Source: Octopus sinensis
Lineage: Eukaryota
DNA length: 64,000 nt
Reading direction: 5' to 3'
Assembly: GCF_006345805.1 (NCBI RefSeq)
Contig: NC_042998.1
Coordinates: 27,900,001-27,964,000 of the forward strand
The translations under genes were made by a program, and so were the position numbers. Positions 1-64,000 of this stretch are shown here, one piece after another. Under the pieces are notes generated by a model, which was given only the letters and a program-made list of their open reading frames with translations, did no database searches and was not told where the DNA came from. Positions within the stretch are counted from its first letter, which is position 1. Every line of letters begins with the position of its first letter.

Positions 1-584
1 AGAGATAATTTACAATTGATTTATATATTAAAAGCACAAGTTATCTGCTTGTGACATATTTTCGAGTGAATTTGCTAAAATTTTGAAGATATTAAATGTT
101 TCATTGTTGGTGTAGAATTTGGCTGCGGATAAGACACATATAAACGAAAACACCAGATCAAGGGACAGACTAACGAGACTAGTCACTTCAGATTGTATAC
201 ACACGTTGTATACAATAAGGTACTGTCTCCATCGAAGATTCTAATGAAGATGCTATGTACAAAATACGGAGGCGATTCAATATGGTTTCAGTTTTTTTTT
301 TACATTGTTTTGTGTAATTAAATTTTCTAATACATTTTCTAAAGTAAAAGTTCTAATCATAACAACTGAAAATTATTCTAGTCTTGCAAAGAGGCCATAG
401 TGTTTAGCGAACTGCGACGACATTCTTTGTAAAAGAATAACTTCATTGAATTATATTTTAAACCATTTATTTTTACTGTATCATTAAGTATTTGAGATAT
501 TTGTGGTATGATAGCATAAGCTATATCAGTCAAAGAATAATTGTGACTAGCACACCTATACAGACACATATATACATTCATATA

Positions 585-790
585 CTCTTTTACTTGTTTC
601 AGTCATTTGACTGCGGCCATGCTGTAGCACCGCCTTTAGTCGAGCAAATCGACCCCAGGACTTATTCTTTGAAAGCCTAGTACTTATTCTACCGGTCTCT
701 TTTGCTGAACCGTTAAGTTACGGGGACGTAAACTCACCAGCATCGGTTGTCAAGCTATGTTGGGGGACAAACACAGACACACAAACATAT

Positions 791-844
<54 letters not shown>

Positions 845-849
845 TATAT

Positions 850-881
<32 letters not shown>

Positions 882-1045
882 TACGACGAGCTTCTTTCAG
901 TTTCCGTATACCAAATCCACTCACAAGACATTGGTCGGCCCGAGGCTATAGTAGAAGACACTTGCCCAAGGTGCCACGCAGTGGGACTGAACCCGGAGCC
1001 ATGTGGTTGGTAAGGAAGCTACTTACCACACAGCCACTCCTACGC
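585..1045 (-). mobile_element. SINE family A (tRNA-related head, CORE-like motif), full length, with internal (TA)n/(TG)n
   Basis: Reverse strand reads GGAGTGGCTGTGTGG (A-box-like), GGTTCAGTCCC (B-box-like) and CCTTGGGCAAGT (CORE-like), ending GAAACAAGTAAAAGAG. About 17 copies or fragments occur in the window. Confidence 0.85.
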
Positions 1046-1090
1046 ATATACATATAAACATACATATATGCACACATACACACACACACA

Positions 1091-1097
1091 ATATATA

Positions 1098-1194
<97 letters not shown>

Positions 1195-1206
1195 TATATA
1201 TATATA
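1091..1206. repeat. (TA)n microsatellite
   Basis: Directly visible. Confidence 0.95.
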
Positions 1207-2248
1207 GTCATGAACTGAGAAACGGAACAGCGATTATTAAACGCATGTAGCATTAACGCGTAGTTTCTCTTTCTACTGAAGCGCAAGTATTATTTCACTA
1301 AGCGTAAAGTACGAGGGGAGAAAAGATCTTCATATATATATATATCTTGGTTAGAGCAAATGCTAATTCACTTGATAACTGGATAAAAACAAAAAAAAAT
1401 GACATAAAGTCATACGTAGCTGCTGGAGAGTGAAGCATGACTTACTTATTTTATTTATGTGCTTTCTGCTCAAATGAAGTCTTGTTTGGCGCGATCAACA
1501 TTTCTATTGCCTCTTTATCATTTCTAGTATGTCTTTTATTGGACAGCTAAAGCTAAACATTTTCTCTTTTTCTGACTTGAATGTGTGTGTACAACTGTCA
1601 AATTTTTTGCTTTTTTTCTCTGACTTGTATGCAATCTCAAAATATACGAGAACTAAGAACCTATTACATTGGAACATACTTTCTTAATATATTTTTTCCA
1701 CAGTTAACAAAATACCGGTCTGATCTATTGTTTGAAACTATAACTAGTTCCATAAAGATATGTAACAAACAAACAGATTTCAAATGAATATTTATTACCT
1801 GTTGTACATAAAGCTAATCTGAATTTATATTTTAGAAGTCAATCACCATTATATTTGTGATTTCTGTGTTTCTAGACTTCAAGAACGATAACGAACTAAT
1901 GTGGAACACTGGACTCATAACTCAAATACAGAAATCACCGCCTAGAAGCATTTCTCTTAAGATGATGGCAAATATTGAGTGTTCTCAATGAGATATCAAG
2001 GATGAGTAAGATTGTTATGCTTAGGAATTAATACCGGCGCAGAAATGAATGAAAATATTTATTTAATACCTATATGACCATACCTGTATTTACAGACATG
2101 CATTAACGTAATTGAGTCGGCAGCAATATTCTCGGGACATTAATTGGTTTGCACTTGATATGTCGTTCATTACAGCGCGGGAAATTTGTCTAGTGGTGCT
2201 TTAATAGATCTAATTACATTAACGGTCTGTACCACACACACACACACA

Positions 2249-2288
<40 letters not shown>

Positions 2289-3149
2289 TGAGGCACGCGC
2301 ACGCGCACATATTGATATGTTTGGAGAAAACTTTTCTTACATTAAAATTTATTAATTATATGAATAATCTTTAAGAAAACTACCTATCTATCTGCCTGTC
2401 TGTCTGTCTGTCTCTACCTCCCTCTCTCTCCCTCCCTATATATATATATAGATAGATATAGATATATATATCGTACAATATATTTGCCAACTAAATGTGG
2501 TGGTCCCATAGAGGATGATGTTACTATTGTTTTTAGCCCCAGGAAGACATCTCCTCCAGCTGGCTAACGTCACACTGTCTGTGGTCGATTAGAATTTGCA
2601 AGGGGAGGTCATCGCTCCCATTTCTAGCCTTATGTGATACACATAGACCCGGGTTTCTGAATGGTTACTCGTCTTCAACGTGTGATAATCACCAGCTGGT
2701 GATGAAAACACATTCCATTCGCAAAATACTATATGCTTTTTCTAGCGACAAACTGTCACTGACCTTGAAAAAGATATATATATATTTAAGACGGAAAATT
2801 AAAATACTACTTAAATTCAGAATGTAAAAAGACGTTACAAAATGTCGGATGATATTGCCTGTTGCACGAATGTTTTCACCTTTGTCTGACAGACAGTGGC
2901 GGATTGGGTCTAATAAATATTGGTTGCCAGGAGACTAAGGGAGAACACCTGTAACTACAATGCAGTTATTTAATTTTATTTTTGTTAAAAATATTCTACA
3001 AAGCTAGCCAGGCTAAAATAATTAATGCATTCTTCCAGGAGTGAATAGAAAATGATCAAACTGGAGGGGATGGCCCCTTCGATATTAACATGGGCCACCA
3101 TATATGGATTCTAATGTCGAAGGGGCCCACCTACAATCGGGTAAGCGCC

Positions 3150-3450
3150 ATCCAACCAAAATGCAAATATATGGGAAACTACCACCTGTGTCATCTCTTG
3201 TGAAAGGTAGGAGAGTCCAGTTTGCTGGACATTGTTGTAGAGCTGAAAAAGAAGTAATTTCTACTCTTCTCCTCTGGAAGCCATCTACTCGCAATACCAG
3301 AGGGCGCACACTCTCCTACCCTGATGTAATCTCCAGGGATACAGGCATCCAGCAACAGGACCTCCGTAATGCTATGATGGACCGTGAAGTCTGGCGTAAC
3401 ATAGTAAATTCCATTGTCTCGACCACGGTCGAACAATGATGATGAATGAA
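3150..3450 (+). mobile_element. 5'-truncated RTE-type LINE 3' end
   Basis: ORF 3104-3439 ends RRVQFAGHCCR...LLLWKP...RGR...DVISRDTG...AMMDREVWR, typical of the RTE C-terminus. A short (TGA)n tail follows. Confidence 0.75.
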
Positions 3451-3701
3451 GCTGGCAACGTGGCCAGTCCGCCATTGCTGAGAGAACTGGTTAATATATA
3501 AGTCACTGAATAGATCTAGTAAAAGGTAAACATGTTCAGGCGGTATCGGAAATCACTGTGTTGCTCACTTTCAATTTCATAATTTTAATTAAAATTTTTT
3601 TATTCCATTTGACGAATGCTTACACTTGATTAAGTGACTTTTGTTTAATATACTGTCAATCATCATCGGATTTATATGGAAAGGCCGTTATACAATTACA
3701 T

Positions 3702-3752
<51 letters not shown>

Positions 3753-4122
3753 TCCAAGCAAAGCCTTACGTCAATTATAGTGAATATTCATTTCAGCTAA
3801 TGTAATTATATTTTAGTATTGCTCGTTAATTTCTTATAAAGGTATTTGATGAATTTGATATCCAGACGTCTGGACATACTGCCATTATCTGACCCACTCG
3901 CCAGCCTTTTTACACACATTCTATTAATAATTCATTTTAATTATACTTTGTTCAATATATTACCTATGTTAGCAACTATGGTCTTATATTTTGTATTATT
4001 TAATTCACCCATACCCCAGTATTAACACGGATTCTGTTCTGTCATACTTTTTTGTTCAGTTATACTGAGTTAGCACTGTAATAAGCGAACGATTTTATAA
4101 GACAATACAATGCAAGATAGAA

Positions 4123-4520
4123 GGCGACGAGCTGGCAGAAACGTTAGCACGCCGGGCGAAATGCTTAGTGGTATTTCGTCTGCGGCTACGTTCTGAGTTC
4201 AAATTCCGCCGAGGTCGACTTTGCCTTTCATCCTTTCCGGGTCGATTAAATATGCACCAGTTACGCACTGGAGTCAATATAATCGACTTAATCCGTGTGT
4301 TTGTCCTTGTTTGTCCCCTCTATGTTTAGCCCCTTGTGGGTGGTAAAGAAATAGGTATTTCGTCTGTCTTTATGTTCTGAGATCAGATTCCGCCGAGGTT
4401 GGCTTTGCCTTTCATCATTTCGGGGTCGATATATTAAGTTCCAGTTGCATACTGAGGTCGATCTAATCAACTGTCCCCTCCCCCAAAATGTCGGTCCTTG
4501 TGCCTAGAGTAGAAAAGAAT
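4123..4520 (+). mobile_element. SINE family B (tRNA-related, internally modular)
   Basis: Head GGCGRCGAGCTGGCAGAAACGTTAGC, B-box GAGTTCAAATTCC, a repeated internal module, and tail GTGCCTAGAGTAGAAAAGAAT. More than 12 copies in the window. Confidence 0.8.
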
Positions 4521-4536
4521 ATTTAACTGCTCTTAA

Positions 4537-4935
4537 GGTGGCGATGTGGAAGAAAGGTTAGCACGCCGGACGAAATGCTTAGCGGGATTTCATCTGCCGC
4601 TACGTTCTGAGTTCAGTTTCCGCCGAGGTCGACTTTGCTTTTCATCCTTTCAGAGTCGATTAAATAAGTACCAGTTACACACTAGAGTCGATATAATCGA
4701 ATTAATCCGTTTGTCTCTCCTTGTTTGTTCCCTCTGTGTTTAGCCTCTTGTGGGTAGCAAAGAAATTGGTATTTTGTCTGTCTTTACGTTCAGAGTTCAA
4801 ATTACGCCGAAATCGACTTTGCCTTTCATCATTTCGGGGTCGATAAATTAAGTACCAGTTGCGTACTGGGGTCGATCTAATCTATTGGCCCCCTCCCCCA
4901 AAGTTTCGGGCTTTGTGCCTTGAGTAGAAAAGAAT
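4537..4935 (+). mobile_element. SINE family B copy
   Basis: Same head, module and tail as 4123-4520, in tandem with it. Confidence 0.8.
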
Positions 4936-4983
4936 ATAATATCGGCGTAGAAACGTAACTAACCGCAAAATTATTCTTATTAT

Positions 4984-5163
4984 CTTTTACATGTTTCGGT
5001 CATTAGACAACGGCCAAGCAGGAGCAACGTCTTCAATGATTGTTTTAAATTTTTAGTCGAACAAATCAACTTCAGTTCTTATTTTTGGAGCTTGGTGCTT
5101 AGTCCATCGGTTTCTTGTGCCGGACCGCTAGTCAATGAAAACGTAAAGGCATCAACACCGTTT
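4984..5163 (-). mobile_element. Diverged SINE family A 3' half
   Basis: CTTTTACATGTTTCGGTCATTAGAC...TTTAGTCGAACAAATC aligns to the family A 3' half. Confidence 0.65.
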
Positions 5164-5560
5164 GTACACAAATATTACTAATGCATTCTCAGATTTTTAA
5201 TACACACCACAAAACACTTTTGAACGAGCAACACTGATTCCATGGTTCTATACTTTGGAATGTCTAAATATGAACTGCTACTGGAGCTTACATACCATGT
5301 ACAGGAAACTTTTTTAACACTTCTATACACCGTTTTCCTTGAATAATGCAACTGCAATATCCTTATATATATTATTTATACTTTTATTCTCTGATTTCCT
5401 TCTATATTCCATATCTTTTCCACAATAATTCGAACTCAGATATTTCCTCACACCGTCTGTGATGAAGGGATATCCATAATAGCAGCTGTAAGACTATTTC
5501 CTTATAAATGTCCTGAAAACTCCTCACAGCCTTGGATATGTTATCCCATTTTGTCTAATA

Positions 5561-5600
<40 letters not shown>

Positions 5601-5602
<2 letters not shown>

Positions 5603-5757
5603 CGACAGGCTTCTTTCAGTTTCCGTCTACCAAATCCACTCACCAGGCTTTGGTCGACCCGAGGCTATAGTAGAAGACACTTGTCCAATGTGCCACGCAG
5701 TGGGACTGAACCCAGAACCATGTGGTTGGGAAGCCAACTTTTTATCACACAGCCACT
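5601..5757 (-). mobile_element. SINE family A 5' half
   Basis: Matches the family A head up to the internal (TA)n. Confidence 0.8.
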
Positions 5758-5840
5758 ATGACGGGCTTCTTTCAGTTTCTATCTATGAGATCCACTGTTA
5801 CTGTAAGAATAACGCTTACACCTGTGAGTTCTCATTCCAG

Positions 5841-5918
5841 GTGGACTGTAGCATCGGTGATAGCAAACAAACAACCTACCTTCAGGAAAATTAGCTGCCG
5901 TGTCCCACGTCCGTTTTG
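5841..5918 (+). CDS. Candidate 78-nt symmetric coding exon (WTVASVIANKQPTFRKISCRVPRPF), gene unidentified
   Basis: Acceptor TTCTCATTCCAG, donor GTAAAT and an open frame. A diverged copy at 7455-7511 starts exactly at the acceptor and carries synonymous changes. Confidence 0.35.
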
Positions 5919-5943
5919 GTAAATAGTGTTTTATTTTATCATT

Positions 5944-6313
5944 GTGGAAGCGCAATGGCACATTGGTTAGGGCGTACGATCGCGGTTTCGATTCCCAGAC
6001 AGGGCGTTTTGAGTGTTTATTGAGCGAAAACAGCTAAAGCTCCACAAAGCTCGGCAGCGGATGGTGGCAAACCCTGCCGTACTCTTTCACCACAACTTTC
6101 TCTCACTCTTTCTTCCTGTTTCTGTTGTACTTGCATTTCAAAAGGGCCAGCCTTGTCACACTCTGTGTCATGCTGAATGTCCCCGAGAACTACGTTAAGG
6201 GTACACGTGTCTGTAGAGCGCTCAGCCACTTGCACGTTAATTTCACGTGTGGGCTGTTGCGTTGATCGGATCAACTGGAACCGTCGTCGTCGTAACCGAC
6301 GGAGTGCCGAATG
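5944..6313 (+). mobile_element. SINE family C (tRNA-derived)
   Basis: Head GTGGARGCGCAATGGC and B-box GGTTTCGATTCC. TSD TTTTATCATT at 5934-5943 and 6314-6323. Confidence 0.85.
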
Positions 6314-6699
6314 TTTTATCATTATTAAGAAGAATATGATGGGGAATCTGCAGAATCATTTTTGTTTTTCCCACAAATTACCGTGAAAGAAAATCTATTT
6401 TTGAACATTTTCTCTGAGCATTATTAATTGTGCAGAAATATTTTGATTGTAAAATATTCTATAGTATAGAAAAAAGTAAAAAAGATCAGATGCCGTAAGA
6501 AAAAATGGTATTTAAAGTTAGCCTGTAACATCTGTATTATACAATGTTTACGGTAAGTGCCGTATATCCTAAGGCGAGTCACAGAGTAATCGTTTAATTA
6601 CATGCTAACATCCTCGAAGATAATCACAACCGTACACTTCCTTCACTTGTGTCTAGACAAAAACTAATCAATATTCAACAATTTGATTTTTTTTAGAAG

Positions 6700-7002
6700 T
6701 CGTTGTGCTAGCCAAATCGTTAGCACGTCGGGCAAGATGCTTAACGGCATTTTGTCTGCCGCTACGTTCTGAGTTCAAATTCCGCCGAGGTCGACTTTGC
6801 TTTTCATCTTTTCGGGGGGTCTATAAAATAAGTACCTATTTCTTTACTACCCACAAAGGGCTAAACACAGATAGGACAAACAAGGACATGCAAACAGATT
6901 AAGTCGATTACGTCGCCGCCTATAAAATAAGTACCATTTAATTACTGGGCTCAACGTAGTCGACTTGTCCCCTCTTACGAAATCGCTGAACTTATGCTAA
7001 AA
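6700..7002 (+). mobile_element. SINE family B copy with antisense module insert
   Basis: Family B head. Positions 6837-6919 are the family B 3' module in reverse, flanked by CTATAAAATAAGTACC direct repeats. Confidence 0.7.
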
Positions 7003-7554
7003 ATGGTGCACATTTGGATACTAACTGTTTAAAGGAAATCCTCTGTATTTGTAACTATTCAGCTTTCTTTTAAATTGATTTATTGTACAGGAAGAAAATC
7101 ATGCATTTGCAAAGAAAAGAATTGCATATTAAATTCATTTCATAAGTTATTAATCTATCGGCTGCAACAGATTTAGGACCACCTGAGAATGGAAAGGAAT
7201 ACAATTATGCATATTAGTGCATCTCGTTATTTACACTGCTGCTTTAATAGCAGTTATTTGTGGCTTATAAAATGTTAGTTTAGAAGTATAATGCTGGGCA
7301 TAATATTTACGACAAATCTGTGTCCAATGCACAAACAATCCAGTGAACTTAACTGAGCTTTCTGATAAGGGGAAAGTACAGAATATACCTCCAAGAATAC
7401 AGCTTCTTTGCTCAAGTCAATGAAATATAGTGTAATATGTAATTTTGAAGCCATGTGGACTGTGGCATCAGTGTTAGCAAACAAACAACCTCCCTCCAGG
7501 AAAGTTATCTGAGAAGAACTTTTAAAGAATTAATGACTACAAACGACAGCGAGG

Positions 7555-7880
7555 ATAAACTCATTGTAGCCCAACGGAAAAAATGGAACGAATCATGCTA
7601 GGCATCAACATGCAGGACAAGAAAACTCACGCCTGGGTACAAGAGCGCGCGATAGTCAAAGACATCATAAGAACTATCAAGGAAGACAATTATAAATGGG
7701 TTGGCTACATCGTGCGACTTTAGGAAAAACGATGGACAATCAGAGTGATGGATTTGTCACCAAGATGAAGAGGCCGGCCAAAAACAAGACTGAGAGATGA
7801 CCACACTTGAGGTCTACATGGCCACGACTGGCAGAAGGAGCCCAGCAATTGGTTACTCCGTCAGGAGTGATGGAGCTCTA
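7555..7880 (+). mobile_element. Degenerate RTE-type LINE C-terminal fragment
   Basis: Frameshifted translation LIVAQR..MERIMLGINMQDK..WV..VKDII..KWVGYIVR..RWT..RGRPKTR. Confidence 0.65.
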
Positions 7881-8202
7881 GTAGAAAAAAGAACAGTATA
7901 TATTTAGAAATTGTTATTTTCATGCATAGCATTAGTGGTATTGCTTATTTTGTTTTTGTTGTTGCTCTTTTCTCCGTAAAAAGATCCAATGGAAATCATT
8001 ATCACGTAATAACTTGAAAATCAATGAGAAAACCAATTGTGCCTTATCACAAATTTTTCAGGAAAGAATTATTTCCGTAGAAGGACAGGTTCCTTACTTG
8101 CTTTCGAAAAAGATTGGAATATTTTTGAAAGTTCCTAAATATACTAGCTCTATAAATACTTCTAAAATGCGGATATATATTTGTGCTGTTTGATTTCCTA
8201 TA

Positions 8203-8597
8203 TCTATATATATAAAAGTGAGGTTGTGTGGTGTCTGTCTCCTACGATTTAGATTCCTAACTACTCCCACATTTTGCGGTGCAGTTTAACCAAAAGCGGG
8301 TATCTTATAGTCGTGATTCATATCGAGCCCTTCTTGGTATTAGCGCTCGTCTACGATGAGTCTACGATTTAAAAAAAAATTACCATTATTTTTTCCCCAT
8401 TTTTAATGCATTTTTGGTATATATAAGGGAAGTAACTCTCTAAAAATGTATTATTAAATTTCAGAACGTAAAAAGCTACAGTAACACCCCCCTTTGTGGT
8501 TAGCCATATTGAGATGGCTATTATACTTTACATCTCTAAAAATGCTTATATAGTTATTTCCCTTACAAACCCGAACAACGCCGGCCGATACTGCTAG
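8203..8597 (+). mobile_element. Non-autonomous Helitron
   Basis: A|TC 5' end, subterminal GC-rich hairpin CCCGAACAACGCCGG, 3' end CTAG|T, no TSD. Homologous copy at 14894. Confidence 0.75.
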
Positions 8598-9424
8598 TCG
8601 TCTATAAGTATTCATACATATATAATTCTACTTTGTAAATGAATGTAAAGGCAAAAATCCCTTTTAAGCCAAAAATAGCTACAAAGTTGATGTATCAAAA
8701 TCGAAAGAAATAATCCTTTAGTTGGAGAATATCATTTTTGCAATAAATGTATTGGCATCGAGGGTATGGTAAGCCATTGTTACTATCGTCCTATGAATAA
8801 TCCCATGTAAAATTTTATTATAGAGAAAAGGCAGAGGAAATTAAATGATGCAATAGGATATACACTCTTATATAAAATGTTTGGAGAATACCGAAGGCAA
8901 AATTTACGCTGAGTCGTATGTGTTGTAAGATTCACAGACAACAGGTAGACCCGTGCAATTGCAGACTGGCATCAAAGAGATCGGAAGAGGACACTTGAAA
9001 GGGTCCATGACGATGGGAAGATGATATAGTTAAGCAATTTGGGTCGAGATGGAAAAGAATGACGTAATAAAGACAGAGGTGAGAGGGAAATGTGAGGAGC
9101 GGTGTAGGAAAGAATCTGTTGGTCTGATCGATATTCTGATGCTGTGATAAATGCATTATTTAATAATATGATTTTATCATTATATCTCAAAACACAATAG
9201 ATGTTACTGAAGCATAAACTAAAAATCGTGTTTTAATGCAGACATAGATAAATGTCAATAACCTTTAATAACGAAATAAAGGTCAGCTTAGCCGAGTAGA
9301 AACAAAATTCGAGAACGAAAGATGATGATCTTCAAAAATTTAAATGCACCAAAATAACAACCCAATAAGAATTTAAAGCTCAGGCAAGGGTGACATTCAA
9401 TATTATTATTATTGGATACAAGAG

Positions 9425-10085
9425 GGCGGCGAGCTGGAAAGATCGTTAGCACACTGGACGAAATGCCTAGTGGTATTTCGCTTGTCTCTACGTTCTGTGT
9501 TCAAATTCGCCGAGCTTGACTTTACTTTTCGTTCTTTCAGAGCCGATAAATTAAGTACCAGTTGTGTACTGGGGTCGGTCTAATCGACTAGTCACCTCCC
9601 CCTAAATTTCGGGCCTTGTGCCTAGAGTAGAAGGGATTATTATTATTGGATGCCAGAGGGTAGCGAGCTGGAAATGTCGGTAGCACACTGGACGAAATAC
9701 TTCCTGGTATTTTGCCCGTCCCTACGTTTTGCGTTCAAATTCTGTCGAGGTCGACTTTGCTCTTCATTCTTTCGGGGTCGATGAATTAAGTACCAGTTAT
9801 GCACTGGGGTCGATCTAACTGATTGGCCCCCTCCCACCAACTTTCAGACCTTGTGCCTATAGTAGGAAAGATTATTATTGGAGGCAACGAGCTAGCAGAA
9901 TCGTTAGCACGCCAGAGAAAAATGCTTAGCAGCTTTTCGTCAGTCTGAACGTTATGAGTTCAAATTCCGCCGAGGTAGACTTTTCCTTCCATCCTCTCGG
10001 AGTTGGTACAATAAGTACCAGATGAACACTGGGTCGATATTATCGACTCAAGCACCGACCTTGCTGGCCTTGTGCCGACATTTGA
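9425..10085 (+). mobile_element. Three tandem short SINE family B copies
   Basis: Heads at about 9425, 9659 and 9882, separated by ATTATT tails. Confidence 0.75.
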
Positions 10086-10424
10086 TGTCATTATTATTGG
10101 GTGCAAATGTTCGAGAATTACCAGGGGGCATTTTAGAAGAATACATTACGGTAACGTACCCAGATTTTGGTAAAGAGTGGATGACTCAGGTATTTATCAA
10201 GTCGGGAAATTTGAATCGGCTTTGGTGAAAGAAGAGACCGGAAAGGGAAACTGTATGAATCTGTCACTGTAGAAACATGTAGAAGAACACTCACACGAAT
10301 AATGTTAACATAGAAGCTGTATATAGGATGATATACACATATTGATACACATATACATACACACCCACACACACGCGCGCGCACACACACAGACGCACGT
10401 GCTTGTGTACACTGTATGTCTATA

Positions 10425-10979
10425 CAGTAATTCCTTGCTATATCGCAGTTCACCTATCGCGGTTTATTACTTAAGCTTACGTTGATTCCTCTGTGGTGTT
10501 GTGTTGCATTTATAATAAAATAAATATATGAGGAGGAGACCCCCTTCGGTCATGAGTGACTATGGGATTGCACCAAGGAAGTTACCCCCCGAGGCACAAG
10601 TCCGGCCAGTAGTCACCCATGCATACCAGCCTCCCCTCTCCACACCACTGATGTTATCCAAGGGAAAGGCAAAGGCCGATACAGCTTGGCACCTATGATG
10701 TCGCAACTCATTTCTACAGCTGAGTGAACTGGAGCAATGTAAAATAAAGTGTCTTGCTCAAAAACACAACACGCAACCCATTCCGGGATTCGAACTCACA
10801 ACCTCACGATCGTAAGCACAACGCTTTAACCACTGAGCCATGCGCCTTCACAAAAAAATAAATATATGCAAATTATAAAAAAAAAAATATACAGAACAGT
10901 ACTGTTTCTATTTCGCGGATTTCCACCTATCGCGGGTTTTTTTTGGAGCGTAACACCAACGATAGTCGACGGATTACTC
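10425..10979. mobile_element. pogo/Tigger-like MITE interrupted by a SINE
   Basis: Left end TA|CAGTAATTCCTTGCTATATCGC and right end GATAGTCGACGGATTACT form degenerate TIRs. Confidence 0.5.
10531..10854 (-). mobile_element. SINE family D (tRNA head)
   Basis: Reverse strand has GGCGCATGGCTCAGTGGTTAA and GAGTTCGAATCCC boxes. 14-bp TSD AAAATAAATATATG at 10517-10530 and 10855-10868. Confidence 0.8.
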
Positions 10980-11373
10980 TTTTACTCTTTTACTCTTTTA
11001 CTTATTTCAGTCATTTGACTGCGGCCATGCTGGAGCACCGCGTTTTAGTCGAGCAAATCGACCCCAGGACTTATTCTTTGTAAGCCTAGTAATTATTCTA
11101 TTGCCGAACCGCTAAGTAACGGGGTCGTAAACATACCAACATTGGTTGTCAAGCAATGTTGGGGGGGGGGACAAACACACACACATACACATATATATAT
11201 ATATATATACGACAGGCTTCTTTCAGTTTCCGTCTACCAAATCCACTCACAAGGCTTTGGTCGGCCCGATGCTATAGTAGAAGACACTTTCCAAAGGTGC
11301 CACGCAGTAGAACTGAACCCGGAACCATGTGGTTGGTAAGCAAGCTACTTACCACACAGCCACTCCTGCGCCT
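10977..11373 (-). mobile_element. SINE family A
   Basis: Full-length match with repeated GTAAAAGA tail. Confidence 0.85.
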
Positions 11374-11696
11374 GATTACTGTATAATATTTTCTTCTCGC
11401 TGCATCATTCCGTCCAACAGTTTTCAAATCTACTTGCGTTCCTTTTATATTCTCTACGATCTAACCTTTATTTCGCTATTAGTATTTGCAAATTCTTCCC
11501 AACGACATTTTCTTATTTTCCTTGTTGCAATAGTCTTCCTTCATCTTTTCAACATCCAATTCATATATTCTACATCACATGTAGATACTATATCTCTTTC
11601 CGATAAAGTGTTATTATCCAAAATGTTAAACTAAAGATTTATACTGGCGCTCAAGCTATTTCTGTTACTCTTTGCAGCAATATATTGTTCATAGTT

Positions 11697-12115
11697 TTAC
11701 TCTTTCACTCTTTTACTTGTTTCAGTCATTTGACTGTCGCCATGCTGGAGCACCGCCTTTTAGTCGAGCAAATCGACCCCGGGACTTATTCTAACGGTCC
11801 CTTTTGCCGAACCGCTAAGTTACGGGGACATAAACACACCAGTATCGGTTGTCAAGCGATGTTGGGGAGACAAACACAGACACACAAACATACACACACA
11901 CACACACACATGTATTTATTTATTTATTTATATATATACACGCACACATATACGACGAGCTTCTTTCAGTTTCCATCTACCAAATCCACCCAGAAGGCTT
12001 TGGTCGGCCCGAGGCTATAGTAGAAGACACATACCGAAGGTGCGACGCAGTGGAACTGAACCCGGAACCATGTGGTTGGTAAGCAAGCTACTTACCACAC
12101 AGCCACTCCTGCACC
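11697..12115 (-). mobile_element. SINE family A
   Basis: Full-length match. Confidence 0.85.
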
Positions 12116-12653
12116 TTTAGTCTACGAAAAGATATAAATTCTTTTAGATGTGTATACAAAATAAGCGTGGGAAGCTGTGGAATGAAATACTTCCATAACT
12201 GATTTAGAAAAAGAAACGAAAGGCGTGGAACTGATTCTAAAATATCCGGCGAAGATGTCGCAAAGAAAGAGAAGTGAAAAGGTAAATGGAAACGCAATAA
12301 CATTGATCGAGTTCCTTCCATGAAATCACCTAAAATGCATGGCGTCATTTGATATCTGTTTTATTGAAGCTTAACAGATTTTAACTGAACAGAAAATGTT
12401 TTCTAGCTTATTTCTATAATCGTCTTCGTTTCTTTAAATATTTGCATATGAAGTTAATTGTACAGGAACAATATCCTCACGAGTTATAAGATACGTATAA
12501 CCCTAGTTACTGTACTCAGAAGTTTCTACTGTGCATTCAACTGTTCTGGTTTAAAACAATGCATAAAATAAATGTTACTTTCCTCAAAATGCTGATGATA
12601 GTTGGAGACACAGTTTACAGGGATTTACACTTACGTCAATTTCTTGCACATAT

Positions 12654-13041
12654 GGGAAGCACGCCGTCGGTTACGACGATGAGGGTTCCGGTTGATCCGA
12701 ATCAACGGAACAGCCTGCTCGTGAAATTAACGTGTAAGTGGCTGAGCACTCCACAGACACGTGTACCCTTAACGTAGTTCTCAGGGATATTCAGCGTGAC
12801 ACAGAGAGTGACAAGGCCGGCCCTTTGAAATACAGGTACAACAGAAACAGGAAGTAAGAGTGGAGTGAGAGAAAGTTGAGGCGAAAGAGTACAACAGGGG
12901 TCGCCACCACCCCCTGCCGGAGCCTCGTGGAGCTTTAGGTGTTTTCGCTCAATAAACACACACAACGCCCGGTCTGGGAATCGACACTGCGATCCTCCGA
13001 CCGCGAGTCCGCTGCCCTAACCACTGGGCCTTTGCGCCTCC
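12654..13041 (-). mobile_element. SINE family C
   Basis: Full match. TSD TCTTGCACATAT at 12642-12653 and 13042-13053. Confidence 0.9.
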
Positions 13042-13154
13042 TCTTGCACATATAGTTGGTTAAAGATTAACGAAGCTGACGTAAACTTTGTTTGAGTAGT
13101 GTACTAGATGACATACAGACAGACAGGCAAGCAGGCAGACAGGTAGATATATAG

Positions 13155-13172
13155 ACAGACAGATAGACAGAC

Positions 13173-13227
<55 letters not shown>

Positions 13228-13230
13228 CAA

Positions 13231-13274
<44 letters not shown>

Positions 13275-13286
13275 GTAGATAGATAG
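13155..13286. repeat. (GATA)n/(GACA)n microsatellite
   Basis: Directly visible. Confidence 0.95.
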
Positions 13287-13819
13287 GTTGAATTTGTATG
13301 AAAAACTTTCTCTTATTTAACTTATGAAAACGAACTTACGTATTTTTACGACAATAAACATGACTGTGAAAATTATATACCTTTTTGCACTGTTTAGTGT
13401 AATCTATAATTAGGATAAATATTTCAACATATTTTCGATAATCTCTAAATATATATGTAATGTCTTCAAAATCTTTTCCATACGATTCGAAGTTTAATAA
13501 TACTTTTCAGCCTCAATTTTATCTGCCACGATTTTATTGCTCAGGTCTTATCATTATTCTCAGCCGAACTGCTTTCTCTATAAAACATTGCAAGTAAGGT
13601 TATTTTTATGTTCCTCCACTTAAAGGTTTCTCTAATAATAGCTAGCAGGACTTTGACGCTGTCCTGACAAAAGCTATGCTGGTAGAATATATGTACCTTT
13701 TAAAAATTGTATAACAGGTCTATCGTTTCATGCAGTTCTATGTTTAAGAGATGAGACTTATGTACGTTATTTAGATTATTAACATTTGACGGATATTTGT
13801 CATCATCTTGTTTGTTGTT

Positions 13820-13865
13820 AACACAACCTTTCGGCTGTTATACCCTCCAGCCTTCATCAGGTGTC
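13820..13865 (-). ncRNA. Minimal type I hammerhead ribozyme motif
   Basis: GACAC-CTGATGA-A-GGCTG(loop)CAGCC-GAAA-GGTT-GTGTT. The stem III palindrome is mutated in this arm. Confidence 0.55.
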
Positions 13866-13919
13866 TTGGGGAAATTTCGAACCTGAGTTCTCATTACTAA
13901 GGTATTTTTCGACGCCCAC

Positions 13920-13990
13920 AGGCATATGGCGTAGTGGTTAAGTGCGCAGACTACTAACCCCAAGATTGCGAGTGCGATTCCAGGCAGTGA

Positions 13991-13994
<4 letters not shown>
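13920..13994 (+). mobile_element. Short tRNA-derived SINE-like segment
   Basis: A-box TGGCGTAGTGG and degenerate B-box GAGTGCGATTCC, followed by (TAA)n. Confidence 0.55.
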
Positions 13995-14043
<49 letters not shown>

Positions 14044-14116
14044 TAATAATAATAATAATTATAGCAACATCGAAAAATACCTTAGGAATGAGAATCCAGG
14101 TTCAAAATTTCCCCAA

Positions 14117-14162
14117 AACACCTGATGAAGGATGGAGAGTATATCAGCTGAAACGTTGTGTT
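14117..14162 (+). ncRNA. Minimal type I hammerhead ribozyme motif
   Basis: AACAC-CTGATGA-A-GGATG..CAGCT-GAAACGTT-GTGTT, with palindromic AACGTT. Stem II is partly mutated. Confidence 0.55.
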
Positions 14163-14893
14163 AACAATAAACAAGATAAGGACAAATATCCGTCAAATGT
14201 AAATAATGTAAATAAGATGTATCGTTTGTTGGCAGATTACTTACAAAATGGTAATGAGGAACATTTTAATGTTTCCTAGAAATGGCCCGTGAATAGATTG
14301 AAAACGGGGTTTATTTTGATTTCACTTCAGATGATATATATTATAATATGCAAAGCCTTTTCTTGTGCCATACTGATTTACAGCCACGTTGCTTACATTA
14401 AAGTAAACTGTTACTGGAGTTTCTCAAACATATTTTTTGAGAATATGTCTAAGAAACTCCAGTAACGTTTTATGTGCGTGCGTACTTAGGCGTGCGAATT
14501 TGCGTATCTAAGTGTATACGTATGTCCATTTACGTGTATGGGTTTTTATGGGACGTTATTTTATCAAAATAATAGTTTAAGTAACACTTAAATGTTTGAC
14601 TGATGCGACACCTATACAATTTTATTCGTCTATTATTTACGATATCACTACAAAATATTTTTCAACAAATATTTAAAGATTTGGGAATAATTTTAAATAG
14701 CATAAGTTTAATTTCATAAACCCTCCGAGGTTATATTCATACTCATGATAGTGTTTTCCACTTTACACGTGATTCGTTTGTTTACTGATCACAAAGCACC
14801 AAAAGCTAATTTCTATTGATCCCATTTAGGTTTGGCAGTTTATCGATTTAGTAACGACGTATGTTGACAAGCAATTTCATAGTCAGAAGGAAA

Positions 14894-15302
14894 TCTTTAT
14901 ATATAAAAGAGAGGTTCTGTGTCTGTCTCTTACCATTTAGATTCCTAACTACTCCCACATTTTGCGGTGCAGTTTAACCAAAACCGGGTATCTTATAGTC
15001 GGGATTCATATCAAATCCTTCTGGGTATTAGCGTGCGTCTACGATGAGTCTACGATGAGTCTACGATTTAAAAAAAAGTTTACCATCATTTTTTTCCATT
15101 TAAATGCATTTTTTCACTATTATATAAAGGAAGTAACTCTCTAAAAATGTCTACGATGCGTCAACGATTTAAAAAAAAATTACCATAATTTTTTTCCCAT
15201 TTATAATGCATTTTTTTGCTATTTTTTTGGCTATAACTCTCTAAAAATGCTTATATAGTTATTTCCCTTACAAACCCGAGCAACGCCGGGCGATACTGCT
15301 AG
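14894..15302 (+). mobile_element. Non-autonomous Helitron
   Basis: A|TC start, CCCGAGCAACGCCGGG hairpin, CTAG|T end, and an internal duplication. Homologous to 8203-8597. Confidence 0.8.
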
Positions 15303-16262
15303 TTCATTATAAAATAACTAATTCGCATTCAGGCACATGGTAGCAATATGCTAATGGCCTCCTTCAAATGAATATCCTAATAACATACTTTTGAGGATCC
15401 GCAATAAACTGTCAATACACATTATCGTCTTCGTCCTCGACGAATTATCCTCTCTCTTCACCCTCTCTCACCATATGTGTGCGTATGTGCGTGTGATAAT
15501 GGGGATATCTCCTATGGAAGATGACATAGACTTACTACTTATGCATGCGTGTCCCTTTTAACGGATGTTGAATAGGGATTACTTTAGATTGTTTCCGGAT
15601 TGATAGGAAATGCACAGCGGAGAACAGAAAATTTATATAACAAAGCAGGTAAATTACTGCTGTATATGAATGGGTGGGAGTGAAAAATTGGCAACAGATG
15701 ATGAATTGAAATTTGATATTTAATAGGTCTTACACGATGTTTGAGATGAGAGACCAGCAAAATTCATTTTAGTATGGCAAATGTGTGTGCAACTAGTTAA
15801 AGAACCCAACATATGATTTTGTGCTGGTGTATTTCATATAGCTTGTTCGGTTATAGTTAGTATACGTCTTTTAAACAAGTTAATCGATTTCGCGAAAATA
15901 TAATCGAGTTAAGCGTAAGAAAGAATCAACAGAAGATAAGGGTGTAACTACAAACAAGATAAGGAGCGGCAAAACTTCTCAAGCATAGATACATCTCATA
16001 GAGACATGTAGAAAGACTGGCGGATCTCCATCACAATTAAAGAAAACCAAGAAATACAACGTATGTCCACAACACTTTAATACGTACAGCTGTAAAGGAA
16101 CTTATTGTTGGAGTTGTGTTGAACATTTAGAAATATTATATTGAATACACGAGTGTATAAGAGTTTTGTCTTTTCAACAGGATTAGTATTATAATATACT
16201 TCTTAAATCCTTATGTCAATCTTTCAAGAATTTCATACTTCATCTTCAAGAGAACATCTTGT

Positions 16263-16340
16263 CATGCAGATGACACCGCCCTGTTCAGTAACTCGATCGA
16301 CCAGCTCAAGGACTCACTGACCATATACAATAAGCATTTT
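16263..16340 (+). pseudogene. Possible LINE reverse transcriptase fragment
   Basis: Translates HADDTALFSNSIDQLKDSL, resembling the (Y/F)ADD catalytic region. Very short. Confidence 0.3.
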
Positions 16341-17199
16341 CCTTACGAACACTACCGGTTTCCTAATTCTATGATTTTCAAAATGTAGTTCGCGATGGTG
16401 AGACTGGGATGTATCAAGGCTTTGTATCGACTCTAATTAAAGTTGAACATTTGGTAATTTTTATAGAATGGATATTGATTCAGTTTGCTACAGTTTCCTA
16501 TTCACAGGAGGTTAGAGGAACATGTGGCTGTGTGAAAGTAGTTGCAGCAAAATTCAAGACTGTGCTATGTCAGTAAAAGGCATCATCTGATAGCATGAAT
16601 GACAGATGTGTATATTAGGTCATGTGACACCGTAGACAATAACTGCATCAAATATAATGGCTGTGTTAGTCCAAAATTATGTCATGTGATAGTATGAACA
16701 AAGAGAGTTGTTAGAGTAACTGTGAATGGAGAAGAATTTCTCGAACGTATGCGAATATGCGTTTGTATAGTTGTTAAACTTTTTTGTCTGTGGATATGAT
16801 TACAACATTGTAATATCTCAGTCTGATATGTTGTAGTTCCTTCGGTTTGGGATTTATTTTTTGATAAATATATTTCCTTTAATTCGTTTTTATATTTGGT
16901 TTGCAATATTCTTGATATGAATTCAAAATGTTGAAACATCTTGTGGTGCCTCGGGACGGTCTTTACCCCAATAATAAGCCACTCACTGGTTCAATATCAT
17001 TCCTTTGTTGTTAGTCAATTACAAATTGATCATTTTGTTTAACGCGCGGGTTAAATAATCGGCTGGTTATATTTTCTTTAATTTCCCGCATTTACTTTGT
17101 GGGTTTGTCAGATGAAATACAGGCAACATTTCATCTCATGATTATAATAGTAAATGTTGCCATTGCAGTAGGAAAACCATTTTCCTTCAATTATTAATA

Positions 17200-17765
17200 T
17201 TGGGTTGTCCGGAAAGTTCTTGCCGATTTATAGTAGCTTACCTTTCGACTTATTTTAGAACATAGTTGAGTCCATAAAATAAGATTTGACTACACCTCCA
17301 TTTAGAGCACAGTTTAAGCTATCTTTTCGTGGAAGAAGGTTTATGTTCCTATAACCTGTGTTAATTCTGTAACCCTTTAAAATGGAAGATAAGGAAGTTC
17401 ATTTTCGGCACTTGATGCTTTGAGAACCAGACAAAAATTGCTGTAGCTCGGCTGGGATGTGTTACCTCACCTTCTATATTCAACTGATATTGCTCCTTCG
17501 GATTTCCGCTTATTCAGGTCTCTGCAGAATAGTCTTAATGGTAAAAATTTCAATTCCTTGGTTGACATAAAAAGACACCTTGAAGAATTCTTTGTCATGA
17601 AACCACCTCAATTCTGGGAAGAGGGTATTTTCAAGTTAAAGGAAAGATGGAGATGCATTGTGCAACAAAATGGTTCATATTTGGCTGATTAAAAATGTAA
17701 TGGCAAATATTTATTGACCTTTTTCTTTCCTTTAAAAATCAGCACGAACTTTCCGGACAACCCAA
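17200..17765 (+). mobile_element. Internally deleted mariner transposon
   Basis: TIRs TTGGGTTGTCCGGAAAGTTC and GAACTTTCCGGACAACCCAA with TA TSD. The C-terminal remnant HLLYSTDIAPSDFRLFRSL matches the YSPDLAPSD motif. Confidence 0.9.
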
Positions 17766-19109
17766 TAAGTATTTTATATTCAGTGCTGCGAGAAGTGATT
17801 ATCCCAATTTATGCTAGTTCTGTCATGGTATACCTAGAAGTTCAAAATATAAAGAATCTAGAGTAATGTTCGTACAGCATCAGCTTCCATAATCATCTGT
17901 TGGAGAATAGGAAGCGCTTCTCGAACGACTGGCTCATAACGGACACAAGCTTATTAAAAATACAAACCACGACTGATTGAATATAACCCAGATCAATTTA
18001 TACTCTTGTCTTTCGGCACTAAAATCCCACCTCAAGTGAAAAGGCTACCAAAATATTTAGAAGTCCGAATTTGAAGTTCTCTAACAAGCTTTTGAATCTC
18101 TTAGCGATGAAAATATTAAAATCCATAACAAATTGAGTAAGATATTCAGGTAGGGAAGTAACAAAGTGTGAAAGCAACACACTGTGATGTAAATGCTAAA
18201 AGAACCTAAATGTAGGTCTACAAAAACTGAAAACAATTAACATTTTGTATAATTTGTTTGTTAGTATAGAAAATAAGATGAATATATGACGGATATAATA
18301 ATATATTTCACAAGGTAACACTGCTACTCTTAAAATTAAAGTAAATACGTTAACAACAACAACAACAACAACGGTCAAATATAGTCTATTCCTTTCTGCT
18401 GGATGGTTTGCTTCAGAATTCACCCTTTGGCACTGTCAATACGAATCTTTAAATCACAGAGTCGTCAAAAGACTGAATAACATCTTAACAAAATAGTTAC
18501 CAGACAGATACGACAGAAGATTATCTAATATATTCCTACAAATAAGAAACTGGTAGACTTGGCAAATTTTCCAAACTCTTTGCACAAGTGTTCTAGTGAA
18601 AATTAAAAAGACTATGGACTTCATCTTCGATAACTTTTACACGCATCACACACGATTAATGTTTACACGATTAAAGTTCCCTTCCGATATCTACTTGTTA
18701 TTTTATATACTCCAGCGTCTGATATTTATTTTAAGGATCTCCGTTAAACCTATTGGTAAGATACAAAAGATAAACACAAATACAAATTTTCAAGCGATGT
18801 CAACGTTCTTACTGAATTACGTGTTCGTTTCTCTTTTTGTCATCTGCAATTTCATTTTTGATCTTATATATATATATATATATATATATATGACGATTTT
18901 TACTCCGTCTGGCTGTTTATTCTCTTTACAAAACGTTAAGTTACATTGTGGAACATTCATTTTACCGAGTTGCTTTTATTTATTTATCACCCGACGAGAT
19001 ACACCTGGACCACCGGATGCCCCTGAACCAGTTGTTGAGTGTCCCACCCAAGAGGAATCGATGTTAGATGTGTCGAAACAACTGTCGTGATTAATAAAAA
19101 CTATATATG

Positions 19110-19140
<31 letters not shown>

Positions 19141-19146
19141 TATATA

Positions 19147-19205
<59 letters not shown>

Positions 19206-19375
19206 CATACATACGGGGACAGATACGCACTCACATCACAGTGAAACACCAATCAGCGCCCACGTCAAACTTCTGAAGCACGTGGCTGTGTCCGCTTCAG
19301 CGTTACTCCCTCTTTATCCGTCTCCTTTTGCATCTATGTACACAGACATAAATACAATTGTGTGTGTATCTTTGA

Positions 19376-19417
<42 letters not shown>

Positions 19418-20034
19418 ATTGTGTAAGCATAAATATCAAAGAATGCTTCCATCCAACCACATAAAAAAAAAACGGTTTCTTTTACTGTAAAGCCTCCTCG
19501 AATGTTTAATCCTCATTCACCTGATTACATTATGCATTTTGCTCTGTTCTCTTACCCACGTTCAACAATAAACTCTAAAATACCAAATCAATATCTTTCC
19601 TACTTGCTTTCTGTCTTTTTGTTTGCTTTTTGTTATCTAGTAGCATCAAGAAATATTCAAATATATTCGAGTGCAATCAGTTGTCCTTCTGCCAGTTTGA
19701 GAAGATGCCAAAAACCATAGAAAAGTAAAGAAATACAGTTCCCATACAATTAGCACTATTATATACTTTCCCTTAATGAGATATTCCTGGCCTAAATTCA
19801 AATAGAGGATCTTTGACTCAATTTGTGAGAGAGAGATTCGGTGCTAGGAGGAACTTATTCCAACAACAAATTTATAAAGCAATTTTTTCCGTCATGTTGC
19901 TTTTTATTTTATTTTTTTTTAGCTGCAAAATAGTCTTTGAACGAAATAACTTCCCATCGTACTACGGTTACATTCTCAGTAGAATATACTCCATTTTAAT
20001 CCGTTAATATCTATAAGAAGTGTTAATATCTATA

Positions 20035-20194
20035 AGGAGTGGCTGTGTGGTAATTAGCTTGCTAAACAACCACATGGTTCCGGGTTCAGTCCCACTGCGT
20101 GGTATCTTGGGAAAGTGTCTTCTGCTATAGCCTCGGGCCGACCAATGCCTTGTGAGTGGATTTGGTAGACGGAAACTGAAAGAAGCCTGTCGTA

Positions 20195-20257
<63 letters not shown>

Positions 20258-20466
20258 GTGTGTGTTGTGTGTGTGTGTTTGTCCCCCTAGCATTGCTTGA
20301 CAACCGATGCTGGTGTGTTTATGTCCCCGTCACTTAGCGGTTCGGCAAAACAGACTGATAGAATAAGTACTGGGCTTACAAAGAATAAGTCCCGGGGTCG
20401 ATTTGCTCGACTAAAAGCGGTGCTCCAGCATGGCCGCAGTCAAATGACTGAAACAGGTAAAAGAGT
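20035..20466 (+). mobile_element. SINE family A
   Basis: Near full-length match. Confidence 0.85.
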
Positions 20467-21124
20467 ATACGTTTTACGCAGACCCGTTGTATATAGATTG
20501 TACTTACGTAATTGTAATCTCATCATTTGATTAAATGAAGACGTTTTAATAAAGCTTCTGATGCTACTTTTAATTACATATAACGATTTATAAATCTTCA
20601 GCAAATTATTAACAAATTTCGTGATATTCAATTTTTATATCATACATTCCCTATTTCTGATTCAATAAAAGGCAAACAGACGGTTCGAAAACAAAACAAT
20701 TTATTTCAGTTGTTTTCAAAATATAATTAATAAAGTGTTTATTGCTCTATGATTTTAAAAAGAATAATGTATTAACTAACCTGGCAATTTGTCAATATTC
20801 GATTTTGTATTATTTTTATCTTGATAGCCATATATTTTGAGGAGACATTTCAAAATCAGGATGTACATAAATTATCCTACATTAGGCGTAAGGAAAGTGA
20901 AAAGGCTCCTATCAAGAATTAGAAGTAAGTGGAATATTCAAATTACCGGCGACTGACATTTTAGTAACCATTGTATAATAGATATAGAATTTAAAATTTG
21001 AAGGTAAATAAATTAAACAGATAGTGAATGATATATCCATAAAAATTATAATTTTAAAGTTTCTTCCACAAACTGTAATATTCTCATTAAACTGTAATAT
21101 TTTATTTTTCTATCTGAGGATGGC

Positions 21125-21167
21125 CTGTAAGCGGATTTGGTAGACGGAAACTGAAAGAAGCTCGTCC

Positions 21168-21203
<36 letters not shown>

Positions 21204-21363
21204 CATATGTTTGTGTGTCTGTGTTAGTCTCCCAACCATCGTCTCTAGCGGTTCGACCTATAGAATAAGTACTAAGCTTACAAAGAATAAGTCCTGGGTT
21301 CGATTTGCTCGACTAAAGGTGGTGCTCCAGCATGGCCGCAGTCAAATGACTGAAACAAGTAAG
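21125..21363 (+). mobile_element. SINE family A, truncated
   Basis: Middle and 3' part, with an internal deletion. Confidence 0.75.
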
Positions 21364-22009
21364 GGAATGAGAAATACAGGAAAAATGCTCAATAATCCTA
21401 AATGAGTGAGATCAAACAGTGATTGAAGTTCTGGAAACTTTCATATCTAAATCTGTCATCTTCTTCAATTAGGACCACTCAAAATTTTGTCTGAGTGCTG
21501 ATACACGAGAAGATGTATTCCAGCTCAGAAACACTCTAATACTGCCGGAAATCTAAACAAACCCAAAGCACCCTCTCTGTCTGTTTGTCTCTCGCTCACT
21601 CTTTCTCTCTCTCTCCCATGTATATTCATATGTGTATCTCTCTCTCATATCTATCTATGTGTGTATGTGCACGAGTGTTGCGTGTATGCGTTTACATTAT
21701 TACATACGTGACTATTTTTAAGCAGAATAAAGAACTTGTAGATAATGTACACTATTACACATACACACACACGCACACACTCACGCACACACACACACGC
21801 TCACACACAAATACATCAATAACTCCAGAAAATATATTTTGGATTTGATTGAATTATTTCTGGCTTTAGAGGACGGGTCATAATTAGAAATAGCCATTAC
21901 GAGCAGGATAATCTCATGAATCAAGAAGTATCCAAAGTCGACATGGTATTAACCAGAAGAACAAGCTTACGGGACGACTAAACAACGCAAGTATGCTATA
22001 TGGTATTAG

Positions 22010-22037
<28 letters not shown>

Positions 22038-22044
<7 letters not shown>

Positions 22045-25000
22045 CAACAATTGAGGGTAAAATTAATTAATTAATTAATCAATTTCACCAAGTATTCAGT
22101 ATGCAAAGGGACCATTTAAGGCAAATTCAATTATTACATTATATAAAAGGGCTTAGTAAAATAAATTACTTTGCCGCATACTGAACTCGTTAGAAATAGC
22201 AGCTAAAAAAACTATTTCTAACACTTAAAGAAAACCTCTCTCATATAGTGCTTGCTCAATTCAACCCAAGAAAGTATGAGGGTAGAGACATTAAAAAATC
22301 AAATGCAAAGGTTATTTGAGTACGTACGTTTCAAGATTAGCCAAATTCGACCCTTCTCTCATCAGCTCAGAATGCCCTTGTTTGAGTTTGAAAACACTGA
22401 AAATGGGAGCATACCCTTTCGGCTTGTTATCGCTTCTGAAGATCTGTCCCAACTAACAGTGCTAGCTAACTCAAATATGCAAGAGAAAAATTTCTGTTCT
22501 CCCCTTTCCACCAGCGTGGGTTAAAATCAGCAAACACTATCTTTTTTTCGGTAAAATCCAAGACAAATAAGTAGAGAGAGATGAATTATAATTTCAACAA
22601 TTGAGGGTAAAATTAATTAATTAATTAATCAATTTCACCAAGTATTCAGTATGCAAAGGGACCATTTAAGGCAAATCAAATTATTACATTATATAAAAGG
22701 GCTTAGTAAAATAAATTACTTTGCCGCATAATGAACTCGTTAGAAATAGCAGCTAAAAAACTATTTCTAACACTTAAAGAAAACTCTCTCATATAGTGCT
22801 TGCTCAATTCAACCCAAGAAAGTATGAGGGTAGAGACATTAAAAAATCAAATGCAAAGGTTATTTGAGTACGTACGTTTCAAGATTAGCCAAATTCGACC
22901 CTTCTCTCATCAGCTCAGAATGCCCTGTTTGAGTTTGAAAACACTGAAAATGGGAGCATACCCTTTCGGCTTGTTATCGCTTCTGAAGATCTGTTCCCAA
23001 CTAACAGTGCTAGCTAACTCAAATATGCAAGAGAAAAATTTCTGTTCTCCCCTTTCCACCAGCGTGGGTTAAAATCAGCAAACACTATCTTTTTTTCGGT
23101 AAAATCCAAGACAAATAAGTAGAGAGAGATGAATATAATTTCAACAATTGAGGGTAAAATTAATTAATTAATAATCAATTTCACCAAGTATTCAGTATGC
23201 AAAGGACCATTTAAGGCAAATTCAAATTATTACATTATATAAAAGGGCTTAGTAAAATAAATTACTTTGCCGCATACTGAACTCGTTAGAAATAGCAGCT
23301 AAAAAACTATTTCTAACACTTAAAGAAAACCTCTCTCATATAGTGCTTGCTCAATTCAACCCAAGAAAGTATGAGGGTAGAGACATTAAAAAATCAAATG
23401 CAAAGGTTATTTGAGTACGTACGTTTCAAGATTAGCCAAATTCGACCCTTCTCTCATCAGCTCAGAATGCCCTTGTTTGAGTTTGAAAACACTGAAAATG
23501 GGAGCATACCCTTTCGGCTTGTTATCGCTTCTGAAGATCTGTTCCCAACTAACAGTGCTAGCTAACTCAAATATGCAAGAGAAAATTTTCTGTTCTCCCC
23601 TTTCCACCAGCGTGGGTTAAAATCAGCAAACACTATCTTTTTTTCGGTAAAATCCAAGACAAATAAGTAGAGAGAGATGAATTATAATTTCAACAATTGA
23701 GGGTAAAATTAATTAATTAATTAATCAATTTCACCAAGTATTCAGTATGCAAAGGGACCATTTAAGGCAAATTCAAATTATTACATTATATAAAAGGGCT
23801 TAGTAAAATAAATTACTTTGCCGCATAATGAACTCGTTAGAAATAGCAGCTAAAAAAACTATTTCTAACACTTAAAGAAAACCTCTCTCATATAGTGCTT
23901 GCTCAATTCAACCCAAGAAAGTATGAGGGTAGAGACATTAAAAAATCAAATGCAAAGGTTATTTGAGTACGTACGTTTCAAGATTAGCCAAATTCGACCC
24001 TTCTCTCATCAGCCAGAATGCCCTTGTTTGAGTTTGAAAACACTGAAAATGGAGCATACCCTTTCGGCTTGTTATCGCTTCTGAAGATCTGTTCCCAACT
24101 AACAGTGCTAGCTAACTCAATATGCAAGAGAAAAATTTCTGTCTCCCCTTTCCACCAGCGTGGGTTAAAATCAGCAAACACTATCTTTTTTCGGTAAAAT
24201 CCAAGACAAATAAGTAGAGAGAGATGAATTATAATTTCAACAATTGAGGGTAAAATTAATTAATTAATTAATCAATTTCACCAAGTATTCAGTATGCAAA
24301 GGGACCATTTAAGGCAAATTCAAATTATTACATTATATAAAAGGGCTTAGTAAAATAAATTACTTTGCCGCATACTGAACTCGTTAGAAATAGCAGCTAA
24401 AAAACTATTTCTAACACTTAAAGAAAACCTCTCTCATATAGTGCTGCTCAATCAACCAAGAAAGTATGAGGGTAGAGACATTAAAAAATCAAATGCAAAG
24501 GTTATTTGAGTACGTACGTTTCAAGATTAGCCAAATTCGACCCTTCTCTCATCAGCTCAGAATGCCCTTGTTTGAGTTTGAAAACACTGAAAATGGGAGC
24601 ATACCCTTTCGGCTTGTTATCGCTTCTGAAGATCTGTTCCCAACTAACAGTGCTAGCTAACTCAAATATGCAAGAGAAAAATTTCTGTTCTCCCCTTTCC
24701 ACCAGCGTGGGTTAAAATCAGCAAAACCACTACTTTTTTTCGGTAAAATCCAAGACAAATAAGTAGAGAGAGATGAATTATAATTTCAACAATTGAGGGT
24801 AAAATTAATAATTAATTAATCAATTTCACCAAGTATTCAGTATGCAAAGGGACCATTTAAGGCAAATTCAAATTATTACATTATATAAAAGGGTTAGTAA
24901 AATAAATTACTTTGCCGCATACTGAACTCGTTAGAAATAGCAGCTAAAAAAACTATTTCTAACACTTAAAGAAAACCTCTCTCATATAGTGCTTGCTCAA

Positions 25001-28000
25001 TTCAACCCAAGAAAGTATGAGGGTAGAGACATTAAAAAATCAAATGCAAAGGTTATTTGAGTACGTACGTTTCAAGATTAGCCAAATTCGACCCTTCTCT
25101 CATCAGCTCAGAATGCCCTTGTTTGAGTTTGAAAACACTGAAAATGGGGGCATACCCTTTCGGCTTGTTATCGCTTCTGAAGATCTGTTCCCAACTAACA
25201 GTGCTAGCTAACTCAAATATGCAAGAGAAAAATTTCTGTTCTCCCCTTTCCACCAGCGTGGGTTAAAATCAGCAAACACTATCTTTTTTTCGGTAAAATC
25301 CAAGACAATAAGTAGAGAGAGATGAATTATAATTTCAACAATTGAGGGTAAAATTAATTAATTAATTAATCAATTTCACCAAGTATTCAGTATGCAAAGG
25401 GACCATTTAAGGCAATTCAAATTATTACATTATATAAAAGGGCTTAGTAAAATAAATACTTTGCCGCATACTGAACTCGTTAGAAATAGCAGCTAAAAAA
25501 ACTATTTCTAACACTTAAAGAAAACCTCTCACATATAGTGCTTGCTCAATTCAACCAAGAAAGTATGAGGGTAGAGACATTAAAAAATCAAATGCAAAGG
25601 TTATTTGAGTACGTACGTTTCAAGATTAGCCAAATTCGACCCTTCTCTCATCAGCTCAGAATGCCCTTGTTTGAGTTTGAAAACACTGAAAATGGGAGCA
25701 TACCCTTTCGGCTTGTTATCGCTTCTGAAGATCTGTTCCCAACTAACAGTGCTAGCTAACTCAAATATGCAAGAGAAAATTTTCTGTTCTCCCCTTTCCA
25801 CCAGCGTGGGTTAAAATCAGCAAACACTATCTTTTTTTCGGTAAAATCCAAGACAAATAAGTAGAGAGAGATGAATTATAATTTCAACAATTGAGGGTAA
25901 AATTAATTAATTAATTAATCAATTTCACCAAGTATTCAGTATGCAAAGGGACCATTTAAGGCAAATTCAAATTATTACATTATATAAAAGGGCTTAGTAA
26001 AATAAATTATTACTTTGCCGCATACTGAACTCGTTAGAAATAGCAGCTAAAAAAACTATTTCTAACACTTAAAGAAAACCTCTCACATATAGTGCTTGCT
26101 CAATTCAACCCAAGAAAGTATGAGGGTAGGTAGAGACATTAAAAAATCAATGCAAAGGTATTTGAGTACGTACGTTTCAAGATTAGCCAAATTCGACCCT
26201 TCTCTCATCAGCTCAGAATGCCCTTGTTTGAGTTTGAAAACACTGAAAATGGGAGCATACCCTTTCGGCTTGTTATCGCTTCTGAAGATCTGTTCCCAAC
26301 TAACAGTGCTAGCTAACTCAAATATGCAAGAGAAAAATTTCTGTTCTCCCCTTTCCACCAGCGTGGGTTAAAATCAGCAAACACTATCTTTTTTTCGGTA
26401 AAATCCAAGACAAATAAGTAGAGAGAGATGAAATAATTTCAACAATTGAGGGTAAAATTAATTAATTAATTAATCAATTTCACCAAGTATTCAGTATGCA
26501 AAGGGACCATTTAAGGCAAATTCAAATATTACATTATATAAAAGGGCTTAGTAAAATAAATTACTTTGCGCATACTACTGAACTCGTTAGAAATAGCAGC
26601 TAAAAAAACTATTTCTAACACTTAAAGAAAACCTCTCTCATATAGTGCTTGCTCAATTCAACCCAAGAAAGTATGAGGGTAGAGACATTAAAAAATCAAA
26701 TGCAAAGGTTATTTGAGTACGTACGTTTCAAGATTAGCCAAATTCGACCCTTCTCTCATCAGCTCAGAATGCCCTTGTTTGAGTTTGAAAACACTGAAAA
26801 TGGGAGCATACCCTTCGGCTTGTTATCGCTTCTGAAGATCTGTTCCCAACTAACAGTGCTAGCTAACTCAAATATGCAAGAGAAAAATTTCTGTTCTCCC
26901 CTTTCCACCAGCGTGGGTTAAAATCAGCAAACACTATCTTTTTTTCGGTAAAATCCAAGACAAATAAGTAGAGAGAGATGAATTATAATTTCAACAATGA
27001 GGGTAAAATTAATTAATTAATTAATCAATTTCACCAAGTATTCAGTATGCAAAGGGACCATTTAAGGCAAATTCAAATTATTACATTATATAAAAGGGCT
27101 TAGTAAAATAAATTACTTTGCCGCATACTGAACTCGTTAGAAATCAGCAGCTAAAAAACTATTTCTAACACTTAAAGAAAACCTCTCTCATATAGTGCTT
27201 GCTCAATTCAACCCAAGAAAGTATGAGGGTAGAGACATTAAAAAATCAAATGCAAAGGTTATTTGAGTTGTACGTTTTCAAGATTAGCCAAATTCGACCC
27301 TTCTCTCATCAGCTCAGAATGCCCTTGTTTGAGTTTGAAAACACTGAAAATGGGAGCATACCCTTTCGGCTTGTTATCGCTTCTGAAGATCTGTTCCAAC
27401 TAACAGTGCTAGCTAACTCAAATATGCAAGAGAAAAATTCTGTTCTCCCCTTCCACCAGCGTGGGTTAAAATCAGCAAACACTATCTTTTTTTCGGTAAA
27501 ATCCAAGACAAATAAGTAGAGAGAGATGAATTATAATTTCAACAATTGAGGGTAAAATTAATTAATTAATTAATCAATTTCACCAAGTATTCAGTATGCA
27601 AAGGGACCATTTTTAGGCAAATTCAAATTATTACATTATATAAAAGGGCTTAGTAAAATAAATTACTTTGCCGCATACTGAACTCGTTAGAAATAGCAGC
27701 TAAAAAAACTATTTCTAACACTTAAAGAAAACTCTCTCATATAGTGCTTGCTCAATTCAACCCAAGAAAGTATGAGGGTAGAGACATTAAAAAATCAAAT
27801 GCAAAGGTTATTGAGTACGTACCGTTTCAAGATTAGCCAAATTCGACCCTTCTCTCATCTCAGCTCAGAATGCCCTTGTTTGAGTTTGAAAACACTGAAA
27901 ATGGGAGCATACCCTTTCGGCTTGTTATCGCTTCTGAAGATCTGTTCCCAACTAACAGTGCTAGCTAACTCAAATATGCAAGAGAAAAATTTTCTGTTCT

Positions 28001-31000
28001 CCCCTTTCCACCAGCGTGGGTTAAAATCAGCAAACACTATCTTTTTTTCGGTAAAATCCAAGACAAATAAGTAGAGAGAGATGAATTATAATTTCAACAA
28101 TTGAGGGTAAAATTAATTAATTAATTAATCAATTTCACCAAGTATTCAGTATGCAAAGGGACCATTTAAGGCAAATTCAAATTATTACATTATATAAAAG
28201 GGCTTAGTAAAATAAATTACTTTGCCGCATAATGAACTCGTTAGAAATAGCAGCTAAAAAAACTATTTCTAACACTTAAAGAAAACCTCTCTCATATAGT
28301 GCTTGCTCAATTCAACCCAAGAAAGTATGAGGGTAGAGACATTAAAAAATCAAATGCAAAGGTTATTTGAGTACGTACGTTTCAAGATTAGCCAAATTCG
28401 ACCCTTCTCTCATCAGCTCAGAATGCCCTTGTTTGAGTTTGAAAACACTGAAAATGGGAGCATACCCTTTCGGCTTGTTATCGCTTCTGAAGATCTGTTC
28501 CCAACTAACAGTGCTAGCTAACTCAAATATGCAAGAGAAAAATTTTCTGTTCTCCCCTTTCCACCAGCGTGGGTTAAAATCAGCAAACACTATCTTTTTT
28601 TCGGTAAAATCCAAGACAAATAAGTAAGAGAGAGATGAATTATAATTTCAACAATTGAGGGTAAAATTAATTAATTAATTAATCAATTTCACCAAGTATT
28701 CAGTATGCAAAGGGACCATTTAAGGCAAATTCAAATTATTACATTATATAAAAGGGCTTAGTAAAATAAATTACTTTGCCGCATACTGAACTCGTTAGAA
28801 ATAGCAGCTAAAAAAACTATTTCTAACACTTAAAGAAAACCTCTCTCATATAGTGCTTGCTCAATTCAACCCAAGAAAGTATGAGGGTAGAGACATTAAA
28901 AAATCAAATGCAAAGGTTATTTGAGTACGTACGTTTCAAGATTAGCCAAATTCGACCCTTCTCTCATCAGCTCAGAATGCCCTTGTTTGAGTTTGAAAAC
29001 ACTGAAAATGGGAGCATACCCTTTCGGCTTGTTATCGCTTCTGAAGATCTGTTCCCAACTAACAGTGCTAGCTAACTCAAATATGCAAGAGAAAAATTTC
29101 TGTTCTCCCCTTTCCACCAGCGTGGGTTAAAATCAGCAAAACTATCTTTTTTTCGGTAAAATCCAAGACAAATAAGTAGAGAGAGATGAATTATAATTTC
29201 AACAATTGAGGGTAAAATTAATTAATTAATTAATATAATCAATTTCACCAAGTATTCAGTATGCAAAGGGACCATTTAAGGCAAATTCAAATTATTACAT
29301 TATATAAAAGGGCTTAGTAAAATAAATTACTTTGCCGCATACTGAACTCGTTAGAAATAGCAGCTAAAAAAACTATTTCTAACACTTAAAGAAAACCTCT
29401 CTCATATAGTGCTTGCTCAATTCAACCCAAGAAAGTATGAGGGTAGAGACATTAAAAAATCAAATGCAAAGGTTATTTGAGTACGTACGTTTCAAGATTA
29501 GCCAAATTCGACCCTCTCTCATCAGCTCAGAATGCCTTGTTTGAGTTTGAAAACACTGAAAATGGGGGCATACCCTTTCGGCTTGTTATCGCTTCTGAAG
29601 ATCTGTTCCCAACTAACAGTGCTAGCTAACTCAAATATGCAAGAGAAAAATTTCTGTTCTCCCCTTTCCACCAGCGTGGGTTAAAATCAGCAAACACTAT
29701 CTTTTTTTCGGTAAAATCCAAGACAAATAAGTAGAGAGAGATGAATTATAATTTCAACAATTGAGGGTAAAATTAATTAATTAATTAATCAATTTCACCA
29801 AGTATTCAGTATGCAAAGGGACCATTTAAGGCAAATTCAAATTATTACATTATATAAAAGGGCTTAGTAAAATAAATTACTTTGCCGCATACTGAACTCG
29901 TTAGAAATAGCAGCTAAAAAAACTATTTCTAACACTTAAAGAAAACCTCTCACATATAGTGCTTGCTCAATTCAACCCAAGAAAGTATGAGGGTAGAGAC
30001 ATTAAAAAATCAAATGCAAAGGTTATTTGAGTACGTACGTTTCAAGATTAGCCAAATTCGACCCTTCTCTCATCAGCTCAGAATGCCCTTGTTTGAGTTT
30101 GAAAACACTGAAAATGGGAGCATACCCTTTCGGCTTGTTATCGCTTCTGAAGATCTGTTCCCAACTAACAGTGCTAGCTAACTCAAATATGCAAGAGAAA
30201 ATTTTCTGTTCTCCCCTTTCCACCAGCGTGGGTTAAAATCAGCAAACACTATCTTTTTTTCGGTAAAATCCAAGACAAATAAGTAGAGAGAGATGAATTA
30301 ATAATTTCAATTTCAACAATTGAGGGTAAAATTAATTAATTAATTAATCAATTTCACCAAGTATTCAGTATGCAAAGGGACCATTTAAGGCAAATTCAAA
30401 TTATTACATTATATAAAAGGGCTTAGTAAAATAAATTACTTTGCCGCATACTGAACTCGTTAGAAATAGCAGCTAAAAAAACTATTTCTAACACTTAAAG
30501 AAAACCTCTCACATATAGTGCTTGCTCAATTCAACCCAAGAAAGTATGAGGGTAGAGACATTAAAAAATCAAATGCAAAGGTTATTTGAGTACGTACGTT
30601 TCAAGATTAGCCAAATTCGACCCCCTTCTCTCATCAGCTCAGAATGCCCTTGTTTGAGTTTGAAAACACTGAAAATGGGAGCATACCCTTTCGGCTTGTT
30701 ATCGCTTCTGAAGATCTGTTCCCAACTAACAGTGCTAGCTAACTCAAATATGCAGAGAAAAATTTCTGTTCTCCCCTTTCCACCAGCGTGGGTTAAAATC
30801 AGCAAAACTATCTTTTTTTCGGTAAAATCCAAGACAATAAGTAGAGAGAGATGAATTAATTTCAACAATTGAGGGTAAAATTAATTAATTAATTAATCAA
30901 TTTCACCAAGTATTCAGTATGCAAAGGGACCATTTAAGGCAAATTCAAATTATTACATTATATAAAAGGGCTTAGTAAAAAAAATTACTTTGCCGCATAC

Positions 31001-34000
31001 TGAACTCGTTAGAAATAGCAGCTAAAAAAACTATTTCTAACACTTAAAGAAAACCTCTCTCATATAGTGCTTGCTCAATTCAACCCAAGAAAGTATGAGG
31101 GTAGAGACATTAAAAAATCAAATGCAAAGGTTATTTGAGTACGTACGTTTCAAGATTAGCCAAATTCGACCCTTCTCTCATCAGCTCAGAATGCCCTTGT
31201 TTGAGTTTGAAAACACTGAAAATGGGAGCATACCCTTCGGCTTGTTATCGCTTCTGAAGATCTGTTCCCAACTAACAGTGCTAGCTAACTCAATATGCAA
31301 GAGAAAAATTTCTGTTCTCCCCTTTCCACCAGCGTGGGTTAAAATCAGCAAACACTATCTTTTTTTCGGTAAAATCCAAGACAAATAAGTAGAGAGAGAT
31401 GAATTATAATTTCAACAATTGAGGGTAAAATTAATTAATTAATTAATCAATTTCACCAAGTATTCAGTATGCAAAGGGACCATTTAAGGCAAATTCAAAT
31501 TATTACATTATATAAAAGGGCTTAGTAAAATAAATTACTTTGCCGCATACTGAACTCGTTAGAAATAGCAGCTAAAAAAACTATTTCTAACACTTAAAGA
31601 AAACCTCTCTCATATAGTGCTTGCTCAATTCAACCCAAGAAAGTATGAGGGTAGAGACATTAAAAAATCAAATGCAAAGGTTATTTGAGTACGTACGTTT
31701 CAAGATTAGCCAAATTCGACCCTTCTCTCATCAGCTCAGAATGCCCTTGTTTGAGTTTGAAAACACTGAAAATGGGAGCATACCCTTTCGGCTTGTTATC
31801 GCTTCTGAAGATCTGTTCCAACTAACAGTGCTAGCTAACTCAAATATGCAAGAGAAAATTTCTGTTCTCCCCTTTCCACCAGCGTGGGTTAAAATCAGCA
31901 AACACTATCTTTTTTTCGGTAAAATCCAAGACAAATAAGTAGAGAGAGATGAATTATAATTTCAACAATTGAGGGTAAAATTAATTAATTAATTAATCAA
32001 TTTCACCAAGTATTCAGTATGCAAGGGACCATTTAAGGCAAATTCAAATTATTACATTATATAAAAGGGCTTAGTAAAATAAATTACTTTGCCGCATACT
32101 GAACTCGTTAGAAATAGCAGCTAAAAAAACTATTTCTAACACTTAAAGAAAACCTCTCCATATAGTGCTTGCTCAATTCAACCCAAGAAAGTATGAGGGT
32201 AGAGACATTAAAAAATCAAATGCAAAGGTTATTTGAGTACGTACGTTTCAAGATTAGCCAAATTCGACCCTTCTCTCATCAGCTCAGAATGCCCTTGTTT
32301 GAGTTTGAAAACACTGAAAATGGGAGCATACCCTTTCGGCTTGTTATCGCTTCTGAAGATCTGTTCCCAACTAACAGTGCTAGCTAACTCAAATATGCAA
32401 GAGAAAATTTCTGTTCTCCCCTTTCCACCAGCGTGGGTTAAAATCAGCAAACACTATCTTTTTTTCGGTAAAATCCAAGACAAATAAGTAGAGAGAGATG
32501 AATTATAATTTCAACAATTGAGGGTAAAATTAATTAATTAATTAATCAATTTCACCAAGTATTCAGTATGCAAAGGGACCATTTAAGGCAAATTCAAATT
32601 ATTACATTATATAAAAGGGCTTAGTAAAATAAATTACTTTGCCGCATACTGAACTCGTTAGAAATAGCAGCTAAAAAAACTATTTCTAACACTTAAAGAA
32701 AACCTCTCACATATAGTGCTTGCTCAATTCAACCAAGAAAGTATGAGGGTAGAGACATTAAAAAATCAAATGCAAAGGTTATTTGAGTACGTACGTTTCA
32801 AGATTAGCCAAATTCGACCCTTCTCTCATCAGCTCAGAATGCCCTTGTTTGAGTTTGAAAACACCTGAAAATGGGAGCATACCCTTTCGGCTTGTATCGC
32901 TTCTGAAGATCTGTTCCCAACTAACAGTGCTAGCTAACTCAAATATGCAAGAGAAAAATTTCTGTTCTCCCCTTCCACCAGCGTGGGTTAAAATCAGCAA
33001 ACACTATCTTTTTTTCGGTAAAATCCAAGACAAAAAGTAGAGAGAGATGAATTATAATTTCAACAATTGAGGGTAAAATTAATTAATTAATTAATCAATT
33101 TCACCAAGTATTCAGTATGCAAAGGGACCATTTAAGGCAAATTCAAATTATTACATTATATAAAAGGGCTTAGTAAAATAAATTACTTTGCCGCATACTG
33201 AACTCGTTAGAAATAGCAGCTAAAAAAACTATTTCTAACACTTAAAGAAAACCTCTCTCATATAGTGCTTGCTCAATTCAACCCAAGAAAGTATGAGGGT
33301 AGAGACATTAAAAAATCAAATGCAACGGTTATTTGAGTACGTACGTTTCAAGATTAGCCAAATTCGACCCTTCTCTCATCAGCTCAGAATGCCCTTGTTT
33401 GAGTTTGAAAACACTGAAAATGGGAGCATACCCTTTCGGCTTGTTATTGCTTCTGAAGATCTGTTCCCAACTAACAGTGCTAGCTAACTCAAATATGCAA
33501 GAGAAAAATTTCTGTTCTTCCCCTTCCACCAGCGTGGGCTAAAATCAGCAAACACTATCTTTTTTTCGGTAAAATCCAAGACAAATAAGTAGAGAGAGAT
33601 GAATTATAATTTCAACAATTGAGGGTAAAATTAATTAATTAATTAATCAATTTCACCAAGTATTCAGTATGCAAAGGGACCATTTAAGGCAAATTCAAAT
33701 TATTACATTATATAAAAGGGCTTAGTAAAATAAATTACTTTGCCGCATACTGAACTCGTTAGAAATAGCAGCTAAAAAAACTATTTCTAACACTTAAAGA
33801 AAACCTCTCTCATATAGTGCTTGCTCAATTCAACCCAAGAAAGTATGAGGGTGGTAGAGACATTAAAAAATCAAATGCAAAGGGTATTTGAGTACGTACG
33901 TTTCAAGATTAGCCAAATTCGACCCTTCTCTCATCAGCTCAGAATGCCCTTGTTTGAGTTTGAAAACACTGAAAATGGGAGCATACCTTTCGGCTTGTTA

Positions 34001-35557
34001 TCGCTTCTGAAGATCTGTTCCAACTAACAGTGCTAGCTAACTCAAATATGCAAGAGAAAAATTTCTGTTCTCCCCTTTCCACCAGCGTGGGTTAAAATCA
34101 GCAAACACTATCTTTTTTTCGGTAAAATCCAAGACAAATAAGTAGAGAGAGATGAATTATAATTTCAACAATTGAGGGTAAAATTAATTAATTAATTAAT
34201 CAATTTCACCAAGTATTCAGTATGCAAAGGGACCATTTAAGGCAAATTCAAATTATTACATTATATAAAAGGGCTTAGTAAAATAAATTACTTTGCCGCA
34301 TACTGAACTCGTTAGAAATAGCAGCTAAAAAAACTATTTCTAACACTTAAAGAAAACCTCTCTCATATAGTGCTTGCTCAATTCAACCCAAGAAAGTATG
34401 AGGGTAGAGACATTAAAAAATCAAATGCAAAGGTTATTTGAGTACGTACGTTTCAAGATTAGCCAAATTCGACCCTTCTCTCATCAGCTCAGAATGCCCT
34501 TGTTTGAGTTTGAAAACACTGAAAATGGGAGCATACCCTTTCGGCTTGTTATCGCTTCTGAAGATCTGTTCCCAACTAACAGTGCTAGCTAACTCAAATA
34601 TGCAAGAGAAAAATTTCTGTTCTCCCCTTTCCACCAGCGTGGGTTAAAATCAGCAAACACTATCTTTTTTTCGGTAAAATCCAAGACAAATAAGTAGAGA
34701 GAGATGAATTATAATTTCAACAATTGAGGGTAAAATTAATTAATTAATTAATCAATTTCACCAAGTATTCAGTATGCAAAGGGACCATTTAAGGCAAATT
34801 CAAATTATTACATTATATAAAAGGGCTTAGTAAAATAAATTACTTTGCCGCATACTGAACTCGTTAGAAATAGCAGCTAAAAAAACTATTTCTAACACTT
34901 AAAGAAAACCTCTCTCATATAGTGCTTGCTCAATTCAACCCAAGAAAGTATGAGGGTAGAGACATAAAAAATCAAATGCAAAGGTTATTTGAGTACGTAC
35001 GTTTCAAGATTAGCCAAATTCGACCTTCTCTCATCAGCTCAGAATGCCCTTGTTTGAGTTTGAAAACACTGAAAATGGGAGCATACCCTTTCGGCTTGTT
35101 ATCGCTTCTGAAGATCTGTTCCAACTAACAGTGCTAGCTAACTCAAATATGCAAGAGAAAATTTTCTGTTCTCCCCTTTCCACCAGCGTGGGTTAAAATC
35201 AGCAAACACTATCTTTTTTTCGGTAAAATCCAAGACAAATAAGTAGAGAGAGAGAGAGATGAATTATAATTTCAACAATTGAGGGTAAAATAATTAATTA
35301 ATTAATCAATTTCACCAAGTATTCAGTATGCAAAGGGACATTTAAGGCAAATTCAAATTATTACATTATATAAAAGGGCTTAGTAAAATAAATTACTTTG
35401 CCGCATACTGAACTCGTTAGAAATAGCAGCTAAAAAAACTATTTCTAACACTTAAAGAAAACCTCTCTCATATAGTGCTTGCTCAATTCAACCCAAGAAA
35501 GTATGAGGGTAGAGACATTAAAAAATCAAATGCAAAGGTTATTTGAGTACGTACGTT
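22038..35557. repeat. Tandem array of a ~551-bp HHR-containing unit (24 full units plus a partial one)
   Basis: A landmark recurs at 22252, 22800, 23347 ... 34374, ~34925 and 35479. Units are nearly identical and differ mostly by 1-nt indels. The left flank is (TA)n. Confidence 0.97.
22314..22373 (-). ncRNA. Type I hammerhead ribozyme (unit 1, repeated in each unit)
   Basis: Minus strand ATTCTGAG-CTGATGA-GAGA...TCTT-GAAA-CGTACG-TA|CTCAAAT. Stem I TGAG/CTCA extends across one bulge, stem II is GAGA/TCTT plus GGTCG/TGGCT, stem III is the palindrome ACGTACGT, and the triplet is GUA. Confidence 0.85.
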
Positions 35558-35955
35558 GGTGGAAAGGGGAGAACAGAAATTTTACGCTGGTGGAAAGGGG
35601 AGAACAGAAATTTTTCTCTTGCATATTTGAGTTAGCTAGCACTGTTAGTTGGGAACAGATCTTCAGAAGCGATAACAAGCCGAAAGGGTATGCTCCATTT
35701 TCAGTGTTTTCAAACTCAAACAAGGGCATTCTGAGCTGATGATGAGAAGGGTCGAATTTGGCTAATCTTGAAACGTACGTACTCAAATACCTTTGCATTT
35801 GATTTTTTAATGTCTCTACCCTCATACTTTCTTGGGTTGAATTGAGCAAGCACTATATGAGAGAGGTTTTCTTTAAGTGTTAGAAATAGTTTTTTTAGCT
35901 GCTATTTCTAACGAGTTCAGTATGCGGCAAAGTAATTTATTTTACTAAGCCCTTT

Positions 35956-35962
<7 letters not shown>
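35557..35962 (-). repeat. Inverted partial unit capping the array
   Basis: Reverse complement of the unit segment from ATTATATAAAAGGG to CCCCTTTCCACCA. Ends in (TA)n. Confidence 0.95.
35728..35788 (+). ncRNA. Hammerhead ribozyme in the inverted unit
   Basis: ATTCTGAG-CTGATGA-TGAGA..TCTT-GAAACGTACGTA-CTCAAAT, with one extra T after the core. Confidence 0.7.
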
Positions 35963-35990
<28 letters not shown>

Positions 35991-35995
<5 letters not shown>

Positions 35996-36726
35996 GAGGG
36001 TACTACTATTAGTAGATACCAACACGCTAAGAGGGACCAATGCGGTCAAAACTACTAAAAATAAACAAAATATTACCGAATGCAAAACTTCAAAAACACA
36101 TCATTTTAAAAAGGAATTCAGTTACATATCACATGTGATTTCGCATTTAATGCAGAATATGCATTTCATGTTCGTCAGTGCAACAAACTCAAGGGATATA
36201 AGAAAAAACATAACATTACAAACTCGATAGCCAACCGTAGAATTCATCGTAGCATGTACTAATGTTTATCCTTACATATCTATGAAAATGGCGGGCTTTT
36301 TCGCAATGCATTTCGGTACCAAATTGCCTAGTCGGAATAAAAATTCAGTATTGAACTATTCCGGTGAAAAATATAAATTAACAATTGAGGATAAAATCTT
36401 TAAAAGAAATTATCAGTAGTCAGCGTGAAAAACCTCGTAAGAGAAAAAATCCGTAAATTCTTCCTCTTTGAAAATATTCATTTATATTATATGAGGGTAC
36501 TACTATTCGTAGATGCCAACACGCTAAGAGGGACCAATGCGGTCAAAACTACTAGTATTTTTGACCGCATTGGTCCCTCTTAGCCTGTTGGTATCTACTA
36601 ATAGTAGTACCCTCATTATAATATAAATGAATATTTTCAAAGAGGAAGAATTTACGGATTTTTTCTCTTACGAGGTTTTTCACGCTGACTACTGATAATT
36701 TCTTTTAAAGATTTTATCCTCAATTG

Positions 36727-36730
<4 letters not shown>
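35991..36730. mobile_element. Second HHR element: ~497-bp unit (1.1 copies) plus an inverted arm, between (TA)n tracts
   Basis: ATGAGGGTACTACTATT recurs at 35994 and 36491. Fold-back arms at 36378-36553 and 36554-36730. Confidence 0.85.
36121..36184 (-). ncRNA. Type I hammerhead ribozyme
   Basis: GTTGCA-CTGACGA-ACAT..ATGCA(tattc)TGCAT..ATGC-GAAA-TCACATGTGA-TA|TGTAAC. Stem III is palindromic, and there is an A-C mismatch at the base of stem II. Confidence 0.7.
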
Positions 36731-36760
<30 letters not shown>

Positions 36761-36762
<2 letters not shown>

Positions 36763-36960
36763 GGAGAAAACACATAAATGTGAAACAAGGTGGAAAAAAG
36801 AGTACTCAAATACCAGGGGTAGAGTAATATGCTTTATTTAAAAGCACCAGAAATTCAACAAAACCTGTTACTCGGAGTTTCACGTTCCCGTACGTCGGAC
36901 AGTTTTGTTAAAATTTTAACAAAACTGTCCGACGTATTTTCCGCTGCTTTTAAATAAAGT
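36761..36960. mobile_element. Third (TA)n-flanked fold-back element with a degenerate HHR
   Basis: Minus strand 36857-36909 reads AACAAAACTGT-CCGACGT-ACG(GGAA)CGT-GAAA-CTCCGAG-TA-ACAGGTTTTGTT. Perfect 46-bp palindrome at 36891-36936. Confidence 0.6.
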
Positions 36961-36990
36961 ATATATATATATATAATATATAATATATAT

Positions 36991-37052
<62 letters not shown>

Positions 37053-37493
37053 GTATAAGATGGACTCTGTAGTAGTGAATGACAATTGAGAGTTTAATGA
37101 AATGAAGCGTTAATCATGTCCTATGGCTGGTGTGTGTATATATAGATAGATATATATATATAACGACCATTCTAGTTTGTTTTCGTTCGGTTCCCTTGTA
37201 TATCTCCACTGTCATTTTTTTGGTTTCCAACTTTGACCAACCATAATTCTTAAATTTTATTTTAGAATTTATAGGCGTAACTGTCTTTAAAGACTCATAT
37301 TGTCGTTGAATGCTCGAATTGAGGAGTAGATAGACAGCCAAAATAGGGGCTTTTTTTCTGTGTTAACCTATCCTAATTTCCATTTTTTCTCGTTGTTTAC
37401 GTGTTTCACTCTCTTTTCCTTATTTGTTTACGTATTTCACGTTATTTGTGCCGTTGGTGACGTTATGTACTCATATATGCATATATATGTATG

Positions 37494-37536
<43 letters not shown>

Positions 37537-37570
37537 TATTATTCGTTATATATATGCATATATATATATA

Positions 37571-37960
37571 GGCGCAGGAGTGGCTGTGTGGTAAGTAGCT
37601 TGCTAACCAACCACATGGTTCCGGGTTCAGTCCCACTGCGTCGCATCTTGGGCAAGTGTCTTCTGCTATAGACCCGGGCCGACCAATGCCTTGTGAGTGG
37701 ATTTGGTAGACGGAAACTGAAAGAAGCCTGTCGTATATATGTGTATATATATATATATGTGTGTATGTGTATGTGTTTGTCCCCCTAGCATTGCTTGACA
37801 GCCGATGCTGGTGTGTTTACGTCCCCGTCACTTAGTGGTTCGGCAAAAGAGACCGATAGAATAAGTACTGGGCTTACAAAGAATAAGTCCCGGGGTCGAT
37901 TTGCTCGACTAAAAGGCGGTGCTCCTGCATGGCCGCACTCAAATGACTGAAACAGGTAAA
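37571..37960 (+). mobile_element. SINE family A
   Basis: Full-length match, preceded by (TA)n. Confidence 0.9.
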
Positions 37961-38741
37961 AAAAAAATTAATATTGTATATTCAGAAATCAATACTGTGG
38001 TGATTCTGATGAGCTAGCTTTCTATAACTGAATACATTTGTATTGTATAATTCGTAACAAGCCTTTTAGTGGAGACATGTAAACATAACTTATTTTACAT
38101 TGAAGCTATAATTATATAAAGAATATATGAAACGGCCGTTATCCTGAGAATGACATGTGGTTAAATAAAACTATTCAGTTCTCATACCTCTTGCCTTGTT
38201 ACGGTTTACACACACACACACACACACGCATGTCTGTGGTACTTTCATGAAGACCAAGTATGAAAAAGTTTCTTATCTAGAAAAAAGTATAAAGATTTGC
38301 TACGAAATTGCCTCACATAATCACGAATTAGCAGATATATGAATTTTTATACACACGGAAAAAGTTTTAGAGATGGTAATATAAATATATACTTATTTTT
38401 TTTTTACAGGCGTGTTCTTATATAATGCAGCATCAAATGCTTAGAAATTTGGTGCGAATCTTTTCACTGTCTACTCTCTTATAGGTCTTTAGTTCATACA
38501 TAAATAATCACTTTTTCATCAAAATATTTGATCATATTTCAGCTCAAATTACGTTTTATGATGTTATATGTCTTCATCTATAATAAGACGGTCTAAACGA
38601 ATTTCATCTCATATAGCATTCAAATATGAATGGAATGGTAGGTATTGATCACTGCAGATCAAAAATTCGCGTACAGTTTAGTATATTCTTCTATTCTTTA
38701 TATTTTTTATTCTTTATATATATATATTATATATATATATA

Positions 38742-38824
38742 GGCGTTGGAGTGGCTGTGGATAAGTAGCTTGCTTACCAACCACATAGTTCCGGATTCAG
38801 TCCCCTTGCGTGGCACCTTCTACT
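38742..38824 (+). mobile_element. SINE family A head fragment
   Basis: 5' tRNA-like portion only. Confidence 0.7.
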
Positions 38825-38851
38825 ATATGTGTGTGTATATGTGCATACATT

Positions 38852-38934
<83 letters not shown>

Positions 38935-39160
38935 ATTTATAAATAAGAATAATATCGATATTATCAAGTGGTCAGCATGGGAAAGAATACCATACAAAGG
39001 TAATAATTTTTTACAACTAAAAATAAGGGTGTCTGAGAGACACCACCATGCCGAAATAGCAGTCAAATCCCTGACTCTAAAAACCACCTTAACTGTTCAT
39101 ATCGCACCATGAGATAAGACAGAGGGACACAATTGACTAGCACAAAGATATTACTGAATA

Positions 39161-39219
39161 ATTCAAGATCCTAGATTTCCAGCTTTGCTTTAAATAAGCT
39201 TTGCCGTCATCAGTTGAAT
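39161..39219 (-). ncRNA. Type I hammerhead ribozyme (intact-looking)
   Basis: ATTCAA-CTGATGA-CGGC aaa GCTT(attta)AAGC aaa GCTG-GAAA-TCTAGGA-TC|TTGAAT, with an AUC triplet. Confidence 0.8.
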
Positions 39220-39430
39220 ATATCAGAGCACATAAATACACATATATATATATGCAGAACAAACGTTATACTTACATATACGAACGTCCATACATACATA
39301 TATATGCACGAATGTACAAGGCCAGTTTAAATTGCCCGCCAAACACTTGATAATATTGATATTTAATTATCGATATGTAAGTATAACGTTTGTTCTGCAT
39401 ATATATATTTGTATTTATGTGCTCTGATGT

Positions 39431-39489
39431 ATTCAACTGATGACGGCAAAGCTTATTTGAAGCAAAGCTAGAAACCCAGGATCTTGAAT
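39431..39489 (+). ncRNA. Hammerhead ribozyme (decayed copy in the right arm)
   Basis: Same motif as 39161-39219, with mutations at the base of stem II and in stem III. Confidence 0.6.
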
Positions 39490-39651
39490 TATTCAGTAAT
39501 ATCTTTTTGCTAGTCTATTTTGTCCCTCTGTCTTATCTCATGGTACGATATGAACATTTAAGGTGGTTTTTAGTGTCAGGGATTTGACTGATATTTCGGC
39601 ATGGTGGTGTCTCTCAGACACCCTTATTTTTAGTTATATATATCTATGGAA

Positions 39652-39685
<34 letters not shown>

Positions 39686-39701
39686 AAACACATATATATA
39701 T

Positions 39702-39784
<83 letters not shown>

Positions 39785-39805
39785 GCACACATAATTGAAC
39801 ACAAA

Positions 39806-40015
39806 GGTGGCGGGCTGGCACCGTCGTTAGGACGCTGGGTTACATTTTTTGCGTCATTTCGTCAATCTCTAAATTCTCGGTTCAAATTCCGCGGAAGTCA
39901 ACTTTGCCTTTCATCAATTCAGGGTGGATGAAATAAGTACCTGTTGAGTAGTGGGGGGTCGATGTAATCGTCCACTTGATGTTGCTGGCCCTTGTCCTCA
40001 AATTTGAAACCAATA
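39806..40015 (+). mobile_element. Diverged SINE family B
   Basis: Head and GGTTCAAATTCCGC box. Confidence 0.65.
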
Positions 40016-40141
40016 TAAAGGAATAAAAACAACAACTGTTAATTTGATCGCTATTTGAATATGAGGTGATACCGTTGATTATCAAACGCACACATACACA
40101 CACATACACATACAAACACACACACATATATATATGTGTAT

Positions 40142-40558
40142 ATATTTCTTTATTGCCCACAAGGGGCTAAACATAGAGGGGACAAACAAGGACAGACAAA
40201 CGGATTAAGTCGATTACATCGACCTCAGTGTGAAACCGGTACTTTATTTATCGACCCCGAAAGGATGAGAGGCAAAGTCGACGTCGGCGGAATTTGAACT
40301 CAGAACATAACGGCAGACGAAATACTTATTTCTTTACTACCCACAAGGGTTTAAACACAGAGGGGACAAACAAGGACAGAGGAACGGATTAAGTCGATTA
40401 TATCGACCCCAGTACGTAACTGGTACTTATTTAATCGACCCCGAACGGATGAAAGGCAATGTTGACCTCGGCGGAATTTGAACTCAGAACGTAACGGCAG
40501 ACGAAATACGGCTACGCATTTCGTCCGGCGCGCTAACGCGTCTGCCAGCTCGCCGCCA
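40142..40558 (-). mobile_element. SINE family B with two modules
   Basis: Head near 40558 and two ~183-bp modules ending AAGAAATA. Confidence 0.85.
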
Positions 40559-40629
40559 TACACATATATATGTATATCACAATAATAACTCGCGTGAAAT
40601 AGTTTGGAGTATTGGTTAGAAGCAATGAA

Positions 40630-41016
40630 GTGGAGGCGCAATGGCCCAGTGGTTAGGGCAGCGGACTCGCGGTCATACGATCGCGGTTTCGATTCCCAGA
40701 CCGGGCGTTGTGAGTGTTTATTGAGCGAAAACACCTAAAGCTCCACGAGTCTCAGGCAGGGATGGTGGTGATCCCTGCTGTACTCTTTGACCACAACTTT
40801 CTCTCACTCTTACTTCCTGTTTCTGTTGTACCTGTATTTCAAAGGGCCGGCCTTGTCACTCTCTGTGTCACGCTGAATATCCCCGAGAACTACGTTAAGG
40901 GTACACGTGTCTGTGGAGTGCTCAGCCACTTACACGTTAATTTCACGAGCAGGCTGTTCCGTTGATTCGGATCAACCGGAACCCTCGTCGTCGTAACCGA
41001 CGGAGTGCTTCGCAGT
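40630..41016 (+). mobile_element. SINE family C
   Basis: Full match. TSD AGCAATGAA at 40621-40629 and 41017-41025. Confidence 0.9.
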
Positions 41017-41594
41017 AGCAATGAAATATGCTAATGACGAGTTGCCAAAAATTGTCCAGAAATTTGTTGCTAAGTTTTTTGAAGATGTATAATAAAGAAA
41101 GACTCCTAGAATTATTATGTTATCTTGTGCTTTACATTTAATTTAATATTTCAAGTTTACTTTTTTATGGTCTGCTGAAATTATAAATCAAGAAGCATGC
41201 AGTAATATTTTTGAAGTCGATTACAAACTTGAAATGATACCAGGACGAAATTAGTGTCTGATCGTATTTATTGAAAACGTCTTTCTATCCATAACATCAT
41301 TATTAATTGCAAACGGTAGACACATTTAGAGGATGTAACAGCAGACGTATGTAATTGGCATGAAAGGAACTATATTTGCAATGTCATCATTATCTGTCTC
41401 CTACACGATGAGATACTGTGTAATAGCAATATGTTAATCTTTCTGATATTATCTCGTATCAATATATTAATCCGATTTATTCTCCGAACAATTGATTTTC
41501 TAACGCCAAGTAATGTACAATTTTGTACATCTGTTTAGTGATTGTCTCGTCAATACTTCGGCAAGTACGCGAAGGCTATACTTAACTGATAAAA

Positions 41595-42007
41595 GGCGGC
41601 GAGCTGGCAGAAACGTTAGCACGCCGGGCGAAAAGATTAGCAGTATTTCGTCTGGCGCTACGTTTTGAGTTCAAATTCCGCCGAGGTCGACTTTGCCTTT
41701 CATCCTTTCGGGGTCGATAAATTAAGTACCAGTTACGCACTGGGGTCGATATAATCGACTTAATCCGTTTGTCTGTCCTTGTTTGTCCTCTCTGTGTTCA
41801 GCTCTTTGTGGGTAGTAAAAAATAGGTATTTCGCCTGTCGTTACGTTCTGAGTTCAAATTCCGCCGAGGTCGACTTTGCCTTTCATCCTTTCGGGGTCGA
41901 TAAATAAAGTACCAGTTACGCACTGGGGTCGATATAATCGACTTAATCCGTTTGTCTGTCCTTGTTTGTCCCCTCTATGTTTAGCCCTTTGTGGGCAGTA
42001 AAGAAAT
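41595..42007 (+). mobile_element. SINE family B with two modules
   Basis: Head plus a duplicated module. The flanks share TATACTTAAC(T/G)GATAAA, a probable TSD. Confidence 0.85.
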
Positions 42008-42107
42008 ATATACTTAACGGATAAAGTCACAATGGCATCAAAGTATTTCGAAATTCTCTCCCGTACTTGGTGCAATAATGAAAATAATACTAACCATTGA
42101 GAGTGGT

Positions 42108-42317
42108 TTCAAATTTTGGCACAAGGCCAGCTATTCCGGGAGAGGGGATTAAGTTGATTTCATCGACACCCCAGTGCTCAGCTGGTACTTATTTCATCGA
42201 CACCGAAAGGATGGAAAACAAAGACCACTCCAGCGGAATTTTGACTTAGAACGTAAAGACGGACGAAATGCTGTCAAGCATTTTGTCCGGCGTGCAAACG
42301 ATTCTGTCAGCTTGCCT
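42108..42317 (-). mobile_element. Diverged SINE family B
   Basis: Reverse-strand match to the short form. Confidence 0.65.
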
Positions 42318-42331
42318 TAGTCATCAACTAA

Positions 42332-42792
42332 GTATCTTTTCGGTTTGAACGGCAGTTTTTCTATCGGTGTCATATGAAATTGTCACCCATAATTATGACC
42401 CTAGTATCGATCTATTGCCTTTCAATCTGTTTTAGGGTTAGGGTTAGTTAGGGTTAGAGTTAGGGTTAGTTAGGATTAGGTTTAGGGTTAGGGGTGGAGG
42501 GAAGGGTATCTGTTTTTCTTCAGAAATGTAAATAAACTCAATCTGTTTCTTAAACGAGGGACATATTCATACGGCACAGAATGTTTTCACCTCAATAGAC
42601 GTTATTGATTGGTTGAAATTGCAGAAATTGAAGAAAAAGCAACAACAAATATCTTACAAACTATAGAATTTTCTCAATAAAGCCAAGAGAAAAAGATGTT
42701 TTATAAGCACATTCTACCAATATACGAAGTTTAAAAGTGTTTGGTTACGTGGAAATTATAAAAAAAAACTGCCGGTCAAACCGAAAAGATCC
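42332..42792. mobile_element. MITE (Kolobok-like, TTAA) containing telomeric repeats
   Basis: TIRs GTATCTTTTCGGTTTGAACGGCAGTTTTT and AAAAACTGCCGGTCAAACCGAAAAGATCC, flanked by CTAA and TTAA. Confidence 0.65.
42432..42492 (+). repeat. Interstitial degenerate (TTAGGG)n
   Basis: TTAGGGTTAGGGTTAGTTAGGGTTAGAGTTAGGG... Confidence 0.85.
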
Positions 42793-43798
42793 TTAACTAA
42801 TATTACTGTTTCTTCACAGCGTATTTATTTCTAATTTGAATGTTAATGTACCAAGCATTAACTATTCAAGCATCGTTATAAGTAGACGTTAGCACATTGC
42901 ATACATTAACCTTTAATATCAACATGACATACTGTTTTCTCTCGAAACTAATAATAATATCCATAAAACTCCAAGTATTGTTTTCGTAGCGTTTAATTCC
43001 ACACAGTAGTTCACCGAATCGCCTATAGACTCAGTCGACAGTAGACAATGGTCTTCTAATCTCTTCCGGTCTTTATATAGTTTATATATTTGTAATTACA
43101 TTGAAAACATTGTCACTAGTTTACTTAACATTCGGTAGTAATGACACATGTCTGAAGCTGAATGTGTGAAATAGGTTATGAAATTGTGATATACTGAATG
43201 AGAAAGCACTGCATGCCATCAAAGTGACACTGGGGTACAAATATACGAAGCCCAATCCACCCATCATGACTACCCGCCTGATAAGGGTGCACCAGACATC
43301 TGCATCACAACCACATGTTTGCGACATGGTGATCTCATATCGAGATAAACAGCACATGACCCTACAGTGGAACCCGGTTGGAACTTTCTTCAGATAGAGT
43401 AGTCCATCCCCCTCAAAAGGTCTCTGAATAAGGGTTGTTTAAGGATGGTGTACAAAGCAAACATGTTTCCAGAGGTGAATTATCCAAACTCCAAAGAATT
43501 CCTCTCAAAACATGGCTATGATGCCCCACCCCTACTTCGGCTCGTGATCAGAGAGACACATATTGTCAGCCATGAGAAGACTTGCTCAACTGGTTAAGGT
43601 CAAACAACTGACAAGCAAACCTGTGGTATTGAGTAGAATATTTGCTGTAGCCCATCTTTTATATCAAGACGGAACATGTGCATGATAACGCTTCCAATCA
43701 GTTAAGATCAGAAGCCATGAGAGCCAGTGTCTGGTATTGCATCAACATATATTTGGCTGTTCCATTATTTTTAATCAAATGATTGTATCAAGATATTA

Positions 43799-43800
<2 letters not shown>

Positions 43801-43880
<80 letters not shown>
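43801..43880. repeat. (ATT)n microsatellite
   Basis: Directly visible. Lies at the 3' end of the Dong-like LINE. Confidence 0.95.
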
Positions 43881-43882
<2 letters not shown>

Positions 43883-44720
43883 GCTTGGCTTTTGCTTTGT
43901 ATTTGTACAAGTTAACTCCAAGTCTCACTCAGAGACCTCAAGAGACAACAAGTTAGAAGTTCAAGTCGGTGTTATGACGAAGGTGCCATATATTTGGTTT
44001 TGCACAGAGTATTGTTCTAGAGAATGTCTGTCAAAACATAAGAAAATTAGAAGTTTCTTTTAAAAGTAATTTGATTATAAGATGATAGTCTGATGTTAAG
44101 ATGACAGTAAAAGATATTTGCTGTTATATACATTTAAAAGTATTTTGACACTGTTTACAGATTAAAATATTTTGGTGATTACAATGAACATATTTTACGT
44201 AGGATATGGGCAGTTCCCATGAGCACTATTTTTTAAAATTCCTCCATTTTGGGATTTCCTGGTATCTGAGCTAGGTAGCAATCAGCCCCTTTTGCTATCA
44301 TTCCTAGGGCACCTATGACAACAGGTATTGTTTTAGTGTTGGGGTTCCAGATTTTGACAATTTCAATTTCAAGATCTTTATACTTGCTCTGTTTTTGGTA
44401 GGTCTTGACAGATACATTTATGTTGATTGGGACAGTCATATCGATGAGGAGGCATGATTTTTGTCTGAAACCATTCAAAATAATGTCTGGTATTTTCTCA
44501 TCTATCTTTCTGACAGTTTGAATTGTGAATTCCAAAGCATTGAGATGCGGTCATTTTCAAGCACTGGCGGTGGTTTGTGTTCCCAGCAGTTTTAGTCATG
44601 GGTCAGGCTCAAGTTTTTGCAAATTACCCAGTGAATATACTGTGCTGTTCTATCATGGCTGTTGAGATACTCTATAGGCCCAAGAAGACTGCACAGTATG
44701 ACCGATGGTTTCATTTTGCT
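43881..44720 (-). mobile_element. 5'-truncated R4/Dong-like non-LTR retrotransposon (restriction-like endonuclease domain plus 3' UTR)
   Basis: Minus-strand remnants C..YLNSHDRTAQYIHWVIC and IPDII..CLLIDMTVP..KYKDL..IPVVIGALG. The 3' end abuts (TAA)n. Confidence 0.8.
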
Positions 44721-44725
44721 CTTTA

Positions 44726-44791
<66 letters not shown>

Positions 44792-45040
44792 TTGCTATGA
44801 TGCACAAATATCGTAAGTAGAAAACGTTGATTTTCCGGAAAATGAAAAAAATAGTTTCTTCATTCCATAGCAAACCGTTGTACTACACTGCGACAATTAT
44901 TGATATCTTGGCATCTAAAGTAGCTGGAGATACTATAGTTTGACCAAAAGAACCGGTTATTGCAAGCAAAAATATATGTTGAATAAAAACGCGTTTGGCC
45001 AAATTTGAATATACGACAGTTTAACATATTAACAACGAGA

Positions 45041-45126
<86 letters not shown>
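45041..45126. repeat. (TATC)n microsatellite
   Basis: Directly visible. Confidence 0.95.
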
Positions 45127-45165
45127 CACACACACACATGTATATTACATAAAATACTTTTAATT

Positions 45166-45380
45166 TTACTTCTCTTACTTTCTTTTACTTGATTCAGTCA
45201 TATGACTGCGATCATGCTGGAGCACCACTTTTTAGTCAAGCAAATCAATCCCAGGACTTATTCTTTCTAAGCCAACTACTTATTATTTTGCCGATCCACT
45301 AAATTACGGGGACGTAAACACACCAGCATCGGTTGTCAAATGATGGTGGTGGGGACAAACATAGACATAAAGACACACAC
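45166..45380 (-). mobile_element. SINE family A 3' half
   Basis: Diverged match. Confidence 0.7.
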
Positions 45381-45386
45381 ATATAA

Positions 45387-45420
<34 letters not shown>

Positions 45421-45652
45421 CTGAACTTAAAAGACTTATGCCAGTTCACAAAAACATTCCTTCAGAATCAGATTCCAAAGGGCAAAGATGTTGAAGAAAC
45501 TTGAATAATATCTGTCACTCGAGATCTTAAAAGCAACTGGTCTTAAACGCCATCTCAGGGCTCATCGACGGAGTGATTGTACTGTATGATTAGGTGTGGT
45601 GTGTGTGTTGATGGGGCGGCTGTCATCACTCAAGATGATTGAAGCAATAATC

Positions 45653-45702
<50 letters not shown>

Positions 45703-45710
<8 letters not shown>

Positions 45711-46045
45711 CAAAATGGGACAAGAACGCAACGCATCTGGACAGCTAGGCGATACAAAAAAGGACAAGAAAATATCCAGATGGACGATACAAAGAAAACA
45801 AGGACGGGTAATTCGAAGTTTTCTTTCCTCAGTCAAGAACCAGATTATCTTCGCAATTTCGGCTGATTATTCTTGAGATTGCTCCAATCTGGCCAGCCTC
45901 AAGGAAAAAACTAAGCTAAGAGCATTAGATTCCTTGAAAGAAAGCAGCGAATGTATACAAAAACAAGGACAGAAAAGACGGACAATGTTACACAAATATG
46001 AAAACCAAAAAATACAATAAAAATAATAACAGGACATAACAACAA
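45703..46045 (-). mobile_element. Unclassified (TA)n-anchored dispersed repeat (family E)
   Basis: Homologous to 61598-61770 in the opposite orientation. Both copies end at (TA)n. Confidence 0.6.
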
Positions 46046-46073
46046 TACACACACACACACACATATATATGTA

Positions 46074-46107
<34 letters not shown>

Positions 46108-47027
46108 ACTTTCTATCTATCTATCTATCTACGTATCTATCTATCTATTTATCTATCCATCTATCCATCTATCTACCTATCTACCTGTCTGTCTGTCTAT
46201 CTATCTTTCGATAACAAAATGATACACAAGGGCATATATATATATGTCTGTGTGTATTTTTGTTTGCGTCTGTGAATTTTACAAACATTACTATTTAATA
46301 AATATTGAACTTAAAGTACGGAAATATAAAAATTCAATAATAAAATGTGCGAGTAGTCGAGGGAAATATTTTCTAAAAAAAATTGATGACGCAATAATAT
46401 AATATAAATTTCACTAGAAGAACGATGTTGCCAAGATCTTGATACAGTCATTCGATAAAAAAAATAATGAAACACCCAAAAAATTCTTAATTAAAAAAAA
46501 TATAAGATCGATCAGGGAAACAATTGCTGTAGAAACCAAGAATACTTGCTTTAATTTAATTACTATGGTTTTGTGATTTTTTCCCCCCAATTTTCAACAG
46601 TTTTGTTTTTAATTTTAATTATCTTTTTATTTCCGTTTATTTATTTCAGTTATATTCTTATATGTTGTTTTATTCTTTTATGATCTGTGTGTAAATTTTT
46701 CCATTCGGTTTTGTTTTCATTCGTTTTTATCGATTTTGGTGTAATTAGATAACGAAGATCTATCTATTTTTAGGGTGAATCGCTGGAAGGAAAGGAAATA
46801 AACATCTGTCAGTTCCAAGAAGAGAAGGAGTCTTTCACTCCTTGATGACAATTATAGCTTCAGGCCACCAAAAAAGACAAGTACCAGGCCTATAGTAAAA
46901 CTAATTTGTTGCTCAAGATTTTAGAATCATATTTTGAATCTCTTAGCTTCCACTCGGGTATGCATCTTAATACACATATACCCACAATCTAGACATCCCT
47001 ATTTATGTAACACGTATATGTATGAAG

Positions 47028-47424
47028 AGTGGAGGCGCAATAGCCCAGTGGTTAGGGCAGCGGACTCGCGGTCGTGGGATCGCGGTTTCGAATCCCAGAC
47101 CGGGCGTTGTGAGTTGTTTATTGAGCGAAAACACTTATAAAGCTCCACGAGGCTCCGGCAGGGATGGTGGTGATCCCTGCTGTACTCTTTCACCACAACT
47201 TTCTCTCACTCTTACTTCCGGTTTCTGTTGTACCTGTATTTCAAGGGGCCGGCCTTGTCACTCTCTGTGTCACGCTGAATATCCCCGAGAACTACGTTAA
47301 GGGTACACGTGTCTGTGGAGTGCTCAGCCACTTACACGTTAATTTCACGAGCAGGCTGTTCCGTTGATCGGATCAACTGGAACCCTCGTCGTCGTAATCG
47401 ACGGAGTGCTTCCCCAGTGCTTCC
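47028..47424 (+). mobile_element. SINE family C
   Basis: Full match with duplicated AGTGCTTCC tail. TSD ATATGTATGAAG at 47016-47027 and 47425-47436. Confidence 0.9.
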
Positions 47425-47443
47425 ATATGTATGAAGGTGTGTT

Positions 47444-47512
<69 letters not shown>

Positions 47513-47534
47513 TGCGGCAGTCCATCGCAGCGTT

Positions 47535-47718
47535 ACTCAAGAAACAGGAAGAAAGAGAGAGAAATTTTGGGCAAAAGAGTACAACAGGGGCCGCCCCCCA
47601 CTGCCGGAGCATCGTGGAGCTTTAGGTGTTTTCACTCAATAAACACAGTCTGGGAGTCGAAACCGCGATCCTCCGTCCGCGTGTCTCTGCCATAACCACT
47701 TGGCCGTTGCGCCTCCAC
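47535..47718 (-). mobile_element. SINE family C 5' fragment
   Basis: Diverged match with deletions. Confidence 0.7.
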
Positions 47719-47719
47719 A

Positions 47720-47735
47720 ATATATGTATATATAT

Positions 47736-47833
<98 letters not shown>

Positions 47834-47834
47834 G

Positions 47835-47873
<39 letters not shown>

Positions 47874-47956
47874 GTATGTATATATATATATGTGTGTATG
47901 TATATATATATATTATATATGTGTATATATATATATATGTATGTATATATATATAT

Positions 47957-47989
<33 letters not shown>

Positions 47990-48038
47990 GTGTATATATA
48001 TATATATAATGTGTATATATATATATATATATATATAT
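47720..48038. repeat. Long compound (TA)n tract
   Basis: Directly visible. Confidence 0.95.
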
Positions 48039-48487
48039 GGAGAGAAAGAGGGAGAGATTTACAATAGTATAAAATACAATTATAATTTAGTCCATAGTGG
48101 GTGCCATGCTTCTGTGCATCATCACTTTTATAACACACGTGTTGAAATCGAGGGAGTAAGCTGACAGAAATTCATAAAATCCAGTTAGCCTTGGATTGAT
48201 CAGTTTCTGGATTAGTTTAATGATTTTTTCTTCATCAGAAAAGCATACTGGTTGAAATAAATGAAATATTTGTACATATTTACTTACATATTTTATGTTA
48301 TTATAAATCTCTATATAGGAATTCACCTTAATAGATCTATTTAATATGCTGGCCACTGATAAAGATTTTAACGATTTTATCCATTATATATATATATATA
48401 TATATATAATAAAGTGGAGTTGTAAGGCACCGCACGAGTGGAATTATATATGAAAGGTTTGAAAATTCAATTTTAAAAGACGTTTAT

Positions 48488-48533
48488 TTACTTGACCGGT
48501 TTCACTCTTTTAGAAAAAGATTGTCAAAAGTAA
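48488..48533 (-). ncRNA. Minimal hammerhead-like motif, U3-A8 variant
   Basis: TTACTT-TTGACAA-stem II-GAAA-CCGG-TC|AAGTAA, with palindromic ACCGGT and a GUC triplet. Confidence 0.5.
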
Positions 48534-48921
48534 CATGTAAAAGCTTTGTTGTGTTAGTTACTGGTTGTCACAAAATATTACAATACATATATACATTCTT
48601 TGATAATAATAAGGGAATGTTAAAAACAGTTTACAGAAAGAATTAAAAAGTTCAGAGGAATATTGATATTGTATCTGTATATACATACACAGAAAATTAT
48701 AAGTTCAAAAAGGTTACATTTTGGTTGTATATAAATGTACAATGAGGGAGATATATTTAGTTTGAACTGACCTGATTCACCATATTATTGTAAAAGACTA
48801 TTTTCTATTTCAAGGGACAGTGTAGGTGTGTTTGGGTGAGGAGAATGAAGTGTAATGTGGAATTGAAAAGAAGTTTTTGTTTCTCTTTCAATATTCAGTG
48901 ATTTGGGGGATTGGTCTTTAG

Positions 48922-49450
48922 AGGTCAGAATGGTGTGAGTGTGTGTGTCTTTATGTGTGTGTCTTTATGTGTGTGTGTGTGTATATATTGACATGTGTTT
49001 GTGTGTGTGGGCCGTTTTCGATTGGTCCCAGGGTTTATTGTGGTGTAAGTAGATGTGTCTGTGTGTGTTTAATATTTGGTAGGACGGTGTATATGTGTGC
49101 ACGTTTGTGTATGTGTGTGGTTAATGTTTGTTAGTGTATTGTGTGTGCGCGCTAGTGTGTGTGTGTGTGTTTGTATGTATATGTGTGATTGGTATTTGTC
49201 ATGGTGCTGTCTGTGCGCTTGTGTGTGTATATGTGCGTTTGTATGGAGGTCAGAATGGTGCGAGTGTGTGTGTCTTTATGTGTGTGTATATATATGTATT
49301 TGTGTTTGTGTGTGTGGACCGTTTTTGATTGGTCCCAGGGTTTATTGTGGTGTAAGTAAATGTGTATGTGTGTTTTATATTTGGTAGGATGGTGTGTGTA
49401 TATGTGTGTGGTTAATGTTTGTTAAGGTATTGTGTGTGCGCTAGTGTGTG
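48922..49450. repeat. ~325-bp-period direct duplication in a (GT)-rich region
   Basis: GAGGTCAGAATGGTG and ATTGGTCCCAGGGTTTATTGTGGTGTAAGTA each occur twice. Confidence 0.8.
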
Positions 49451-49750
49451 CATGTGTTTGTTCGCATGTGTGTATGTGTGCATCTGTGGGTGCGTGTGTG
49501 TGCTTGTGCATTGGTGGGGATGTTATGTGTGTGTAGGTGAGTGTGTGTGTGTATCTCTGTCTTAGTATGGTTGTGATTGTTATGATTGTCTTGGTGTTGT
49601 GCGTGCGCGCATGTGTATGTATGTGTGTGTATTTTTTGTGTTGGTGGGTATGTTATGTGTGTATGTGAGTGTGTGTGTGTGTATGTGATCAGCTGTGTGT
49701 GTGATTGTCTTGGTGGTGTGTATATGTATGTGTGTGATTTGTCATGGTGC

Positions 49751-49781
<31 letters not shown>

Positions 49782-49920
49782 GGCTTCCCAACCCCATGGT
49801 TTCGAGTTCAGTCCTACTGAGACTCGGTCAAGTGTCTTCGCATCATCTACTATAGTCTCGGACACACGAGAGCCTTGTGAATGGATTTGGTAGTCAGAAA
49901 CTGAAAGAAGCCCGTCGTAT
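49782..49920 (+). mobile_element. SINE family A fragment
   Basis: Diverged 5' half. Confidence 0.6.
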
Positions 49921-51162
49921 ACATACAAGTGCTCAAGACTGCATTGGCGGATAAATATTCTTTATTTGTGGGTTAAGAAGTCTAAGAATGTTTTCTTGTA
50001 AAGAGGTATATCTTAACAATTATCAAGCCTGCTACATTTTGGATGAGAATACACGAGTTTGTACAACACTCAACGGGATTTGGGGATAAATAGATAGATA
50101 TACAGGTCATGGGAGGTAAATTATTTTGGTTGTTGTCTCGCTTGCTTTAGCATTGGGATGATTGCAATGAACTGCGTTCACCATAGATTAATTAACTCCT
50201 TAATAACATTAAGTAAGATCACTTGTGCACTTTCAAATTTATAAATACACACGTATGTACCGATACACCTACATATAACGTATTGGACTGCACTTATGTT
50301 GAGCGTCTACGGTAAATCTATGTAAATTTTGATATATATATATATACATATATATGTATGTGTGTGTGTGTGGGGGGGGCGTGTGTATGTGGGTGTGTCT
50401 GCGTCTGTAGATGAGTGCCCACACATACACACACAGGCACACAGAGTGTTCGGACTGAATTTGATAGTTTGTGCTTAAAGGAAAGGGAAGCATAAAATTT
50501 CATCCAAAGATAAAAGTAATATGATGGATGTAGAATTTATGTTTTTTACGATCAAAGGAACATTCCTTCAGTCATAATTTGATTTTGTCGTCTGTCGTCT
50601 TTAATTAAAAAGAGCTTAGAGCACAGAAAGGTAACCCTTTCGTGCTGTGAGCATTCTGGCAAAATAGCTATTTTCCATTTCTACTTTGTTGAAAGCACAA
50701 TTCATGGAATATAAGAAATGTATATATGAATATACTTAAAAGGTTAACCATCTCCGTTGAATTCTGGTTAATTGAAATGAGTCCTATAAGGAGTGTTTAT
50801 GGTTCAGTTTGGTAAGAAATCTTTGCTTCTCTAGAAAGGAAACATAAAAAAATATAGAAACTAAGGGCAACGCAGATGACAGGAAGAAAGGAAACATACT
50901 TAAGATATATTTATTTATTTATTCACTCGTCAATCCAAGGTGCATGAACGTAATGTAATATTCTGGGTTCAGGTACAAGTTGCGTACGTAATAATGTTTT
51001 CTCTATATAGTTATGCATAAATTAAGTCGATATATTTATATATATATGCCCGGATTCTCCAATTATTAATTTTTAGCGGTGGTGCCCCAGTATGGCCGCG
51101 GCCTTCGGGCTGAAACACTTTTAAGGATTTTAAGGATATACACACACAAACACACATATATA

Positions 51163-51555
51163 GGCGCAGGAGTGGCTGTGTGGTATGTAGCTTGCTTATC
51201 AACCACATGGTTCCGGATTCAGTCCCACTGCGTGGCACCTTGGGCAAGTGTCTTCTACTATAGCCCCGGGCCGACCAAAGCCTTGTGAGTGGATTTGGTA
51301 GACGGAAACTGAAAGAAGCCCGTCGTATATATGTATATGTATGGGTGTGTGTGTGTGTGTATGTGTTTGTCCTCCCCAACATTGCTCGACAACCGATGCT
51401 GGTGTTTCTATGTCCCCGTAAATCAGCGGTTCGGCAAAGAAGCCCGATAGAATAAGTACTATGCTTACAAAGAATAAGTCCTGGGGTCGATTTGCTCGAC
51501 TAAATGCGGTGCTCCAGCATGGCCACAGTCAAATGACTGAAACAAGTAAAAGAGT
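51163..51555 (+). mobile_element. SINE family A
   Basis: Full-length match. Confidence 0.9.
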
Positions 51556-51566
51556 ATATATATATA

Positions 51567-51750
51567 TAGAAGAAGTAGAAAGATATATTTTTTCAACGCG
51601 TAAATACTGAACAATATATATAAAGGATAAAATCCTTTTAAAAGAAGAAAAATTTGCCGGCAAATTTTTTTGCTCTTAAAAGTACTTTATCCTTTATATA
51701 TACTGTCCAGTATTTACCTGTTGAAAAAATATATCTTTCTGCTTGTTCTA
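51567..51750. repeat. Imperfect ~185-bp palindrome with no spacer
   Basis: Centre AAAAATTTGCC|GGCAAATTTTT at 51658/51659. The arms pair out to TAGAAGAAGTAGAAAG and CTTTCTGCTTGTTCTA. Confidence 0.8.
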
Positions 51751-52382
51751 CAATACATTTCAACGCTTTTATTTATATATATATATATAAATAATATTAA
51801 TTATTTAAATTTATGTTTATATATATATATATATATACACTTATATACACAAACCTATATATATATATATACATACATATGCATTCACACATATAAACAT
51901 ATATATATCTCCTGCATTTTGCTTCTTTCTTGAATGATGTGTCTCTGTAGTAGACACGCAATATTATGAATGTTATTTATTTTAAAAAGAGTGTTATAAA
52001 CCTTATTGATCAAACAAAATTCTATACAATACTACAAAGAAAATATGTCGGGTTGTTTAATCAACTTTGCTGTTGGATCTTGCTGGAGAGCAATTCATTG
52101 CAAATAAATGTTATGCAAAATAGGACGCTGTACGGAAATGAAAAGGGATTTAATCAAGACTCTGTTTAAATTAATTAGCTGTAGTCAACTGCATTAACAA
52201 CAGGAAATTATGGATATTAACAATGCATAGTAACATACAAATCGACCGGGTTTGCATTCACAAATTAAAAGGATTCAATCATTCATTACCTTGACAGAAT
52301 TTACGCTAAAGGAATTATCTAAAGGAATCTGAATACTACGTTGGTAATGTTACTTCGATCTATATAAAAGATCAGTATATCT

Positions 52383-52612
52383 ATTTCTTTACTACCCACA
52401 AGGGGAAACACAGAGAGGATAAACAAGGACAGACAAACGGATTAAGTCGATTATATCGACCCCAGTGCGTAACTGGTACTTATTTAATCGACCCCGAAAG
52501 GATGAAAGGCAAAGTCGACCTCGGCGGAATTTGAACTCAGAACGTAACGGCAGACGAAATACGGATACACATTTCACCCGGCGTGCTAACGTTTCTGCCT
52601 GTTCGCTGCCTT
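52383..52612 (-). mobile_element. SINE family B, single module
   Basis: Reverse-strand match. Confidence 0.85.
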
Positions 52613-52632
52613 ATCAGTATATCGTTTCATCT

Positions 52633-53019
52633 TCTACTTGTTTCAGTCATTAGACTGCGGCCATGCTGGGGCGCTGCCGCGAAGAAGTTTAGCCGAAGGA
52701 ATCCAGATCAGTGCTTATTACTTTTTTTTTTTAAAGCTTGGCCCTTATTATATCGGTTGCTTTTTCCGAACCGTTAAGTTTCAGGGACGGAAAAGAAATT
52801 TACATGGTTGTCAAGACACTAAGACTAACACAGACAAATATTTACACGCACATATATATATAAGACAAGCTTCTTTCAGTTTCTGTCTCCCAGACCCATT
52901 CACAAGGCTTTGGTCGTCCGTGGTTATAGCAGAAGACCCTTCCTAAGTACCACACAGTGGGACTGAACCGGAACCATGTAGTTGAAAAGCAGACTTCTTA
53001 CCACGCAACCACGCCTGCT
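52633..53019 (-). mobile_element. Diverged SINE family A
   Basis: Recognisable head and tail. Confidence 0.7.
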
Positions 53020-53718
53020 CATATATTTATTATAAAGTGATTTAAAAAAAATTTCATTGCTCCTGTGGTGATAATACTAAATTTTAAAATTATTGAATAC
53101 TGACATATTTTAAACTGACAGATACTTTAAATCTTCCCGTACAAAACAAAAATTGCAGCTCATCTTACCAGTGTCAAAATGGAAATACCAGTGATTGGGA
53201 CATTTTATCATATCATTTTCTTTGTCATTGCGGGCAAAAATGCATCTTAGAAAACAAAAAGATTATTTCTGCGGATGGTTAAAGTAGAGATCTCGATTAG
53301 CGTTCCAGATTGACGTTATGATTGTATATTTCTTTATTTGCTAGATTATCTTTGAAACTAATTCGATTCTATATTAGTTGACAGGTACCTGTATGTTAAA
53401 CTAATTCCAATTTTCTTCAGGCAACGTTACACAACATTCTGTGAACGAAAAATCGAAAGGATTTTTAATTAAAAAAGTCACCCAAATGACTTAGGTTTCA
53501 CTGCGTAATCTCATCTATATAAAAATTTTAAGCGCATTCTTATTCGGAAAATTATGTAGATGTGAAAATCGGAAATCAAAATTTCTTTGCAAATATTTCA
53601 ATTTAAAAATATTAATGATAATTGCAACAAAATTGAGAAATGACAACCTATGGTTTAGAATACCATGAAGAGAATAAAAGTGAAAAACAATGTAGAATTC
53701 TCAAGCAAGATAAAAACA

Positions 53719-53719
<1 letters not shown>

Positions 53720-53783
<64 letters not shown>

Positions 53784-53828
53784 GTCTGTCTGTCTGTCTG
53801 TCGTCTGTCTGTCTGTCTGTCTGTCTAT
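53720..53828. repeat. (TCTA)n/(TCTG)n microsatellite
   Basis: Directly visible. Confidence 0.95.
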
Positions 53829-54548
53829 CGAGCTATCTATATACATGTACATGCATCAGATTAAGAAGTGCTCACTCGGCAGTAAAAAAAAAGAAATTAA
53901 GTTTTATGTATTGAAAATGAAGGACGACACTTTCAACACCTCTTATAAAGCTTTTTTTTAAGTCTTGCAAAGTCAAATATATTTTTTCATAGTCTTTTAT
54001 CAGCTTATAGATATTTATTTCGCAATAAAATTCTGCAGAGAGACGTTTTGAACATCCTGGCAGACAATTTTCACATTTGACCGATTACTCTCCTTACCTT
54101 AAATTTATTTCTATTAATATTTCTTAATTCTTTTATAGCCTTCGTTCTAATTATTTATCACTATAAATCTTCTTTACCGTCCTGACTTTGTTATATCTCT
54201 AGAACTAACCGGTTTCCCACACTGCTATTGAATTTCTATTCTGATTACGAGACTTGCTTATCAGATTTCTGCTACCAATAAAATAAAATCTCCTTTCAAT
54301 CAAATATTAACAACGTTAGCTGACTGACTGATTATCCACTTTCATAGAATGAAGCTTTCCATTTGTTTTCCAATAAAAGAACCAGATAGAGGAAACGACT
54401 TTCTATGGTGGTTGAATAAACCATCAGGTGACTATTAAAATCTCAGTGAAATCAAACTTCTTTATACATTGACATATATACACATATGTAAGTACAAATG
54501 CAAGCTCAATATAAGCGTATACATACATATACACGTATGTATATTTAT

Positions 54549-54900
54549 GGTAAGATGTTTGCTTTCCAACCACATGCTCCTTAATTCAATCCCACTCCGT
54601 GGCACCATGGGCAAGGACCCTCTACTAATAACCTCAAAGCCTTGTAAGTGGATTTGGTAGACGGAAGCTGAAAGAAGACCATCATATATAAGACCATCTT
54701 GTCTTCGTTTGTCCCCACCAGCGCTTGACAACTTGTGTTAGTGTGTTTATGTATCTGTAACTTAGCGGTTCGGCAAAAGACCGATACAATAAGTACCAGG
54801 CTTAAAAACGCAAGTGCTGGAGTCGATTCGTTCCACTGAAGTTCTTCAAGGCAATGCCTCAGTATGGTCGCGGTCTAAGGACTGAAACAAGTAAAAGATA
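54549..54900 (+). mobile_element. Diverged SINE family A
   Basis: Recognisable along its length. Confidence 0.7.
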
Positions 54901-54920
54901 AAAAATATACATTCATACGT

Positions 54921-55813
54921 AGGAGGTCTGTTCAATATGTATCCGGACTGTTGCCAGAGTAACGAAGCTACAACACACAGACTGAAGTTGCTGGGCACAG
55001 ACTGACCTTGATCTCTGCTGTGCACGCGCACTAAGTTTAATCGTTCTAGCTCACTTATGCTGTTTACAGCAGTGCTTGGAAGGAAGGTGTGTAGCATGTG
55101 AAAGGCGCATTGACCATGACAGAGAAAGTTGTCATGGTGACACCTGCTTAGAGGTCTATACAAAGTTGTAGAAAGTGTATGGGGAGGAGTGTATAAACCG
55201 CATCCAAGTGTACGAGAGGTTCAGATGTTTCCAAGATGGCTGAAAAAATGTCAATATTGACGCACGTTCTGGGAGTTCTGCCAGCAGCAGAACTGGGGAT
55301 AACATCGCAGATGTATGTGCAGCTGTGAGGGGAAATCGTCGAATCACCATCTGTGAGTTTTCAGAGTATGTGCAGATTAGTTACGGTTCAATTGAGTCCA
55401 TTATCATTGAAGATTTGGGTATGAGACGCGTGTCTGCCAAGTTTGTGCCAAAATTGCTTTCAACTGACCAAAAGGACACTTGGGCTTCAGTTACACAAGA
55501 TCTTGATTGTGTCTAGAACGATGAAAACTTTTCGGATGCTTCGCGTGGGCCTGAGAGTAGGTATCGCAAAGCTCTTGGCAAAATTTGGTGCAGATTCTCT
55601 GCTCAAATTTCTGTCATGGTCAATGTGACGAACACACATTAAACACGTTACTTCCAAGCAGTGCCGTAAACAGCGGAAGTGACCTAGAACGTTAAAATTT
55701 AGTGTGCATGCACAGCAGCGTTCAAGGTCAATCTGTTCGAAGCGGTTTCACTTTACGTGCTTTAACTTCGTTACTATGGCAACAGCCCAGATACTTATAG
55801 ATCAGACCACGCA
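54921..55813 (+). mobile_element. Deleted mariner transposon with long inverted repeats
   Basis: Terminal IRs GAGGTCTGTTCAATATGTATCCGGACTGTTGCC and GGCAACAGCCCAGATACTTATAGATCAGACC. Transposase remnant RRITI..QISYGSI..II.EDLGMRRVSAKFVPKLL matches the WVPHEL-type motif. Confidence 0.8.
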
Positions 55814-56862
55814 TGTGTGCATATGCGTGTGCATGTATGCATGTATTTTACAGTAACATTAGATTTTTTAATGGTGATTATTTACCGCGTATTCTGTTAT
55901 ACAGGCATAAAGAAGCACTCGCACGCACATACAATGCACGAATACATATATGCCAATATACCTCGCAAGAACGCAACACAATGATTATGTTTTCATGGCA
56001 GAAGCTGGTAATATAGACGGTCATTATTCGGCGATTCATGCACGAAGACTGTTTACTCAATGAAATTATCACGCTAACCCAATCCTTAGCCGAAGCCAGT
56101 TTGGAAGCTACTTGCTCATCAGTGGTTGTTGAATTTATTCCTGTTGGCTAAGTCATGTTCTCCCGCGAATAATTTCAAAAAGCTATTAAACTGTAAAAAC
56201 ACAAACCTCATATAAGAAAAAATATCTTTGTCTTAATGGGCTTAACTTTCAAATTGTCCTGAATTCTATTTTCCAGATTGGTGAAGGAAAAAGTGACTGA
56301 GTTAGATTCAAACGATTAATCACGTAGAACGGCTTTGAAAACAAAGAATAGCCCCAGTAGGAAAGTGGCCAGAAGTTTGGAATTGCATGTTTGCTGAGAA
56401 GTGTGTCAGTGTAATCAGCCAAGCGATAGATTTTGAGCAACAATAGCGAATCATAACATTACGTGCGTCGAAGTGCGTTTGCTATTTATGTCTATTTCAA
56501 ATACAAAGCTTTATAAGTGATAGAAAAATAGAAATTCAATCGCAGTGTAGGAAACCGGTTAGGTCCAGAGATTTAACAGAGTCAGGAAGGTAAAGAAATA
56601 TATGTGTAGCGAGATCACACCTAAAATGTGTTGCGCTATAGGGGCGCTAATACAGATTAACTTCAATAACCGGTTTAAGTATGGGTATGCACTTTTCGAA
56701 TGAAGCCACTTTTGGTTGAAGTTTGGTTATCTAAGGTGGCTGCTTTGTTGATTTGTTGAAGGAGTCGTAATCTCGGTGGTTAAGACATATGAATGTGTGT
56801 ATTTGTAAATATATATCAATAGGATAAGCATATTTATCAACTATATAAGTATATGTATATGA

Positions 56863-56924
<62 letters not shown>

Positions 56925-56925
<1 letters not shown>

Positions 56926-57055
56926 TCGTTGGTTTAGGCAAACACTATCTGAGAGAGATCTTCTTTAAGTATTAGAAATAGCTGAAGAAATTTCTTTAGC
57001 TGCTATTTCTAATGAGTTCAGTATGTGGCAAAGTAATTTATTTTACTAAGCCCTT
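56925..57055 (-). mobile_element. Diverged dispersed fragment of the 551-bp satellite unit
   Basis: Aligns to about 35835-35955 and ends at the same TACTAAGCCCTT terminus. Flanked by (TA)n. Confidence 0.85.
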
Positions 57056-57064
57056 ATATATAAT

Positions 57065-57130
<66 letters not shown>

Positions 57131-58340
57131 ATAGTTACTCCCGCCATTTACCCGCACTTATATATAGGGCGAAGGCAATTCGTTGTCGCTCATTTCGTCG
57201 CCGGAAAATACATCGTCCTTCTGTTGTTGGCCAAGAAGTTTTTAATCCTTTCATCGCTTGTAAATGTCATTACTATCCAAATCAGAATATGACCAGTTTC
57301 TGTCATTAAATTATTCTGGTTTCAGTTTGTATAGCTTTAGATGAATTCACGCATGCGTAAAAGACAAATATTTCTTAACTCCGAATGTTAGGTTGTTTCC
57401 ATCCAATCATTGCTGTGAGTTTTTCTCCGAATGATTTTGAGATGAAATTTCTTCAATATATAACGTAAATAAATTCTCTGTGTAAATAAGTGAAGCAATG
57501 AGATTAGCTTATATATAAAGAAAAAATATTTTCACTCTGTTACAAAGAATATATTGATGACAACCAAAGTGCAAAAATTTATCCAAGAAAAAGAAATCTG
57601 TCAAAACAAGAAAGAGAGCAACAAACATACCAGGAATATGATAAACAATTACAATACAAAAAATTATCAATTTCTTGAAAGTAGTTTCTCAGAACGTGAA
57701 ATGTTAATATCTTCTTTAGGTTTAGGTTTTGCTTGCCATTTTTATGTGTTCTGGATAAACGTTAAAATAAAATATTTTCATTTAAAATATTTAATATATT
57801 ATAGTTCTAATTTATTATTTATATAACGATCTAAATTTTGTACTGCTATTTAACGTCCGTTTCTCTGTTTTGTTGTGTTCAAAAAATAACGAGAAGAAAT
57901 TAATGAAAACAAAAAAGAAAAAAAAGGATTGTGAATGAAACTTTACACGTTCTCTGTTTTGTTCGTTTTCGATATCAGATTTTAATTTTCGTTAATTTTC
58001 TTTTATATACTTGTATTGGATATATGATATAACGAAGCAGGGGGAAGAAGGTATATACACGAACACACTACTATTACTATTACACGAGACACTCAACGCC
58101 GCTCTATATCAAATGCTCATAGTGAACTGCTACCAACACGATGATTCTTTATTTAGCACTTAGGACATAATGCAGAGGGGACAGTACAAGGACAGACAGA
58201 ATAACACAGTGGGAGCAAAAACATGAAACGTTCTTTGTTTTATAACAATGAGACAATCCACTTTTAGTCAATTGAGGGGTAGTCGGAATCCTTCCATAAC
58301 ATTTTCACTTTATAATATCCACAGAAAGATAGTTTTTAAT

Positions 58341-58746
58341 CGCAGGAGTGGCTGTGTGGTAAGTACCTTGCTAACCAACCACATGTTCCGGGTTCAGTCC
58401 TACTGCGTGGCATCTTGGGCAAGTGTCTTCTGCTACAGCCCCGGGCCGACCAATGCCTTGTGAGTGGATTTGGTAGACGGAAACTGAAAGAAGCCTGTCG
58501 TATATATGTATATATATATATATGTATGTGTTTGTGTGTCTGTGTTTGTCCCCCTAGCATTGCTTGACAACCGATGCTGGTGTGTTTACGTCCCCGTCAC
58601 TTAGCGGTTCGGCAAAAGAGACCGATAGAATAAGTACTGGGCTTACAAAGAATAAGTCCCGGGGTCGATTTGCTCGACTAAAGGCGGTGCTCCAGCATGG
58701 CCGCAGTCAAATGACTCAAACAAGTAAAAGAGTAAAGAGTAAAGAG
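58341..58746 (+). mobile_element. SINE family A
   Basis: Full-length match. Confidence 0.9.
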
Positions 58747-58814
58747 AGTCAGTTTAACTCAAGACCTAGTTTAAGCCACTTTTAAAACTTAGCGATATTC
58801 TGATTTAAATATTG

Positions 58815-59024
58815 GTCTTAAATTTTGTCACAATGCCACCCCTTTTGGGGGAGGAGGAAAGTCGATCACATCGACACCAATGCCAAACTGGTACTTATTT
58901 TATCGACAATGAAAGGAGGAAAGGCAAAGTCGACCTCAGCGGAATTTGAACGCAGAACATGACGACGGACGGAAGGCCGCTAAGCATTTTGCCCAGCGTG
59001 ATAACGATTTTGTCAGACCGCTGC
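58815..59024 (-). mobile_element. Diverged SINE family B
   Basis: Reverse-strand match to the short form. Confidence 0.65.
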
Positions 59025-59275
59025 TTATTCTAACTTTCATTTTGGTAATAATATTTCATGAGAAATTATCTGGCGATAAATTGTCTGGAAGAGAGTGGAA
59101 TAACCCATAACAAGAGACAGACTTGTACTACAAGAATGTTGACAAAAAAAGAATATTTTATAATGAACTATGCTATTTCACTTTCCAGCTTAGAAATACG
59201 TAGCCGTGAGAATACAATTTTAGACAAACATATAAACCTTAAATCGCAACCCCACCACAGGCGAGTCACACACTC

Positions 59276-59278
<3 letters not shown>

Positions 59279-59310
<32 letters not shown>

Positions 59311-59364
59311 TATCTATCTATCTATCTATCCATCCATCCATCCACATACCTCCCTGTCTGTCAG

Positions 59365-59427
<63 letters not shown>

Positions 59428-59515
59428 CTATCTATCTATCTATCTATATCTATCTATCTATCTATCTCTATCTATCTATCTATCTATCTACTATCTATCT
59501 ATCTATCTATGTCTG

Positions 59516-59605
<90 letters not shown>
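59279..59605. repeat. Compound (CT)n/(TCTA)n/(TA)n microsatellite
   Basis: Directly visible. Confidence 0.95.
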
Positions 59606-59607
<2 letters not shown>

Positions 59608-60028
59608 AGAAACAAGCAACAAGAATGGATTATCCATTCTTGTTGCTTTTTTCTTGTTTATAATCACTCCACATTACTTTATGGTTAATACCATATAGAT
59701 TTCTGGTGCATCTAAGTTAATACCGCATTCATGTGAATTAATTGGAACTCACTTGAATCTTAATTGCTTTTACTGAGAGTGTATATATATATATATATAC
59801 ACATACAATTACACATACGTAGACATACGTGCATGCACACACATACGCATACGTTTAACCCATTTATAGCCTTTGTAGACTCGTGTATCCATACTTAAAG
59901 TAGGTAACATTTCATTGTTTGCGTATGGCATTTTGACGGCCAAATTAGAGCCCAGTTGTATATCAATGAATAATTGAATGTTGCCTGTCAAGTTTGTGAC
60001 AGTCATATTTTATAACTAAGTACAGCGT

Positions 60029-60090
<62 letters not shown>

Positions 60091-60429
60091 ATACAAACAT
60101 GTGTGTACAGTATATGTGTGTTTACGTGGATAAGTGGTTAGGTGTGTTGCACTATCGATATATACCATTCTCCTGATATGAACCATTCTGTGATTATTTT
60201 AGAACAAAATTATAGTAATCCATGATTCAAGGATTTTTCTTTGAGCGAATTTATATTCTGCATGAGGTGTGGCTTGGATGGACCCAGCACTGACTTTCCA
60301 TATGAAAGCTCCGCGCTAAATTTCGTATTTTCAACATACGTTTTAAGTATGCTTTAAAATTACCACCGGAACTACTTTTCGTATTACACTAGCATGAAGC
60401 TCAATAAGAAACCCTACATTTATTGCAAT

Positions 60430-60814
60430 GGATGGAAGCACTCCGTCGGTTACGATGACGAGGGTTCCGGTTGATCCGATCAACGGAACAGCCTGCTCGT
60501 GAAATTAACGTGTAAGTGGCTGAGCACTCCACAGACACGTGCACCCTTAACGTAGTTCTCGAGGATATTCAGCGTGACACAGAGAGTGACAAGGCCGGCC
60601 CTTCGAAATACAGGTACAACAGAAACAGGAAGTAAGAGTGATAGAAAGTTGTGGTGAAAGAGTACAGCAGGGATCACCACCATCCCTGCAGGAGCCTCGT
60701 GGAGCTTTAGGTATTTTCTCTCAATAAACACTCACAACGCCCGGTCTGGGAATCGGAACCGCGATCCTACGACCGCGAGTCCGCTGCCCTAACCACTGGG
60801 CCATTGCGCCTCCC
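60430..60814 (-). mobile_element. SINE family C
   Basis: Full match. TSD TTTAT(T/A)GCAAT at 60419-60429 and 60815-60825. Confidence 0.9.
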
Positions 60815-60961
60815 TTTATAGCAATACTACTACTTTTACTAATGGTAGTTTGTACAACCTGCAACATCATTTACTCTTCTTAGGTGCATTAAAGAAATAT
60901 CAATTGCTGTTCATTTTATTACTAGCAATTTACGGAAAATGCATACTATCGAAAGTCTCAG

Positions 60962-61170
60962 TGTTTGTGTTTGTCCACCATCACGCTTGACAACCGCTGT
61001 TGATGTCTTTACGTTTTAATAGCCTAGCGGTCTGGCAAAAGAAACCGATGGAGTAAGCACCAAGCTTCAAAAATAAGAACTGCAGTTGATTTGTTCGACT
61101 AAAAAGTAAAGTAATCATTGAAGACGTTGCTCCTGCTTGGCCGTTGTCTAATGACCGAAACATGTAAAAG
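60962..61170 (+). mobile_element. Diverged SINE family A 3' half
   Basis: Shares its variants with 4984-5163. Confidence 0.65.
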
Positions 61171-61218
61171 ATAATAAGAATCATGTTGCGGTCGGTTACG
61201 TTTCTACGCCGATATTAT

Positions 61219-61588
61219 ATTCTTTTCTACTCAAAGCACAAAACCCGAAATTTTGGGGGAGGGACCAGTCGATTAGATCGCAACTGGTACTTAATTTATC
61301 AACCCCGAAAGGATGAAAGGCCAAATCGACCTCGGCGAAATTTGAACTCAGAACGTAGCGGCAAACTAAGTACTTATTTCTTTACTACCCACAATGGGCT
61401 AAACACAGAGAGGACAAACAAGGAGAGACAAACGGATTAAGTCGATTATATCGACCCCAGTGCGTAACTGGTACTTATTTAATCGACCCCGGAAGGATGA
61501 AAGGCAAAGTCGACCTCGGTGGAATTTGAACTCAGAACGTAGCGGCAGACGAAATACCGATAAGCATTTCGCTCGGCGTGCTAACGAT
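61219..61588 (-). mobile_element. SINE family B
   Basis: Reverse-strand match including module and tail. Confidence 0.8.
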
Positions 61589-61597
61589 TTTTTTCTT

Positions 61598-61768
61598 CGA
61601 GCAATCTCGAGTATAACAAGCCGAAATTGCAAAGATAATCTGGAACTTGACTGAGGATAGAAAACTCCGAATGGCCAGTCCTGGGTTTCTTTGTATCGTT
61701 TGGCTGGATGTTTTGTTGTCCCTTTTTTGTATCACCTGTCTGGCTGTTTTGCGTTCTTGTCCCATTTT

Positions 61769-61770
<2 letters not shown>
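61598..61770 (+). mobile_element. Family E fragment
   Basis: Homologous to about 45710-45885. Ends at (TA)n. Confidence 0.6.
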
Positions 61771-61801
<31 letters not shown>

Positions 61802-61803
<2 letters not shown>

Positions 61804-61965
61804 GATGAGCTTCTTTCAGTTTCCGTCTACCAAATCCAATTAGAAGGCTTTGGTCGGCCCGAGGCTATATATAGTAGAAGACATTTACCCAAGCTAACAC
61901 GCAGTAGAACTGAACCCCGAATTTGTGGCTGGGAAAAATACTTTTTACCACTCAACCACACCTGT
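61802..61965 (-). mobile_element. SINE family A 5' half
   Basis: Diverged match. Confidence 0.65.
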
Positions 61966-62451
61966 GTCCATAAATAATACTGACGATAAATAATAGATTA
62001 TTTTGTTTGTCTCTAGTCTTTGAAGATTTTGTGTTATATATATATATATATATATATAATAGATAATGTGTATAGATAATGTATTTTTCTATTCTTTGAT
62101 TATATAATAACATAGATCGTCATTTATTCTGTATTTCGTGGTTTAGTTTAACTTGAACAGCTTTGCATATGCATGTGTGCATCTATTGTAAATGTACGTA
62201 CATATATTTATATGCACAGACACACACATGTATATAAATATATATATATGTGTGTGGTTGCACAGTTATGTGTACAACGGTATTATCTGAAATAAGATGT
62301 AATCATTTGTGTAACACGCAGAAAAATATGCAAGTTTCCTTCAATTAACTTCATTGTCAAATAACCCCGAAGCATTAGAAATATCGGGAGAGAAAGAAAG
62401 GAGGGGAAAAAAGAGATCATAAGCAACAGAAACAAAGGAAAGAGCAAATAA

Positions 62452-62458
<7 letters not shown>

Positions 62459-62518
<60 letters not shown>
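62459..62518. repeat. (GA)n microsatellite
   Basis: Directly visible. Confidence 0.95.
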
Positions 62519-62521
<3 letters not shown>

Positions 62522-62906
62522 GTAAGAATGTGAGAGAGAATTAGGGAGGGAGTGAGAAAGACAGAGGGAGTAGGGGCGAGTAGAAAGTAAATAGCAGAAA
62601 ATTTGCTAAATACAAATTAAATTTGAAATTTCTTTGTGAAGAAGATTATTTTTTCCCTATATGTGCTATTCAGTAAAAATAATAAATACGGTTAGTAAAA
62701 TATGTACAAAGGCTATTTATGATATTGCAGACTCTTATCTTAAAGTTGAATATAATTATTGTATAACTAATTACATACAGAAAAATCATTAAGAAAGGAC
62801 ACAATTATCAGCACGAAGAATTTGTAAATATTTGAATGATTTCTTTAAGTAGGAGCTGAGTTCTATGTGGAGTGGAATATCAAACTTCTTGTAACCACGT
62901 CTCCAA

Positions 62907-63297
62907 TCTTTCTCTATATAAAGCTGAAGTTGTCTGTGTATGGCAGGTTTGGTAGCCTTCAACTAACACTATCTCCTCCGAGACCCTACGGTGCAAGTTG
63001 ACCAAAATTGAGAGTATGATAGAAGAAGGCTTGCTCTTCCTTCCGTAGAAGAAAATTCAAATCGAACCATGTTAAGACCAAAAATGATTTACATCAAAAA
63101 GGTGCTTTTTTTCTATGAAAATCCCTATTTTTTTACGAATTTTTGACTGCTGCGTCGCCATTTTTCGGTGTATTTCAACCAGAAAAATGTTCACTTAAAG
63201 AGAATAACAAGCTACATAATGCAAACTTTTTACTTTTCAAAAAATCCAATTCTAAATGGTCGAAACAAACCCGAGCAACGCCGGGCAATACTGCTAG
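62907..63297 (+). mobile_element. Non-autonomous Helitron with a different interior
   Basis: A|TC start and a 3' end ACAAACCCGAGCAACGCCGGGCAATACTGCTAG|T shared with the 8203 and 14894 copies. Confidence 0.7.
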
Positions 63298-64000
63298 TAC
63301 TTCAATACTTTGTTGTTCATAATTCCATTCAGTAAAATTACAACCTTAGACTGCTTTATCTAAAGTGTACTTCCTAATTTAAGACAATATTTAAGACATT
63401 ATTACAGATATTAATGTACCTTATGGAAGCTGCTATAGAGATACCCATTAGTTGACCAGTATTTTTGCCATTAATTCACATATGTCATAAATTTGTTTCG
63501 TCTGTAACACCAATCGCCATTTTAAACTGAACGGATTGTACTTCAATTTATCTTTAAGGAGTAAAATGTAAGCATTTGACGCTAATTACCTTATGGTTTA
63601 TAAAAGTTTTGCTCGTAGACAATGTGACTTAATATACACATATAGAGTTGTATAATACATACCTACACGCATACACACACAGATATATATGTATATATTT
63701 GAGGGTGTGTTTACGTAATGTTAATTAGTTAAGAAAAATGAAACATTGAGAGTTAGTATCAGCATATCTCAGATTATTACGCCCATGTATTGTTACATGT
63801 TAATTTTAATAAGTGCTTACATTATTCAATATCCACGTGGAAATACTTTCTCATTAAAATCTCTGCTTAAACTGACTATTGTTTCTGAGTGTCATTTTAC
63901 GCCTTTCTGCACATAAGTCCTTCATTCAATATTTTAGTTACTCTCGGAAGTATTAAGATTAGATACTCTTTCAGTGGGGTGGCACAGAGTCAAGGGGCAA

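What the first reader, a model, noticed from the sequence alone, without database searches (positions are those of the whole stretch)
13767..39635. Five unrelated HHR elements share one architecture: head-to-head with both 3' ends outward
Seen: at 13.8, 22.0-36.0, 36.0-36.7, 36.8-37.0 and 39.0-39.6 kb the left arm has the HHR sense on the minus strand and the right arm is an inverted copy. Four of the five end in or near (TA)n, and three abut each other separated only by (TA)n. Established: Penelope-like elements carry HHRs and form partial-tandem and inverted-repeat insertions. Inference: a common mechanism in which both ends of a break in (TA)n prime reverse transcription and the two cDNAs join in the middle, using an RT encoded elsewhere. 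This points to a diverse, possibly undescribed guild of microsatellite-targeting retrozymes.
Basis: partly seen in the sequence, partly recalled or inferred. Interest (0 to 1): 0.8.

Follow-up and report, generated by a model that had tools for sequence, protein, structure and literature searches.

The report
Back-to-back Penelope-type ribozyme insertions
Two of these five stretches are the cut-short ends of Penelope-type jumping genes and three are protein-free ~500-base repeats likely moved by such elements; each sits as a back-to-back pair with one long and one short end, a known layout that likely forms when both ends of a cut chromosome start copying the same RNA at two different fixed sites.

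Summary
The layout is real: all five are head-to-head, 3' ends outward. Across 1.83 Mb of this genome, 70 hammerhead (HHR) hits had an inverted copy upstream and none had one only downstream. It is the published Penelope-like element (PLE) signature, not a new guild. E1 (13.7 kb) is the 3' end of a Poseidon-type RT/endonuclease element, with target duplications, not in (TA)n. E4 (36.8 kb) is the 3' end of a Hydra-type element. E2, E3 and E5 are ORF-less ~490-550-nt units resembling non-LTR retrozymes, in (TA)n; no helper was found, and E3's HHR is doubtful. Only 4 of 14 unbiased copies were inverted. New detail: 92 of 99 scorable inversions pair one long (tailed) end with one short end; both arms carry the same haplotype (10 of 10 informative E2 arrays); and in 13 of 22 E1 cases neither arm contains the other. 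This favours twin priming at two fixed RT start sites on one RNA over the published fold-back model, and suggests rolling-circle copying for E2. Interest 0.45.

The parts
13733..13912 (-). E1 left arm, long (tailed) end at 13733; HHR copy with broken helix III
13913..14216 (+). E1 right arm, short end: tRNA-like head (13913-13996; resemblance by eye, ARAGORN finds nothing), (AAT)n, minimal type I HHR; 3' UTR/pLTR of a Poseidon-type PLE
14117..14162 (+). Minimal type I HHR, palindromic loop-less helix III
13721..13728 (.). Candidate 8-bp target-site duplication, partner at 14220-14227
22011..22040 (.). (TA)n at E2 long end
22041..35557 (-). E2 left arm: about 24.5 tandem 550-bp units, long end at 22041; 21 units pass the strict HHR scan (first at 22317-22369)
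35558..35583 (.). 26-nt insert at the E2 junction, a duplicate of the start of the right arm
35584..35966 (+). E2 right arm, short end; HHR at 35732-35785 with a 3-nt insertion
35956..35993 (.). (TA)n between E2 and E3
35990..36554 (-). E3 left arm (short end), 1.1 units of 496 bp; HHR core boxes near 36178, helix I out of register
36553..36737 (+). E3 right arm (long end), no HHR
36730..36760 (.). (TA)n between E3 and E4
36761..36912 (-). E4 left arm (long end), 3' end of a Hydra-type PLE; HHR core mutated in this copy
36916..36959 (+). E4 right arm (short end) with an internal deletion through the HHR; (TA)n follows at 36960-37040
38862..38932 (.). (TA)n at E5 long end
38933..39353 (-). E5 left arm (long end), part of a ~487-nt unit; intact type I HHR at 39161-39219
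39371..39638 (+). E5 right arm (short end), mutated HHR

Best explanation
E1 and E4 are 5'-truncated ends of Poseidon-type and Hydra-type Penelope-like elements, and E2, E3 and E5 are ORF-less hammerhead units likely moved by such elements; the head-to-head pairs likely form by twin priming at two fixed start sites on one RNA. Steps: (1) a GIY-YIG endonuclease cuts both target strands with a stagger (E1 target duplications shown; the cut inferred; both-strand cutting shown in vitro for another PLE). (2) One 3' end primes at the distal site (long end, with tail), the other at the proximal site 45-120 nt upstream (short end) (one-long-one-short pairing shown; priming inferred). (3) Both cDNAs run towards the RNA 5' end on the same RNA, or on two RNAs from one source locus (shared variants shown; one molecule inferred). 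(4) The two 5'-truncated cDNAs are joined, mostly with 0-10 nt of overlap or insert (junctions shown; repair route inferred). For E2 the template is likely a circular 550-nt RNA copied round several times (per-insertion haplotypes shown; circle untested). The HHR would serve RNA processing, not the insertion step (inferred).
For: Orientation: 70 upstream, 0 downstream-only, 1 both, 90 none among 161 HHR hits; 4 outward, 0 inward, 10 single in unbiased 600 kb. Parents: E1 follows the ORF end in 19 of 20 loci, RVT_1 E 1.2e-9; E4 follows its ORF end in 22 of 30 loci. Pairing: 92 long+short, 7 same-type, 12 unscorable of 111 rows; 58 of 65 without E4, p 2e-11 against a 50:50 choice. E1 flank matches of 7 nt or more in 15 of 24, shuffled mean 1.8, max 6. 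Same haplotype on both arms in 10 of 10 informative E2 arrays (never above 8 in 200,000 permutations). Minority bases shared within a locus: E1 13 vs 4.3, E3 7 vs 0.3, E4 7 vs 1.6, E5 27 vs 2.7. Short arm reaches further 5' than the tailed arm in 13 of 22 E1 loci; tail-only long arms at L147, B07, L353, L360, L101. Long arm stops within 12 nt of the short site in 7 of 39 E2/E3/E5 rows, 1.9 expected. Circular folding z -6.5, -2.8, -5.3. PMC11167929: a Poseidon protein cuts and extends both strands from two internal start sites that bound the tail.
Against: No helper found for E2, E3, E5. No RNA evidence obtained. Shared variants also fit two RNAs from one source, or later gene conversion; one locus supplies 14 of E5's 27 and one 4 of E4's 7. 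The excess of longer short arms in E1 is not significant (13 vs 6, p 0.08), and E2's long arms are longer in 13 of 15. The 12-nt window was set after seeing examples. E4's first 30 loci were found with a query spanning the inversion. L067 is a true short+short pair. PMC11167929 saw no difference in start site between strands. The window's junctions were not bridged in independent contigs.
Confidence: 0.65

Rival explanations
1. Self-priming or fold-back: one cDNA (or an antisense template, as proposed in PMC3846280) folds back and is copied, and the endonuclease trims the ends, leaving the tail on one side.
For: Explains shared haplotypes. E4 junctions are near-palindromic and cluster just upstream of the HHR; 3 of 22 E1 loci are symmetric and 6 nested; both end sites of E2, E3 and E5 lie in TA-rich sequence.
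Against: A fold-back copy must lie within its template. In 13 of 22 E1 loci, and at L353 and L360 (E4), each arm holds sequence the other lacks. Target duplications flank whole inverted E1 units. Internal RT starts at the tail ends are shown in vitro (PMC11167929).
Confidence: 0.12
2. Two-ended priming by an RT dimer on two separate RNA molecules from the same active source locus, one subunit using each start site.
For: Explains long+short pairing, target duplications, non-nested arms and most haplotype sharing; a dimer is predicted for the Poseidon protein (PMC11167929); arms overlap in sequence, which on one RNA needs strand displacement.
Against: An ORF-less element has no cis preference to bring two same-haplotype RNAs together when at least 10 haplotypes exist; tail-only arms that stop at the short site are not predicted.
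Confidence: 0.17
3. The inversions or arrays arise after insertion (slippage, unequal exchange, gene conversion, hairpin repair in (TA)n), or are long-read assembly chimeras.
For: The window's 24.5-unit array is more than twice the next longest of 18 (5.5 kb) and holds minor variants in some units, so part may be later expansion or mis-assembly; no independent contig was listed across the window's junctions.
Against: Arms differ by 3-13% in E1, E3, E5; flanks are unique; ends fall at two fixed sites; no inward pairs; opposite-strand joints of the E4 family stand in contigs of runs X1 and X2.
Confidence: 0.06

Closest known systems
Canonical EN+ Penelope-like element insertions (PMC3846280; PMC8557442; PMC4209133)
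   Same: Inverted 5'-truncated copy at the 5' end, head-to-head most frequent, tail at one end, target duplications, type I or minimal HHRs, HHR pairs on opposite strands 100-700 bp apart, pLTRs mobilised in trans.
   Different: Tails here are about 45-120 nt, not 30-40; the one-long-one-short rule, shared haplotypes and non-nested arms are counted here and were not in the passages read.
Penelope/Poseidon clade (PAc, PMC11167929)
   Same: E1 parent: RT then C-terminal GIY-YIG-type domain with two cysteines in the core, no zinc-finger linker, minimal HHR, AT-rich non-microsatellite targets.
   Different: A tRNA-like piece and (AAT)n sit in the 3' UTR; no intact ORF seen; no tree built.
Hydra clade PLEs (PMC8557442)
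   Same: E4 parent: DKT motif, CxCX5C linker, no CCHH, CxxC and CxH motifs, HHR, (TA)n targets.
   Different: 1.2-kb AT-rich 3' UTR; one subfamily has C at HHR core position 4, another the usual U; RWK motif not seen.
Non-LTR retrozymes (PMC7229834; bioRxiv 10.64898/2026.07.22.740005)
   Same: ORF-less tandem units, low GC (0.32-0.34), type I HHR per unit, strongly self-paired as circles, co-existing with PLEs.
   Different: Units of 487-550 nt against 170-400 nt; central inversion with fixed long and short ends and (TA)n targeting, not found in those papers' text; expression untested.
L1 twin priming (Ostertag and Kazazian 2001; title seen in a reference list, mechanism recalled)
   Same: Both target ends prime; 3'-outward arms joined at their 5' ends inside a target duplication.
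   Different: Here the second start site is fixed and the arms usually overlap in sequence.

Membership tests
EN+ PLE insertion | Head-to-head inverted 5'-truncated copy | tested here: met
   outward only
EN+ PLE insertion | Tail at one end only | tested here: met
   92 of 99 scorable rows long+short
EN+ PLE insertion | Variable target-site duplication | tested here: met
   E1: 15 of 24 vs 1.8; not discernible in (TA)n for E2-E5
Penelope/Poseidon (E1 parent) | RT followed by C-terminal GIY-YIG with CCHH, no CX2-5CxxC linker | tested here: met
   RVT_1 E 1.2e-9; motifs read in L248-L250; Pfam did not call the endonuclease; homologues carry PF00078 and PF26215
Penelope/Poseidon (E1 parent) | Placement in the clade by RT phylogeny | not tested
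   no reference set; no tree built
Hydra clade (E4 parent) | DKT, CxCX5C linker, no CCHH, CxxC and CxH, HHR, (TA)n target | tested here: met
   frames of L366, L371, L380, L391 against PMC8557442; Pfam 0 families
Hydra clade (E4 parent) | N-terminal RWK motif; phylogenetic placement | tested here: inconclusive
   RWK not seen in the one broken N-terminal frame (L366); no tree
Non-LTR retrozyme (E2, E3, E5) | Tandem ORF-less units, low GC | tested here: met
   E5 mostly one unit or a little more
Non-LTR retrozyme (E2, E5) | Type I HHR in each unit | tested here: met
   21 of about 24 E2 units, E5 left arm; folds
Non-LTR retrozyme (E3) | Type I HHR in each unit | tested here: inconclusive
   core boxes in 29 of 30 copies but helix I off by 3 nt; not filed as a member
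Non-LTR retrozyme (E2, E3, E5) | Monomer of about 170-400 nt | tested here: not met
   487-550 nt; hence 'retrozyme-like'
Non-LTR retrozyme (E2, E3, E5) | Expressed, self-cleaving, circular RNA | not testable with these tools
   only circular folding energy
Non-LTR retrozyme (E1, E4) | Non-autonomous tandem unit | tested here: not met
   both continue upstream into their own RT ORF; E4 tandem-junction pattern 0 matches

The most novel reading that the evidence does not exclude
Animal retrozyme circles are integrated by PLE proteins through rolling-circle twin priming: both ends of one cut prime on a single circular RNA at two fixed sites and run round it in parallel, giving an inverted array of one haplotype with a tail at one end. 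The same two-site rule would explain the tail and inverted structure of PLE insertions generally, and E2, E3, E5 and related families would share a short end motif read by one unidentified helper.
Probability: 0.4. Interest if true: 0.68.

Novelty: new variant of a known kind. Interest (0 to 1): 0.45.

Why it matters
How PLEs make tandem/inverted insertions with a one-sided tail is named as open in PMC8557442, and the link between animal retrozymes and PLEs has rested on shared motifs and distribution. These copies give countable rules (one long plus one short end, one haplotype per insertion, non-nested arms) that separate twin priming from fold-back and can be tested with a purified PLE protein and barcoded RNAs. 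The layout itself and the classes of element are known, which caps the interest.

Tried and rejected
Rfam at gathering and E-value thresholds: no hammerhead family. ARAGORN: no tRNA in the window. E4 as a free ~165-nt circle: rejected (junction pattern 0 matches; it continues into a 1.2-kb UTR and ORF). E1 as a stand-alone tRNA SINE with an HHR: rejected. Helper for E2/E3/E5: two Neptune-like families (L266 with an open 781-aa frame, RVT_1 and GIY-YIG hits; L235) end in their own HHR variants and (TA)n but share no long sequence with E2-E5; one E2 and one E5 locus of 56 and 40 lay near a PLE frame and E3 none of 36. Only one 2.2-kb piece of the further Hydra-type subfamilies could be read; it ended in an E4-type HHR. 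Sequencing runs: no RNA holder listed; contigs of four runs did not bridge the window's junctions in the rows shown; empty sites were not tested. E2 5' ends near the predicted HHR cut (unit position 271): a few (271, 268, 261, 282, 283, 287), noticed after the fact and not counted as evidence. Isolated HHRs fold no better than shuffles (z -0.7 to 1.2). Earlier findings: none returned. Rows set aside: L241's second junction (older copy 730 bp away), L083's inward row (two adjacent insertions), L066's 'both' row (adjacent insertion), duplicate loci.
Full report
Setting. The window is G000:C2:27900001-27964000 of a 2.72-Gb animal genome. Its SINEs look octopus-like (recalled, from no call); the nearest named homologue of one protein below is from Argonauta hians, 47% identical. 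I call the five elements E1 (13.7 kb), E2 (22.0-36.0 kb), E3, E4 and E5.

Observation. Self-comparison shows the inverted arms: E1 146 bp at 89.7%, E2 385 bp at 98.7% after about 24.5 tandem 550-bp units, E3 96.7%, E5 86.9% over 640 bp. A strict type I scan finds 21 HHRs in E2's units and one in E5's left arm, all on the minus strand, plus one chance-like hit at 20.8 kb; a relaxed scan adds E1's and E2's right arms on the plus strand. In 600 kb taken at fixed round positions on 12 chromosomes the scan gave 10 hits against 1,0,0,0,0 in five shuffles. E3 has the core boxes in 29 of 30 copies but helix I is 3 nt out of register. Neither window arm of E4 has an intact core. Rfam finds none of them.

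Families and orientation. Each element is a dispersed family (1488-2197 first-look candidates, 32-40 scored). The unbiased 600 kb held 14 copies: 4 outward pairs, 0 inward, 10 single. Over all 1.83 Mb then held, 161 distinct HHR hits in 20 clusters had an inverted copy upstream in 70 cases, downstream only in 0, both in 1, none in 90 (hits, not independent elements, and enriched for the five families). Within 20 nt of E2-E5 ends (TA)4 stood in 187 of 228 cases, against 1 of 35 for E1 long ends and 4.2% of random 20-mers.

Parents. E1 follows the end of an ORF in 19 of 20 loci found with that ORF end; upstream lie RT frames (RVT_1, E 1.2e-9) and a GIY-YIG-type C-terminus with two cysteines in its core (Pfam gave 0 families for that part; 7 longer homologues carry PF26215, 6 of them PF00078). 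This is the Penelope/Poseidon layout. E4 continues upstream into a 1.2-kb AT-rich UTR and follows an ORF end on the same strand in 22 of 30 loci; the frames show DKT, CxCX5C, no CCHH, CxxC and CxH, the marks given for the Hydra clade. E2, E3 and E5 are ORF-less units of 550, 496 and 487 nt, GC 0.32-0.34, folding as circles at z -6.5, -2.8 and -5.3 against 40 shuffles each. No helper was found, but the genome holds (TA)n-ending Neptune-like families, one with an open 781-aa frame. E2 and E3 share a 27-30-nt long-end motif, and a short CCT(C/T)A(T/A)T-like word lies before most end sites of E2, E3 and E5 (by eye).

Two ends. Every family has two 3' end sites about 45-120 nt apart. Of 18 E2 arrays (the window and 17 of the sites listed, picked after seeing that list) 15 have a central inversion, all outward and all with one long and one short end; one more has a 31-nt inverted short arm, and two have no inversion. 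Script counts over all families: 92 long+short, 7 same-type, 12 unscorable of 111 rows; without E4, whose first 30 loci came from a query spanning the inversion, 58 of 65 (p 2e-11 against 50:50). Of the 7, L141, L148 and L022 are long+short on inspection, L133 and L214 join pieces over 1.3 kb apart, L070 ends 19 nt early, and L067 is a true short+short pair. Inverted E1 units have flank matches of 7-14 nt in 15 of 24 loci (shuffled mean 1.8, max 6; two may be partly element-derived).

One template. Each E2 array carries its own set of substitutions across its units, and the set is the same on both arms in all 10 arrays where both arms cover a diagnostic site, with 10 different haplotypes (at most 8 matches in 200,000 permutations). 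In the other families arms of one locus share minority bases more than arms of different loci: E1 13 vs 4.3 (18 pairs), E3 7 vs 0.3 (17), E4 7 vs 1.6 (30), E5 27 vs 2.7 (9; 14 from one locus). A fold-back copy must lie within its template, yet the untailed arm reaches further 5' than the tailed arm in 13 of 22 E1 loci (6 nested, 3 ties), and several long arms are the tail alone (L147, B07, L353, L360, L101). Long arms stop within 12 nt of the short site in 7 of 39 E2/E3/E5 rows, 1.9 expected (p 0.003, window set after seeing examples). Against: the 13:6 excess is not significant (p 0.08), E2's long arms are the longer in 13 of 15, and E4 junctions cluster at one near-palindromic spot (19 different centre sequences, the commonest in 9).

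Artefact check. Contigs of four runs from four studies cover all 30 bins of 35450-36955 and show opposite-strand joints of the E4 family in X1 and X2, but no listed piece bridges the window's own junctions (15 of 32 joints shown). Diverged arms, unique flanks, target duplications and fixed one-sided tails argue against fold-back read chimeras. The 13.5-kb array length is unverified.

Literature. [quoted passage not shown] PMC8557442 (passages): same layout across clades, (TA)n bias, Hydra marks, mechanism called open; its supplements, not seen, may already list these families. PMC4209133 (outline and first half): minimal HHRs, pairs on opposite strands 100-700 bp apart, circles proposed as templates for more-than-unit copying. 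PMC11167929 (first half): both strands cut and extended, two internal start sites bound the tail, dimer predicted, HHR not needed. PMC7229834 (passages) and bioRxiv 10.64898/2026.07.22.740005 (first fifth and passages): non-LTR retrozymes; 'inverted' occurs 0 times and once (a reference). L1 twin priming is recalled; its title was seen in PMC3649969's references. Searches for retrozyme+inverted+head-to-head+insertion gave 0 papers; Penelope-like+twin priming gave 3 listings, none about PLE insertion by title; searches showed no paper stating the pairing rule by title or abstract start. Subscription papers and repeat databases were not searched.

Verdict. The layout is real and known. E1 and E4 are new members of known PLE clades by motif. 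E2 and E5, and E3 with a doubtful ribozyme, are larger retrozyme-like units bearing the PLE insertion signature. The added value is mechanistic: two fixed start sites used one per DNA end, probably on one RNA (0.65), with a rolling-circle version for E2 (0.4). Novelty: new variant of a known kind; interest 0.45.

Noticed in passing
window 56938-57067: A further, 85% identical E2-family fragment (short end) inside (TA)n; an older E2 subfamily with a conserved HHR and the long+short inverted layout also stands in L022:463-1408.
   Followed up: partly
window 13913-14063: The E1 parent's 3' UTR holds a tRNA-like piece followed by (AAT)n; many truncated copies start there and look like a SINE.
   Followed up: partly
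L266:106-2448 (G000:C1:207475426-207478647): Young Neptune-like PLE family with an open 781-aa frame, a 3' UTR with repeated ATTGG and TGACGT words, a variant HHR core (TTGATAA) and a (TA)n end.
   Followed up: partly
L235:195-2850: Second Neptune-like family, C-rich, with a variant HHR core (TTGAAGA) and a (TA)n end; 16320 first-look candidates.
   Followed up: partly
L066:200-700 and L273:85-150: Other HHR or repeat families carry a hairpin and end motif like E2's tail, a possible shared recognition signal for one helper.
   Followed up: no
L312:6500-8200, L273:205-363: More HHR-bearing palindromes of unrelated families clustered in the same (TA)n tracts; 20 HHR clusters in 1.83 Mb.
   Followed up: partly
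window 42432-42493: Interstitial (TTAGGG)n-like tract.
   Followed up: no
window 4123-4882, 40143-40560, 41593-42016, 61279-61592: Dispersed tandem ~184-bp SINE-like repeats in both orientations; they account for most long inverted repeats.
   Followed up: no
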